64,000 nt of DNA, taken from positions 496,001-560,000 of the forward strand of contig OZ025798.1 of assembly GCA_964019425.1 (NCBI GenBank). The letters run 5' to 3'. This DNA is from Flectonema sp. DT1601. Lineage: Eukaryota. Positions 1 through 64,000 of the stretch are shown piece by piece. Below the pieces are notes generated by a model, which saw nothing but the letters and a program-made list of their open reading frames with translations, ran no database searches and was not told where the DNA came from. The position numbers were made by a program, and so were the translations under genes. Within the stretch, counting starts at the first letter, position 1. The number at the start of each line of letters is the position of its first letter.

Positions 1-3000
1 AAACAGATGGCCAGTCTTCACTAGTTCCAAGACCAGTTACCCTAACGACGTAACGCTCGCCACGACGAGCGTTGATTGATACTGATGGAGTCGTTCCTCT
101 TCCACATAATACGGTTTGACTACCTGAAGGTGTTAGTATCGATTGAACTGTCATTGGTTTACTTGAGAATGGTCCAATAACTTCCAATGAAAACTCGGGA
201 GATACGAATCTATGATCACCAAGTACTTCGATTTCAGTTTTGCCACTGTTTGCTGCTGTTATAACAAACCAATTATCTAAATCAAACTCATTCCACTCCG
301 CAGCTACACCAGTATGACCTGAGAAACATATAGATCCAGGGTTACCTCTATTAGAAACACTTGCGATGTGAATACTGTTTTCACGATCAAAACAGATTGG
401 TAAAGGTTCATTAATCTTTAAGTCTTCAATTGGTTCCAAAGGTATCATTTCTGGTCCGTTAATGGATCCACAGCAGCATCCAGCTGGGAGTGAAGGTATT
501 TTTAAGCATTGGCAAAGACCAAGATCTCTAGCGGTTTGTGTTGAAAAAACACAACCTGCCTTTGTACAGTCGTCTTGAAGGATGTGTCTTCTACACATAT
601 CATAATTACCAGCACCTTCAAGAGTTTGAAGGGAGTATCCAGTGGTCTGACTGCTTACAATTGGAATTCCACTTTCACAGACGGGATTGCCGTATTGATC
701 AGTAACTTGTACTTCGATTCTGCCTACTGAGGATCCAATGACAACATATGAAGGTGTAGTTGTCTGTAGCATCATTGCCTCTCCAGCAACAACAGTCAGA
801 TATAATTCAGAAGATTGTAACGGAGGTGAGAAAGCTCTAAGAATTAGTTGACCACCTTCTGGAATCTTTTCCGGAACAGTAATTGATACTTTACAACTAT
901 TCGGTGAACCTGATCTACATGAGCTGACCTGTTGTGGTACTGCTCGTCTCATATCGTCACTGTCTGATGTGTGTCTTGTTGGGATGTTATTAATACTGAT
1001 GTCAATATGTTCTCCCCAGGCAACAAATCCTCCTCCCAAGTCAGCAGAATTCACAGTTATTTCTATAGTCGATCCTGCTGTAACTTTTCCGGAAGTTACA
1101 CCTGCTGAGCACATCAGAAGTTGATGTGGTGCAGAAGATTTGAAAGAAATATCTAACGGTGGAGTTACTAAGTTTGTTGACATATGTTTAATTGAGAGTT
1201 CAACAGATCCTCCACTTGAACTTCCACATTGATCAGAACGATCATAATGAAGAGCAATACCAGCGAAGTTAGCTATTCCATCTGAGGTTACTCGAACTTC
1301 ATTTTGCACATAGAGATCAGGTACTTCTAAAGTCGCTTCTTCAGACGAAAACAACGTAGCGATACTTGTTGCTGGATACTCACACCAAAATTGCATCAAC
1401 ATCTCACACGATACTGCTTCAAAAGGATAAGCCATACATTCACCAAAGTTACTTGGGTCAGGATCATGTAGTCCTTTACAACATCTGTTAACAGGATCAC
1501 TGTTGTACTTTTTATTAAAATATGAGGCACTTGCACTGCTGTCCCACATAACGACAGGAGGATTCGTAGTCGTGTCCACTACAGTAAGACCACTCCAAAA
1601 AGGTTTGCCTTGTGAACGTGATGTGACTAGTTTCTCTACAGCTTCACTGTCAACAGTGAGAAGAGTTCCTCCCTCAGCAAGACACTTGTCGGAAGCTAAT
1701 GTGCGAGATGTTGGGTTGAGGTAGTGTTCGAGACATTTACCTTCTAATAATGTTCTGTAGGTGTTACTCTCTTGACCCTCATCCCAAGGGCATTCAGTCA
1801 TCGCGGATTGCGGTAAGCGAACTGCATTACCGAAACCGTCAACCACTTGTGCTGTTACAGAGAACAGTTCACCGTTTAGGACCTCTTGTCTCTCTGGTCT
1901 TCCAACAAATTTTAAACGAGACACATTACCAGAGATAATATGAACTTCTTGAAGTAATGTGTTCTTAGCATTCGGAGACCAGAACAACAGCTGTAAAGCT
2001 GGTGCTGCTGCATGAGTGTGAGTAACATAGAATGAAGCAGTACCGTTAACAGCATGACTACCGTATGATTTCTTACACGTTACCTCTTTTGGTGAAGGAG
2101 GTAAATTCTTACTCAGGACAGCTAATGTACAAGTTAGTTGAGGAATACTTACCATCGTATCACACGATAACATCGGTTGGTAGGCACACGGAACGACAGT
2201 GTTTACAGGTGAGCATGCAACACAATCCTTATTCTGTTTGCAGACATCTGTACACTCATCGAGGGTTTGGAGAGGCGCACCAATAGTTTTACCGGTACAA
2301 GAAAAACTAGAATGATGAATGAAAAGACCTGACCTTACAGTCAAGTCATCAACTTCCCCTGAAGTAACACACATCACAATAGGAGACTGATGTTCATATG
2401 GTTCGTTGGTGTTTGAATTCAATACAGAAATCTCAATTTTAAATTCATCTCCAGATTTTCTAACTAACGGATTCGCATCGACAAGTCTCATAATCGGTTG
2501 AACAGGTGGTGTGATGTCAGCACAAGTTGATGATGGGTCCGGACAGTAGACACCACCACTGAGTGCACCAGCAGCAGTTCTATACTGCTGGCTGAAGGCC
2601 TCTGCGGAACTCATATCTAAAGGTCCTAACAACTTTCCAACAGTATCAGGAGTACAGGTTACACGTTTAAGCCCAACTGATATTAAAACATTCCAGTATA
2701 AACCAGAATTATCAGACACACATGAGTATGGTAAACAGTGACCTGAAGTCCTAGGCCTACCCACATTATACAAGTGAACATTACCCAAGAAGCATGCTGA
2801 AGAAGGACTAGAGATACTGAATGGAGAACATGTCCCAGTCAAACAATCTTGTCCAGCGCCATTCATGTTTGTAAAAGTAGTGCAGTCATCAGTAGCTGCA
2901 GTGTTTTCCCAGACCATACAATAATCCATTAGAGGATCATTACCGTAGTGGTATAATGCCTTCTCTCTTGAAGTAAAAAATGATCTTTCTCCACTATAAC

Positions 3001-4411
3001 TACTGACGTGAAGGTACTGGTCAGGCATTGGTTTGCTGTCTAAGTAGCCGCTGCAGGTTGCTAATGATGTTAGATCTGGAGTACAACGCTTACCACATCC
3101 TGTATCACCCAGTCTCTCACAAGTAAACAAACGTTCTTCGTAACAGCTGTATTTACTTGTTGATGTTTCTTTGTGCCATTCCATACATGATTTTTGTACG
3201 AATGAGCATCCAGCTCCTTTACCGTATTTTAAAACTTCTGCTGCGTCTTTATTTACTCGATAGTAGCCACTGTCTTCAAGCATTGCGAGTGTGATGGATG
3301 TGACTTTTGATTTCTTTTCAACGACTGAATTCATTATCTCTCCTCTTAAAATTCTTTTTTCCCAGTGGACGGTCTGACCCAGTCTTGTTAAATTCTCATT
3401 TTGGAACATGTAGTCCTCGAGTTCGAGACCAGGAAGAGACTGAGTCCCAAACAACGGACAATTAAAGTGCTTCTTAGCAGCCTCAATCACTGCAGGAGTT
3501 GTTTGAAGTGCTACGTTTGCTGTGGTATTGGTATTTGTTATTTCTGGAAAGAAAACTGGAGATCCAGCCTGGGTTGGTCTCTGTACCCGCGATTGCATTT
3601 GACTAGACTGCCTTCTACTGAATGATGAGTATCCGTGACCCCATTCAATGTAGTATGTCTCTGTGGTATCTGAAGGCGCTGCTAATGATGCCGTGAATCC
3701 CAGAATATGAATAAGTTCGTGAGTTATGACATCTGTTAAGTAGTTTTGTGGATCGTATTCCTCGTTTATAAATTTTGGATTTATATTTAAATGACCAACA
3801 ACAGGTCTATGAGTACCAGCAGCAAAGTAACACGGATATCCCAAAGCCATAATTGGATTCAGGGATAAGTCATGAACGATTGTTACGTTTGAAACAAATT
3901 CAAAAAACTCAGGTGTCACAGGACTCGCAGTAACAAATAATAACATATCAGTTGTGAGACCTCCAGCTGACGATAACCGAGGATCTGTGAAAGAAAATGA
4001 ATCTTTGCATGATACTTTTGCGATTTCAAGGGTTTCTTCACTTCCTGAAATCTTCAATGCTGATAACATTGGTGATAATCTTTTTATTGCTACAGACACA
4101 GCATCCTGAACTCTAGCTAATTTTGTTTGTGTTATAACATCACTATCTTCACAGGTGTAGGTTCCAATTTGTTGTGATTTCGACAGGCAGGTTAGTTCTG
4201 CATTACGGAGTTCATATTTCATATCAAATTTCATTTCTTTAAAAATGTTAACTTCTGGAGGCACTGTTTTACTCGTGCTTGTACCAATTACTCTTTCAGC
4301 AATTTCTTGTTTATTCCACCATGGCCAGACTCCATGAATACTATTATGGAGTAAGTCAGCTGCTCCAATTTGAACCATCACTGTCAAACAAATTGCCAGC
4401 TGACGCTTCAT
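1..4411 (-). CDS. Leishmanolysin/GP63-like M8 zinc metalloprotease with a long Cys-rich, Ig-like C-terminal extension (3' end runs off the window)
   Basis: Manual translation from ATG 4411: MKRQLAICLTVMVQIGAA (signal-like), RPVVGHLNINP, HELIHILGF (HExxHxxGF near 3695-3721), LELED, HWEKRILRGEIM, SITLAMLEDSGYY, YGKGAGCSF, all M8 hallmarks. The frame was open at each place spot-checked, down to base 1. It is absent from the ORF track because there is no stop in the window. Confidence 0.9.
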   Translation of the reverse strand, partial: MKRQLAICLTVMVQIGAADLLHNSIHGVWPWWNKQEIAERVIGTSTSKTVPPEVNIFKEMKFDMKYELRNAELTCLSKSQQIGTYTCEDSDVITQTKLARVQDAVSVAIKRLSPMLSALKISGSEETLEIAKVSCKDSFSFTDPRLSSAGGLTTDMLLFVTASPVTPEFFEFVSNVTIVHDLSLNPIMALGYPCYFAAGTHRPVVGHLNINPKFINEEYDPQNYLTDVITHELIHILGFTASLAAPSDTTETYYIEWGHGYSSFSRRQSSQMQSRVQRPTQAGSPVFFPEITNTNTTANVALQTTPAVIEAAKKHFNCPLFGTQSLPGLELEDYMFQNENLTRLGQTVHWEKRILRGEIMNSVVEKKSKVTSITLAMLEDSGYYRVNKDAAEVLKYGKGAGCSFVQKSCMEWHKETSTSKYSCYEERLFTCERLGDTGCGKRCTPDLTSLATCSGYLDSKPMPDQYLHVSSYSGERSFFTSREKALYHYGNDPLMDYCMVWENTAATDDCTTFTNMNGAGQDCLTGTCSPFSISSPSSACFLGNVHLYNVGRPRTSGHCLPYSCVSDNSGLYWNVLISVGLKRVTCTPDTVGKLLGPLDMSSAEAFSQQYRTAAGALSGGVYCPDPSSTCADITPPVQPIMRLVDANPLVRKSGDEFKIEISVLNSNTNEPYEHQSPIVMCVTSGEVDDLTVRSGLFIHHSSFSCTGKTIGAPLQTLDECTDVCKQNKDCVACSPVNTVVPCAYQPMLSCDTMVSIPQLTCTLAVLSKNLPPSPKEVTCKKSYGSHAVNGTASFYVTHTHAAAPALQLLFWSPNAKNTLLQEVHIISGNVSRLKFVGRPERQEVLNGELFSVTAQVVDGFGNAVRLPQSAMTECPWDEGQESNTYRTLLEGKCLEHYLNPTSRTLASDKCLAEGGTLLTVDSEAVEKLVTSRSQGKPFWSGLTVVDTTTNPPVVMWDSSASASYFNKKYNSDPVNRCCKGLHDPDPSNFGECMAYPFEAVSCEMLMQFWCEYPATSIATLFSSEEATLEVPDLYVQNEVRVTSDGIANFAGIALHYDRSDQCGSSSGGSVELSIKHMSTNLVTPPLDISFKSSAPHQLLMCSAGVTSGKVTAGSTIEITVNSADLGGGFVAWGEHIDISINNIPTRHTSDSDDMRRAVPQQVSSCRSGSPNSCKVSITVPEKIPEGGQLILRAFSPPLQSSELYLTVVAGEAMMLQTTTPSYVVIGSSVGRIEVQVTDQYGNPVCESGIPIVSSQTTGYSLQTLEGAGNYDMCRRHILQDDCTKAGCVFSTQTARDLGLCQCLKIPSLPAGCCCGSINGPEMIPLEPIEDLKINEPLPICFDRENSIHIASVSNRGNPGSICFSGHTGVAAEWNEFDLDNWFVITAANSGKTEIEVLGDHRFVSPEFSLEVIGPFSSKPMTVQSILTPSGSQTVLCGRGTTPSVSINARRGERYVVRVTGLGTSEDWPSV

Positions 4412-4827
4412 TTCTTCCAACCTCCCCCCTTCTTTATTATTGTTAGTGGTGGTCCTCTCGGAGGGGCGTTTTTTTTTTAATTTTTTTTAAAATTCCTGGA
4501 TATTTTTTTTGAATGGAAAATTATTTATTATAATTTAAATCAATCAAATATATACTTATGCACTCACACGTCCTTCATATCTTCATGACTGGTGTCTTCA
4601 TGACTGTAGAGTGAAGAGGATAAAAAACAGAAAAAACAAAACTATTAAAAACAAGGAGATAATAAAATAACTACTGGCTGGAAACGAATATCTAACCGAA
4701 AACTCGAACTTGAAAAAGCACAAACAAAAAAAAAATAGGATAAATGGCGGCAAAAACAACCGTCGGAATCTATGTGTGTAAATGATAAGGGTATTCTTAA
4801 TTTTAATTTCGTAATTCAACTCAGTGG

Positions 4828-7800
4828 TCACACAACAATAATATCATCAGATTTATGTTGTTGTGATTGATGTCTGTTCGCCAGTAGTCGTATTTTTTGA
4901 GGCATTTTCAAAGTGGTATCTGAGTCAGCACTACCTGATCTTGGTTTAACCATACCAGTGTTACTAAGAGCTGCAGCTACACTAGTCATGGTACTTAATC
5001 TCATCTTTATTGGACTTCTTCCACGACTGTGTTTGAAGTGTCCTTTGAGAGCATAAAATAACTTACAAAGTAATCCCGGCACTGACCTACACAGCGCACT
5101 GTAGTGACCAGTTGTTGCGAAACGAGCTTCTTCATTTTCATCTTCCGCAGCGAAATTCATTATCTCTGAGAAGGTGGTTCGGAAATTAGAAGTCGGCCGA
5201 CTATTTCTTCGCATGCTTGGAGATGAGATTTCTTTTTCTAGAGTTGGAAGGTCACTGTCCCAAGTACTACAGGCGTTGTAAACTTTAACAAATCGTTGCA
5301 TAAATTCGTCTTCATTTATTCGCTCATGATTCAGATCATTCTCAACGTGAGAGATGTACATTCTAACCAATGAAAGGGTTAACCTAGAATACCTATGTAA
5401 GACAATGATGTACCGTCTATACTTACGAACAAGGTTTTCTAAATCAGAACTCTCTCGATCATCTGAGATTCTATTTTCTGATGTACTATTCGAGCGAAGA
5501 CTACGAGCGCTTTGTCGTCGTCCCGGACGTTTTCTTGCTCCACTCTGAGATCGTTCTCTAGGGAGGAAACCCGATGATTTTGCCGTCTGTAAAGCCTTCG
5601 TTGTTAAAGTGTCAATCTCTGCTAATGCTTTACTCGCATCTACAATTGATGTTTTGTTTTCACTTCCATTATAAGAACAAGAGATAGCTCTCATACCACT
5701 AAAAGCTGCAGCTAGTAACTGTCGTAGTATGTCAGGTGTTGATGAATTTGATGTTTCTTGATCTGAAGTGACATCAGTTTGATCACCAACAGTTCCAACA
5801 ACATGTTGTCTTGACAATTCAACAAGAGAAGGAGCATTATTGATGCATTCCATTCTAATATCATGGATCTCTAATTCATGTTCTATTTCAGTCTGTAGTG
5901 TTTTCTCAGAACTGTTGCCGTCAAAGATGCTCTCTCTTGGGATTCTGCCAGTCAGAATCTTCGGTAAAATAGAAACAACTGGAGTCGAGAGAGTATTCCC
6001 AGGAAGGTATCTCTCTCCTAGTACAGTTATACTACAATTAGCAGCAAGGTGTGGAAGGATCATTTCTACATCATCAGCGCAGATGAGGATTTGTCCAGGG
6101 ATAGCAATTCCACACAACTGTTGTGACGCTTCCAAAACCGGGTTTTGAGAGTCGTTCGACAACTGTTCTGAAACACTTCCTCCAGAGAGTCCCATTTTAA
6201 GACGAAGACCATTCCAAATATATCGTCCTCCAAGCTGTTTTTTGATTTATTTTATATTTATAAGGCCTAGCTGCGAAAAAAAAGGTGTACCACAAAAGTT
6301 AGGAAACACGAATATGGGAGACTTTCGTTCCCTGAGTTCATTTTAAAATTATCATAGCAGAGAGATGACATCGATGATAAATCATTTGTATTGTTTGATG
6401 AAACACATGGTGATGACATAACAGATAACAAATTAAAAAGTTTAAATTAGGTGCCAAGGTGTCAGATAAACCTGATGAAGTAGTTGTTCAACATTACCTA
6501 ATGTAGAGTAATTGGAAAACAGATGTCAATAAATGATAAGATACGAATATGTGTCATGAGGGGGGTAATGTTTTCCGACGCCCTTCTCTAATTTCGATGA
6601 TATCACAGAACACGAATAACACCCCTCCGAACAAGTTAAAAGTTTTTTTTTAAAAAAAAGAAGACACACACCTGGACAGTCTCTGTATATTCCGTAGTGA
6701 GTAGCGATGGATCCCAATTCACTTCTAATAATCGATGTTGGATATCAAGTGACCACGCAATAGCATGTGAGAGTTCCTCAAATATTAAAGTGAACGTGTT
6801 CCCAGAATGTAATTCAATTCCGTGATGAAGATGTGCAGTCCGCCTGAGAACTTCTTGAAGTTTATTAATAGACGTCTGAACTACTAATTCTGAAATGGTA
6901 TTCCAAACATGTTCGATTCCGTCTATAGTTCCAAACACAATCCATGATAGGGATCCTTGTTCTCTGACTTTTTTAGTTGTTATGAATGATGATGTTTGAA
7001 TTAGGTTTTCTGCTTCTAAATTCTTGTCCAATTCCTGTTGTACTACTTCGATTGCATCACAGCTGGTACAGTTGGTTATCTGTTGTTCTTCTAGTTGTTG
7101 TTGAAGTGGTTTATTAATTTGTATTTTATATTTAAATGTTTTGAAATGATCTAATCTCGATCTCAATACCGTCGGCATCGCCAAGAACAGTTTCTCATCA
7201 AGGAGAGTGCATAGCTCAGGCTGTTCAATATGTATGTCAGATGGAAGCTTTTCACTGATTGACTCAACAACCGCTTCTGTGATAAGCGTTTCACCACCAG
7301 CTGTGTTCATTGCAAGCTGGTGAGATGTTTCCCATAAAGGTGTTTTATACAAACTCTCTGCTTGAAATGTCGGTCTCCTAGGTGAATCTGTCATTTCTTT
7401 CCGAAACTGCTGCCCACAGTGAACGACAATACCAGCCGTCACACCTTTCCACAATAAGATATTATTGCCATCGATTTGTTCATAAGTCTCTCTTTGTATC
7501 GAACTTGGTATGATGTTTTCATGTGTTTTGTACTCCACAAGATCGCTGAGTAGCATTTTGTGAATCTCAGATGAGCATACAACTGCATTTTCAATTTGTG
7601 CAAACACGGCAGAAATAGCGTCTACCTCACTGTGGGTGATTTGACCATGATGTTTTGTGACTAGTTGGGTTGTTAAGGAAGCCATGTTTGTGAATAATTT
7701 AGCTGCATTGTTTTGCATTCCGGTTTCAGATGCCATGTTCCAAATCTCATTAAATTGAGAAAAGTGTAATGTCAAGTACGCGATATTTGCAAGATTCTGT

Positions 7801-9542
7801 CCTTTTGGTGACAGCAGTGGGGAGGCTACCATATTACTACCCTGACCACACTTCTGTAGTATGATGTCTATAGCTTGTAGGGCTACTCTGTTCTTAGCCT
7901 TTCGTAATGTCAGCCATTGCTGTCGGCTAACTGGAGCTTCTTGAGATGAAGGATTCTTGTTAGCGTAGATTCGTTCCTTGAGAGATATTGGAGTATATGT
8001 CCAGCAGTTTATACCTGACATCGAACCATCTTCTTCCTTTGTTTTGGAGTAGTTATCAGGTGTTAGGTCTCCACGTAACTGACACTCAAATAAATCAGTT
8101 GCTTCAGCTAGTTGTTCGTGGACTTTATGAGCTACTAGCGTCTCTCCACCACGTGCGATGTTAGATAAGTTTTTACTGATAGCAATGATGTCTCCATGGA
8201 AACGGCTGTCGACCATCCGCAAGTCTCCCGACACTACAGCAGAGCAAGCCTTTACTCCCCTCCACAGTGTGGCTTCTGGTTTTGTGTTTGTAGTTTTCCT
8301 CGCAAAGAAATCTCCTCGTAGAAGATTAGCTGACCAGGGAGCTTTTAACAGATTCTCTTGTAAGAACATAGTCCACTGGACTGCTTGTAATGCTGTAGTG
8401 AATGCAGCACCATATGTGTCAGCATTACAGTGAAGTTCTATTGCTTCGTGTGACAGAGTTAGTTCTCTACAAGTTGAAACAAAAATATCACACGATTCCT
8501 TAGCTAGTTCTGTATGGTTCGTCCAAAGGCTACCTGAATCTAGTGTACTAAAAACAACAACATAAGTTCCATCTGATAAACTGTTATCAGTAACATCTGA
8601 TCTTGATCGTCGAAGTCGTGTTGTTGCGACTGATAGTCTTCTGGCATTCTCTAAGGCTTGTCGATGAACAATTTTCATTGATCGGATTTGTTTTCCATGT
8701 TCGCTCAGATGCTGTTTTTGTTTGTATTCACTTTTTAGTAGCCTTTCTTTTAGTAGGGTGACTTCCTCAGCTAGTTGCTCAGATCTAGACTTCTCATCTC
8801 GAAGCTTCGTATCCAATTCAGATATACCCGCTGTAACCTCGTTGATTAGAGAAATAATCTGAGCAGATGAACATTTTTTTTGACTATAAAACTGAGCCAC
8901 TCTTTTTCTGATATTTTCAACCCTCTCTGAGAGTACTTTCGCACAACCTAAATCAATCTCTCTTTGAACAGGTGTGTGGTTGTCATGATCAGTTTCTTCA
9001 AGTTCTGGCTGAGTGTTTGTAGTTGTTTGCATTCTTATTATGGGTCTTTTTAACTCAGACACATCAGCAACAATGGGTATCTCTTCTACTTTTGGTTGTC
9101 GCTCATAATCATCTAAAAGTTGCTCCACACGCTGATTTATTTCTGATAAAGTTACTCTTCTCTTATGTGCTTGTGCTTGTGGTCCATCTTCACTCCCCTG
9201 TCGTACTACATTTGGTGAAGTGTCGAATTTTGATTTTGTTGGAGAAGTAGGTTCGGTTCCAGCTAAGAGCTGTAATTGTTCCGAGGGTAGTATACATGCA
9301 GGACTGTGGATGTTATTTTTCTTAAGTTTGTTTTGTGGTCTTCCCAATCGAAGATGTGGTACTACTGACAACGGTTTCAACTCTTTGAGTGATCTATCAA
9401 ATCCTTTTGTTTCAATACAAAGCTTCGTAGCACCGAAGCTTGTCGTCATTTGTATTCGAAACGTCCATTCTGTTGATAATAAAAGTACGTATGATACCAG
9501 TAAGTAAAGAGGGGAACCTGTCTTAGCAATCGTGTTCGTCAT
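4828..9542 (-). CDS. Coiled-coil protein with three degenerate class III nucleotide-cyclase domains; 2 exons (9542-6672, 6234-4828)
   Basis: ORFs 6636..9542 and 4828..6195 join in frame through GT-AG intron 6235..6671 (ETVQ|LGGRYIWNGLRLKMG). Three repeats of the cyclase pattern (LWRGVKACSAVVSG, LWKGVTAGIVVHCG, IWNGLRLKMGLSGG; GGETL / PGQIL). Confidence 0.8.
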
Positions 9543-11141
9543 TCAACGACGTACTTTCTAATGGTGTCGATCCTGACAAAAAAAAAATAGAGTTAGTAGT
9601 AACATCACACAACATCAAGTCCTCTTTTAATTTATAAGAGCTGCATCGGGAGCTAGTTTTTCTGAAGGCTGTGCAGTCTGAAAGTGTTGCAGTGGCAACG
9701 AATAACCTTAGCGAAAGATACAATAGTGTGCAAAAAACTGGATACTGACCAAGATTAAAAATAAAAATAAAGCATAGGAAAGCAAGAATCGAAGAAAAGA
9801 AAAGAAAGAAAAACAAAAAAAAACATGGTCGCTTTTATATTGATCGCCACTCATTAAATATTCCTATTATTTTATTTTTTTTTGTGTGTGTTAAAACTGG
9901 TTTTTGTTAGTTTGAAAGAAAAAAAAAAAAGAGTGCTCCTCATTTTTTTTTTTTTAATTTTAAATTTTTACAGATATCTAATTTACATAATTCATTGATG
10001 TAATCAGCAAAAAAAAAACGACAAGTGGCCAATATTCACCTTAATTTATATTTTTTTTTTTTTTTTTCCCCCGACTAACCATGGAGAAAAAGCAGAAATA
10101 CCGCCTCATTACATTACATTAAATAGACGGAGGACAGGAGGAAAGGAGACTTCTTAACCATTGAACAAAGTTGTTGCTTGCAATAAGCGCTTTTTTTTTT
10201 TTTTGGAAGAAAAAAAAAAAGTGAAAGAGAAAGATTATTTGTTTTGTAAATAAGTCGATAACATTATATTGCGCGGCACTGATACAGCAAGCTAAGGAGG
10301 TCATCAAGTTAACTGTTTAGAGTTTGCAGGTCTCTGATAGGAAACTAAATGAAAGGTTCAATACTCTCTGTGACAATTAAATCAGTATAAGGTTCTCTCG
10401 GAAGATTCCTCATTTGATGGTGAAAGGAAGTACAGAAAATGTTGTTGTTACTGTTGAGCAACATTTAAGTAAAAAATGATAACACAGAAAGTTGTTGCCT
10501 GTCAAACTATCAAAGGAAAACACAGAGCAATTATGATAAAAATTGCAAAGAATAAAATTGATTTTTTTTTTTTTTTTTTTTTTTTTTCCTGAAGTCATTA
10601 TTTGGAAGGTAACCAGCACCTCACTCACAATTATTATAACGCATCTTGTTTTTTTTTTTTTTTTTTTATACGCAACTAGAAAGCCTTAACAAAAAGTAAA
10701 ACTGCTGAACGTTACACGCTGCCACAGTTCTTTTTCGCTCGTAAAACAACATGTTCGGGATGAAAAAAAAAAAGGGGGGGACTTGGATAAATAAACCAAG
10801 GCTTAACACGCAACAAAATAAGGAAGGTGAAATAATTGTTTTTTTTGAAAAAAAAATATTTACAATGATATAAATATATGTATTGCATTGTATCAAAAAG
10901 TTAACTAATTTAAATATTAGTAATTTATGAGACAGTTGACCTAAAGGGAAGGAAGAGGGAACGAAGACAACACAATGCCGTGTAAGAAGAATGCGTCTTC
11001 GGTGACAGTAAATAGCCCTCTGCTTAATCAACTAAAAAGACAGTTAGTACTAATAGTTGTCAGTCAATCAAAAAAAAAATCAAATCAAAAATACGTCGGA
11101 CAACAAATAAATAATAGTTAAAATCAGTTAGCGAAATACAG

Positions 11142-11515
11142 AACTGATGACTACGAGGGGTCTGGGTAGCCCGCATCAGTAAGGACCCAATCGCGAAGAT
11201 TGTAGTTTTATAGCTTCCACTTTGCCCAGAGGCTAACAAGTTGAAAATAACTAAAAGAAAATAAAAAAGAGAAATGATCTGGGAGTGGGGGGATAAGGTT
11301 TAAAAAAAAAAAACCTTTTTCATTCTAAAAACAATATTTTTCTTTATAATAAGACCATGTGTGCCATAAATAGAAACCCACCGGAACAGTACCGAGGATC
11401 GCTCACCCCCAGTTGTCCAAAGCATTATAATTGTACTGTGGGCTTACCGAAAGCTTAGAAAGTACCACAAAAACTGGGCAACACATAGCCGTATCACTCA
11501 GCAAGAAATGAAAAC
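11142..11515. repeat. Dispersed repeat family A, copy 1
   Basis: Aligns with indels to 62341..62713 (aactga-gactacgag, cgaagattgtagttt, ttgcccaga-gctaaca, gaacagtaccgaggatcg, gaagtaccacaaaaactgggca, tatcactcagcaa). Confidence 0.85.
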
Positions 11516-13093
11516 AAAAAGGATTAGATAAGACGACAGTCAGTTTATAGTAACAAAACAAAAACAAATAAAAAAAAAAATAAAAAAAAAAGTTTCATGA
11601 TTTCCAATAAAGAAAGCTCTCTGCACATCCGTGTCCAGCACAGCAACTATAAACTATAAACTAATCACACACAGTGATTTTGATAGCGACAAGATTGGTC
11701 AAGCTACCCGATCAAGACGTTGAAAAACGCTTGATTGAGAAGAGGCAAGACACCAGTTGTAAAAAGCAAAGAATACTTTTTCTAACAGGAGCAACCTGTA
11801 AAGGGAAAGGGGTACACTAGAAAAATCATTATAGAGCCGAGCTCACGTGCTAAGAGAAAATGCATTAACTGCAGACTTATAGCTTACAGTTTCAACAGAC
11901 AGACAGACATAAGGTGCACATCAGTAACCTCGGGTAGGTCAGATATCATTTGACGGGTCAACAGACACCACTTGATTTAAGGAAAAGAATTAACGTGTAA
12001 TCTCGATCTGATGGACAGGTCATCCTCAGAGACAAGATTCCGCTTAACTTTTTTTTTCTTTTTTTCTTTTATGTAGATTTAATGAGGTGATCAGCTATCA
12101 CCTCAAGGAAAGCCAGTAGTTGGTTAGCAAAGTCTCTGAGAAGACCCCAATCGCGGAGATTGTGTTTTTATATAGTTTCAGATGTAAGGATCATTTCCCG
12201 AGAAGTCGAGCTTTTCTTACTTTTTATACGCAAAATAACATCACAAAATTTATGACCTTCAGCAGTATAAAAGACTCAGCGCTCATCCACAGGGGAGGGG
12301 TGGAAGATATCACTTTTCAAAGAAGCTAAAACAGGATCATTTTTTTTTTTTTTTTGGGAAAGAAAAAGATATTTTGAGTTCTCTATTTTTTTTATTCAGT
12401 AATTATGGCAGCTTGAAAATAGAAAAAGTTTTTTTTTTTTTTTCTGACCGCTAGCTAAGCTTCATTTTTTTTTTAATTTTTATTCAAACGTAAAGGAGTT
12501 TTATGGTTTTTTTTTTTTTTTTTTTTGATTGATGTAAGTCAGTATGAAAACATCAAAGCAAACCAGACAGTTCCCAGGAGTTATCACCAATAAAAAATTA
12601 ATCGTTAAATCTAACAAAACAACAGTACCAAAATCTGATAGCTTGTTCTATCTTGCTAGTGCAGTTTCTGAAGCATTTTGCTGCTAAAGAAACAGGGAGA
12701 GGAGAAGAGACAGGACTTTTTTTATTTATTTATTTATTTTTTTTTTTTTTAAAAATTCAAAAAAATAACCAAACAGTGACCAGTAGAAAATAAGAATGGT
12801 AGCTACCGCAGTCGTGAATGACTAACAACAAAATATAAAAAATAAGAAATAACATAACAAAACTTATCAGAACTTTTGATGAATTCCTGCGACACATTAA
12901 ATTAAGAGGAGAGACTATAGGCTGTGCTTATTATTTTTTTTTAAGGGAGAGCAAGACTTGCAAATTTTAGATGGGGTCCCTTCATGGTATTTATTTATCT
13001 ATTTTACCTCGGGGAGTATAAAAAAAGGGATCAGCTTTTTTTAACCACTCCCCGAGTGTAAGGAAAGAAAAAAGCTTTTGCCTAAGCGCAGTG

Positions 13094-13126
<33 letters not shown>

Positions 13127-13591
13127 CCCATGCGCTTGTGTAACTGTCATCTATTTATTACTATCCCAAAGAAGTCCAAAAGACTATGTCATAATTGGGG
13201 GAAGAATTTTTATAAAAGAAATTGTGAAAATAATGAAAAAAAAAAAAAAAAAAAAAGATTGCAGCAAATCTCATCGCAACTATAGAGTTTGTTTGCGTCG
13301 AATTGATAAGCAAGAAGATTCACCAAAGACATCATTTAGTATCGCTCACCAAGGGTTCAGGTTTTAAACAGAAAAAAAAGAGAGAGAGAGAGAGAGACCA
13401 ATTCATCACCATCCCCAAAGCCACTAGATGTAAAGTACATAATACACAAAACATAAGACACGAGGTCATACAACGTTCGACCTTAAAAAAATTTAACTGC
13501 AAAAAAAAAACGAAACGTGAAAAAAAAAAGAATGCCTTCATTGATTCATCTAGGCTAGTTCAGTTAATGTTTGCTTGCAGTTTGGTAGTTG

Positions 13592-13622
<31 letters not shown>

Positions 13623-13891
13623 AGCACAGTCGAATACTGCAGAAAACGAATCTCAACTAAAATAGTAACACCTACGACAAGTAAAACCTGAGTGCTAACA
13701 CAGAAATAAACAAAATAATAATAATAATAATAATAATAATACAGTAGTATTTATCGATATCAGTATAGTGTAACGGCGTCCTCTACTATAGAAGAACGAA
13801 CGACACACAGTAGCTGATAAATTTGAACCAGAAGGTGCCTCTCCTCCCTACAATTTCTCAACAATAACACATTCAAAAAAAAAAAAAAAAA

Positions 13892-14040
13892 AAAACCATT
13901 CATATAAACAGCCTTATATTTTATTGATCGCAGACAGTAATCCTGAACGCACAGTGAAATAGATAACATTTTTTTTTATATCATAAATAAATAAACGGGC
14001 TCTTAATCTGAATAGTTTCTTCTCCGACTTTTGTCGGTAC
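13892..14040. repeat. Dispersed repeat family B, copy 1
   Basis: Matches 57831..57964, including the identical block ggctcttaatctgaatagtttcttctccgactt. Confidence 0.85.
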
Positions 14041-14784
14041 AAAAAAAAAAAAAAAAAAAAAAGAGAGAAAAAATCATCTGTTGTGAAGCAAGTCGATCTT
14101 CGTTTTTGTTGAACGTAACGAAATACTCGTCTGACTTAAATATTTATATAAAAAAAAAAAAATATAAAAAAAAACTTTGGAGGAAGGGTACAACAAAGAA
14201 CTCTAAGAGGGATCCAACAGCCATTCATTCCTAAATCTTTTCTTTGAAATTGACTTTCACAAAAAAGAATAAAAATAGCTGCTTGTTTTGGGGGATTGTC
14301 TCCCTCCTTTCGATTTGGTACAACCTCAGACACAGAAGTAACTCTATGCAAAAAGAATAAGAGGTTGGTTGAATACGGCTTCCTTCCAACAAGGGGAACA
14401 AAAAAAAAAAAAAAAAAAAAAAAACATAAAAGAAACAGTACCAGCATGGAGCTGGTGTAGATGCATCGGCAACTGCCGACAGACTTGTGAAAGTTGTATT
14501 TCAGAAGCATCGAAAAGAAAAATGAAAGAACAATAAAATAATAGAACTTGGGAACAAAAAGAAATCCATTTTCAGATAGACTTCGAAATACGATAGCGAC
14601 CACACCGTGTAGTCTCTCAAAGCGCTAACCCGTAAGTAGTAATAGGACAGTGACACATGAAATGATAGTGATCACAGAAAAAAGAAAAAAAACTATTTTC
14701 CTACCTAAATTGATAGGAAAGAAGGTACTCAAGCCTACGATAAAAACAAGTCGATTTATCTACCTGCACATAATCATTAGCCTT

Positions 14785-16821
14785 TTAACTCTCTGCTGCA
14801 CCGGCAGACTGAACCATGAAATGAACGAGAGCTGCAGTTAGCATCGCACATAAAGCTAGCATCATTCCCGGGTGTAGTACGTAGCTAGCACCCTGAAAGC
14901 CTGCTTTTGTCAAACCGTGACAAAAGCTAACCAAGATGTACATAAAACAAGCAGACATTAAAACCCAAAACCAAGCAGCTTCCGGGAAGAGAAGGCATTC
15001 AGTTCGATAAATCACAAGGAAGAAGACTGAATCAAAAACTTCCTCACACAAACCATACACTCCAGCAGTCTGTCTGGCAGTGTCAAACCATTCTTGCTGC
15101 ACAAGTGAATAGGAAACAAGTAAGAACGCAATTGCTAAAGAGGAAATAATCATATACCACCAGTAAACTTTTGTATTATCAAGTGAACCAATGAACTTGC
15201 ATTGTACCAAAAATAAACTTAAGAAGAATGTATGGACTCCAACTGAAGTTGCCATAAAAGAGTCAGCAAAGTACCGACTAGGTGCGCATATCTTATTATA
15301 AGGCATGCTAGTACCATTTTCATGAGGGCCATAGAACAGATGGGTACCTTCAATGTAGCAATAGCTGTGTATTTCTGGAGAAGGATTTGCTACGAAATCT
15401 AAACCCAGACTGCGGGATGCTGATTCACACTCTGAGAGAGATGTGACAGCGATCATTCCTTTACCACATAATGGTTCTTCACCATTACCAAATGGATCAG
15501 TATACGCAACAGTGAATTGATTACTAAATGATAACCCGGTATCACTTCTTGGAGAATATTGAGTTCCCATAGTTTCTGTAGTTGCTTCAGTATTCAAACT
15601 AGTTAAGTTCCAAGGAACAGCTGACTCTCTGTCAGTTATTATTATTTCACCTTGTGAAGACATTGATATGTATGTACTCGAACATAGAACTGAAACGATA
15701 TAAAAAGAAGGATCAGCACCGAATGCGGTTTCAAATCTAAATTGCATATTTTGAAAATACAAAGGCGATTCATCAGTGAAGTTCAATGGATTTTCTAAAT
15801 CCGTGCTGCAATCTGAATCGTTGACAGAAACCGGAACGATTGCTAAGTAGAGTCTAGTGTTAGTGACATCACATGATCGTAAAACAATATTCTCAGAATC
15901 AGGTATCCGAAGAGCCATTACTGGTAGTGCTGAGTCCGAAGGACATCGAGCAATTACTTTTGAATACTTTCCCACTCTGTAACAGGAACCTTCACCTTTT
16001 CCGTTTCCACTTATCGCTTCGTTAACTTCCAAGTAAGGTACGGTTTCCGTCTTATTTTGAATTGAGAATATATAATCTCCGGTTTCGTAGTCGTCGCAAT
16101 GCAGGTCCTCGTCGTACCAAATTCGACACATAGTTCCGTATGATGAAAGAAGTTCATAAGTCGTACACCCTTCTACCTCATTACATAATTGACGACAGTG
16201 TTTTAAAGTTGTAGAACTTCTCATCAGTGAAGCAGCCACTTGATTCGGTCGATCAAATTTACAAGTTCGAGATGGAGTTTTCTCATATCGAAGAACTTGA
16301 TTTTCAGAATCGAAAATATGGCATTCTCTCGTAGTAGGATTATGATAAACACCTCCTGCACCTGCTGCAGAAGCTGTCGATAAACATTTACTAGAACTAA
16401 TACTGTAATGGGTCGCTATGGGTTGTAGTTTAGAGTTAGTAGCGTCTTCACAATATCCTGGTGAGAGGTATTCAGCAACATATGGAGATCCTGTTATTCG
16501 AAATCTTCTTGTAAAAAGAGAACCAGCTAACGCCTGAGAAAACACCAACAAAATAACTGCCAATACTAATGCACAGTCTATTGCTCGTCGTTCACGAAAG
16601 GACATGACTCGGGGAAGACCCTTATTAACAGATCCCATGAAATCTATTACCTCCGAATGCTGATGTTGAACATCGACGTACGACCTCACCACATTAACAA
16701 CATCATCCGGGAGACCAACTCTGTGTTTCGTATTACAAAAGTATATCAACGCAACCTTTCTGTCCACCGTCAGGTGTTCCTCCATTTCGATCCCCTCCCC
16801 GGCATACCTCCGCCTCTCCAT
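14785..16821 (-). CDS. Multi-pass membrane protein with a Cys-rich PAN/Apple-like extracellular region
   Basis: 678-aa ORF. TM helix near aa 83-100, PAN-like TTLKHCRQLCNEVEGCTTYEL...CRIW, further Cys modules, about 5 C-terminal hydrophobic helices. Confidence 0.75.
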   Translation of the reverse strand: MERRRYAGEGIEMEEHLTVDRKVALIYFCNTKHRVGLPDDVVNVVRSYVDVQHQHSEVIDFMGSVNKGLPRVMSFRERRAIDCALVLAVILLVFSQALAGSLFTRRFRITGSPYVAEYLSPGYCEDATNSKLQPIATHYSISSSKCLSTASAAGAGGVYHNPTTRECHIFDSENQVLRYEKTPSRTCKFDRPNQVAASLMRSSTTLKHCRQLCNEVEGCTTYELLSSYGTMCRIWYDEDLHCDDYETGDYIFSIQNKTETVPYLEVNEAISGNGKGEGSCYRVGKYSKVIARCPSDSALPVMALRIPDSENIVLRSCDVTNTRLYLAIVPVSVNDSDCSTDLENPLNFTDESPLYFQNMQFRFETAFGADPSFYIVSVLCSSTYISMSSQGEIIITDRESAVPWNLTSLNTEATTETMGTQYSPRSDTGLSFSNQFTVAYTDPFGNGEEPLCGKGMIAVTSLSECESASRSLGLDFVANPSPEIHSYCYIEGTHLFYGPHENGTSMPYNKICAPSRYFADSFMATSVGVHTFFLSLFLVQCKFIGSLDNTKVYWWYMIISSLAIAFLLVSYSLVQQEWFDTARQTAGVYGLCEEVFDSVFFLVIYRTECLLFPEAAWFWVLMSACFMYILVSFCHGLTKAGFQGASYVLHPGMMLALCAMLTAALVHFMVQSAGAAES

Positions 16822-17064
16822 ATGAGGGGTGGGGGGTGGGACCCTTTTTTTTAAAAATATTATAATAATTTAGTTATAAAAAAAACTCCTCCTCGAATTT
16901 CCACACAACTAATTGATCATTATGCTTAACCTTGTTGAGAAAATTATTTTATCTTCAAAAAAAAAAAAAACAGCAAAATCAACTATGACTTAGTAAACAA
17001 CTACCATACTGTAAAGTAGAGCAGTAGATATGAATCTATTATTTTTAAAAGGATGTAAATCGAG

Positions 17065-20000
17065 TCAGAAATCATTGAAATCGGTGTCAGTGTCGGAATC
17101 TGGTTGGTTACGAGAAACTGAAACCAGAGCGTCTATGGCTTCTTGTCCACCAAAATCAGAACATTCGCTCTTGTCTGCTATAGTTTCATTAAGAGGAATA
17201 CCTTTACTGTGAGAAGGACTCTCAATACCTAACAGTAATGTTGAATCAGATATCTTATCTTGTCCTCCTTTTCGATTAGTAACACTCAACACACCAGAAG
17301 AACTGTCATCGTCTTCACACTCTTCTTCTTCAGAGCTGGTTGTAAAGGTGCTGACAACACTGCTGTCGGTTAGTTCAGATTCTGATGAATGTTGTTTGTC
17401 TAATTGACTATTAGAAAGGCATTCTGAAGTTTGTTTAATTTCGTCATCTTGATTCTGATCATCTGAAGTGACGTTCTCAGCTATCGGACCCTCCTCCCGG
17501 TGGGAAGTTGTGTTCTCATCTGCGGGACGCTGTTCTTCAATTAATTTATTTTCATTCATTTCCGAGATGGATGAGACATCAATCGACCTATCAATAACAC
17601 ACTCAGCATCTGATTGAAGAATTGATGGAGAGGTAGCCTCAGGGACGACGTCCTCTGGAATGGACTTGTCCACATCTATTGTGTCAGAAATAATATTTTC
17701 CTTAAGTAGACTAACATCACTCTCCGTACTCTTTTTATCATCAGAGACCAGATTATCATCATCTTGCATAGACTGTTCTACTTCTAGCGTTTCTTTAAGA
17801 GGTGAAGTGATGACGCTATCAACAACGATATCTGACTTATGTGAGGATATTTCTTTATCGATAGCTCCGTGAACACTGTCGATGTCTTTTTCTGAACCCC
17901 TTTCTGGCTTAAGGGGATGTGAAGACGTGTTGTCATCACATTCTCTGGTTGTGTCTGGTTTACATTCTTCTTGTGTTGAATTACTACACTCTTGACCCTT
18001 CTGAGTTATCGGATCTAACACAGGATTAGATAATGAAGTGACTACTCTCTCAATGTTGTCATTCGACAGATGTCTGTTCTGATTTGAGATCAGAGTGTCC
18101 TCTTTTTCTAATTCACACTCGGGAGAAGATTGTTTACGAAGACCGTCTGATGAAGTAGAATTGTTATCATTTTGAATAGGAACCTCTTCGTTAATTTCAA
18201 TTACTTTGTTTGAAATAATTTGATCTTCATGAGTGATGTTTCCGTCTTCAGATTTAATAAAAGTTGTAAGTTGCTGATGACCGCTAATAAGAGTTCCTTC
18301 TTCTGGAGTTAACTTACGGCTTTCCCAGTTTATGGATTGGTCAGGTAGCGAGTTATCAGTACTTGCGATAGGAATTTGAGTATCAGATTTTGAGTTATTT
18401 TCTTGAAGACACTTCTCTGAACTTTGTTCAATGTAAACTTCACTCGTGAGATCGTTATTACTAATTGACTTTTCGATAACTATTTGATGATCAGTAACTT
18501 CATCAACTGACTGTCGGGTAATACGTTTTTCCTCAATTTGATTCTCATTGGGATCGCAATCGATTGTCGGGTAAGTATTCAACTCTTGATTGGTGTGTTC
18601 TGCTACTTCTGAATTTGAATTAGCTTCTTTATTGAAAGACTGTTTCCCCTGAGCTAAAGGTTCATTACTGTTACTCGTCTCCTCTAAGTCGATACGGTCA
18701 GAAGATTGATTCCCTTCAACTAATCCGTCTGGAATATCCTCATCGTGTGTTTGGTCATTCAGTGAATTAATTTGTGTTGTTTTGTTTACTGAAGACTGGT
18801 CTTGATCTTCATCATCACCAGGTATGTTTCTGACTGAGATGTGAGTTACTAATTGATTATCCGAACAACTGACTTCAGCAGGTGTTCCTCTCTCAGTAGT
18901 AATTGGCCCGTCGTGTGTATCATCGACACCACTAGCCTCAGCAGGTGTTCCTCTCTCAGTAGCAATTGGCCCGTCGTGTGTATCATCGACACCACTAGCC
19001 TCAGCAGGTGTTCCTCTCTCAGTAGCAATTGGCCCGTCGTGTGTATCATCGACACCACTAGCCTCAGCAGGTGTTCCTCTCTCAGTAGCAATTGGCCCGT
19101 CGTGTGTATCATCGACACCACTAGCCTCAGCAGGTGTTCCTCTCTCAGTAGTAATTGGCCCGTCGTGTGTATCATCGACACCACTAGCCTCAGCAGGTGT
19201 TCCTCTCTCAGTAGTAGTTGGCCCGTCGTGTGTATCATCGACGCTAGCCTCAGTAGGTGTTCCCCTGCCTGAAGTACTCGGAGTGTGATTTACATTATGA
19301 CACGGTAAGTTAATATCAGAGACTACCTTATCACAGATATCAGTGTTAGGTATTGCAACACGATTTGTTGTTTCTTTGTCTGTGTTAACCGAACAGCTGG
19401 CTTCAGTTGGAGTGCCCCGTCCAGAAGTACTCAGAGAATGATGACTGTCTACTGTTTTATCGCCAATTTCAGCTTCAGTGATGACTTGCAGCTCACTGCT
19501 TATATTTACGAAACAGTTGGCTTCAGTTGGAGTTCTCCTCTCAGAGGAACTCGGAGTGTGTGTAGGATTACAATGTGAGTTTAAATCAACGGGGGATTCA
19601 CAGCCAGTGTCAACCGCATGACAGCTGCGGTCATACAAACTTCGAAGTTTTGGGTTCAAACACTTTTCAGCCAACGATATAATACAACAGCTTCCACATA
19701 TTACAGACTTCCTCGTATTTATTATTAATCTCCGATGGAATCGGATTTGCTGAACTGAAGTGAACGCAGCAACAGAACCAACCAACGAAAAGATTTTTGA
19801 AAGTTGTTTTCTTGACGGACATCTAAGAACCGGACGAGACCTTATAGGCAAGTCAGTTGTTGGTGGTGCTGGACTGCTTAAAGAGGTAGTTGCTTGTGGT
19901 GGTGGTGGTGGTGGCTTTGGTGGTATTTCTGCTTTCTGATTCTTTGCCGGAACTGGATCTCGTTTCTGTTGACGGATTCTGTCTCTGATGATCAATCTGC

Positions 20001-20187
20001 GTATCTCATCATCAGTTAGGTTTGAGTTATTATTTCTCGTAGATTTGTCATACGGGACGTCCATAAATTTTACCCTCATTCGACGTAGCCACCATACCAT
20101 ACCCGCATTATGTAATATTTTGTGAACACCACTCTTAGGGTATACTACTCCATCAACGACAGATTCTCCATACCGTGGTCGTCGCAT
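17065..20187 (-). CDS. Large low-complexity acidic Ser/Thr-rich protein with a 21-aa tandem repeat
   Basis: 1040-aa uninterrupted ORF with a Pro-rich segment, GTPAEASGVDDTHDGPIATER repeats and an acidic, probably disordered C-terminus. Confidence 0.8.
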   Translation of the reverse strand: MRRPRYGESVVDGVVYPKSGVHKILHNAGMVWWLRRMRVKFMDVPYDKSTRNNNSNLTDDEIRRLIIRDRIRQQKRDPVPAKNQKAEIPPKPPPPPPQATTSLSSPAPPTTDLPIRSRPVLRCPSRKQLSKIFSLVGSVAAFTSVQQIRFHRRLIINTRKSVICGSCCIISLAEKCLNPKLRSLYDRSCHAVDTGCESPVDLNSHCNPTHTPSSSERRTPTEANCFVNISSELQVITEAEIGDKTVDSHHSLSTSGRGTPTEASCSVNTDKETTNRVAIPNTDICDKVVSDINLPCHNVNHTPSTSGRGTPTEASVDDTHDGPTTTERGTPAEASGVDDTHDGPITTERGTPAEASGVDDTHDGPIATERGTPAEASGVDDTHDGPIATERGTPAEASGVDDTHDGPIATERGTPAEASGVDDTHDGPITTERGTPAEVSCSDNQLVTHISVRNIPGDDEDQDQSSVNKTTQINSLNDQTHDEDIPDGLVEGNQSSDRIDLEETSNSNEPLAQGKQSFNKEANSNSEVAEHTNQELNTYPTIDCDPNENQIEEKRITRQSVDEVTDHQIVIEKSISNNDLTSEVYIEQSSEKCLQENNSKSDTQIPIASTDNSLPDQSINWESRKLTPEEGTLISGHQQLTTFIKSEDGNITHEDQIISNKVIEINEEVPIQNDNNSTSSDGLRKQSSPECELEKEDTLISNQNRHLSNDNIERVVTSLSNPVLDPITQKGQECSNSTQEECKPDTTRECDDNTSSHPLKPERGSEKDIDSVHGAIDKEISSHKSDIVVDSVITSPLKETLEVEQSMQDDDNLVSDDKKSTESDVSLLKENIISDTIDVDKSIPEDVVPEATSPSILQSDAECVIDRSIDVSSISEMNENKLIEEQRPADENTTSHREEGPIAENVTSDDQNQDDEIKQTSECLSNSQLDKQHSSESELTDSSVVSTFTTSSEEEECEDDDSSSGVLSVTNRKGGQDKISDSTLLLGIESPSHSKGIPLNETIADKSECSDFGGQEAIDALVSVSRNQPDSDTDTDFNDF
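18876..19263. repeat. 63-bp coding minisatellite, about 6 copies
   Basis: Unit cagcaggtgttcctctctcagtag(c/t)aattggcccgtcgtgtgtatcatcgacaccactagcct recurs at 18876, 18939, 19002, 19065, 19128 and 19191. Confidence 0.95.
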
Positions 20188-21840
20188 TTGTTTGACTTAT
20201 GAAGAACGCGTTACTTTAATAAATGTATTTCCATAATATTGATGCTGTGTAGCTTTATGTTTAAAAAAATAATTCTTTTATGATTAAATGAAACTAATTA
20301 TCAATTTGAATTACAAAATAAGATATTTGCGAAGCGGCTAAGGAACAGAGAGAGGTTTGATATGGAAAAAATAAAAAAAATAAAAAAAAAAGAAGAAAGA
20401 AAAAAAAAATTAACTTTTTTGTTTCTGCGCCGAAAATTACAAAAGAAATTGGGTGGAATAGGACAAAAGAAACAAGAAATGTCTCATATATCAGTATATA
20501 GCAATGTTCACTTGTTTTTTTTTTTTTTTTTTTCCATTCTTGTTTTAACTTCAGTAGTAGATCGTACCCTAATCCAAGGAAGATTACCTCACAGATTTCC
20601 ATTCGATTCTCAATACCGCGGCAGAAAGAAAAAAAGTGGGCGGAAAAAATAATGAACCTAAATCCCTAAAGGAATAGTTTACGTCATAAAGGCACGCAGA
20701 TCCTATGTCGATAAATACTTGTTATTTTTAATTTAATTTGAAACCAAAAAAAAAATGGAAGACGGGATTGAACTAAAATCGCTTCTCTGGGTTACCGGAA
20801 GTAAACATGATTGACAACTCCTTGAAGGGAAGCTCGGATAAAATGGTTCCCCAAGGTGTGTATAGCTTCTCAGCTATTCGGAAATCCGAATCGATATTCA
20901 GCTGAGCTCAAAAAACAATAAAAAATAATAATTAAAAAAATCGAGGGGGGGGAATCGAACATTGTTTATTTATTTATCGAAGTCAGGGGAGCCAAACCTC
21001 ACGAGGTACCATTCGGTACCATAACTGTGAGAATCACAGGCGAGAGACGCAAATTTACTAAAGTAAATGACTACCCCGGACACGGCTGCATGCACGAAGC
21101 AGGCAGTGTAAGAGACGACCGACAACGCCAATTTTTCACCAAGGGAGAGAGAACACTCCACTGTTTAGATTACGAAAGAAAGAAAAAATTGAACGTGAGA
21201 TAACTTGGAGCAAAGAGCACATATTAGTAACACAAACAAAGGAAGAGAAACAGAACCACGTCACGTTAACAGAAATAAATCGCCTGTACAGAAAACAGAT
21301 GTGAAGATCTAGTCCGTTCTCCCCTTTTTGTTCCAATATCACTATCATGCATACAATGTAGTTTCCAATATTAAAAAAAAAAAATGATGGAGGAAAAAAA
21401 AAAAAAAAAAAAAGGAAAATAACAGTCTGAAACGGAATGTCGATTTCTGAGAAGAGGAAAAAGAAGGGGGGAAAAAAAGATCGGTTTTAATGACAAATAG
21501 AAGAAATGAAACAAAATAATTAGTTCACCCAAACAATACAATGAAAAGATTTATGTTTTATTTTTTATTTTTTTATTTATTTACGAAGCCTAGGAAGCCA
21601 AAAGCCAGGAAAAGCTCAACAGGGTAACAGTTATATCGCTACCAGCAACTGTGAGACTCTCTCACAGACGATAAGAGACGTAGAATAACCTGGAACAAAT
21701 GACTACCTAAACCCACCAAGATAAGAGAAATGAAGTGTATTTAAAAAAAGTAAAAAGGGGAAAGAAGGGGGGGGGGAAAAAAAAAAAAAAAAAAAAAGAA
21801 TCGGCAAACTTCACTTTTTACTTACTAACTCACACTTTTA

Positions 21841-22488
21841 TTTTGTTTGTGCGCAACCGGCCCCTCTAACGTCGCTGCTGCGGTACGCTACAGGCAGCAA
21901 CGCCTGAATCGCTTCATTCAATACACGGCTCTCGTGTGTTGATTCCCTTGTGGGCGCGTCCCGCGCTCGTTCAAGGAACGGGCCATAACGGGTGTCCAGC
22001 TTCACGGACATTGCCTCCAAGGCCACCGCGTTGTCGATCGTTGTTCCCCACGTCGTCACGCGGCGAATATCGGTTTTGATCCTCTTGATTCCAGCCCAAT
22101 CGGCCTCATCAATTGATCTTTTCTCGTTGTGTACTTCTTCTTCCTGACAAACAATCTTTGACGGGAGAAGACGATCGCCTTTGCTCATCAGCCAGGCACA
22201 TATTGGACACACCCAATTTGATCGATGTACGAGGAATGGCGCTGCATTCCTCTCCGTGAGCGTCTCATTCAGACACTGCACAGAACAACGGTGCCCGCAT
22301 CTCTTGCAATCGAGCTCATCAACATGAGACTCGTCGCAATTCGGAAAGATGCAAGCATCCTCGAGTGGGTGACACTGCACTTCTGCAGGCCACTCACTCG
22401 CCGTGATTGTGCTCCACTCAACAGTGGAAGGTTCACAATGATATCTCGTAGTAGTCAATTTGTGTATTTTTTGTTTGTGCGCAACCGG
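21841..22488 (-). mobile_element. GC-richer insertion carrying a start-less PHD-finger-like ORF fragment, flanked by a 20-bp direct repeat (putative target-site duplication)
   Basis: ttttgtttgtgcgcaaccgg occurs at 21841..21860 and 22469..22488. The enclosed DNA is visibly more GC-rich than its flanks. ORF 21838..22458 begins at TTG, has no in-frame ATG upstream, and carries CIFPNC..CKRCGHRC...C..WVCPIC. Confidence 0.55.
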
Positions 22489-23373
22489 TAGAAAATCCTA
22501 ATAAAGGAATAGGTAGTTACGCTGCCACAATTCTCTTTCTACCGAACAATGGGTTTGTAGGTACAAAAAAAAAAAAAAAAAAAGGTTGTTTTCCAAGGCT
22601 GAGTTTGTTGTAGGCGAAATACTAACACCTACCAAACTGACAAAGTTTTTATTTTTTTCGTTTTCCTTTTTTCTTTTCCCTCCCCAGATAGCGGAAACCG
22701 AAGAAGAATGTCCTAAATAAAAACTAAAAAAAAAAAAAAAAAAAAAAAACTGTTCCCTAAACTGTCAGCGGCAGCGTTACCGTAACAGTCACTTATAAAT
22801 ATGACTGCATACGCATAAGGATCAATAAAAACTTGTCTGAGGGGAATCAATCTGGTAAGTAAAGTGAAAGGGGGTGAAACTTTGACAATGTAAAAAAAAG
22901 AAAACAGTAACAACTTTAGGTATCAAGTACTTGACTGAAAAAAAATATTTTTAAGTTGTTAATCAAAGAAAAATTACGTTTAGAAAATAGAAAACATAAA
23001 TGGGAAAAGAAAGAAAAAAAAAAATTGTCTTTTGACCAGAAGACGTTGTCGAATCTGGTAATTCAAGGACCACGTACTATCAGTGTCCCATGCGGTTGGT
23101 AAAGAAGGGGAATTAACTGTTCGTTTTTGTATGTTGAATACAAATGTATTGTATCATAAACAACATAATGATAATTTAACATTAGTTTTAGATACAGTGA
23201 CTAACCGTAATGTTGGGAAAGGGAGAGGGAGGATAGAAAAAAAAAAACAAAGAAAACAACGTGGCCTTAAATATTGTTCAAAGATACACGAAATGGTACA
23301 GGAGCCAAATCAGGTTTCGAGTTGCGCGACTCGAGTGTAAGTGTAAATACGAATCCGTAACACAACTATCAAA

Positions 23374-23409
<36 letters not shown>

Positions 23410-23502
23410 CGGACGCCAGACAGAATGATCTTTCGGGGGAAAAAAAAAAAAAGTGCTGATGTATCGAGCAATTGGGTTCAATAAAAAAAAAAAAAAAAAA
23501 AA

Positions 23503-23575
23503 TTAGATACCCAGGGATCGAACTTGAGCTTCCCCATTTAAAAACAGGGAAGATTTAACAAACTCTACCACAACG
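23503..23575 (-). pseudogene. Degenerate tRNA-like sequence (tRNA pseudogene or SINE head)
   Basis: Minus strand: A-box-like TGGTAGAGTTTGTTAA, stem CTTCCC..GGGAAG, T-loop AGTTCGATCCC, then a long T run. The acceptor stem does not pair well. Confidence 0.4.
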
Positions 23576-24670
23576 ATTACGGGTAACAAAAAAGAAAAAA
23601 GAGGAGAAAAAAATAGTCACCAACAGGAGATAAAATATACCTTATAGTAACTAAGCGGAGTATTGCTTGTATAAAAGGGATGTAGGGACTAAAGAGCACG
23701 TTTAGTTTATTTAAATAAAACACACGTCAGGCGGACAACAACATCAAGGTAGTTGCACTTCTATGTTACGTTGTTATTGAAGTTGCTCGCTGACTGATAC
23801 CCAATTCCCTGAAATGGATTACTTGTTTGGTTGGAAAAAGAAAATTAATAAAAAAAATAAATTCACCAATAGGAAATAAAAAGAAAACCTTAGTGAATGG
23901 TTGGTATGTCGATTGTATAAAAAGGGATGTCGGGAACCTAATGTGCACTATCAGACTAACGAACGCATTTAATCTAATTAAATAAAACACTCTGCCGGTA
24001 ATCCACCTGACAGATTTTTGAAGATAGCTCAACGCGATTGTACTTCGCGACGAGCTACGAGAGATTAAAAACATGCAAATCCAAACAAAAACAAAAAAAA
24101 CCCTTCACATTGGCAGACAGAATCCCGTCGCACAAGAGATCATAAGTTTTGACACTTTGCTATGATACTTTTAGTTACAAAACACCATTCTAGAACAATG
24201 AAAAAAAATAATTAAAATAAAATAGCATTAAGTGAGAATCCTTATTTTGCTTTTAAAAACCCTCTCTCAGGTAGCAGTTCGCTGTCGCATTATCATCGAT
24301 TGCTTTGATATCCCGAAAACAGGTTTCCACTTGGAACCCGTCATTATTTTTTATCTATTTTGAATTTTCAAAAAAAAAAAAAAAGAAAACGAGAAAGAAA
24401 AAAAGGGGGAGGATGAAGGAAAAAATATTTTAAAATGTCTGTGTTGTTACAAATAAAATGTTTCGGCACTTATTCATATTGTCATAAAAACAAAAAAAAC
24501 AAAAAAAATTTAAAAAAATGTGGACTGAAAAAGCAGCCCAAATAAAACATCAAAAAAAGATGCTGCTTTTCGCTTCTAAAAGTATAAGCTTAAAAAGCAA
24601 GCATGTTTATTCAGATAAGTTCCCTTATTTATTTATTTATTTATTTATTTATTTTATTTTTGACATGGTT

Positions 24671-26431
24671 TTAACGTTCCACAAAATTGCTTTTCCGTCT
24701 GCTGAAACCTACTGCGGAGCCATCACGACTAATGTTACTGATTGAGTCAAGAGATCCTCGACGGGATTGATTTCCGCATAGGTTATTACGAGATGAGCGT
24801 CTTCCAAAGCCACCAACTGAATTCCGATGATGACCATTGCTGTTAGGACTAGGAAGCTTCGCATAAGTTTTAGCTAACGCCTCAGTCGACAGACCAGCGT
24901 TTGCAGACGGGTTCTGACAACTAAGACTAGCCGCTCGCTTCATATGACCTACTGAGGCTCTTCGAGATGTTGATCGAGACGTCGGAGGGTTGCTAAAGTT
25001 AATACTCTGTGACCTCTTTAATCTCGCAGGAGGTGCTGTTCCAGATTGAATTACAGCTATGACATTCCTATCACCATCCTTGACAGCATAATGAAGAGCT
25101 GTGTGACCTGCTTTATCAGGTTCATTCGCTGATAATCCCAACGACAATAACAACAAACATGCTTCAGCATGCCCTGAACGAGCAGCGTAATGAAGTGCCG
25201 TACTTTTCGCATCGTCCACCGCGAAAATGTCAGCTCCGTTTTTCTGAAGATATCTTAAACTATCTCTACTTCCTTTCTTCGCAGCGAAGTGAAATGGTGT
25301 TAGATTAGACTTCGTACAGCAGTTTATGTCTCCTCCGTGTGATTGAAGCAGTTCGATAGCCATTGCGTTACCTGACTTCGATGCGACGTGAATTGGTGTT
25401 ATTCCATCTTTTGATGTAGAGTGAACATCAGCCCCACACTTAATTAGTAATGCGATAGTGTCACTGTTACCAAACATTGCTGCTTTGTGAAGTGGTGTGA
25501 GTCCGTCTCCTGCGATGGCATTGAGATCGGCGCCTAGTTCAAGAAGGCTTTCACATACGGCTGCCTTTCCATTTATTGCTGCGAGATGGAGAGGAGTAGA
25601 TCCAACAGCTACGCATTCAATTTCAGCTCCAAGTTCGAATAAAAGTTCTACGGTACTGAGGTGACCATTTGTTGCTGCGCAGTGTAGTGGTGTGGTTGAC
25701 CAGTTGTTCTTCACCATGACGCTGACACCAGTATCATGAAGTCGAGAGATTGCGTCATCGTCTCCTCGGGTAGCTGCTGCTAACATTTCATTTTCTGCTG
25801 CTTTCGTGTCTTCTAGATTGTCAGCAATGTTCATATCGCTGCCACTTGCACTACCACTCCTACAACCTATTGAGGCATTCATGTTTCGATAGCTTCCTCC
25901 TAATGAACCGCCATCAGAGGGGACATAGGAACTGGGTGGGCGAAGTAAAGTTCCATTTTTGATGTCAGCTTTAACTTGTTTGGCATCCATAGTTGTGACT
26001 TCTAATAATTCAATTAGAAGATTGTTACCAACTTGTTGTCTTAATGATGACCATAATCCTTCAGCTATCATTTCAGGTGTTATTGATTTACTTAAGGCGT
26101 CGATGTGTTTGTGACATGTCAGCGATTCCTTTCTCAAGCCTTCGTGACAATGTCCTAGTACTGTTGAAGGATCGAGGTCATTGGTTCTTCCTTCTTTTTT
26201 TAATTCATCCATTCGAGGATCGTGGTTAAGTTTATTTTTCAGTAACGTTGTATACGCAGAAACTGCCTTTCGCCACTCATCACATCTTCCTTGGACAGAG
26301 ACGTCAACTGCATAGCCAGCAAGCCCAGTATCTTTTTTCACATCTCCGGGCTCAAGTACTGGTGATGCAGCTTTCTGAGGACGCTGAACCCTTGATGGCG
26401 CCTTCGCCTCAGAGTCGTTGCAATTGCCCAT
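24671..26431 (-). CDS. Ankyrin-repeat protein with an N-terminal dual-acylation motif (MGNC)
   Basis: 586-aa ORF with about 8 ankyrin repeats (TPLHCAATNGH, TPLHLAAINGK, TPLHKAAMFGN, TALHYAARSGH) and a basic Ser/Arg-rich tail. Confidence 0.92.
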   Translation of the reverse strand: MGNCNDSEAKAPSRVQRPQKAASPVLEPGDVKKDTGLAGYAVDVSVQGRCDEWRKAVSAYTTLLKNKLNHDPRMDELKKEGRTNDLDPSTVLGHCHEGLRKESLTCHKHIDALSKSITPEMIAEGLWSSLRQQVGNNLLIELLEVTTMDAKQVKADIKNGTLLRPPSSYVPSDGGSLGGSYRNMNASIGCRSGSASGSDMNIADNLEDTKAAENEMLAAATRGDDDAISRLHDTGVSVMVKNNWSTTPLHCAATNGHLSTVELLFELGAEIECVAVGSTPLHLAAINGKAAVCESLLELGADLNAIAGDGLTPLHKAAMFGNSDTIALLIKCGADVHSTSKDGITPIHVASKSGNAMAIELLQSHGGDINCCTKSNLTPFHFAAKKGSRDSLRYLQKNGADIFAVDDAKSTALHYAARSGHAEACLLLLSLGLSANEPDKAGHTALHYAVKDGDRNVIAVIQSGTAPPARLKRSQSINFSNPPTSRSTSRRASVGHMKRAASLSCQNPSANAGLSTEALAKTYAKLPSPNSNGHHRNSVGGFGRRSSRNNLCGNQSRRGSLDSISNISRDGSAVGFSRRKSNFVER

Positions 26432-26639
26432 ATAGGTTTGGTGTAGGGGGGTTTTTATCTGGTTTATTATTGAGAAAATGTTTTATGAAATGTTTCTAAC
26501 CCCTCTAGGTGATGATCACAACGACAAGTGCGAGATTCCCTCATCTCGAGCAATATTGCGAGGAGGTAAACTCAATATAGATTAGTTTGTGGAAATAATG
26601 CAAAAAAAAAAAAAAAAAAAAGGACATTTAACAAAAATA

Positions 26640-27815
26640 CTATTTTGGAGATGGTTTGTCCACTACTGGATCGCTATGTCCTTTTGCTTGTCTGTGAACT
26701 GTGTACTGTTTTTCATTCCATCTGTGATCTGGTCCAGGAGTATCCAAGTCATCAACCCAACCATGATTGCTATCAGGATGTGAATCACAAAATGGAAGGT
26801 AAGGTTTTATATCGAGGATTGGTGTACCATGTAACAAATCGTGATCACGGATAGTCAACACTCTCCCACTAACATCTAATAACCTACAGCATGACAGTCC
26901 GATGCTGTTTGGTCTATGTGGAGATCTGGTAGCAAACAGTCCTCTTAGTTTGGTGTCTCTGGGTGGGACAATCATCGCCTTCCATCCATTAAAAAAGTCT
27001 TTTCCATCCTTCTTCTTTGTTCTGTTTGTTTCTCCAGAAAAACTGAATTGAAAAACAACCCAAATTCGATCGAATTTGTTTAAATCTCGGACAAGGTTTT
27101 CAAGACCATCTCTAAGTACGATGACACCTGTTTCTTTCTTAACCTGATCGTTGGCTGATGGCTGGCGAGGTGCTTGGTAGTGAGCTCTGAAATTTGTGTA
27201 AGCAGCTCCAACAGGAGTGACAGTGTATCCAGGCATAGCTTCAGGTGTGAGAACTGTACGAGAACAACTGTTTGCCATGTGAACTGATTCACGGAATCGA
27301 TCTTCATAAGCAGAGACGTCATACCTGTCAGCCATTAATCGATATTTAATACATTCATCAAAATCAGTTTGTGTTGGCAGTCTATCAAAATATTGAACAT
27401 TTCTTGTTGAGGCCCAGTAAACAGTTCCGTCATGTTCTGGAGGTCCGCAGAACAGCTTGCATGGAATCTTATTCTTTTTTGTTTTTGGAGATGAATGTTT
27501 TAATGTTTTAACAGCCTCGGAATCAACGCTCAGAAGCTCTGCTGGCCATGTTGGGTATCCCTGCAGTAATACCCATACTAAGTCACCCACCGCGTGTTTG
27601 TACTCAGTTCCGATGGGTTGACCGAAATTCTCTGGTAGATTTTCCGTATTATACGCCAGTTCAGTTTTGCACGTATCAATTTCATCCTCTTCGTCTGTTA
27701 AAAGTTTTTTCAACGTTTCCATCGCCTCTGAAATTTGTTTCAAATCTTCCTCTTTTAACACCTTCTTCACTTCGTCTTTCTCTAACACAGTTCCCAGGAC
27801 TGATAACGAATCCAT
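26640..27815 (-). CDS. trmO: PWWP domain fused to a TrmO/TsaA (YaeB/UPF0066) tRNA t6A37 N6-methyltransferase
   Basis: PWWP: VGDLVWVLLQGYPTWPAEL. TrmO: APRQP, GLFATRSPHRPNSIGLS, DLLHGTPILDIKPYLPFCDSHP. Confidence 0.88.
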   Translation of the reverse strand: MDSLSVLGTVLEKDEVKKVLKEEDLKQISEAMETLKKLLTDEEDEIDTCKTELAYNTENLPENFGQPIGTEYKHAVGDLVWVLLQGYPTWPAELLSVDSEAVKTLKHSSPKTKKNKIPCKLFCGPPEHDGTVYWASTRNVQYFDRLPTQTDFDECIKYRLMADRYDVSAYEDRFRESVHMANSCSRTVLTPEAMPGYTVTPVGAAYTNFRAHYQAPRQPSANDQVKKETGVIVLRDGLENLVRDLNKFDRIWVVFQFSFSGETNRTKKKDGKDFFNGWKAMIVPPRDTKLRGLFATRSPHRPNSIGLSCCRLLDVSGRVLTIRDHDLLHGTPILDIKPYLPFCDSHPDSNHGWVDDLDTPGPDHRWNEKQYTVHRQAKGHSDPVVDKPSPK

Positions 27816-28208
27816 TTTTTATGTTACTTTTATGATAATATGACTGTAGAAAATAAAACAGTAATAATCAAATAGAGTACTTCACGTTAAGAAGCAGCAA
27901 TCCCGTGCAGATAAAGGTTTAAAAAAAGAAAACGATGTTATATTAAAAAAAAGTGTGGTAAGATAATAAAGATTAACACCGTGTAGTTACGAAAAACGGT
28001 GGGGGGGTGAAATCTTTTTGTTCGTACGCTAAATCCGTGAGTGGCCTAACTTTCTTTTTTTTGCTCTTACAAAAAAAAAAAGTTTAACTAGTACTTACAC
28101 TTTTAGAGATCTCTCCTGTCTTTTTCCATGCACATCCACCAGACACCCTACTGCACAAAAGAGTGCAGCTTTCCAGGGTAATTGTCCCTAAATAATCTTT
28201 TATCATTC

Positions 28209-28388
28209 TTACAACCCCAGGTCGGTTCCAACCATCTTCTGACATATGGAGTGGTACCTGGTTTTTTGTTTATTTTTTTTAGTATTGCACCTCATGCCTT
28301 AACGATTATGATATTTAATATAAACCTTATATTTCTTGTCTCAAGGGGAAAACAAATCATGATAAGAAATAACAGATTTTCAATCAAG

Positions 28389-28423
<35 letters not shown>

Positions 28424-30443
28424 CGGTGCTTGTTTTCTTTGAACATAGCCACTGCCAATTTCGGATCTTTTATATTAAGAGCCCTGTACAGGGGACGGGT
28501 AAATTTCATTCTTCCGATTCTCCTTAAGAAGTCTTTCAATAGGTCTTCGTGACCGGTCCATCCAGATCTGTGTATTTATTTATTTACTTTCATTCTTACT
28601 TCTGACAAAAAGAAACATAAATGATAACACATACCGAATACAGTTTTCCAACCATAAGAACAATATCTCGCTGTTGGTAGATGAATTGAACTTATACATG
28701 TGATTTAACTTTGTCAACATTTCAGGGGTGACTTTGTCTTCTGTTGTTGTTGTTGTTGTTGTTTTGCTTATAATACTGTTCCGAGCAAAGGAAAATAATA
28801 ATCATACCAGGTAGTCTATCTAAGAAGCAGCATATTTGAGCGCTAGTCCACCCCTTGATGTCATCTACTGAACAGGAGGCGTCGTTGCCAGATGCCCATT
28901 TTTCAGCTAATTCAACGCAGTTGTCAACTAGTGCGGATTTGAAGTTTGGGATGACAGGGGGCATGCCAGGCTTGTCAAACCAAGCTTTCCAATCGACTGC
29001 TGAGAAGTCAACTTGCCTTCCGTCTTTTGTGAAGTACTCAGTCAGGTGAGTAACCATGTCATTACTTGTAATGGATTGATTTTTAAAAGTTTGAATATAG
29101 TTGTAAAGCCATTTTTCAAACTCTTCTTCGTTTCCGACTACCGTCTGCAGGTGACATACTAAATTAAAACCCTTCTCATACGGAACCGAACTGAACGCAT
29201 CATCTGGATCTACGTTTTCAAGGTTTGGTCTGAGACAAGTGTTCGGATTGTTTTCACCAAGAAGGTTAATTGTTTTCTTCAAAGTGTCCCAACCTCCAAT
29301 CGCATCGAAGTCAAAATACTCTTTTCCATGAACTCGTGACATAATCTTTCTCTGAAGGAACATTGTGAATCCTTCATTTAGATAAAAGTCTTCCCAAGTC
29401 TGAGGAGAAACCAAATTTCCAGTCCAACTGTGAGCTACTTCGTGACAGATGACGTCAGCTAGAGACTTGTCTCCAGTTAATAAAGAAGGAGTCACAAATG
29501 TTAGACAAGGGTTCTCCATACCTCCATAAGGAAACGATCCTGGTAAGCAAACCACGTCATACCTGGTCCACTCATATGGACCGACCAGATCTTCACCAGT
29601 CTTCACGAACCGTTCAGTGTCACTAAAGTCGAAGGCAGCTCTCTCTACGACTTCTGGTTCAGACCAAATAGCGACTCTGTCACTAACATCTGCTTTCTTT
29701 AGATTTCCAACAACAATAGCTACTAAATATGAAGGTATTGGAACTGGTTGATTGAAAGATACAACACGACTATCACCTTCTTCATTATCTCCCTTTAGCA
29801 GGGCAGACATCAATACCTGAAGTGATTTAGGAGCTGCAACCTTTGCTGAATAGGTACTTTTAAACCCTGGTGAATCTTGACAAGGGAAAACGGATCTAGC
29901 GTGAATGCTTTGACATTGAGAAAACAAGTAAGGATGGCTACCTCCATCTGTTTGCTCTTTTGGAAGCCAACAGAGAGCAGAGCAAGACGGCACAGTTTGG
30001 TATGTAATTTGAATCGTGGATGCTTTTCCTGCCTGGAGTGCTGTTGGAGGAGTAATCGTTAAGGCTGAACCAAATGCAACGCTGTTATCTCCAAGTTCGT
30101 ACTTGCTGCTGGCACCATCCACAGTGACTGAGTGGATTTTTAAGTCTCGCGTATCCAACACAACCTTATCAGTGTTCTGAATCACTTCTGCTTTTAATGA
30201 TGCAGTTCCTTGAATTTCTTTCAGATCGAAATCGATTCTCCAATCAAAATCCATGTGTTTCACGACCAAGTCTTGTGTGTTTGCATAAGTATTCGGGTCC
30301 TTAGTCGTCTGTCTCCATGCATACTCAGTCATAGTATCTGTGTAGTATCTCTTAGTTACGCTGAAAACAGTTGTTCTTGGTGAGGAAATACCTTTCGGGA
30401 GGAAGTTAAGTTGAACGCTCGCAACGAATGTCCGCCTCAGCAT
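28209..30443 (-). CDS. LTA4H: Leukotriene A4 hydrolase-like M1 aminopeptidase; 4 exons (30443-28808, 28740-28635, 28567-28424, 28257-28209)
   Basis: GGMEN, HEVAHSWTGNLV, LNEGFT and VPYEKG motifs. Reconstructed downstream exons give NSEILFLW, GRMKFTRPLYR and YHSICQKMVGTDLGL*. The start is ATG 30443 (MLRRTF) or 30332 (MTEYAW). Confidence 0.93.
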
Positions 30444-30820
30444 TTCTGAAGAAAACGATAAAGACGAAAAGATTTGTGAGAATAAAAGAAAAAATAATAA
30501 TAATTTTAAAAAGAAAATCTGAAACCCCTCTTGCATATGAATCCTGTCAGAAAAAAAAAAAAAAAGAAAACTAAACTTTCTATGCAAAGTAAGTACCACA
30601 GTTCTCGCAATGAACCCCCTCTCGAGGATGTAGCGAAGTGTTACAACACTCAAATTATATATTAACATCAATGAATGGGTGTTGGGTGGAGGTACTTACG
30701 AACCGCTAACAAAAAACATTAAATAATGGTATAAAGGAATCACTTACGGAACATATCCGCGTGGAATACCATGTTGTGTACTCAGGTTACTATCTGACGA
30801 TAGTAGTCAACTTTTTTTTT

Positions 30821-31558
30821 CTATTTAAATAAGGCTGAGACTGAAGCCCACACTTCATCAGGGCTGCGTGCTGCATTAATTCTACGAAGTTTTCCAAGAG
30901 CTCCGTAATAGTCCAGGACAGGTTGTGTTTTTGAACGAAAAGTATGAAAACGATCTTCTAAAGCCGTAGGTTCATCATCTGGACTTCCTGTTACTTGAAG
31001 ACGTTTATCAAGTCGACTTCGGAGCGTTTCTTCATCAGCTTCGAGTGATAAAACAAAAGTACATTCACCAACCTCAGATTCAAATGTCATTGCCTGAGTC
31101 AACTCTCTAGGAAATCCGTCTATTAGAAACGTTTGATTCGATCCGTGTTTTTGAATTTCTTTTTTTAACAACTGTATTGACAAGTCAGTTGGTACAATTT
31201 CATTTTTACTGATGCAGGTTGCTATTTGTTTACCCTCGTCTGTATTTAGACGGATTTGCTCTCTCAGTATGTCACCCGCATGTAAATGAATTGAACCAAA
31301 ATCATCGACAACTCTCGCACATTGAGTTCCTTTACCACTCCCAGGTGGTCCTAATACAAATATAACATGAGAACGTTCAAGAGCTTGGTGTTTTTCTCCA
31401 TCTTTCATAGCTTTTAATCTATTAATTAAATAGTCTATTGGATGATTTGGTTTGTGTTGTACTAATTCAGCTGTCAGTTGTTCTAACATACACTGAACCC
31501 TATTGTCTGCAAGGAACTCCTTAGATCCCTGGATTCTACGTTGCCTTTCATCGGACAT
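30821..31558 (-). CDS. Adenylate/UMP-CMP kinase with an N-terminal RIIa/Dpy-30-type dimerisation helix (flagellar AK-like)
   Basis: LEQLTAELVQHKPNHPIDYLINRL; P-loop GPPGSGKGTQC; FLIDGFPRE. Confidence 0.88.
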   Translation of the reverse strand: MSDERQRRIQGSKEFLADNRVQCMLEQLTAELVQHKPNHPIDYLINRLKAMKDGEKHQALERSHVIFVLGPPGSGKGTQCARVVDDFGSIHLHAGDILREQIRLNTDEGKQIATCISKNEIVPTDLSIQLLKKEIQKHGSNQTFLIDGFPRELTQAMTFESEVGECTFVLSLEADEETLRSRLDKRLQVTGSPDDEPTALEDRFHTFRSKTQPVLDYYGALGKLRRINAARSPDEVWASVSALFK

Positions 31559-31731
31559 TTTCGTTTCCTTCCCTGAATAATAATAAAGAAATCTATCTTA
31601 TATAAGTGACTGTTTAAAGTTATCATGTTTGGTAAAGAGGCCGAAAGCCAAATAAGGTTAGGTGGAAAGTTATTACACAAAGCCAAAGGATAAAATGTAT
31701 TCAAATAAAGTACAGTATGGTAATCAGGTAG

Positions 31732-32670
31732 TTACATTTCTGTTCCCTGACGCATTTGAATAATCTTATTAAGAAGAGATTGATTTATGAAAATGGAACT
31801 TCCGATTGATGAAATAATTTTCACATATTGTCTGCCATCGATTATCCCTTTAGCTAGTCTTCTGTCATTCAAATGAAGAAGATCATAACTGGCGCTGATA
31901 TCTGCCTGCAGCTCAACAATCTGACTGTCGGTATCTGACGTCGGCGTTATGTCATCCGGTGAGATAGATGCTCGGTGAGCATTCTCTGAAATCCATTTCT
32001 CAAGAGAATCAATTTTATATAACAAACGTTCTTTTTGTTCACGTAATGGGTTTATTTTTTTCTTAAGAGCAACAGTTTTATATTGTTTTTGTGAAATATC
32101 TAAACGAAGAGACCTCAGATGTGACGCGCATTGATCTCTACTCGAGGTAATCATTATTTTTAACGATACACATTTTTTTACAAGGTCATCATGAAGTCGT
32201 GTGACTAAAGGAGTATTTGAGGACACAATCAATTCACGTTGTCTAACAGCATATAAAGGAGGTGACTCGTTGAATCTCATTACAAGAGTCGATAAAATAA
32301 AACTTATCGAATGCTGTGGCCTCCAATCAACTAAACATTTACCACTATGTTCCATTGCTTTGTGTCCTTTAGCAAGAATCATACCACGTTGAGGAACAAC
32401 ATAAAATAACGGTGGAGCTATGGGAAACATTCTCGGTATCCAAACTTCTACTGGAGTGTAAAATCCCTTGTCGTGATAAACTGTTTCTATGACTCCTTTA
32501 ATTAATAATAATTCTACCGTTGTATTTCTCCTTCCAACCTCACACTTAAACGATTCGTTACAACCTAATATAACTGATAATTCCTCAATAACACGAGGTC
32601 TAGTTGATGCTACGTAGTTGAGGTTTTGAAGAATTGCTTCACATTCTCTAATCTTAGAAGCAGTATCCAT
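31732..32670 (-). CDS. VPS23: ESCRT-I subunit Vps23/TSG101-like (UEV, coiled coil, steadiness box)
   Basis: UEV: GVIETVY..FYTPVEVWIPRMFPIAPPLFYVVP..FNESPPLYA. C-terminal SB box: QIVELQADISASYDLL..KGIIDGRQYVKII. Confidence 0.8.
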   Translation of the reverse strand: MDTASKIRECEAILQNLNYVASTRPRVIEELSVILGCNESFKCEVGRRNTTVELLLIKGVIETVYHDKGFYTPVEVWIPRMFPIAPPLFYVVPQRGMILAKGHKAMEHSGKCLVDWRPQHSISFILSTLVMRFNESPPLYAVRQRELIVSSNTPLVTRLHDDLVKKCVSLKIMITSSRDQCASHLRSLRLDISQKQYKTVALKKKINPLREQKERLLYKIDSLEKWISENAHRASISPDDITPTSDTDSQIVELQADISASYDLLHLNDRRLAKGIIDGRQYVKIISSIGSSIFINQSLLNKIIQMRQGTEM

Positions 32671-34140
32671 TTGTATACTGTTTTTACATTGAACACCTGG
32701 AAATGATTAATTACGTGATTGAGTGGGTGTTTTTACAAAAGTCGCATGATCGTTCCACCATAAACATGCGGTTATCAACTTTTTTAGATGTTTAGTTGCC
32801 GTTTTTTTTTTTTTTTTTTTTTTTTGTGAATTTGTTTTTTGCTTTCCAACACACCTTGCGCCATTCTTGCCTTAGGATCGACTGGCGGATTGTTTTTTTT
32901 TTTTTCTTTTTTTTTTCTATTCAAGTTTTGAAAAAAACAGTTTTTTTTTTATGTGTTTCTTTATTTTTTTTTAAAAAGAAAATTAAATCAGTGTAGATCG
33001 CTACTCACTTGGTTTACATGAGGAATGATCCAAAAAAAAAAAAAAAATGTTTTCAGGTAAGGTTTGTTCATATCAGACACATAAATGGATTTCATTGTTG
33101 TTTTTATGTTTTGTCATTTTTTCCTTTTGTATGGTCAATGCTGAAAACCACCTGAAAACGGCATACTTTTTTTTTTTTTTTTTCATATTTCACATTGGGA
33201 AGTTGTACCTAACTCGCGGGATAGCTGACGAGATGAAACAAAAACCCCTCAAATTGGCGTTCGACGTGCAACACAAATGCCTGCCACGACTCAACTTAGT
33301 GAGTGGGGCCAGGGATACAGTTGAGGAAGGCTTTGTTGCAATTTGTTAAAAACAAAACTAGAAATAAAATCCACAAGGATGACTGACCTTTCACACTTTT
33401 AGGCCTAGACACATACTCGCAGTTAGGTAAGGCTAAGTATAAGCCTTCCTCTCGACGATAGAAAACACAAGCAGCTGCCACCAGCAATAGGGGGTAGGAT
33501 CGAAGTTAAGGACGTGCATAGAACAGTTTTCTGCCAAGATTTCTTTTTTTTTTTTAATTGCGAAAAATAATCAATAAAGCAATAGAGAAATCCACCAAAC
33601 CTCAGAAAAATAATTGTTTTTTTTTCGAAAAAACCAAATAAATACAAAACACCAAAAAATTATCTCAAATCACCTTTCCGTGCCTTAAACAAAGAAAAGA
33701 TTTTAGTTGACTACCGTAGATTAACGTACCTATCTTTCAAAAAATGCGATTAGTTCACCATACAGCCGAAGACCAGGATCGGAAACTAAGGATCCTCACT
33801 ACCGCAGTCGGTAGTCAACCAAAGAATAACAGATATTTAAAAGTGTAGAATCATTCAGAAATAGTAGCATTACAACCCCGCCTGCAGGATGTACAAAACA
33901 AATAAATTAAAAAGAGATAGTCGTAACGACTAACTATACTAGATATACTACTGACGCGAACCTTTTGTCTTTGGATCACGCAATCCATAGTAGTCAAGTA
34001 TCGATACTGGGAATTGAGGAGCTGTTAACCAGCTCTAGAAGAGAACAATCACAACACCACTAGAGAGCTTAAGCACAATAAGCTCATCCGACACAATTAA
34101 AAGAGCTATTGCACAACACAACTTTAGTAAGCTGAATACT

Positions 34141-36296
34141 TTACAGTTCGGGAACAACGACGATGGTCAACACCTTGTCTTTGTACTGTTTGTTGTTTGT
34201 TTGTTTGCTTGTTTGTTTGATTTTTCCTTACACATATTCGTGTTGCTTATAATTAAATGATGAACGAGCGATATCGACTACCTCGGTTTAGTTGTCTGAA
34301 CTACATCTCGCAGTGCTGTTGCCCCACACATCCACAAAGAAGGATTGCGCGGGTTTGATCTGCAAGCTGACAAAGAGAAACACTCACCCCCTCCAACCAC
34401 CCCCTCAGTTCAGTTGTCTGAACTACATCTCGCAGTGCTGTTGCCCCACACATCCACAAGGAAGGATTGCGCGGGTTTGATCTGCAAGCTGACAAAGAGA
34501 AACACTCACCCCTTCCAACCACCCCCTCAGTTCAGTTGTCTGAACTACATCTCGCAGTGCTGTTGCCCCACACATCCACAAGGAAGGATTGCGCGGGTTT
34601 GATCTGCAAGCTGACAAAGAGAAACACTCACCCCCTCCAACCACCCCCTCAGTTCAGTTGTCTGAACTACATCTCGCAGTGCTGTTGCCCCACACATCCA
34701 CAAGGAAGGATTGCGCGGGTTTGATCTGCAAGCTGACAAAGAGAAACTCCTGACCCGAAAAGAAAGAATACATACCTGGGCTTGCAGATGATCAGGTGGT
34801 ACAGCACCTGGCAGTCTGAGAGATGTGGAGAATGATCCCCAACGACCTTCACTCAACTGAACGACTAAATCATTTATAGGACGAGATGGATCTAATGTGT
34901 GTTTTGATAGATATTCAGTGAAGTTTTCAACAACTCTATCTAATGCTGGAGGGTTTGGTAGAGCTGTACCAGAAACAGAGAGTACGTCTCCATGTATGTT
35001 TACTTTACATGTTGTAATATCAAGGTCTGGTATAAATGTTGAGACTATTAAATGATCTCCTCTATGTTTTGCTGAGAATTGTGGAGTTATCTGAATTGTT
35101 TCCCATGTCGACCTATCGCTGAATAGATTCCTCAACATCTTTGACATCTTTACTATCTTCTTACTGTCCTTTTGTTGTTGTTTAGCTTCGAGTTTAGATT
35201 GGTCTGCAGCTTCTTTGATGTTGGCTTTTTCTTCTTCCTGACGTTCGCGTTCGCCTTTGGTAGCGAATCGAAGAACCTCAATACGTCTATTCACCTCATC
35301 AACAGTGTGAAGTAACTTGTGAATGTCTTTAATGTGTTCTCTGGTTTCGTCAGAAGACTTCTTCGAAGCTGCAGATGTTTGCAGCTGTTGCTTAAGCGCC
35401 AACAGATCTTTCATTAAACCTGAAGAGCTGTCTTTGCAAGAAGCTTGAACAGAGTCTAGCTCTGCTTCGTAACTGTTTAAATCTTTTTTAACTTCTTCCC
35501 ATTTTACTTCTGTCGCTTGCATTAGAGATTCAACAGATCTTTTATGTGATGTCACATCAATAATAAATTCACTTTTAGGGTCTTCGACTTCTGGAATGTC
35601 AGACTCCCGCTGTACTTCAGGCTCTTGCTGTACTTCAGGCTCCTGCTGTACTTCAGGTTGCTGTACTTCAGGCTCTTGCTGTACTTCAGGCTCTTCATAT
35701 TTAGGAGAAACTTGCTCTTCGGTGGCTTCCGGTTGATCGGCTTCCTCTGGTTCGACTTCCGTTTCAGACGCTGACAGTTCCAAGACCCCTCTCGTTGCTT
35801 CAGTTAACTTCTCAATAACGGCTGCGTAATTACGAGTAGTTCGAGGTACCCTGGCTGCTATTGCTGTAATATCTCTGGCGATATGTTGTGCGTTTAAAAT
35901 GTGCATACGATCATCGACTATGTCTTCTGTCAAGTCATGGGCGTATCCGGTACTATCTGAAACAGTACTGTGAACAAGCTCACGGATGAACTTATCACGT
36001 TGGTCAACAGGATTGTAGTTTACTGATGATAAAAAGGCAGTGGAATCACCACCTCGTTGGATAAGGATTGGCTCACCATCTCTAGAAACGTGATCGAGGA
36101 TTGCTGCACTGTACTCTGCAGCTTCCCATAATTCAGAGTCAACGTCTTCAAGTTTAAATGCAGGTGTTGCCCATCCCTTTCTAAATCTGATATGATTCCA
36201 GTATCCTAAATAACTCTCTCGGATCAGACTTATAGCTTCTCTTGGTACCTTTCCTCCCTTTGCGCGAAGTTGCTGCTGAAGTCCCCTGCGAAACAT
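34141..36296 (-). CDS. Coiled-coil protein with a C-terminal Hsp20/alpha-crystallin domain; 2 exons (36296-34776, 34185-34141); snoRNA host gene
   Basis: IPDLDITTCKVNIHGDVLSVSG...WGSFSTSLRLP...LQAQ|YKDKVLTIVVVPEL*. Splicing intron 34186..34775 (GTATGT...AAACAG) completes the Hsp20 A-x-y-x-x-x-VLxI motif. MFRRGL start resembles a mitochondrial presequence; EPEVQQ repeats present. Confidence 0.78.
34303..34365 (-). ncRNA. Single-hairpin AGA-box H/ACA-like snoRNA, copy 4 in transcription order
   Basis: UGCAG-AUCAAA-CCCGCGCAAUCC-loop-GGAUGUGUGGG-GCAACAGCA-CUGCG-AGA-UGU. The pocket is complementary to LSU GUUGC[UU]UUUGAUC; 14 nt separate the upper-stem base from AGA. Confidence 0.8.
34425..34487 (-). 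ncRNA. AGA-box H/ACA-like snoRNA, copy 3
   Basis: Same fold and guide as 34303..34365; differs from it only in the apical loop. Confidence 0.8.
34547..34609 (-). ncRNA. AGA-box H/ACA-like snoRNA, copy 2
   Basis: Same fold and guide. Confidence 0.8.
34669..34731 (-). ncRNA. AGA-box H/ACA-like snoRNA, copy 1
   Basis: Same fold and guide. Confidence 0.8.
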
Positions 36297-36438
36297 TGAA
36301 TCACAAGTATAGTATACTTTAGAAATAATTAATTTTATATTTAAAAAAGAAACTCCCCATAGGTCCGTATGTTTTCTCTTTACTCAGGTAGGCTCGGTAG
36401 CCCCTTTTTTGGTAGCAAGCACGTTCATTAATTTCACT

Positions 36439-36476
<38 letters not shown>

Positions 36477-37371
36477 CCACGGTATTAATACTTTTATTTC
36501 AGGTAGTGTTTTTTTTTTTGTTTTTTGTTTTTTTTGTACCTTTTATATCTAAACTCATTGTTTGGTAGAAAGAGAATTGTGGGCAGCGTAACTTACCTTT
36601 TTATTAGGATTTTGTACCTTGGATGCGCACAAACAAAAACAAAATTGTGAGTAAAAAAAGTAAAAAGTGAAGTCGGCCGTTTCTTTATACGGCTTATCAT
36701 TAATATTATTACTTTTTTTTTTTTTTTTTTTTGTACCGAGAGTCTCGTTTTACCTTGTGAGTCACATGTGGATTTAGCGTTCACCACGACTTAGAGTTCC
36801 TAGTGATAAGGTAATGGAGAGAGGGTACTGCAGGTACGGTTATTTTTTAGTGTCAATGTTTGACCTGATTGCTCGACTATTGATCCCAACTCTCATGTGA
36901 GTCGGGTGAGGGGCAAAATACGCGTCGGTAGCCGATTTTTTTTTTTTTTTTTTTCCCCATATCAAGTAGCTCGTCACTATAAGCAAAAATATGTATATAA
37001 AAAAAATTAAAAATTGGATGGGGGAGAGAAAAGGGTTTAAAAAAAAAAAAACGGGCAATTAATAAATGGGAGCAGGCGTTAATTGAAAATTTCGCTGCTT
37101 ACCAGTAACTGGTTGTTTTTTTTTTTAGTTTTTATTTACGTGGTTCGCTCAGTATGTGGGTAATTATAATGACGCTTAGTGATGATTTCTTTTATATTTT
37201 CATTTTTTCTTCTTTTTTCTTTTTTTTTTTTTTTCCATTCGATTCGGTAGTGTGCTCACACCTTTTTTTTTTATTTTTTTTTTTTTTTTTTGTAAAAAAC
37301 CATTTTACGTTTTGATAGCCTAAATAAATGCTATATAAACAACTACGACCAAAGAGTGAAATCTTTTTTCA

Positions 37372-38936
37372 TCAATAGCCTCGTGGTTTCCTGCCATCTT
37401 TTGCAGAAGCACGAATCGCTCCCCTATTAGGTCCATTTCCCTTGCCGTTTCCTTTGCTTCCTTTCCCGCTGTCACGTCCGTGGCCATTCTGTGTTATTTT
37501 AGTTGGATACAGTATTTTAATCACTATTGACATATTTTATTTTTGGATCGTCGTCGTCGAAAGAAACGTGAAAAATAATTATCCATGAGAGTCTTCCCAT
37601 GCATCATAATTCCCCAGAAGACTTTAAGTAAATAAGCCAGAATGAAATCTTCAGCTAACCTGGGCAATGAATACTTATCAGCAAGACGGGGAGATAATTA
37701 GCAGGCTACATGGCTGATAAAAAGGTAATCTGTCCACTGCTGGTTTTGAAGGCAGGCTTGTCAAGACCGTCAGTAGTTAAAATATTTTTTCCAGGATTCA
37801 TATTTGCCAGTTATAAAGGTTAAGTTATAGGAATGACTAACAAGGTAAAAATTTTCACATGTCTTACGACGAAGATCAGATTGAGATAATGCTTCATTAA
37901 ATATTAATAAGCTGAGCATACCTCATAACGGCGACCTTTTCCATGACGATCATCATCCTCTTGAGGCTGAGCAGGTGCGACTTTTGCTGTTACTCTTTGA
38001 ACTGTACGTTTAGGTAAACTGTCATCAGCTTTAAGTCTTTCTTGTTGTTTTTGAATTTCACTTATTGCTTCTTTACGTTGGCAGACCTGAAGTGTGTTCC
38101 ATTCCTCCAGGTAGGCGAGGAGTTGCTTTCTTCGTCGGACAGCCTCAGCGTCTTTCTCGATGTCGGAAAGAGTTTCGGCACGTCTATCTATTGAGTTATC
38201 AAGTGAGTCGAGTTTTTCTTTGAGTCTTCTGTCACGTTCACGTTGTACTTCAGCTTCACCATGAGCACGTTTTTCCATTGCTTTTGTCATAGTAGTAGTT
38301 GGGTTGTGATTGTGGCTGTTACCGTGAGAAGCAGCGTTCCACGCATTGGTATTATTATCTTGTCTGCTCATCTTCACCTTCGTATCGTACGAATATGAGG
38401 TGGAGGGTAGTTGCTGAGTAAAGTCCATTTCTCCATCATCTTCCGCCCATTCAATTGCTGTTTTATTTTTGATAACATGATTCCAGTTACAATAGTATCC
38501 TTATAAAACAATAGTAACATACAGTCTGGGTGATTATCTAATATAGAAGATACAGTCATCTGAGATGTTGAAGGTTGCTGTGGTTGTTGTGCCTCAAGAG
38601 ATTGCTTTGCTTTAGCTTCTTTCTCAGCTCTATGTTCAGCAAGAGACTGAGTTGGTGGAGGTGGAGCAGGTGCGTCATTCCAACTTTTGTTCTGTGGGTT
38701 TGTTTGTTTGTTTGTTTCACTTATTTCATCAAAATTGTCGCACAAAAAAAAAAAAAAAAACATACCCACGCGCTTGCCGGTGGATTCCCAGCCGAAGGAA
38801 CATTGTTTGACTTTGTATTATCGTTGTTAAAGCTGTTTTGCTCGCCGCGGCCCCAAAGCCCCCCCCCGCCTAGACCCCCACCGGAGTCGGGTTTTTTTCT
38901 CGAAGAGTATCCTCCTCCCTTACTTCCATAACCCAT
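37372..38936 (-). CDS. Gly-rich/coiled-coil hypothetical protein; 4 exons (38936-38766, 38691-38523, 38457-37922, 37488-37372)
   Basis: ORFs 38721..38936, 38374..38769 and 37904..38428 join in frame through GTATG...CAG introns (SAW|NKSW; HPD-S|IEWAEDDGEMDF; RYE|NGHGRDSGKG...PRGY*). Confidence 0.75.
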
Positions 38937-39629
38937 TATATTATTATTTACTTTTAGAGTTGGTACCCTACCTTAGTATTTCAGAACTACCGTATCTGTG
39001 CCTGCTGCGATAATAGTTTTGGGCACTGAGTTGTGGAATAAATATATATAATTACATAGTATGAAACAAAGAAAATGCAGACAGCGGGTTCGTAGTCTTG
39101 CTGTGTGAAGAAATTAAATTATAGTTTTGTACAAACAGCTAACACACAGTCCGAAGGTTATGTGAAACTTGTTGTCGGGAGCAACCTGTTATTTTTTATG
39201 TATATCGAAGTATAGAACTTTTTGTCGCAAAAACTTCTCTTTTTTTTTTTCAAACCGCTCTTGTGGCACAGCAAGAAATCTTCACTCACCAACAACAGAA
39301 GTCTCATGCACTTAATTTTATTTTTTCTTTTTTTTTTTTTATACCTTTTATTTGCAAAAATAGACCTGCATACCCAGGGAGCGGGGAAACGAGCTTTTAA
39401 AAAAAAGAAAAAAGGTTATAGAGGAGATGGAAATAAAAATGTGAGAGGAGTATAAAAAAAATATATAAAATTAAAAAGATCCACCGAAGACTCGTTATTG
39501 GTTGCATTTTATTATTTTCTTTCTTTTTCCTTTTGATTTGCGTCTTTCTCTTAACTCTCTTTAGTCAGATCTGCTCAGGAATGGAACTGCCAAAGATTTC
39601 ACAAAAAAGTTAGTTAGTACATGAGATTA

Positions 39630-39667
<38 letters not shown>

Positions 39668-40636
39668 CAATTTGAGAAAAATAAGATAGTGAAAACATTC
39701 ACAATAGCTTAGTTAGTTTGTTAGCGAGTCTAATGAGCAATCTTCAGCACATGGCATCTACAACAACTATGTTAGAAGAGTGATTTACAGTAACTGACTA
39801 ACAAAATAATTTCAAAAACAACAACAAAAAAAAAAAAAAAAAAAAAGTTGAGATGACAGCACGGCAGCATAGTGCACGCGTTAAGAAGTTCACGTCTTTT
39901 TTTTTTTTTTTTTTTTCCTTCTTTTTTTCCCCTCTTTTTTTTTTTTTTTTCCTTTCTAATTTCATTCACCCACTACTCTGGACGATTGCAGTAAATAAAC
40001 TCAAGAGCTAAAACTAAAGCAGCAAATCAACACAACACAAACATTCAATAAGAAAAATTGATTTTTTTAAAATCAAAAATAAAAAAGTGATAAGGATACC
40101 ATTAAGAAATGAGAGAGGTCGCTATTAATTCTTCCTTGAAGCCGAACGCCCCAATCAGTTCTTGTCGAAAAGTAGAGATGGCGCTACAAGAAATAGCGAT
40201 GTATAACTCACTACTCAAAAAGTATTTCTTTACACAAATACATTAAAAATGTAGGTAAATCAGAACTCTTCCCCGAGGGCAAGAGATTCCTTTCGACTTT
40301 TACCATTTATTTTTAAATAATTTAAAACACTCACCAGGGGAGAGAGAGAAAATCAATTTTCTTTCTTTTTTTTCTTTTTTTTTTTCTACATTGGTTTGTT
40401 TGTATGTTATAAATATCCTTTCTACCAATACTTTGGCCAATCAATTTCGATTGCAAGAAAATTCGCCTCGCCTTCTTGACACACGTGTTAACACAAATGA
40501 AAGAAAAAACTACTATTTGATTTGGGAAGCAGGAAATATCCAATGGCTGGGCAGGAGGCGGAGGAAGCTTTTGGGAAAGCAAAGAAAGAAAAAAAAAAAC
40601 TCCAAAGACGATTAGAAAACATCATCATTATTCAGC

Positions 40637-42256
40637 TTATGGGTGGCAGTATGGTTGGTCGAGCTTGAACATAACGGTCTTGACCTGTTTTTTTTTTTTT
40701 TTTTTTTAAATACTCATTTTTGATGACGTTTGTAAAAAATAAAAGAAATCACCACATACCTCAGTGTACAGATCCATTACATATGGTCCGAGCTCTCTGC
40801 CAATACCGGACATCTTGAATCCTCCGAATGGCTGACCGACGTCGAAGGAGTTGTACGTGTTGATCCAAACAGTTCCAGCCTTGATGTCGTCAATGTAACG
40901 GAAGGCCTTTTGGATATCTCTGGTGAAGATACCAGCGGCAAGTCCGTAACAAGTGTCGTTAGCTCTCTTCAATACATCTCCAAAGTCATTGTATGTAAGA
41001 ATCGACATAACAGGTCCAAAGATCTCCTCCTTAGCGATGGTCATGTCATCTTCAACGTCAGTGAAGATAGTTGGCTGAATGAAGTAACCCTTGTCATTTC
41101 CTCTCTTTCCTCCCAAAATGCAGTTAGCACCTTCTTCCTTACCCTTCTTGATGTAACTGTAAACAATGTCGAACTGTTCCTTGCTGACCTGAGGACCCAT
41201 GCTTACGTCATCAAAAGGGTTTCCCTGAGTTCTCTTCTTAGTGGCGGAAACAAGCTTTCTAACGAATTCCTCGTAGACCTTTTCGTGAACGAAGATACGG
41301 GATGAGGCAGTGCAAACCTGACCCTGGTTGAAAAACACACCGACCTGGGCAGCGGCAACAGCGTTGTCAATATCAGCGTCCTCACAGATGATAAGTGGGG
41401 ACTTACCTCCAAGCTCTAGAGAAACGGACTTCAAGTTCGACTCAGCAGCAGCCTTCATAATCAAGTGACCGACAGCAGTGGAACCAGTGAATCCAATCTT
41501 ATCAACATCCATGTGCTTGGCTAATATTCCACCACAGGTTGGTCCGAATCCAGGCAAGATGCTTACGACACCAGGTGGAAATCCAGCGGCGACAATCAAC
41601 TCTCCGAGACGAAGGGCTGTAAGTGGAGTCTGCTCAGCAGGCTTCAAGATCACAGTGCATCCAGCAGCGAGTGCTGGAGCAAGCTTCCATGATGCCATCA
41701 GAAGAGGGAAGTTCCATGGGATGACAGCTGCGCACACACCCTTTGGTTCGTGCTTTGTGAACGACATAAATGGCCCGTCAATTGGACAGGTCTTTCCGTA
41801 GTTCTTGTCAGCGAAACCAGCGTAGTATCTGAAGCACTTGATAACGAGAGCGAGATCAACGTTCTTTGAGTCGTTCAAAGGTTTTCCGTTGTCTAGGGTC
41901 TCGAGGGTAGCGAGCTCTTCCTGGTTCTCTTCGATGAGGTCGGCAAGACGGAGGAGGAGATCTCTTCTTGCTGACGGGTCAGTCTTTCTCCAGGTCAGGA
42001 ACGCCTTTCTGGAGCTGGAAACAGCAATGTTGACATCCTTCTCTCTGGCCTCAGAGACTGATGTGATAACCTCACCAGTTGAAGGGTTAATAGTCTCAAA
42101 GCTTCCTCCCTCAACACCTTCAACCCACTTGTTGTTAATCAACAACTTGGTCTGGAAAGCTCTGTCATTCTTTGATGAATCGCGACCCTTCTTTGAAGAC
42201 AAACGAGGTCTCTTAATCTGATAGTCACACTGGTCGTCACTTGATTCGTAAGTCAT
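40637..42256 (-). CDS. ALDH: Aldehyde dehydrogenase (ALDH1/2 class); 2 exons (42256-40760, 40684-40637)
   Basis: IPWNFP, FTGSTAVG, LELGGKSP, FFNQGQVCTA, EEIFGPV, PFGGFKMSGIGRELG. Splicing gives LYTE|VKTVMFKLDQPYCHP*. Confidence 0.96.
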
Positions 42257-43281
42257 TTTGTTTGTAATTGTTGTAAGATCTGTATGAGAATGATAATTAG
42301 TTTTCGTGAAATTAATTTAAAAATAATAATACTCTCCTTTACTCTGTGTTATTATCTGTTTATATAGAATAATACAAACAACAGTATACAAAAATGTATC
42401 AATGACTGTTAATCCAACAGAATAACATACGAGGGGGAGGAATTACGCACACGCGTTTCGGATATTCGTTTTGTTTTTTTTTATTTTGTTTTTTTTTTTC
42501 TTCTTTTGTTTTTTCCTCCAACCTTCCCTCGCCGCTTTTGAATAGCGAAGTTACGTCTACAACCACTCTGAAGAGAGCTGTGACCAGAATGTGTCCGTGG
42601 AGGGATTGAAAGGGAAAAAAAAAAAAAAGAAGAAAAATAAAATAAAAGCAATAACCGGACCTTAACAACTCCCTGTCGACAATCGACAGAAGAAAAAAAA
42701 CAGAAAAAAAATTAAAAACTGGCGATTTAAAAAACGGGTTAAACAGCTGCCCCGAGATGTATTTTCTCACTTAGTCTAAGAAATAATTCTAACAGTTGTA
42801 AGAAACCGTACCACTACTAATCGCGTTGAGTATTGTTTTTTTTTCCTCAGAGAAATACTAAAACAGTATTTCAAAAAACAAAACAAAAACAAAAAGAATC
42901 GAACGTGCGCCATTGACCAACCCAACAATGTTGAGGACGCGCAAGAGTTCGATACTTTTGTCTTTTTTTTTTTTTTTTCCCACCTTTTTTTGTTTTATCA
43001 TCACCTCCCACAACTGCCTGTTGCGCGAAGCAATATTCAAGTTAAAAAATATCACAAACATGACTTGACATAACGACAAACAAACAATAAAGAGGCCCGA
43101 CTTGGAGTTATGCTTATAAGTCAGGCACATGATTGTACTGTCGAAAAGTCTTTCGGATTTATATAAAAAAAAAATAAAAAAACTGAAAAAGGGAACAAAA
43201 AAAAAATGGGGGGGAAAAGAACACGCGGCAGCACTAACAAATCAGCAGAGCAATCTCTTAGCACATAAGAATTCGACCACA

Positions 43282-43319
<38 letters not shown>

Positions 43320-43326
43320 TTTGTGC

Positions 43327-45568
43327 CTATTTAAGCAATTTCATTAAAGCATCGCGTACAATGGTGTACCCGTTAACCGTAAGAATCGATTCCGGATGGA
43401 ATTGGAACGAAATCCAGTGATCACCTTGAGTCGAGAGCATGTCCTCTCCATCAATAGCACAATCAACAATGCCAGACTTAGCGGCAATTTGTTCATTATA
43501 TTTTGCATAGAAAGCGTTATAAAATCCCACTAATTGCTGATCGCCATACAAGGAAACATCCTTTTGAACACCTTGAGTTGGAATGTCTTTGTGAATAATC
43601 TCAAACCCTAAATAATGAGATAAGACCTGATGACCAAGACAAACAGCTAAGAATGGTTTCTTTGTATCTAAAAGTGAAGTGACGTATGATCGAACCTTTC
43701 CCATTTTATTATCTGGTCGTGAAGTGTCAGTTGGGTCTCCAGGTCCTGGTCCTACTACACAACAATCAGCTTCTTCGATTGCCTGTTTTTTTTTTTTTTT
43801 TTTTTTTTTTTTCAAAGAGTTATGCTATATCCTAAAATACACCAAAGTGAAATGAGAGCTATGACGGGTTACCCACCTTTATGAAGCTGCACAACGAATA
43901 GATTGGACACTGAACAGGTGCGTTAGTATCTAGTCTAAATCAAAAGCGAGACTGAGCAGAGAGCTAAAAATAGGATTTCCAACGAGCCAAAGAACGGAAT
44001 TGATAAGATCTGCGGAGGGCGATAGTGACGCAATTGTGAGGCTGACGTCGAAGTGGCCGAGGGTGACAGTGTCGTGAACGAGGCTGAATGGAGTCTGCTA
44101 ATTCAGGGCAGATTCTAAAGTGAAATGATAAGTTACATACCTTTTGTGCGGCTTCAGATGACAGCTCAAAGAAGTTGAAAACGGTAACCTCACAACCCAT
44201 ACGCTCAAGTATGTGACGAAGCATAAAAATAAAATCATCTTCATTGTTTGACATAACAATCTTTTTACCTCTTAAATTCTGATCTGAACAATCTACCTGA
44301 TTATCCATCCAAAATCTTGAAGTGTTTTTATTACGACGTAGTAAGGCAGATTGGACTAGTTCATTCTCACTGCAGGATAGTGTAGTGTACGGCTTTGGTG
44401 TTTTTAATGCTGAAACAGCTCCACGAATCTTTGCATTACACTCCTCGTACTCTTCTGTAGGAATGCTGTCTTTAACTAAAGTGGCACCAACTCTAATAGA
44501 GAAATCACCAGTTGGTTTTATTTCTAATGTACGAATGGTGATACTGCTGTCTAAGAATTCATCTAGGCTGTCATTTGCGTCCCTTCCGATTAAAACTATT
44601 GCACTGCTGTAGTATGATCTACTACGTTGCTCATATTTTGCTACCACCTTACAAGCATTACCAACAGGGCTACCAATCACTGTAGGCGCGTACATAGATT
44701 TTCTTAAAAGTGAGATTATGTCTTCTCCTGGGCTGGGGGTTCCCTCTAAGAGGTACTCAGTGTGTACTAAATGAGCCATTTCTTTTAGTAGTGGACCGAT
44801 GATTCTTCCTCCTGCTCCGCACATGGTTGACATCATTTTCAATTCCTCATCTGTGACCATGAATAGTTCGTTGGTTTCTTTTTGATTTCCAAGGAATTTA
44901 ATTAGTTCCGTAGTATTTTGTTCTGCTGAAACCGAATGATCCTTTCTGAAGGTGCCAGATATTGGATTCATGAACGCTTTGTTGTTACGAACTTCCAAAT
45001 GACGTTCAGGGGAAGCTCCGATAAAGTACTGCGTTCCATCAAAAAATAAAAATTTCCAATAGCAGCCGTATTCGTGTAAGATCAGTCTGTTAAAGATTGA
45101 TAGCGCAGACGTGTCTGAAAAAGCTGTTATCTTACCCATGCACTTTCGGGGGGTGACGAATGAAGAGCCCTCACCATTACTAATCTCATCTTCAATAATT
45201 CGTCGGATAATTTCACAGTACTCTTCTTTGGTTCGATCGTATTCCATTTCCCCATCCATTTGGACGTCTTCAGGAGTGAATTTAGTACGAAATTCATCTT
45301 CTGTAATAATTTTTTGCTCTTTGATCTTCATCGTTATAATTTTTTCACCTTCGTTTACCGTCTCGTAAAGATTAGATCCCTTGCTGCACCGTTCCTTAAT
45401 GGTTGAGAACGGCAACATACTAACTGTGTCGTATGTTAGACTACTAGCCGCATCTGACACTCTCGGAATATCAGCCATTTTATCACAATGGATTATCTCA
45501 CCAGTCAGTTGAAGAAGAGTCTTGTCACGAGTACCGTCCTCACTCTGAATGAATACGTATGGCTGCAT
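43327..45568 (-). CDS. phzE: PhzE-type fused chorismate aminase (TrpE-like MST domain plus TrpG glutamine amidotransferase); 2 exons (45568-44141, 43782-43327)
   Basis: FIGASPERH, MNPISGTFR, ELFMVTDEELKMM, GPLLKEMAHLVHTEY, APTVIGSP, LDSSITIRT, VGATLVKDS. GATase: GPGPGDP, AVCLGHQ, FQFHPES. Intron 43783..44140 joins AQK|AIEEAD in frame. Confidence 0.85.
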
Positions 45569-46123
45569 TTTGTTTTGTCTTTTTTTTTTTTTTTTTTTTT
45601 TTTTTTCTTCTCTTATAGGATCTGAAAAGGAAAAAAAAAATGATATAACTTTCAACCAATCAGAAAAAAAAATGGATAACAGAGTGCTACCGTTGCAGTA
45701 CATTTTCGGCGAAGACGGACCACCGCAGTACTGTCAGAGAAGTTCAAAAAAAAAGAAAAAATTTACTAACATTTAGAAAGACAAAGATATAAAAGACTAA
45801 CACAAAAAGGGAGGTTTGCGGGATCTTTTGGGAAAATTGAGAAAAGGCAACAAAAACAAAAAAAAAAACAAAAAAAAAAAAACAATACAGAAAAAGAACA
45901 AGCTCATTTCCTTTTAAGCAAACGTTTAGTAACGTACAGCAGCAAGGAAGTCTCTATTTTAAATTTAAAAAAAAAAAAAAAATAGGAGAAAGAAAAAAAA
46001 AGAAGGGAAAAAAAAAAAACATAACATAAGTACAAATAAACATAAGGTTAAAGTCACAGTTGAGGTTAATACCACCCTTATGAGTAAACATAAAGCATCT
46101 CAAACACAACAATAGAAGAAGCT

Positions 46124-47506
46124 CTAAGAATGGTTGTCGTCGATTTTAATTGGATCTCGCTCCCATAAACTTACATTAAGAGATCTATGATGAAGCAATA
46201 GAGTTGTTTGCAATGCAATGATCTCTTCCAAAGCGATGTGACCTCCATCCCAAAACATTCCAATATGTCCCTTGCGAACAGCCTCAACATCTGACGGATT
46301 TAAAATCCCAGAAGAGTGTCCTTGTGATGAAAGCCTGTCCGCAATAGTCAACATTCCATAATTTTCAACCAGTAGGACGGGTGTTTTTAAATTTTTTTCC
46401 GTTGCGAATACGGTTTCAAATTCAGAGTAATTATCATCTCCGAAAGTTGGCAGAGAAACGATCACAACATCGAATTCAAAATCAGTTTTTGAAAGTACTT
46501 CAGCGAGTGTTTCAGCCCAAAGTTGTGGAACAGCTTTGAATTTTCCTTTGAATTCTCCACACCCAATAGCACACAGAACAGGATACTGGATCTTAGCCTT
46601 AGACATTACTGCTAATGTGTGATACCATATTTGTGACATTCTTGATTTTACTTCTTGGATTTTAAGAACCCTTTTCCTGCTGGTGGAGTTCTTGGGTTCT
46701 GTAAACGCACTCATGTCAGCAGTGGAATAAGAAAAATTAATACCAGGAATACTGCAACAGTGAATCGTTGATCCTTTTGCCTGTAAATTATAACAACTAT
46801 CATACGTAACATAAACGGGACCTGAGACCATTAATAGTTGAGAGTCGACTTGTTCATCATCAGTGAGGTCGTGTCCGAAAGGTAGTATAGTTGGTTGTGT
46901 ATCCGTTGATAGGGTTGTTATTATCGTTTTGTCCATTAATGACTTTATCTCTGTTCCCGACAATGAAAAATTCGGATGCAAAGGATACTTTATCGAGGGG
47001 ATAATTTTATACTTTTTAGGAAAAACAATGTCGAAACCATCACCCTTTTGAACCCTACCCATCGATTTTAAAAAATTCCTCACATTTCCAACCATCTTGT
47101 CCGCTGCTGAATTCAGTGACATCCTCGCTATGCTGGGTGTGTTTTTTAATAAGTCACTCAACACGTCAACTGATTCCGTCGTTAATAAATTAGATGCGAA
47201 TATCACTGCCTGGATACTAACAGGTATCTGTAGAGTAGCCACCTGTTGTTTTAATCTTTTTAATTTCGGTGGAGAGAGTGATCTAGCACGTCTCAATTTT
47301 TTTCCACTTATTCTTCGGACCCTTACTTCAGATGTGCTACCTGAGTTGATCGCTGTCATATTGGATATGTCTATGGTCCATTTTCCTTGTTTTAAATTAT
47401 CTTTCCCTTCCTCTTTCGCAGTCTCTAATCTCTTTGACTGCAATTCTGTAAAACTCACCCACTTGGGTGATTTTACAGTTGACCAGCGAAACCAGGCAAC
47501 CGACAT
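46124..47506 (-). CDS. WWE domain plus macrodomain-like (PARG-like) ADP-ribose-processing protein
   Basis: N-terminal WWE-like WFRW...WVSF...LE...WTIDISNMTAIN..VRVRR. C-terminal VLCAIGCGEFKG and ILNPSD...GMFWDGGHIALEE. Confidence 0.65.
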   Translation of the reverse strand: MSVAWFRWSTVKSPKWVSFTELQSKRLETAKEEGKDNLKQGKWTIDISNMTAINSGSTSEVRVRRISGKKLRRARSLSPPKLKRLKQQVATLQIPVSIQAVIFASNLLTTESVDVLSDLLKNTPSIARMSLNSAADKMVGNVRNFLKSMGRVQKGDGFDIVFPKKYKIIPSIKYPLHPNFSLSGTEIKSLMDKTIITTLSTDTQPTILPFGHDLTDDEQVDSQLLMVSGPVYVTYDSCYNLQAKGSTIHCCSIPGINFSYSTADMSAFTEPKNSTSRKRVLKIQEVKSRMSQIWYHTLAVMSKAKIQYPVLCAIGCGEFKGKFKAVPQLWAETLAEVLSKTDFEFDVVIVSLPTFGDDNYSEFETVFATEKNLKTPVLLVENYGMLTIADRLSSQGHSSGILNPSDVEAVRKGHIGMFWDGGHIALEEIIALQTTLLLHHRSLNVSLWERDPIKIDDNHS

Positions 47507-47758
47507 TTAGAGAACTGTGTTGGGAGGCAAAAATATATTTAGTCGAAAGAAGACGAAAAACTCTAATATGGGGGAAAAAATATATATATCCTCAAAGAGA
47601 TAAAAAATTCACTCTCTCTTTTCTCGCGTGGATAGACCACTTCGACTGTTGAAAAGAATATCGTAGCGGATATTTTTTTATCAGAGGTTTTTTTTTTTTT
47701 TTTTTTTTTGGGAGCGGTAATTACATTTTATATGTAAATCAAAAAGCAACATAAACCA

Positions 47759-48556
47759 TCAGTTGTTAGCGTTTACAGCAGCCAACAATCCTTCCCTAAT
47801 ACTATTAATTGGATCGATGTAGTTGACATAATATGATGGTAACCACAATCTGTGAAGTAATTGTCGTATGAACCAAGGCAACTTTGAATCAAATGCGTCA
47901 CGTCTCTCAGGACTTGCCCAACTACCAAGAGAATGCATGATGTGAGGCAATACTCTTGTTGTTTGTTGTAAAGTATAGGCTGAATGTGACTCTTTTACGG
48001 CGGCTTTCCATTCATCTTCAGTGAATGAGGTACCGAACATTGGTCTGAAACGTGTTTCTTCCTCATCGAAATGGATTTGGAGAAGATTAGTGAGTTCGTA
48101 AAGCTTTCCATCAGAGAACAATAATTCCTCCGCATCCATCGAAAGAAGAACTTCAATCTGGTGGTGATCATCGATAAGGTTTCTCTCTTCTGCAATTGAT
48201 TCTCTTTTTGAATTAAAAAATTTAAAGAAATAGTCATCTTCTGACTTTGCATGCAAACCCAACTGTTCTGAGAATAGTGAGAACCAAGAGACTAGTTGCT
48301 GGTTAAGAGAATTAGATACTTTTCGGTTTGATTTTGAAAGCAAGTTGTCGAACTCCATTAACAATTCAATATCCCTTCTGATAGGTTCATGTGGAATTAG
48401 ATAACCCTCATTCTCCCATCCTTCCGTTGATGTTATTATTTTCGATCTTAATTTATGCTCAACATTTCTAAATAACGTATACGGAAACAAGTAGTCAACC
48501 ACAGCTGCTAATAACACCACTGTCGGTGGTAACAATAAAAGACTACTTTTGCGCAT
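47759..48556 (-). CDS. Membrane-anchored hemerythrin-like (HHE cation-binding) protein
   Basis: ATG 48556 MRKSSLLLL plus a hydrophobic helix; HEPIRRD, HAKSEDDYFF, DHHQIE and HFDEEE motifs. Confidence 0.8.
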   Translation of the reverse strand: MRKSSLLLLPPTVVLLAAVVDYLFPYTLFRNVEHKLRSKIITSTEGWENEGYLIPHEPIRRDIELLMEFDNLLSKSNRKVSNSLNQQLVSWFSLFSEQLGLHAKSEDDYFFKFFNSKRESIAEERNLIDDHHQIEVLLSMDAEELLFSDGKLYELTNLLQIHFDEEETRFRPMFGTSFTEDEWKAAVKESHSAYTLQQTTRVLPHIMHSLGSWASPERRDAFDSKLPWFIRQLLHRLWLPSYYVNYIDPINSIREGLLAAVNANN

Positions 48557-48792
48557 GGTGTAAAACTTGGGGGGGGAGGAATGAAATAATAATAAATTGA
48601 CAAACAATCTTCCTTACACTGAAATACAATCAGGTGGCCATCACTAAGCTGTATGGCTGAATAACAAGAAGTAAGTTAAGCCCAAGTAACATTCTGATGA
48701 ATTTAGAAGTAAATAAAACACTTTCTTATCGTAGCGTTTTATGATCTTAAAGAACACTATCACTACATCGATGGAATCTGTTGGTCAGATTT

Positions 48793-50376
48793 TTATGATT
48801 CTTCGGTGTCAGTAATGGACCTGTAGCGAATCTTTTGTCCTGCTGGTAACAATGACTGCGTAGCTAGCTGACTTATAGGACAGGTTGACATGATGAGTTG
48901 TTTTATCGTCTCAGAATTTACATCCTCCCGTGGGATACCTCCAAAGCTGCGTAGCCCCTGATCAAAGATACTAAATGAAGTTAGCAAGTCTTCATTGACA
49001 ACAGATGCTTCACGTTCTTCAGTATCTGTTGTGTTATCCGCTTCATTGTCGATTGTTTCGGCTGCGAGGTCTTCGGCAGTCCACTGTTTTGAGATGTTTT
49101 ATAGCGAATAGTGGTACCATAGAAAGGAGTTAGTTTAGATTTGTGCGCATATGATGCATGATATGAATTACAAGAAAATTTATAAAAAAAAAAGGGAAAT
49201 ACCTCCTCTTGGATCTCTTTGATCTTATCTTCCTTTTCCTTTTTGCGAGTTTCAGCAGCCTCGGCAATTTCATCTTCTGTTAGACCTGTTTGTTTTTTTT
49301 TTGTTTTTTTTGTGACAAGACAACGACTCACAATGAAGACTGTGACTCAAACCTTGATCATCTTCCTTCCAGGTTAGTTCCATGGATTCGATTAGCTCCT
49401 TCAATAAGATATCTCTGTTTTCTGTTTTTTGACGTTTTAGGTTGCTGCGAGTCTTCTCGCGTTCCTCATGAGCCTTTCTTTTTGTTGCTTGTCTAAGTAG
49501 TTTTCCAGAATGTTTGGTTAGTCCAGATAAGATTTCCTCACCAGCTTTTAATGTTATCCACTCTCGGAACATTTCACCGATGAATGGTTGCTGCCAGTGA
49601 TCAGTCTTTAAAGAATCGGTTAAACGTTTGAGTGAAACTTTAACTGGTATCGCGAAAGGCTTTATTTCTGTCTTCTCTTTAGTAACTGTTTCCTTGACAG
49701 TCTTTTTAACAATTTTAGTAGTTGTGGTTGGCTCACCTCCTTCCTCTGTTGCTGGAACTTCTTCTTCGACTTCTTCTTCAATTTCCTTGTCGACTTCCAG
49801 TGTTTCTGTTGTAGTAGTTGACCAACGTTGTTGTGATACCTCATACGATGCATTAGATTCCCAAAGCATTGGAATGACGTAAACAGTTTTGGTACCATTG
49901 CTGGAAAAAGTTGCAAATTTTATCCAGTTGCTTGTCTCAAGTCCAGACAGGTCAAGGTTTGCTTGGCTCGACAAGTATCGTCTGGCAGCATTTAACTGAG
50001 TCTCGAAGTCATCGGTGTCCTCACCGTCAACGTCAGAATCAACAAATCCACCAAAGAAAGCATTCTTTGATCCTCCTGGTTTTGTCATCACTACTTGACA
50101 TGTGTGAATCATAAAGCGAGTTGATACCTTTGGGAGTCGGAGTAGAATCACTCTTATCTCAACATCACTTTCTTCTCCGTGAGTGATTTCTGAATTTTGA
50201 GGTTCTTGTTCTTTAGTGTTTAAGTTTAAATTAGAAGACCCTGTCCAAGGCAGTCTATCGACATCAATCCAGTCAGCTGAAATCGATCTTAAGTTTTCAT
50301 CAATTTCTAAGGTTGGGTATCTGGCCATGAGTTCAGATACCGTTCTGAGTTTCGTATTAACGTCGAACCTCATCAT
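48793..50376 (-). CDS. DBC1/CCAR1-like protein; 3 exons (50376-49353, 49285-49203, 49083-48793)
   Basis: ELMARYPTL..W and FFGGFVDSDVDGED...AARRYLSSQANLDLS..WIKF resemble the DBC1 domain. Introns 49286..49352 and 49084..49202 join the ORFs in frame (DDQG|LTEDE; IQEE|WTAED). Confidence 0.7.
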
Positions 50377-50821
50377 TACGTAGTTTGGTCCTGAATGGTT
50401 GTTATTAAAACATTATAAGTGGGATACATAGCTGCAGTAATCTTTTTTTTTTTTTCTCAGAAAACAACTAAAAAGAATTCGAATTATCTCCCGTGGATAA
50501 TTGGTTATTATGCCAAGAAGAGATGTCGGGAGAGGAGGTTTCACGCCATGCATGGACGCGAGAAAATTGTTTTTTTTTTTTTTTCACTTAGCGACGTAAC
50601 AAAGCAAATCGGACAATGGTACTGCTCAATTTGTGTGCTTTTCTTAATACCAAGTGAAAAATTTGACACTTTCACATGCGGTCAAATGGGGTGCGAAGAA
50701 CGGGAGGGGAAATTCTGTGTCTTCAACTTTTTTTTTTTTTTTTTTTTTTTCCTTCCTTATTTTGCTTTTTTTTTTTTTTTCTTTTCGCAAAATTGATGCA
50801 AGATAAAACACTACCGAAAGC

Positions 50822-52227
50822 CTAACATCTTGTGAAGACAGCGGCGGCACCCATACCGGTACCAATGCACATGGAGACTACACCAGTGTTCTTACCTGTG
50901 TCCTGAAGATGGTTCAACAAGGTAACGGTGGCACGAGTTCCAGTGCATCCCAGAGGGTGACCAAGAGCGATGGCTCCACCAAGTGGGTTAACCTTGGTCT
51001 CATCAAGTCCAAGCTTGTCCATGCAGTACACGGCCTGGGAAGCAAACGCCTCGTTAAGTTCGAAGGCATCGACATCGTTCTTGGAAATTCCGACCCTGTT
51101 TGGTTTTTACTTTGATGACGACAGCAATCTTTAATGAGGTCCATAAATAATAAAAACACATACTGCTCAAGAACAGCTGGGATGGCGAAGGCTGGTCCAA
51201 CTCCCATCACCTTTGGTGGAACTCCCTTTACGGCGAATCCACGGAAGACTCCAAGGATCTGTTTGTTGTTCGGTTTGGGTTACGAGAAACATGAAAAGAA
51301 TAACAACCAACTACCCCTATCACTTAAATAGTATAAAATGCATACAGGAAGACCCTTCTCGGCGGCGGTGGATCTCTTGCACATGATGACAGCGGCAGCT
51401 CCGTCAGTGGTCTGGGAGGAGTTTCCGGCGTGGGAGCATCCATCGGCAGCGAATGAAGGCTTCAACTTCTGGAGACCCTCAAGGGTGGTGGCACGTGGAC
51501 CTTCGTCCTTGGAGACGGTGACCTTAACAGTCTTACCTTCAGCGTTCTTTACCTTAACGGTGATTGGAGTGATCTCCTTGTCGAACTTTCCGTTCTGTTG
51601 AGCAGCAAGAGCCTTCTGGTAAGACTTAAGAGCGAACTTGTCCTGAACCTCACGGGTGATTCCGTAGGCCTTGGCAACGTTCTCTGAAGTAACACCCATA
51701 GGGGTGAGACAGTCACGAACAAGTTGGGATTCTCCAAGACGTCCTGAAAGATCACCGATCTTTGGTGGTCCCTTCTTGGCACCAGCGGTCATGGATTCAA
51801 CTCCAGCAGCGACACCGACCTTGATGAATCCAGCGTTGATTGCAGCGGCAGTGTGGGCGATGGTCTGAAGACCACTGCTGCACTGTCTGTTAACAGAGTG
51901 AACTGATGACTCCTGTGGAAGACCAGCCAACAACATAGCAAGTCTTCCCTGAAGGGCACCAGCACCGTCCATACCAACGTTTCCAACTGCAACATCATCG
52001 ATGTCAGCTGGCTTTACTCCGGCACGTTCAACAGCGGCCTTGATACAAACAGCCAACATATCAGCACAAGCGGTGTCCTTCATGGCACCCTTTCTTGCCT
52101 TGGTCATTGGAGTTCTTGCTCCGGAGACGATAACAATGTCATCTCCACTTGCTGCCTTACATGGGGAGGCTCTCTTCATCTCTGGGACACCCATGGCAAG
52201 GGTCTGAAGTCTGTTAAGGGAAGTCAT
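50822..52227 (-). CDS. ACAA1: 3-ketoacyl-CoA thiolase (peroxisomal ACAA1/POT1 type); 3 exons (52227-51346, 51258-51164, 51095-50822)
   Basis: VNRQCSSGLQ, AGNSSQTTDGAAA, MGVGPAFAIP, FELNEAFASQA, NPLGGAIALGHPLGCTG, VSMCIGTGMGAA. Confidence 0.94.
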
Positions 52228-52599
52228 TGTTTGATAAGAGTTTTGGGGGATAAAGAATAAGTCCTGTTGAGAGAATGATACGATTACCACTAACTAACCG
52301 ACGCTACACAATTCCCTTCCCTCAGCAAACTGCATTAACTTCTTACGTAGTTAAAATGCAATACCATTTATAATTAATTACCAACAAAGAAAATGTCATT
52401 TCTTTTTCTTTTTTTATCTATGAGACCCTCACTGGTAAGACGTAGATTCTAAAACTGGAAACAGATGCCATGAAATCGGGGAAAGAAGAAAGAAAAAAGA
52501 AAAAAAAGTGATCATTATCAAGTGTGTCAAGTATAATAAAGAACGGGAAGCCACTAGACGAGATGAAGCTTCCTTACTTTTGACGGTTAATAAAAAAAA

Positions 52600-52634
<35 letters not shown>

Positions 52635-53556
52635 ATAAGACGTGTGTATTTAAAGAAAAAGAGAGAAAGAAAAAAAAACTATTCAAAACCACAAATTTCG
52701 AAAACACAAAAGTTTTCGGGAAAGAAAAAAAAAAGTGTTTTTGTGCCGTGAGTGTGGCGCCTCGAAATCAACCCATACGGGCTCTTTAAAAAAATGGCTG
52801 GAAAAAAAATATATGCTCACCATTTGGTAGCGCATTTTTCTGCCTTCCCAATCCTGACTTTATTACGTGCAGGATTTATATCATAATTATGCGTTTCTTG
52901 CGCAACAGTGGTTAGTATATGAGATTATTAAAAAAATACATTTGAGAAAAAATAAGATAAGTGGAAAACATTAAATAAATTGTTCTGCTGTTCCGTATAA
53001 CACCGTGGAAAACGTAGTTGGTTCAGTCCATAATCTTATACTACTTGTCCCTTTTTTTTGGGACCTTATTCTAAATTTCTTGTAAATCAGTTTTCAAAAG
53101 TGGTTCCTAACGTAAGAACCGTTATTATCCATCAGAGCTCCCCAAGACAGACAAGCATAAGTTTTGTCTAACTAAGTAGTTGTATCTCTTTCGGGGTGCG
53201 GCGCGTTTAACCACAAGTCCCTTTACACTTCCTTCTGAACTGAAATTATCCATCATGAGTAGATGGATAGACAGAGAGATAAAGAGGTCCACTACATTAC
53301 ATATTGTGTATTCATCACTAATGCTAAGCTACAGAACTACGAGTGACAACAACAACGTTCGTAGACTCAAATCTTGTTAGGATTGTTATGGAAGAGCATG
53401 ACTAGTTGGATTGGTGCAAACAATTTTTTTATGTTTGTGGTTTTAAAAAAAAAAAAAAAAAAAATAGTAATAATAATCACCCAGAATATGTCATGGGTTA
53501 AGTAATTATAACAGTGGGCATTATTAATTATAATTCACTTGTTGAAATATAAATTT

Positions 53557-53598
<42 letters not shown>

Positions 53599-54461
53599 AC
53601 GTCTACCAACAGCAAGCATATTAACCTACTGCTATAAATTGACTCGTTTAGAAAACGTTAAATTTATTAAATACAACAACGCTTTTGAAGAAAGAAAAAA
53701 AAAAATCGGTGTTTTGATTTATAAAGCAAATACTCCGAGATTACAAGATTCAAAAAGAGAACAAAAAGAGGAGGGTTGGTAAATTGGCACACTACTTATT
53801 GTTATTAAAAAAACAAAACAAAAAAAGAGCACAATCATGCACCACGTAACCAACTGGTGCAACATAAAGTACCCAATCGTTCGCGAAACACCCACAGTAT
53901 TATACAGGTGATTCATTCAAGTTTATAAAATTTAATACAAAAAAAAAAAAAAAAAAAAAAGGGAAAAAGAGTAAGGACACGAACGTAGTACGTTGTGGGT
54001 AGTACGAACCGGTGTCAATATAAACTTAGAGAAAATGCAAATAAGCCGCTATCATAAGAAAAACTATAACACTGACTACAACAAAGACACAAATATGTGT
54101 AACAACGTGAGACAGTTAGTTGTTGGACATGTTTTTGGATTATTTGTTAGTTGGTAGTATCGCAAAAAGAAAAAGAAAAAGGAAACTAACAAAAAAAATA
54201 AAAATAAAAATTGATTCCACTCTTCAATCCTCTCCCCTCCCCATTTTTTTTTTAAAAAAACAGAACCATATCTGCCTAACAGCACTGCCGCAACAACGTG
54301 TGTTGGGTTGTGATAAAAGTAGGACACTAAAATTGAATACACCAATTGGCGAGAACTACGAAAATCTAAAAAAAAAAAAGAAAAAATGCTGTACCAAGAC
54401 ACCACAGAAGGATTAATAAGGAATTTAATCAACGTTACTGTACATTATGAGTACCCTTAAA

Positions 54462-54530
54462 GGGTAACTCACACCAACAGAGGACCCAATCCGTAGCCGT
54501 TTCCGAAGACTCAGCAATGGATTGTTGAAT
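54462..54530. repeat. Dispersed repeat family D, copy 1
   Basis: ggtaactca...aacagaggacccaatccgtagcc-t-tccgaaga...atggat also occurs at about 57295..57360. Confidence 0.75.
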
Positions 54531-55099
54531 TACCTTCAGGGGGTAACCCGCAGCGGAGTCTATAGACAGAGAAACGTCAACTATTATGATACAAAAAAAA
54601 GAAATGAAAGAAAAAGAAAGAAAGGAGAGAAGGGAATAAAAAAAAAAAAAAAAAAAAACACGCGAGGCAATAGCATTAGTGGATCAAAAATGGTTTCGAT
54701 TTTTATTATATACCAACCGTATTGTAATGGTGATGACTTAACCTAAGCAACTATATAGCAACGCGGTTACTACTAATCAGAGTTTGATATAACACAAAAG
54801 AAAAGGAAACAAGAACAAGAACAAGAGTATATATAACATCATGTGTAATAAAGTGAAGTCTAAAAAATAATACTAAGGAGCGGAGTGGAAACACAATAAA
54901 GTCGGCTGAAGAGCTAACTCTTAACAACCGAAGAATACAATAAATAATTAAACAATAATATAATTGGTTAATGGAAAGGCATAAAGCCAAAAAAAGAAGA
55001 ACGGGAAAAAAAAAAAAAGATAACACTGACATGAATTTGCTTAGTCGATTTGTCTAGCTCATGACAGGTAAATAAGTAAAAAACAGCTCATCAATATAG

Positions 55100-55978
55100 T
55101 TACGTCATACTCCAAGGTGGTATTATTTTTAAATCACTTTTGTAACGATCAGTACACTCTCTGCAACATTTCTGACCAAACGTGTATCCCTTAAGAGATT
55201 GATTCGATGAGCAAGATCCACAAGTTAGTATCCCACAAACACGACAGTGGTGTCTTCTATTGAAAAGGCTCCAAGAACGATTACACAGCATGCAAGCAGA
55301 TGAGGCAGAGTTCGGAACCCATGCGACTGCGACTCTGGGGCCAAATAGATATTCAGATATGCGATTTATGCCTTTTGGATGAGTACCTGAAACTAATACT
55401 GCCGGATGCATAATCCACCTCCCACTTATAGTCGGTCGTGTTGTTGGTTGTAAATGAGATCTATTTCCTCGATTAGGACGACTTGAACTACAATGAGGAG
55501 GACTACTACACCTGGTAATACTTCCACTCTCAAATGATGATAACGAATCCATTGACGGATCGTCTTTTTTACGACATCTGACCACAGAGAATAAACACTT
55601 TGGACAAGTACCTTTCTCCTTAACCCATGGGAATACACAATCAGCATGGAATCTGTGAATGCAAGGTAAGACAGTGACAGATCTATCCCCTCCCAACATC
55701 TCAAAGCAAATTAAACAACACTTTCCATCATCTGCTTCAGGGTCACTTGATGATGATGAGTTGCTTGTCACAGCTTTGAGTGGTTCTGGTACTCTAAAAA
55801 CGGGAAAATTCTTAACACTTGACCGACTCCGTCTGGCATACCGCCATGCCGCTTCGTCACTATACTTGTCGTGAAGATATAAACAACTATCACCATCAGG
55901 ACAACATCCCGTTGTAAAATGATACCTACATGGTACGTTACTCAATGGGCCACTCTCAGCTGGAGCAGTGTTTGCCAT
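55100..55978 (-). CDS. CCCH zinc finger, RING-H2 and FYVE domain protein (putative E3 ligase)
   Basis: CRYHFTTGCCPDGDSCLYLH; CLICFE...LPCIHRFHADCVFPWVKEKGTCPKC; WVPN..CMLC...RRHHCRVCG..CGSCS..CRECT. Confidence 0.9.
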   Translation of the reverse strand: MANTAPAESGPLSNVPCRYHFTTGCCPDGDSCLYLHDKYSDEAAWRYARRSRSSVKNFPVFRVPEPLKAVTSNSSSSSDPEADDGKCCLICFEMLGGDRSVTVLPCIHRFHADCVFPWVKEKGTCPKCLFSVVRCRKKDDPSMDSLSSFESGSITRCSSPPHCSSSRPNRGNRSHLQPTTRPTISGRWIMHPAVLVSGTHPKGINRISEYLFGPRVAVAWVPNSASSACMLCNRSWSLFNRRHHCRVCGILTCGSCSSNQSLKGYTFGQKCCRECTDRYKSDLKIIPPWSMT

Positions 55979-57294
55979 GTGCTGTTATAAGAAATTAATT
56001 AAACAAACTTAACTACATTTCGGGGAAGTCGTGACTCTCACAGGCTCTAAGAGACCTTAATTGACTAGATTTACATAACAATATCCGTGAGTTGTTGAAA
56101 CATGTAAGGGGGACACTGTGGTGTCAGGCCTGTCCTACTCATCGCGTTTGCCCTTCTCAGCCAAGGGACCACATCAACATGGTTATTTCTTTTACCATAT
56201 AACACAGTCCCCCAAGATAAATATCAGTGAACGCGGGATACCAACAAAATGAGTGGGGCTGAGTTATGTTTATGGGGGATGAATAATAAAAAAAATAAAA
56301 AGGTTTCCACTCATGCTCAGACAGTACTCTATAGAGGTGTCCGAGTCTCATGGCACCGCCAGACGTACAAAGACGTTTCTTTCGGCACCCGGGTGCAGTA
56401 TTGTCGCACAAGACCAGAGCCACTGGTACCCTAAGCGAGCCACACATGGTAGTGACCAGAGTTAGTATTAATGAAACATGTGAAGTTAACTTAAGAAAGA
56501 AATACTAAAACAGAATGGTAACATCAACGCAGCTACAGATATTTTAATCACAACCAACAAACTGAATTCCACATGTGCGTGGCGCAAGAAAGTAGCATGC
56601 GAAGAGCTTTGATTCGTAAATAACAAACATGAGAATATGAAACACAAGTATGTTTTTAACTCAGTACTTTGCAGCAATGAGATTCTTCCGAACAGCAATA
56701 ACTAATTTTCCACTAAAACACTCTTTTCAGATATTCTGTAAAATGATAATAGTTAAGTGGAGTTATCACAAGTAAATAAAATAGACAAAAGGAAAAACAA
56801 AAAAAGGAGGGGGAAAAATCCATTAAATACATGATTATATCACACATTACTCATGAGAAAGTAAACCAAAAGAGCATTTGGGAGGGGAGCATGCAGATTA
56901 TATTTCTGGATTTCAATAATTAAAAATCGAAAATAACTTTGTAAGGAGAAAACTAGGTCAACTCCAAAGAACTACAAAGCAACAGCAACGTAAGTATAAA
57001 TAGGGAGAGGAAAAAACAGAAGAGAAGTGTAATACAAGACACTGAACATACAAGATGCACAGTTAAACGGACATATATCTTCACAAATCTACTGAGACAT
57101 GCAGGTATTGCATTTTATTCTGTTCAACTATTGATGTACTTCATCAAAACTAATCAATGAAGACAATAAGAACATTTATGATCTGCCGATAAAAAATAAT
57201 AATAATTGGAGTCTACCCTTTTTTAACTAAAAAGGAGAGAACATTTTGAATTCAGGAAATCCAAAACCTCCGAGGGAAGCTCACAGTGTACCTA

Positions 57295-57360
57295 GGTAAC
57301 TCATTGTAACAGAGGACCCAATCCGTAGCCATATCCGAAGATTCTGCATGGATCGTTAAA
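57295..57360. repeat. Dispersed repeat family D, copy 2
   Basis: Matches 54462..54530. Confidence 0.75.
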
Positions 57361-57830
57361 GTGTAACAGTAGCACCACGTGAGACGTAAGTAAACCAGAA
57401 GTAAATAACATTTAAAAAAAAAAAAAAAAAAAAAAAACGTTCTGCAGTTTCAGAAGCCTTAATCTACTACTTGTCCACCGTAACCCGGGAAAATTATATA
57501 ATCAAGTACATTACATTACACTACGCATCATTGACAACAATAAAATTAAGAGTAACAGGTAAGGTTCACAAACATAATAGTTATTAAAATAGACATGCGT
57601 CAGGCCAATAGATACTTCGTCTAATTAGACACAAGTTACTAATGCGGGGTTCACACATCCAAAAACAGAAGAAACATATAGGGAGGTAACTTAATACTAT
57701 AATTAAATATAAAGCAACTTGAAACTGGCTAAAACAAATATGGCCACGTAAATTTAAAATTAGTATTTCTTTACACTTTAAAATCAAATTAGTATTAAAG
57801 GAAATTTTGAGAAAGAAAAATAAAAAAATA

Positions 57831-58025
57831 AAAACCATTCAGATAAGCCTTATATTTGTTAATCGCAGCTAGTTTTACTGGCGGCACAGGGAAATAGATA
57901 ACATGACATAATAAATAAACGGCTCTTAATCTGAATAGTTTCTTCTCCGACTTCGCCGGTGCAAAGGAAAAAAATGAAATATTTCTGGGAGGGGGTGAAA
58001 CCTTGACAATATAAAAACAGTAACA
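57831..58025. repeat. Dispersed repeat family B, copy 2
   Basis: 57831..57964 matches 13892..14040; 57990..58025 matches 22870..22912 (gggggtgaaac-ttgacaat...aaaacagtaacaa). Confidence 0.8.
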
Positions 58026-58409
58026 AATTAAAGTATTAAAAGTAATCCGGGAAATACGTTACTATCAGGTTGAGCGTTCTATGCCCTGCATAGGGAGGAG
58101 GGAAAACAAAAAAACAAAAAAAAGAGATCTCGCAAAACAGTACTACAATTGTAGCTCTCGCAATTGCTCTTTTTTTTTTTTTTTTTTTTTTTGAAAATGT
58201 GTACTAACTAACATGAATATGAAGGGGGAAAATAAAAAAGAGAGAGAGAGAGAGAAAAAAAGAGAGAAAGGCTGAAAACAACCGCAATACAGAATTTGTT
58301 AAATAAAACAAGATGAGATTAATTCACATTATTAACAGTGCATCGCTTTCAAGTATACCCTTTCTACTGGGTAATTAAAAATATGAGAATCTACCAACAC
58401 TATGAGATG

Positions 58410-58673
58410 TTAGTTCCCTTTTTGAAACCGTTCCTTGTGCCGGTGACGTTTTGCCTTTGAGGCCTCGAACTCAACAATTGCTTGTTCGATGTTTATTTTT
58501 GTGGGAATAACGCTATTGACTTTTTGGAAGTTGTCATATTTATTTTGAGTAATATATCTTTCGAACCTCATTCCCACAACTCCACATATGCCCATCATCC
58601 ACACTGCCAGGACGATTATTGAAAGTAAGTTTTGAACTCGTAAACTTCTTGGGGTTCCAGGTTCCGATCCCAT
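58410..58673 (-). CDS. Small single-pass membrane hypothetical protein
   Basis: 87-aa ORF starting at ATG with one hydrophobic helix. Same strand as all other genes, with a CAG about 20 nt upstream of the ATG. Confidence 0.5.
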   Translation of the reverse strand: MGSEPGTPRSLRVQNLLSIIVLAVWMMGICGVVGMRFERYITQNKYDNFQKVNSVIPTKINIEQAIVEFEASKAKRHRHKERFQKGN

Positions 58674-59064
58674 ATTTTCACCAAAAGAAATCTGTTTTAT
58701 ATTAAAAAAAATGTTTAAAATCGTTTATTTGATGCACACCTTCAGACTACTCATTCCTTTTTTTTTTTTTTTTTTGTTCCTTTTTTTTTTTTAAACATGT
58801 CTAAAATTAGATTTTTTTTTTTTTTTTTTTTTTTCCCATCAGTTGTCAACACTTGTACCAGACCACCGATTGTTAACTGCTGCCGCAAATTTTCTTACAA
58901 TTATATGAAAATCCCCAACCAGTACAAAAAAGACTTATCTTTGTGATACGGTTGTTGATGCTGTAGCGTATCACTAATCTTACTTAACAAAAGTAAACAT
59001 CATAAGTTGGGAAATCCTTGCAAGCAGTCAACATACGATACGTTGTGATGACATGAGAGGGATG

Positions 59065-60342
59065 TTAATTAGGCCACATGATTCGAGTGGTGACGCGGAC
59101 TAATTCTACGAAATGATTTTCTTTCCAATCCTGCCGCTCATATTCATGTTGAATTCTAATCAGAAGAGCGTAGTTTGGACCTAACGAACCAGTAGCCGTT
59201 ACAATCTGTTGAGCTGCTTGATGAACACTCGGAATGTTAGTGACGCCGTTGACTTTGAATGTAACGCATTGATGATGTGCTTCAGAATCTTGAGTGGCTT
59301 CAACTAATGTTTGAAATGTAGCTTTCTTTTCTTCAACAAGTTGTAATAAAGTATCACGAGATACCAAATAACAAACTCCCAAAGACATCGCATCCTCATC
59401 CTCAACTAGCCCTGCAATCAGTGCTGGTTTTGAAGGATTCCCCCACTCTGATGTTTCCTGAATACACATTTGAGTTCGATATTTCTTAAGTCTGGTGTAC
59501 TCAGCAGCAGTAAACACGATACTTGTGTTCCACATATCTTCACCACAGCAGAATAGAGGAATACTATCAGCTGGAAACTTATTAATAATCGACAAGACTG
59601 ATGTTTCAGATGAAGGCTGTTGAACAGATGTCAGAGCAGGAGTAACAGGATACTGTCTGTCAATATCAACACCGTATGGATCAGATTGAGTAGGATGTTG
59701 TGAGTAATCCAATTGTTGAATTCGTTGTTGTTCTTCCCATGGTAACATTTGTAAGTGAGCTTTACCTTTGATATGATTAACCCAACATGGACCACCAATC
59801 CATTTTTGACAAGTGTCACACCATTTACTTCCAGCTGCGACTCGTTCAGCTGCGAGACATGTTTCTCTTTCTGCTTTAATAAATAAGTGATCTTCATCAT
59901 AAGTTGATACTGCTAGTTTTTGTTTATGTTCAACTGACGCTACATGAGCTATAAGAGCATGTGCTGCTACGTACATCCCGCATACTGAGCAATCATACTT
60001 TATACAGTGTGAATCGTTTCCGTCTTGTACATCCTTTCTATATAATCCTTCAACATTAAACTTTGATTTGTCCACTAGGTATTCCTGTTGTAATCTCGTT
60101 CTCTTCTTTTCTTTTGGAGTTCCAATCTTCCTCTTTCTATTCTCCCTTGCGACTGCCTGTTCATGTTCGCTTTGTTCTTGAAGAGAAGACCAAATTTCAT
60201 CGGGAACTGTTACTTTCTTATTGGTAAATTTCCTACTTTTTAAATGCGATAAAGTTGTTGTTGCTGTCTGACATTGAGTACCCGTGGCTATTATGGTATA
60301 TACTTTTCCATCGTATTGAAAGATTCCATTCCCGGGGTCCAT
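59065..60342 (-). CDS. Two U1/matrin-type C2H2 zinc fingers plus a divergent ChaC-like (gamma-glutamylcyclotransferase fold) domain
   Basis: CSVCG...HVASVEH and WCDTCQ...HIKGKAH. ChaC-like segments: LFCCGEDMW, WGNPSKPALIAGL, SLGVCYLV, AAQQIVTATGSLGPNYALL. Confidence 0.72.
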   Translation of the reverse strand: MDPGNGIFQYDGKVYTIIATGTQCQTATTTLSHLKSRKFTNKKVTVPDEIWSSLQEQSEHEQAVARENRKRKIGTPKEKKRTRLQQEYLVDKSKFNVEGLYRKDVQDGNDSHCIKYDCSVCGMYVAAHALIAHVASVEHKQKLAVSTYDEDHLFIKAERETCLAAERVAAGSKWCDTCQKWIGGPCWVNHIKGKAHLQMLPWEEQQRIQQLDYSQHPTQSDPYGVDIDRQYPVTPALTSVQQPSSETSVLSIINKFPADSIPLFCCGEDMWNTSIVFTAAEYTRLKKYRTQMCIQETSEWGNPSKPALIAGLVEDEDAMSLGVCYLVSRDTLLQLVEEKKATFQTLVEATQDSEAHHQCVTFKVNGVTNIPSVHQAAQQIVTATGSLGPNYALLIRIQHEYERQDWKENHFVELVRVTTRIMWPN

Positions 60343-61690
60343 ATTTTAATATTAAACTAGAGTCAAACCGTAACAAAAGTTAAAAATACGAATTCACTAT
60401 AATATAGTCAACACTAAATCATTACCATTTGATTTAATGAAAATCAGATAGAATTGACTTTCCATGTGGGAGGGTGGGCTTTTCATCTTTTTACCTCACT
60501 TGGTAAAAACCACTCACAAGTGAAAAACCTGTATCTGATTTTGCATCTAAAACCGTCGTTTTTATTTTACGATAGGAGGCTTCGAAGGGAATATTTACCC
60601 CCGGCGGTCAATGAGCCATTCGTGTGCCTTTGCAAGCACAGATGATGACAGTTATCAATTCGAGGGATTACTTCCCCTTAGAGACTTGTCATTCAGAACA
60701 ATGTCTTTGGCTCGTGGTCAACTTTGAATTCAGCCAACTCTAGAAAACACGATTGCCAATGCAAGAAAGCCTTGCACAAAAAAAAGTAGTGTCTGCGGTT
60801 GCAGTCTTGGTATGAACTTCACGCTCAGCAGGGAGTGAAATATTGCACTTTTTTGATTCACTGCGAGTGTAAATTTTCCCTAGGAAGCCAGAGAGTAAAA
60901 TAAACTGTGTATTTATAAATAACAAGGAATATATCCAAATCTCCAAAAAAAAAAAACGGCCAAATCCTCCATCATTAGGGTACTCGATGTTTTTTTTTTT
61001 GTGTTTCTACAAAAAAAAAAAAAAACACCTCGTAAATTTTGGATTACGGGAAGAAAAAAGAAATTAACTTTCTGGTGCCCATCAATTTCATATTATCACC
61101 ACATCGTAACGTCTCGACCTCCGCCAGCTGGAGTCACACGCATACAAGAACTTGGGCAGATCAGGCCAAAGTTCACATTTCTAGTTCAGGCGCTACTTTC
61201 GCAGTGGTTCCACGACGTTCAACCTTTCCGTTCCAGGAACTTGTAGGAACTAGTAACGTACCTCATCTATAGAATATCCGTGACTATGGTGTTTACTTCC
61301 CCGGTTTCAAGCACCCACCTTGCGGATTTCATTTTACAGTCAAAATGCGGTGCTCTAATCCATCAGTTATAGAAAATCTTCCCATCTTTTTTTTATTTTC
61401 CAAAAATTGTTATACTTCCAAAGTTTTTTCTATACACCATGTTATTTTATAAATACAAGTAAATATAAATTTTTAAAAAAAAAAAAAAAAAAAATTGCAA
61501 ATCATTTGTTTTTTTTATTTTATTTTCTTTTTTTTTTTTTTTTTTGAAGAAACGTTTATAATAACAAGCGATAATCGCGAAACATTGTAACGAGATAACA
61601 CTAATATTAAGAAAAAGAGAGACAAAAAGGGAGAGAGGGATAAGTAAAAAGATACTGCTACGAGCAACGCAAACTTTTCTCCATGAGAAG

Positions 61691-62025
61691 GAGGGAAAAC
61701 GCTCCACTGCTTCGATTACGAAAAGCACACAGAAAATTTAGTTAGATAATTGGTTAGCTAGCTCGACATACCATCGAGTACCGGATAGATAGACACAACA
61801 GGGTGGAACGGTTAACAACCCGTGAATCCCCAATACTACGACTTTATGTCGAACCTGATCCCTGAGAAGATCACTTTTTTTAGCGTAAGCGAGGAAATCT
61901 AATGTTCGAGAGACACTGATACCTCAATGCTTCGGCCTTGACCGGTTCGCCAGCGAAATAACAAAGTTTGGGGAGAGGGAAAACGCTCCACTGCTTCAAT
62001 TACGAAAAGCACACAGAAAATTTAG
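61691..62025. repeat. 51-bp direct repeats 284 bp apart (repeat family C)
   Basis: gagggaaaacgctccactgcttc(g/a)attacgaaaagcacacagaaaatttag at 61691..61741 and 61975..62025; a diverged copy lies near 21145..21195. Confidence 0.85.
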
Positions 62026-62340
62026 CGTTGCTAAATTAACAGTTTATCACAAAAATAAATTAATGAAAAAAAATTAAATAAATAAAATCGTAATAAATAC
62101 CAAACAAATAACAGCTTTTCGTTTCGGAATACATCCCCTTGTGAGGGAATACCGATATTAGTTAGTACGTGTGTTTATTAAAAGAATGCGTTTCAGACAA
62201 ATAACATATTGAAAACAATAAATAAGTTATTATGCTGTTCTATATTTGAATAACACTGCAGAAAACGTAATTTCAGGCCACACGAGTATCAGTCAGTATC
62301 ATCAAGTAAGTTAGTTATTTAGATAGATAGCAATATACGC

Positions 62341-62713
62341 AACTGAGGACTACGAGATTTGAAATTGCGAAGATTGTAGTTTTATAGCTCCGGCTAGAAG
62401 TTAGTGATCGACTCCCAGCTGCCACCTTGCCCAGAAGCTAACAGGTTGAAAAACAACTAAAGAAAAATAAAAAGAGAAACGATCTGGTAAGGTGAAACAA
62501 AAAAAATTTAAAAAAAAAAATATTCTAGAAACTGCATTTTTCTTTATAATACGACTATGTGCCATATGCCCACATACCACGAAAGAAAATAGAAACCCCT
62601 GAACAGTACCGAGGATCGTTCACCCCAGATGTTCAAAAGCGTAATGCGAGCTTGTTGAAGTACCACAAAAACTGGGCAGCACATATTCATATCACTCAGC
62701 AACAAATGAAAAC
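62341..62713. repeat. Dispersed repeat family A, copy 2
   Basis: Aligns with 11142..11515 in the same orientation. Confidence 0.85.
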
Positions 62714-62831
62714 GTAAGACATATATTTATTTAATAGTATTTTAAATAAAAGAAAACATAAAAAAAAAAAAAAAAGGGAATTTCATTTTTTTTTTTTTTT
62801 TCAGGTTTCAATAAAGAGCAAAAAAACCTGG

Positions 62832-62873
<42 letters not shown>

Positions 62874-64000
62874 CCCCGGTTGAATAAAGCTTCTTTACTT
62901 GCAGGTCTTTTAAGGAGGTCTGATAGCAGGGTTCGGAGCGTATGTGAGCCTTTAACTGAGTTTATGTGATTTATTATAAGCAAGCAAACAATCATTTTTT
63001 TTTTTTTTTTTTTTTTAGAATGGAAATAACTCGTTAAGATTCCATCTACGTCTGTGAAGAGCAGAACATATTTCGGTAAACCCAAAACAGACGTCGTTCC
63101 AGTTATCGGTTATTTTTCACCACAAAAAAATGTTTTGGGTGACAAAGGGTTCTCAAATGATTAAAACTAAATCGAATATATAATGCATCGGTATTTAGTT
63201 AGAGGACAAAAAAAAAAAAAAAACCAGGCAAAAGAAAAGACAATCTGTCTCTTCTTGCACTGTCAGTAATGATGTGTTAGTTAGTACGCTATATATTAGC
63301 GGGGGGGAAGACTGTTTGATTAGGTTCATACGAATATAAATATCTGTATTGTTTCGGAACTCAATAATAAAATTAAAAAAAAAACTCATGACACAGTGAC
63401 TAAAATGTTAATACAGGCTAACACTCTGCAATTGACGTACTTGCTCTACATATAAACAATATTTCTACCTTGTCTGCATACATGTCTCTTTTTCCGTCTT
63501 GTCATTCAGTGCAGTACGGAATCGAGTTATTCAATTACGAATTAATCGTGAGCCCTGGGAAACCAAAACCAGGGTATAGTGTAATACGGCAGAGTGCAGG
63601 TTTCGCCTATAGTAATAAACAATCTTTGTAAAAAATAAAAATGAACATTTCTTAGTAAAATTCTTCATAAAAAAAGTTGTTAGCAACAATTGCTAGTTCG
63701 TAGCACACTACAACGGAGCACTCATCTTAAATAAATTAGGATAGTAATGTCCAAAATAAGTTGGAATAACATGAGGGGGTTACATAGTTCAACATTAGGG
63801 CATCAACGTCTAGAGTGAGAGAATTTTAATGGCAAAGTCCAGAGTGGGAGGTTATCAACAAATAAAGAAAAAATTCATCAATAAATCGTAAGTAATAGTT
63901 GATTTTTTCGGCCCTTCCCCTTACCCGGCCCTTTTCAGAAAGTAAGGGGGGACACCACGTTGTGTACTCATTACGTTTGCCCTTCTCAACAAAAGAACTA

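Follow-up and report, generated by a model that had tools for sequence, protein, structure and literature searches.

A-rich tracts in front of cis-spliced acceptors have already been published, in 2025, for Diplonema japonicum (PMC12621601). In the parts of that article considered here, RNA-seq-based introns of this species are described as having A-rich tracts, GTATG donors and rare YTRAY motifs, together with U2AF1/2; A is the main tract base, strongly so in D. japonicum and weakly so in two other species, Lacrimia lanifica and Rhynchopus humris. The same parts make no mention of a donor-side U tract, of decoy bypass or of a bias in intron position, and the main text contains no analysis of outrons or SL sites. 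In Trypanosoma brucei, any A can serve for branching, without consensus, and purines within the tract have a deleterious effect (PMC9639853). SL-exon2 transcripts have been found at kinetoplastid cis acceptors (PMC11613528), and the Py tracts of Schizosaccharomyces pombe precede the branch (PMC8624252).

The window, i.e. the whole stretch of DNA analyzed here (64,000 nucleotides), carries a unidirectional gene cluster and gave no Rfam match. In a gene tree, its LTA4H and the one from Flectonema neradi are sisters (80% identity, compared to 68% with D. japonicum) and, as placed by this one tree, the host is a diplonemid, a marine flagellate. Fourteen introns had been proposed from reading-frame continuity. 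All 14 pairs of coordinates delimit GT..CAG introns on the minus strand, the frame being kept across eight genes, and 11 of them have a GTATG donor. The predicted introns are 65 to 590 nt long:

6235..6671, minus strand: intron of 437 nt with a GTGTG donor and an A-rich CAG, in a gene whose product has class III cyclase-like domains
28258..28423, minus strand: LTA4H intron 3, 166 nt, T29 after the donor, best of 30 alternatives
28568..28634, minus strand: LTA4H intron 2, 67 nt, best of 69 alternatives
28741..28807, minus strand: LTA4H intron 1, 67 nt, (AAC)n acceptor tract, best of 48 alternatives
34186..34775, minus strand: intron of 590 nt, late in the gene that begins at 36296, from frame only
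37489..37921, minus strand: intron 3 of the gene starting at 38936 (no assigned function), 433 nt, from frame only
38458..38522, minus strand: intron 2 of the same gene, 65 nt, from frame only
38692..38765, minus strand: intron 1 of the same gene, 74 nt, T17 after the donor, (AAAC)n acceptor, from frame only
40685..40759, minus strand: ALDH intron, 75 nt, A20-CAG, from frame, with a Pfam Aldedh match extending to the junction
43783..44140, minus strand: PhzE-like intron, 358 nt, A27-CAG
49084..49202, minus strand: intron 2 of the DBC1-domain gene, 119 nt, GTATT donor, from frame only
49286..49352, minus strand: intron 1 of the DBC1-domain gene, 67 nt, GTTTG donor, from frame only
51096..51163, minus strand: thiolase intron 2, 68 nt, best of 41 alternatives
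51259..51345, minus strand: thiolase intron 1, 87 nt, best of 52 alternatives

Frame continuity is the sole basis for seven of the 14 introns. Six others were ranked by an exhaustive comparison of donor/acceptor pairs with homologues, blind to composition, and all six came out top among 30 to 180 alternatives; the intron at 6235..6671 was the best of 180 pairs against 17 homologous domains. The two PhzE-like exons correspond to consecutive parts of PDB 3r74 (residues 42-475, then 487-631). Furthermore, catalogue records of the LTA4H, thiolase, DBC1-domain and cyclase-like genes of the window are intron read-throughs; the LTA4H read-through of a relative (P0010) departs from the alignment near the position of LTA4H intron 1, and a relative's thiolase read-through (P0131) does so at the same column as thiolase intron 1. 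All 14 introns show the GT donor, the YAG acceptor and the frame-restoring removal of U2-type (GT-AG) spliceosomal introns, and the six ranked ones lie where homologues predict them. The 14 predicted introns are likely to be U2-type introns removed by the ordinary spliceosome. Twelve of them are found in the final third of the CDS. The gene part around 34186..34775 has no Pfam match, and the last exon, at 34185, may be HSP20-like; three exon pieces gave no Pfam match at E<=1, and the DBC1-domain gene has no homologue within the length range searched. A metagenome scan with LTA4H gave 183 pattern hits and no confirmed relative, and a scan with the thiolase alignment retained 80 loci out of 322, including two close relatives, both intron-less mRNA-like contigs; these scans yielded no further genomic locus from a diplonemid.

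The acceptors of these introns have an unusual composition: positions -23 to -4 hold 71.4% A, 16.4% C, 9.6% T and 2.5% G. At the 229 CAGs between genes, A amounts to 28% (p = 9e-10) and T to 36% (p = 6e-8, Mann-Whitney tests). Every tract contains at least 50% A although the sense strand is T-skewed, and 12 of the 14 combine A>=10 with T<=4 of 20 positions, as do 4.4% of background sites. The acceptors are A-rich as originally described, but not strictly U-poor, two of them having 25-30% T; the A27, A20 and T29 runs quoted with this claim are present. With 26% pyrimidine and 71% A, the tracts do not have the U/C-rich character of a classical polypyrimidine-tract 3′ splice site, and only two of the 14 introns have YTRAY, the branch consensus, within their last 60 nt. 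The AG-free zone before the acceptor is extended (median of 32.5 nt vs 20, p = 0.011). Within introns, A-rich CAGs are used acceptors in 14 of 14 cases (5.2/kb), and elsewhere their density is 0.37/kb in intergenic and 0.29/kb in coding DNA. The introns of the window share with the A-tract introns of D. japonicum type a Diplonemidae host (placed by one gene tree), GTATG donors, A-dominated tracts and CAG.

The U-rich tract said to follow the donor was recovered as well: positions +7 to +26 hold 60% T, compared to 39% T for 1586 GTs lying between genes (p = 1e-5), and the best U window begins at +6 to +14 from the donor in 11 of the 14 introns, including three longer than 400 nt. Pyrimidine-rich decoys are passed over in all seven introns that have decoys, the used site being the most A-rich in six and the most pyrimidine-rich in none. 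The intron at 6235..6671 skips a polyY-CAG at 6271, the PhzE-like intron skips eight listed pyrimidine-rich YAG decoys, and the intron at 34186..34775 carries a 122-nt tandem repeat with polyY-CAG decoys. Acceptor tracts, post-donor U stretch and bypass of pyrimidine-rich AGs are thereby demonstrated for the predicted introns at the level of DNA.

The AGs close to start codons, which are candidate SL acceptors, had been described as mostly pyrimidine-rich. The four AGs quoted in support exist, but all of them rank among the five richest in U, and the nearest AG over 19 starts shows no pyrimidine excess (54% vs 52% in controls, p = 0.36). The nearest CAG within 160 nt, present for 16 of the 19 starts, is richer in pyrimidine than controls (63% vs 55%, p = 0.017), but just six of 16 reach 70%; about half are mixed A/U. 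What distinguishes these CAGs is their G content (7% vs 19% in controls, with 0 of 2000 controls as low): “G-poor, not A-dominated” suits them, and “mostly pyrimidine-rich” is an overstatement. G-poor, non-A-rich CAGs number 12 in the 1140 nt lying at most 60 nt from starts vs 29 in 26154 nt elsewhere, a count that uses a threshold (G<=1) picked after the start-proximal G depletion had been seen and concerns a pre-ATG region that is itself G-poor (10-12% G); the same count for TAG showed no enrichment near starts. Cis acceptors and start-proximal CAGs differ in A content (p = 4e-6). Their A-minus-T values range from 5 to 20 and from -13 to +4, respectively, a gap that vanishes if LTA4H starts at 30332 (value of 5), the later ATG at which its homologues begin. 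Some start-proximal CAGs may be acceptors of 5′-UTR introns, for which candidates exist. The candidate SL acceptors, the first four proposed from sequence only, are:

45622..45644, minus strand: PhzE-like gene, U-rich CAG, 53 nt before the ATG
9573..9595, minus strand: cyclase-like gene, U-rich CAG
27844..27866, minus strand: PWWP-TrmO gene, U-rich CAG
30446..30468, minus strand: LTA4H, U-rich CAG, followed after 2 nt by the ATG at 30443
52264..52286, minus strand: thiolase, G-poor CAG of mixed A/U type, 36 nt upstream of the ATG

Two related thiolase mRNAs have a common 24-nt 5′ prefix, followed by 36 and 31 nt up to the ATG.

On balance, we lean slightly towards the interpretation that these are U2-type introns with a G-free, A/AC-rich tract before CAG, and that likely SL sites keep a G-poor, U-leaning tract. 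U1 would bind GTATG, and the adjoining U tract would help to commit the intron, via either a displaced U2AF65 site or a helper of the TIA-1/Nam8 type. Branching would then take place at some upstream A, without consensus, and the first CAG past the G-free stretch would be used. Given that trypanosome trans-splicing is impaired when the tract contains purines, the A tract likely turns a true cis acceptor into a poor SL target. The upstream U1-bound donor probably matters at least as much as the tract for the choice between cis and trans, because polyY-AG sites persist inside introns.

This persistence weighs against the original proposal of a strict two-code system, in which polyY-AG would serve only SL addition and A-rich CAG only cis-splicing, with different tract-binding factors and SL kept out of genes. 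Pyrimidine-rich YAGs have not been purged from introns, where their density (6.0/kb, 16 in 2673 nt) exceeds that of intergenic DNA (3.85/kb, 105 in 27294 nt); therefore, polyY-AG alone cannot be an SL signal excluded from genes. Among the listed decoys, however, four are copies of a single repeat, and two sit only 32-33 nt from the donor. Near starts, a best-pyrimidine rule did no better than control (p = 0.25), and the six of 16 CAGs with at least 70% pyrimidine likewise fall short of a strict code. The strict system is thus unlikely, even if the compositional difference between the two site classes and the seven bypasses out of seven agree with it, and even if SL addition at kinetoplastid cis acceptors (PMC11613528) indicates that a pressure exists.

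It is also improbable that a single code, a G-free unstructured stretch before CAG, serves both classes, A or U being a lineage compositional habit of a homopolymer-rich genome with no role in the cis/trans choice. Several observations are compatible with this: G is depleted in both classes (2.5% and 7%), intergenic runs of at least 10 are common (52 of A and 65 of T), diplonemid tracts vary (C-rich in most, A-rich in D. japonicum), and Euglena introns and outrons have one C-rich tract (PMC11170887). However, it leaves unexplained that A makes up at least 50% of each of the 14 acceptor tracts on a strand skewed towards T, that CAG comes after none of the 52 A runs between genes and that low-G pyrimidine-rich decoys are bypassed.

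The proposed pairing of the 5′ U tract with the 3′ A tract, which would bridge the intron and replace U2AF2 as in the zebrafish (GT)n/(AC)m precedent (PMC4691745), failed every test and is very improbable: (i) lengths of T and A runs do not covary (rho = -0.12, p = 0.69, 14 introns of the window), (ii) pairing is no stronger between an intron's own ends than between swapped ones (-5.22 vs -5.24 kcal/mol, p = 0.49), (iii) intron ends pair worse than intergenic 30-mers (-6.5), (iv) the end duplex weakens in longer introns (rho = 0.76, p = 0.002), the long ones pairing worst, and (v) pairing is significant in no intron subgroup (p from 0.24 to 0.81), although tract polarity is compatible with it and the ends of two of nine short introns pair above at least 97% of their own shuffles. 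The intron-specific stable end-pairing of structure-bridged introns (zebrafish AC/GT, euglenid nonconventional) is therefore not seen here. Finally, we give hardly any credence to an ascertainment artefact in which only such-looking introns were picked while in-frame introns with ordinary tracts hide in poorly conserved ORFs: several long ORFs without Pfam match leave room for stop-free 3n introns, but composition-blind ranking recovers the same sites (six of six), and the A-rich trait is RNA-seq-supported in D. japonicum.

Extending the preferred reading of A-tract introns and U-leaning SL sites, it is conceivable, if rather doubtful, that the 3′ splice-site code has become divided in some Diplonemidae, an A tract being used for cis-splicing (without pyrimidine recognition by U2AF65) and a U tract for SL addition, with introns kept to the 3′ part of the CDS, away from SL sites. 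If true, the split code and 3′ intron placement would let an intron-rich polycistronic genome avoid SL-at-cis-acceptor products of trypanosomatid type. To our knowledge, how the spliceosome separates cis from SL acceptors has been little studied. A diplonemid whose two classes differ in composition would be a clean natural test of this separation, and RNA-seq and draft genomes already exist for D. japonicum. Furthermore, the A-rich acceptor upsets the assumptions of gene prediction.

Among known systems, the structured (AC)m-(GT)n introns of zebrafish (Lin et al. 2016, PMC4691745) also have an AC-rich 3′ end and a U/GU-rich 5′ end, but these co-occur and form very stable hairpins, whereas end-pairing in the window is weak and not intron-specific. 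As in fungal and amoebozoan introns (PMC8624252, PMC2483917), Py or polyT is found at a distance from the acceptor, ahead of the branch region; the parts of these articles considered here discuss no contrast with SL trans-splicing, and the U tract of the window is donor-tied even in introns longer than 400 nt. Like trypanosomatids (PMC9639853, PMC11613528), the window has a unidirectional gene cluster, no branch consensus and U-leaning AGs near starts. However, trypanosomatids have few cis introns, with polypyrimidine tracts and observed SL-exon2 products, whereas the cis acceptors of the window are A-rich. Euglena gracilis (Gao et al. 2024, PMC11170887) likewise combines many cis introns, SL trans-splicing, a CAG acceptor and an odd tract, but its cis and trans acceptors have a common C-rich tract, whereas the two classes of the window appear to differ. 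The closest likeness is to the canonical introns of Diplonemidae (Thakur et al. 2025, PMC12621601), which, in the parts of that work considered here, have the GTATG donor, CAG, A as main tract base, rare YTRAY and CA-rich motifs; the window differs from these in belonging to a Flectonema-related lineage outside the six species covered there, and in its intron lengths (65-590 nt, compared to a median of 41).

The 14 introns predicted on the minus strand between positions 6235 and 51345 all run from GT to CAG (with a GTATG donor in 11/14), and the eight genes that carry them stay in frame after splicing, as originally predicted. Every nearby GT/GC-AG pair was scored against homologues, base composition being ignored. 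The predicted sites ranked first for all three LTA4H introns (against 48, 69 and 30 alternatives), both thiolase introns (against 52 and 41) and the intron of the cyclase-like gene (against 180), for which the top three pairs all use the acceptor at 6235. The PhzE-like exons align to successive parts of PDB 3r74, with 17 versus 11 unaligned residues at the junction, so that this comparison does not fix its exact position. The remaining seven introns are supported by the reading frame; among them, the ALDH Pfam match stops at the junction. A homologue search for the DBC1-domain gene found none in the length range covered. Since read-through ORFs of relatives stop aligning in the same column at thiolase intron 1 (P0131) and at about the same position at LTA4H intron 1 (P0010), these sequence comparisons suggest that both positions are old. 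The PhzE-type fusion (43327-45568, minus strand; chorismate-binding and glutamine amidotransferase domains, top PDB match 3r74) contains a spliceosomal-type intron and is possibly of bacterial origin.

The cis acceptors are indeed A-rich: the 20 nt upstream of CAG contain 71% A, 16% C, 10% T and 2.5% G, and differ from those of 229 intergenic CAGs (28% A, p = 9e-10; 36% T, p = 6e-8). The U-rich tract noted after the donor was also recovered (T 60% versus 39%, p = 1e-5), its best window beginning at +6 to +14 in 11/14 introns regardless of intron length. The AG-free zone has a median of 32.5 nt versus 20, and YTRAY occurs within the last 60 nt of 2/14 introns. Internal YAGs number 54 across seven introns, and 14 of these have 14 or more pyrimidines out of 20. 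In those seven introns, the acceptor in use ranks as the most A-rich site six times and never as the most pyrimidine-rich, the independent cases being fewer since four of the decoys are accounted for by a single 122-nt repeat and two sit 32-33 nt from the donor. The clearest bypasses are found in PhzE and the cyclase-like gene. Tandem copies of a 122-nt unit (about four, 98-99% identical) fill most of intron 34186-34775 (34281-34747), and polyY-CAG decoys recur in them.

Candidate spliced leader (SL) acceptors were taken upstream of 19 start codons by four mechanical rules, with 2000 control draws per rule. Pyrimidines reached 54% versus 52% in controls for the nearest AG (p = 0.36), 61% versus 55% for the nearest YAG (18/19 starts, p = 0.07), 63% versus 55% for the nearest CAG (16/19 starts, p = 0.017; T 46% versus 36%, p = 0.0065) and 68% versus 66% for the YAG with the best pyrimidine tract (p = 0.25); every rule showed a depletion of G (p ≤ 0.002). 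The pyrimidine-rich AGs announced at starts were thus only partly found: the nearest CAGs lean towards U, but only 6/16 reach at least 70% pyrimidine. CAG, unlike TAG, is enriched within 60 nt of starts (14 versus 8 per kb, p = 0.03). With a threshold set after the G depletion had been seen, G-poor, non-A-rich CAGs number 12 in 1140 nt within 60 nt of starts versus 29 in 26154 nt elsewhere. A-minus-T ranges from 5 to 20 for cis acceptors and from -13 to +4 for start-proximal candidates, the LTA4H candidate reaching 5, which touches the cis range, when the homologue-shared start is taken. The outlier is therefore the cis acceptor class, the start-proximal class being G-poor and modestly U-rich. 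Two related thiolase mRNAs (L001 and L002) share a 24-nt 5′ prefix, presumably the SL tail, which is separated from the ATG by 36 and 31 nt; the thiolase of the window has a CAG 36 nt upstream of its ATG. In LTA4H (30332-30545, minus strand), each of the in-frame ATGs at 30536, 30443 and 30332 has a CAG upstream; alternative SL sites there could add or remove an N-terminal extension, which presumably resembles a targeting peptide.

It was proposed that polyY-AG serves only SL addition and A-rich CAG only cis-splicing. The underlying cis/trans contrast, between A-rich cis acceptors and G-poor, modestly U-rich start-proximal candidates, is plausible, partly supported and cheap to test. In favour of the strict reading, SL-exon2 transcripts exist in Leishmania for all three intron-bearing genes (PMC11613528), and purines within the tract impair trans-splicing in T. 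brucei (PMC9639853). Against it, polyY-YAGs are denser in introns (6.0/kb) than between genes (3.85/kb; 1.2/kb in coding DNA), and introns with decoys would be cut if polyY-AG were sufficient for SL addition. As tract purines impair trans-splicing in T. brucei and many UTR polyY tracts stay unused there (PMC9639853), the A tract may rather shield the true cis acceptor from the SL, with other factors silencing the decoys.

Pairing between the 5′ U tract and the 3′ A tract was not supported by covariation, swapped-end or shuffle comparisons: T-run and A-run lengths, predicted to correlate, do not covary (rho -0.12), the pairing energy of own ends (-5.22 kcal/mol) matches that of swapped ends (-5.24, p = 0.49; intergenic 30-mers -6.5), nine window/subset combinations gave p of 0.24-0.81, only 2/9 short introns pair beyond their own shuffles, and long introns, although most in need of a bridge, pair worst (rho 0.76, p = 0.002).

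Of the 14 introns, 12 fall within the final third of the CDS (binomial p = 8e-5, the introns not being independent), and the first intron itself lies there in 7/8 genes (p = 0.003). Intron-poor genomes usually retain 5′ introns. A literature search covering few subscription papers returned no description of introns biased towards the 3′ end. Two candidate 5′-UTR introns would qualify this pattern:
42344-42430, minus strand: GTATG donor and A-rich CAG acceptor, 5′ of ALDH
39186-39373, minus strand: GTATG donor and A-rich CAG acceptor, 5′ of the gene whose start is at 38936

All Pfam-matched long ORFs of the window lie on the minus strand, in one unidirectional cluster. Other features were observed in the window:
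1-4411, minus strand: long ORF without introns, continuing past the window edge, with an HExxH motif; presumably resembles a leishmanolysin-type peptidase
18793-19296: coding tandem repeat (63-nt unit) inside a low-complexity ORF of 1040 aa
21838-22497, minus strand: Cys/His-rich, GC-rich ORF with no ATG nearby, bounded by direct repeats of 20 nt at 22488 and 21860; perhaps a fragment that is mobile or was duplicated
26640-27815, minus strand: PWWP domain fused to the N-terminal domain of TrmO (tRNA methyltransferase)

The top named match of the LTA4H exon is Diplonema papillatum (57%), and EukProt transcript proteins match it at 80% (Flectonema neradi) and 68% (Diplonema japonicum); in a 15-row LTA4H tree, a single-gene placement, F. 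neradi is its sister (support 100/99). D. papillatum is described as having unidirectional clusters and SL trans-splicing on essentially all mRNAs (PMC10161547).

Overall, both the introns and the A-richness of their ends are real; they represent a diplonemid trait that has already been published, seen here in one more lineage. In the RNA-seq study of Thakur et al. 2025 (PMC12621601), the commonest tract base in D. japonicum is A, which is also weakly present in L. lanifica and R. humris; the authors further report GTATG donors, the presence of U2AF1/2 and, for 2-16% of introns, a YTRAY motif, and the terms "Outron", "spliced leader" and "Flectonema" are absent from its main text. A literature search covering few subscription papers found no comparison of diplonemid cis and SL acceptors. 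Displaced Py/polyT tracts are described in S. pombe, fungi and amoebozoa, with TIA1/Nam8 named as polyT binders (PMC8624252, PMC2483917). The ends of the window introns pair unlike those of zebrafish AC/GT introns (PMC4691745) and, whereas cis and candidate SL acceptors appear to differ here, a C-rich tract is described as common to introns and outrons in Euglena (PMC11170887).

Follow-up and report, generated by a model that had tools for sequence, protein, structure and literature searches.

A predicted array of single-hairpin AGA-box guide RNAs within a probable spliceosomal intron of Flectonema sp. DT1601

Background

A gene of Flectonema sp. DT1601 appears to be interrupted by a 590-nt stretch that holds a head-to-tail array of a 122-bp unit, and the question raised by this locus is whether such an array is simply a satellite, or encodes small RNAs that guide the pseudouridylation of large subunit (LSU) ribosomal RNA. 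The guides of trypanosomatids and of Euglena, both of which are sister lineages, are single-hairpin RNAs (PMC2613932), and the snoRNAs of Trypanosoma brucei are described as mostly intergenic or located in 3' UTRs (PMC3273796). Since diplonemids possess many introns and an unfragmented 28S rRNA, while kinetoplastids are nearly intronless, diplonemids can show whether the intergenic, trans-spliced mode of snoRNA production followed the loss of introns. Here we analyse the locus within a 64-kb stretch of DNA (GCA_964019425.1 OZ025798.1:496001-560000; hereafter the window), with coordinates counted from its first letter. The initial annotation of this DNA, made from the sequence alone, read the units as AGA-box guides directed at LSU helix 89, and their arrangement as a hybrid organisation in which a tandemly amplified array is nested in a cis-spliced intron.

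Results

The window is eukaryotic, and its long ORFs all lie on the minus strand, with the exception of two antisense overlaps. Protein searches group the window with diplonemids: the adenylate/UMP kinase adjoining the host gene of the array was 80% identical to a protein of Flectonema neradi and 51% identical to one of Diplonema papillatum. Several window ORFs (an ALDH, a peptidase M1, a thiolase-like ORF and 37904-38500) seem to be broken near their 3' ends at GTATG-like donors, which suggests 3'-biased introns. Elsewhere in the window, an ORF at 26640-27818 (minus strand) contains both a PWWP and a TrmO_N tRNA-methyltransferase domain, an unusual-looking fusion, and a coding tandem repeat (18875-19263; 63 bp, 6.2 copies) lies within the ORF at 17065-20196. 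No tRNA was detected, and no Rfam match in the window reached its gathering score, the local matches being weak and unrelated.

The host gene is encoded on the minus strand. Its first exon (34776..36296; atlas lead 0.87) comprises 507 codons, with a coiled-coil middle and an incomplete C-terminal HSP20-like domain, and its second exon (34141..34185) adds 14 codons and a stop that complete this domain. Judging from orthologues and from its consensus ends, the 590-nt stretch between them (34186..34775, minus strand) is likely to be a spliceosomal intron of GT-AG type in phase 0, with a GTATGT donor, an A-rich 3' tract and a CAG acceptor. Five relatives of the host protein were matched, all of them diplonemid; the three that carry species names belong to F. 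neradi, D. japonicum and Lacrimia lanifica. In two transcript-derived orthologues (P0002 and P0004) HSP20 exceeds the Pfam cut-off over the region of the spliced end, as it does not in exon 1 alone, and the product of exon 2 resembles the last 14 residues of both when compared by eye. The intron ends fit the consensus given for Diplonemidae in section 5 of PMC12621601 (G/GTATG donor, CAG acceptor), and splicing would restore the conserved end of the protein. A reading of exon 1 straight through into the array as coding sequence was rejected, because the spliced form agrees with the orthologues. Moreover, two genome-derived orthologues and the unspliced frame of the window all enter Val-Cys at the identical codon, which is what a donor of GTATG type would produce, and the intron position is therefore probably common to diplonemids and the intron probably old.

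The host protein (34141-36296, minus strand) additionally possesses a conserved N-terminal domain that no Pfam family matches, as well as Q/E/P repeats (35599-35695) and a coiled coil; its HSP20-like C-terminus carries an insertion, and by eye its N-terminus resembles a mitochondrial targeting peptide. Within the intron, positions 34736-34755 (20-40 nt from its start) are complementary to the 20 nt with which exon 2 begins (34165-34184) at 15 of 20 positions, or 17 if G-U pairs are counted, which may be chance within a region of 900 nt.

The tandem array (34281..34747, minus strand; 122-bp unit, 3.8 copies, 98% matches by TRF) begins 28 nt into the intron and occupies most of it. The proposed four-copy array of AGA-box hairpins was borne out, and all four units are complete on the minus strand, each with a 62-nt hairpin, AGA and 3-nt tail in sense with the host gene: copy 1 at 34669..34730, copy 2 at 34547..34608, copy 3 at 34425..34486 and copy 4 at 34303..34364. 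The donor is separated from the first hairpin by 45 nt, and 117 nt remain between the end of the last hairpin and the acceptor; no extra copy of the unit with up to 3 mismatches was found elsewhere in the window. The predicted guides of copies 2 and 3 are identical to that of copy 1, and copy 4 carries a single C-to-U change in its apical loop (34338); the other copy differences are at 34513, in a spacer, and at 34289 and 34285, in the tail of the last copy. It is true, as had been stated, that these differences spare the stems, pocket and box, but the argument is weak because two internal changes would both miss these 54 positions about 31% of the time by chance. Two internal differences are also too few for selection on the array to be shown. 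The four copies are likely to represent a recent tandem amplification within an older spliceosomal intron. In each of the three spacers between copies, a small hairpin of 18 nt (7-8 bp with a 4-nt loop; 34651..34668, 34529-34546 and 34407-34424, minus strand) starts exactly at the 3' end of the predicted guide, whereas two changes weaken its counterpart following copy 4. This hairpin is a candidate processing or protection signal.

In copy 1, stem I (34730-34726 paired with 34679-34675) encloses the 5' pocket strand (34725-34720), the upper stem-loop (34719-34689) and the 3' pocket strand (34688-34680), and is followed by the AGA box (34674-34672) and 3 nt. Its stems, its pocket strands and the position of the AGA 14 nt from the upper stem are as the initial annotation described them, and this is the minimum-energy fold of the hairpin, with an energy of -26.8 kcal/mol and a z score of -2.96 in units 1-3 and -2.43 in unit 4; the z score is -0.69 for the plus strand and -0.40 for the whole 122-nt unit. 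All four copies are predicted to refold within the excised intron, where stem pair probabilities are 0.61-1.0.

We compared this hairpin with the consensus criteria for trypanosomatid AGA-box guides that are set out in PMC2613932. At 62 nt from stem I to AGA+3 it falls within the 57-91 nt of a single stem-loop lacking an H box, its AGA stands 14 nt from the target (13-16 nt in the consensus), and beside the pocket it has a perfect stem II of 7 bp, including two G-U pairs (3-7 bp in the consensus). The apical loop has 8 nt (at least 5 expected) and the 5' pocket strand 6 nt (5-11 expected). The consensus pocket flanks an unpaired UN of the rRNA with 3-9 bp on either side; that of the unit forms 5 and 6(+1) Watson-Crick pairs on a heterologous eukaryotic LSU, leaving four of the nine bases of its 3' strand unpaired with the target. 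Stem I may be counted as 5 bp with a terminal U-G and no gap before the AGA, or as 4 bp with a 1-nt gap, where the consensus has 5-8 bp and usually 1-3 unpaired nt ahead of the AGA (PMC2613932). The base preceding stem I is U, against a consensus tendency, described as such rather than as an absolute rule, for A (66-91%) or C, with U rare (PMC2613932). By all the sequence tests of geometry and target that were run, the unit behaves like a trypanosomatid-type guide, as a putative and unproven member of that class which is marginal in stem I and departs from it in this one tendency.

Rfam offers no family for the unit. A canonical two-hairpin H/ACA snoRNA was rejected, given that the sequence 3' of the hairpin misfits ANANNA and that the second hairpin has 18 nt and no pocket. 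A box C/D reading was likewise rejected: U14/SNORD14 (RF00016) is matched only weakly, through the upper stem-loop (15.6 bits, E 8.3, gathering score 64), no D box follows the similar stretch, and the scan of the window yielded no C/D candidate.

When the pocket was compared in three registers with three SSU+LSU sets, 12 Watson-Crick pairs (5+7) were obtained at the predicted LSU site, the next best having 7, and alternative registers were rejected at no more than 7 pairs. Eleven of these pairs are free, whereas the seventh on the downstream side requires the top pair of stem I, with which it competes, to open; the proposed pairing of 5 + 7 around an unpaired UU therefore stands as 5 + 6. An ungapped comparison with the 23S rRNA of E. 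coli rrlH confirms the earlier placement of the target U at E. coli U2489, which we take to be located in helix 89.

The target 14-mer, GUUGCUUUUUGAUC, had been put forward as conserved in eukaryotic LSU rRNA. A probe placed immediately 3' of the site identified 45 rRNA loci, mostly eukaryotic rDNA contaminating prokaryotic assemblies, in 16 of the 64 parts of the collection, and no match in viral contigs. Two duplicates of one contig and 11 loci of non-eukaryote type were excluded, and 31 eukaryote-type loci had 14 bases upstream of the probe. Conservation holds for 18 of these 31, in which the 14-mer is exact, but not for the other 13 (one of which differs by an N, and one of which is apparently chimeric), and none is identifiable as diplonemid; the supplements of PMC9082867 likewise yielded no rRNA sequence of a diplonemid. 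Full SSU and LSU sequences were obtained for three loci, of which only L022, a non-diplonemid contaminant, has the exact 14-mer. Entries L010, L011 and L020 are one 14.4-kb contig in a bacterial assembly, on which a eukaryote-type LSU segment recurs in several divergent copies at intervals of about 2 kb.

Chance controls relied on a scan modelled on the description of Psiscan in PMC2613932, relaxed to a 4-bp stem I with no gap before the AGA, and uncalibrated on known guides. Hairpin and AGA geometry alone is found in 922 of 1,988 unit shuffles at -12 kcal/mol and in 288 of 1,988 at -16, as well as at 74 AGA sites in the window. Geometry alone being so common in shuffles, the case depends on one match of 11-12 bp taken from a large scan. 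In a target-aware scan that compared both strands with one SSU+LSU set, four of 2,359 AGA sites passed at 10 or more pairs and an upper stem of -8 kcal/mol or lower, and these four are the array units; beyond them, the window held no AGA or C/D candidate above background. Among 8,475 dinucleotide shuffles of the unit, 2 reached at least 12 pairs with an upper stem of -12 kcal/mol or lower, none did so at -16 or lower, and 19 reached at least 11 pairs at -12 or lower. The real unit against shuffled rRNA (n = 5,982) reached at least 12 pairs 28 times at -12 or lower and 6 times at -16 or lower, with 3 of 300 in a smaller run, and random pockets obtained 12 pairs in 57-86 of 200,000 cases. With decoy boxes (12,410 sites), 14 other sites had at least 10 pairs at -8 or lower, and none beyond the same hairpins had at least 12 at -12 or lower. 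Against two rRNA sets that differ by one target base the match of the unit was lost, and nine unrelated sites had at least 10 pairs at -7 or lower. The target match exceeds chance; the fold alone does not. Because the thresholds were set after the unit had been seen and the match was picked from a large scan, these rates are not clean p-values, and the overall weight was assigned by judgement: a null rate of 0.02-0.5%, a guess that about one in ten real guides would score so well, and a prior near 1% for an intronic repeat of this kind together favour a guide, well short of certainty.

The end of exon 1 (34780..34862, minus strand) is complementary to the repeat unit over three co-linear blocks (10/10, 10/11 and 13/15) plus a 6-7-mer. 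These blocks extend over 83 nt of the exon and 82 nt of the unit (34652-34733), where they take in the 5' strand of stem I, the 3' strand of stem I together with the AGA box, and the hairpin of the spacer. The significance of this alignment depends on gap costs (174, 50, 4 and 81 of 3,000 unit shuffles under four settings), and the exon-unit duplex, at -55.1 kcal/mol, is equalled by 16 of 1,000 exon shuffles and by 6 of 1,266 window segments, the exon end itself included; the complementarity is thus of modest, setting-dependent significance. In folds of the pre-mRNA the helix between the exon and copy 1 has a probability of 0.77-1.0, stem I drops to 0-0.07 in copy 1 and to 0.15-0.5 in copy 2, copies 3 and 4 remain folded, and at the donor, positions -3 to +1 are paired while +2 to +6 are mostly open. 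This predicted pairing may be chance, may reflect the origin of the unit as an inverted copy, or may couple splicing to the folding of the guide; intronic snoRNAs that pair with nearby host sequence are the topic of PMC10324135.

Discussion

We consider it probable that each 122-bp unit encodes a single-hairpin AGA-box H/ACA guide of about 63-65 nt, predicted to act on the LSU U that is co-linear with E. coli U2489, and that the array arose by recent amplification within the intron. The guide interpretation of the initial annotation is thereby retained as the best reading, in that it passes the chance controls and only the four units pass in the window, but it keeps the standing of a prediction. 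By analogy with trypanosomatid guides, cis-splicing of the host pre-mRNA would free an intron RNA bearing the array, which Cbf5, Nop10, Nhp2 and Gar1 would bind at each hairpin and AGA box; cuts within the 60-nt spacers would release the individual copies, which would then be trimmed to AGA+3. On the rRNA, the five bases preceding the target U would be bound by the 3' pocket strand, and the six bases (seven if stem I breathes) that follow the unpaired UU by the 5' pocket strand, a pairing that would set the target U 14 nt from the box and lead to its pseudouridylation. The analysis establishes the array, its predicted fold and geometry, and the rarity of its complementarity to the commonest helix-89 sequence of eukaryotes, whereas the intron, expression, processing, RNP assembly and the target in Flectonema sp. 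DT1601 are inferred. As to the wider proposal, that diplonemids make AGA-box guides from spliceosomal introns as polycistronic homo-arrays, its intronic-array part alone appears rather likely. A fuller model, in which intronic homo-arrays are combined with cutting at the spacer hairpins, and the end of the exon keeps copy 1 unfolded until splicing, such that folding is coupled to splicing, strikes us as decidedly improbable.

Alternatively, the array may be a young intronic minisatellite without function, whose GC-rich unit folds before an AGA and fits helix 89 by chance. Such an origin is unlikely, in our estimation, yet several observations speak for it: 46% of shuffles satisfy the geometry alone, a crude guide model gives more than 1 million candidates per trypanosome genome (PMC2613932), and tandem repeats beside and inside genes are described as common in D. 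papillatum (PMC10161547). Additionally, the copies are 98-99% identical and hence carry no selection signal, an atypical base precedes the short stem I, and a motif scan of one metagenome returned no orthologous guide, its single match being a chance one inside a prokaryotic ORF. A minisatellite would, however, have to reach by coincidence a target match that occurs at 0.02-0.5% under two nulls, in the only window sites that pass, in sense with the host gene, at a functional site that is conserved, and with the canonical 14-nt spacing.

The complementarity to exon 1 raises a different and very unlikely prospect, namely that template switching produced the unit as an inverted, patchwork copy of the exon end, which was then amplified, with an incidental rRNA match and, jointly with this origin, any action consisting of folding back over the 5' splice site. 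The three co-linear blocks, the stable duplex and the high helix probability in pre-mRNA folds all speak for it, but the significance of the blocks shifts with gap costs, and indels of about +27, -9 and -19 nt are required. Furthermore, the upper stem-loop and much of the pocket are without an exon counterpart, donor positions +2 to +6 stay mostly unpaired in the folds, and shuffling reproduces the rRNA match less often than the exon match. We give slightly less credence still to the units being AGA-like small RNAs that are independent of Cbf5, or guides for another RNA, such as an snRNA or the SL RNA. AGA-like RNAs that are insensitive to CBF5 knock-down, and so are not destabilised by it, have been described (PMC2613932), and many T. 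brucei guides have second targets in snRNA (Table S1 of PMC4855143), but the 12-pair match to helix 89 would then be a coincidence.

If the guide reading is true, the array would represent the first modification-guide snoRNA from a diplonemid and the first intron-borne AGA-box guide in Euglenozoa, as far as the literature was searched. Neither a diplonemid modification-guide snoRNA nor an intronic AGA-box guide was found in full-text searches that covered the Euglena guides through second-hand descriptions, and the D. papillatum genome paper makes no nucleolar or pseudouridine mention in the main text consulted and none of snoRNA in seven supplementary files. The reading would also predict a pseudouridine near the peptidyl-transferase centre, a site for which no guide was noticed in the T. 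brucei material consulted. Helix 89 is reported as a pseudouridine hot spot in T. brucei, and trypanosomes have 31 lineage-specific pseudouridines (PMC4855143); such sites being common, a new target is only a mild mark against a guide. Diplonemid intronic repeats that are now masked as satellites may, in the same event, conceal a snoRNA repertoire, and if the coupled intronic version were true, intronic encoding would be a mode that kinetoplastids lost along with their introns.

Comparison with known guide RNAs

The closest likeness of the predicted guides is to trypanosomatid AGA-box snoRNAs (for example TB11Cs5H3, TB10Cs3H1 and TB8Cs2H1A), with which they share a single hairpin within 57-91 nt, a bipartite pocket, an AGA 13-16 nt from the target, a 3-nt tail, repeated copies and targets in helix 89. 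The ending G-AGA-UGU is common to the unit and, by eye, to three of 60 T. brucei H/ACA entries (TB8Cs5H1, TB10Cs3H2 and TB10Cs4H3) in the PMC3273796 supplement, while the pocket pair of the unit is absent, again by eye, from the 60 entries in parts 3-4 of 9 of that supplement. By our own reading of the pockets, the four helix-89 guides of T. brucei in Table S1 of PMC4855143 are directed at other uridines, the nearest being that of TB11Cs5H3, seven bases downstream; to judge from the pocket of TB11Cs5H3, the downstream half of the target of the unit is present in T. brucei rRNA. The unit differs from the trypanosomatid guides in its target U, in having U instead of A before stem I, and in lacking an Rfam match. 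Moreover, trypanosomatid guides mostly derive from intergenic clusters or solitary loci through trans-spliced, polyadenylated precursors, whereas here four copies of one guide would lie in a cis-spliced intron. The pseudouridine guides of Euglena gracilis are likewise single-hairpin RNAs in polycistronic clusters with multiple isoforms, in second-hand descriptions (PMC2613932, PMC2784804, PMC7671301) that speak of clusters with introns unmentioned, whereas the present array is intronic.

The hybrid organisation claimed in the initial annotation is new for Euglenozoa as far as the literature reached, but each of its components has precedents, since Ostreococcus and plants have intronic polycistronic snoRNA clusters (PMC7671301) and trypanosomes have tandemly repeated ones (PMC2613932). 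The RNA class and intronic clustering each being known elsewhere, the finding would extend known biology and open no new kind. Going by the title of Chen et al. 2008, intronic snoRNA clusters reportedly also exist in Chlamydomonas. The predicted array resembles these green algal and plant clusters in that several snoRNAs share one intron and need to be released from a polycistronic intron RNA. The clusters of Ostreococcus, plants and Chlamydomonas, however, consist of canonical C/D or two-hairpin H/ACA snoRNAs in another supergroup, whereas that of Flectonema sp. DT1601 would be a head-to-tail homo-array of single-hairpin AGA guides.
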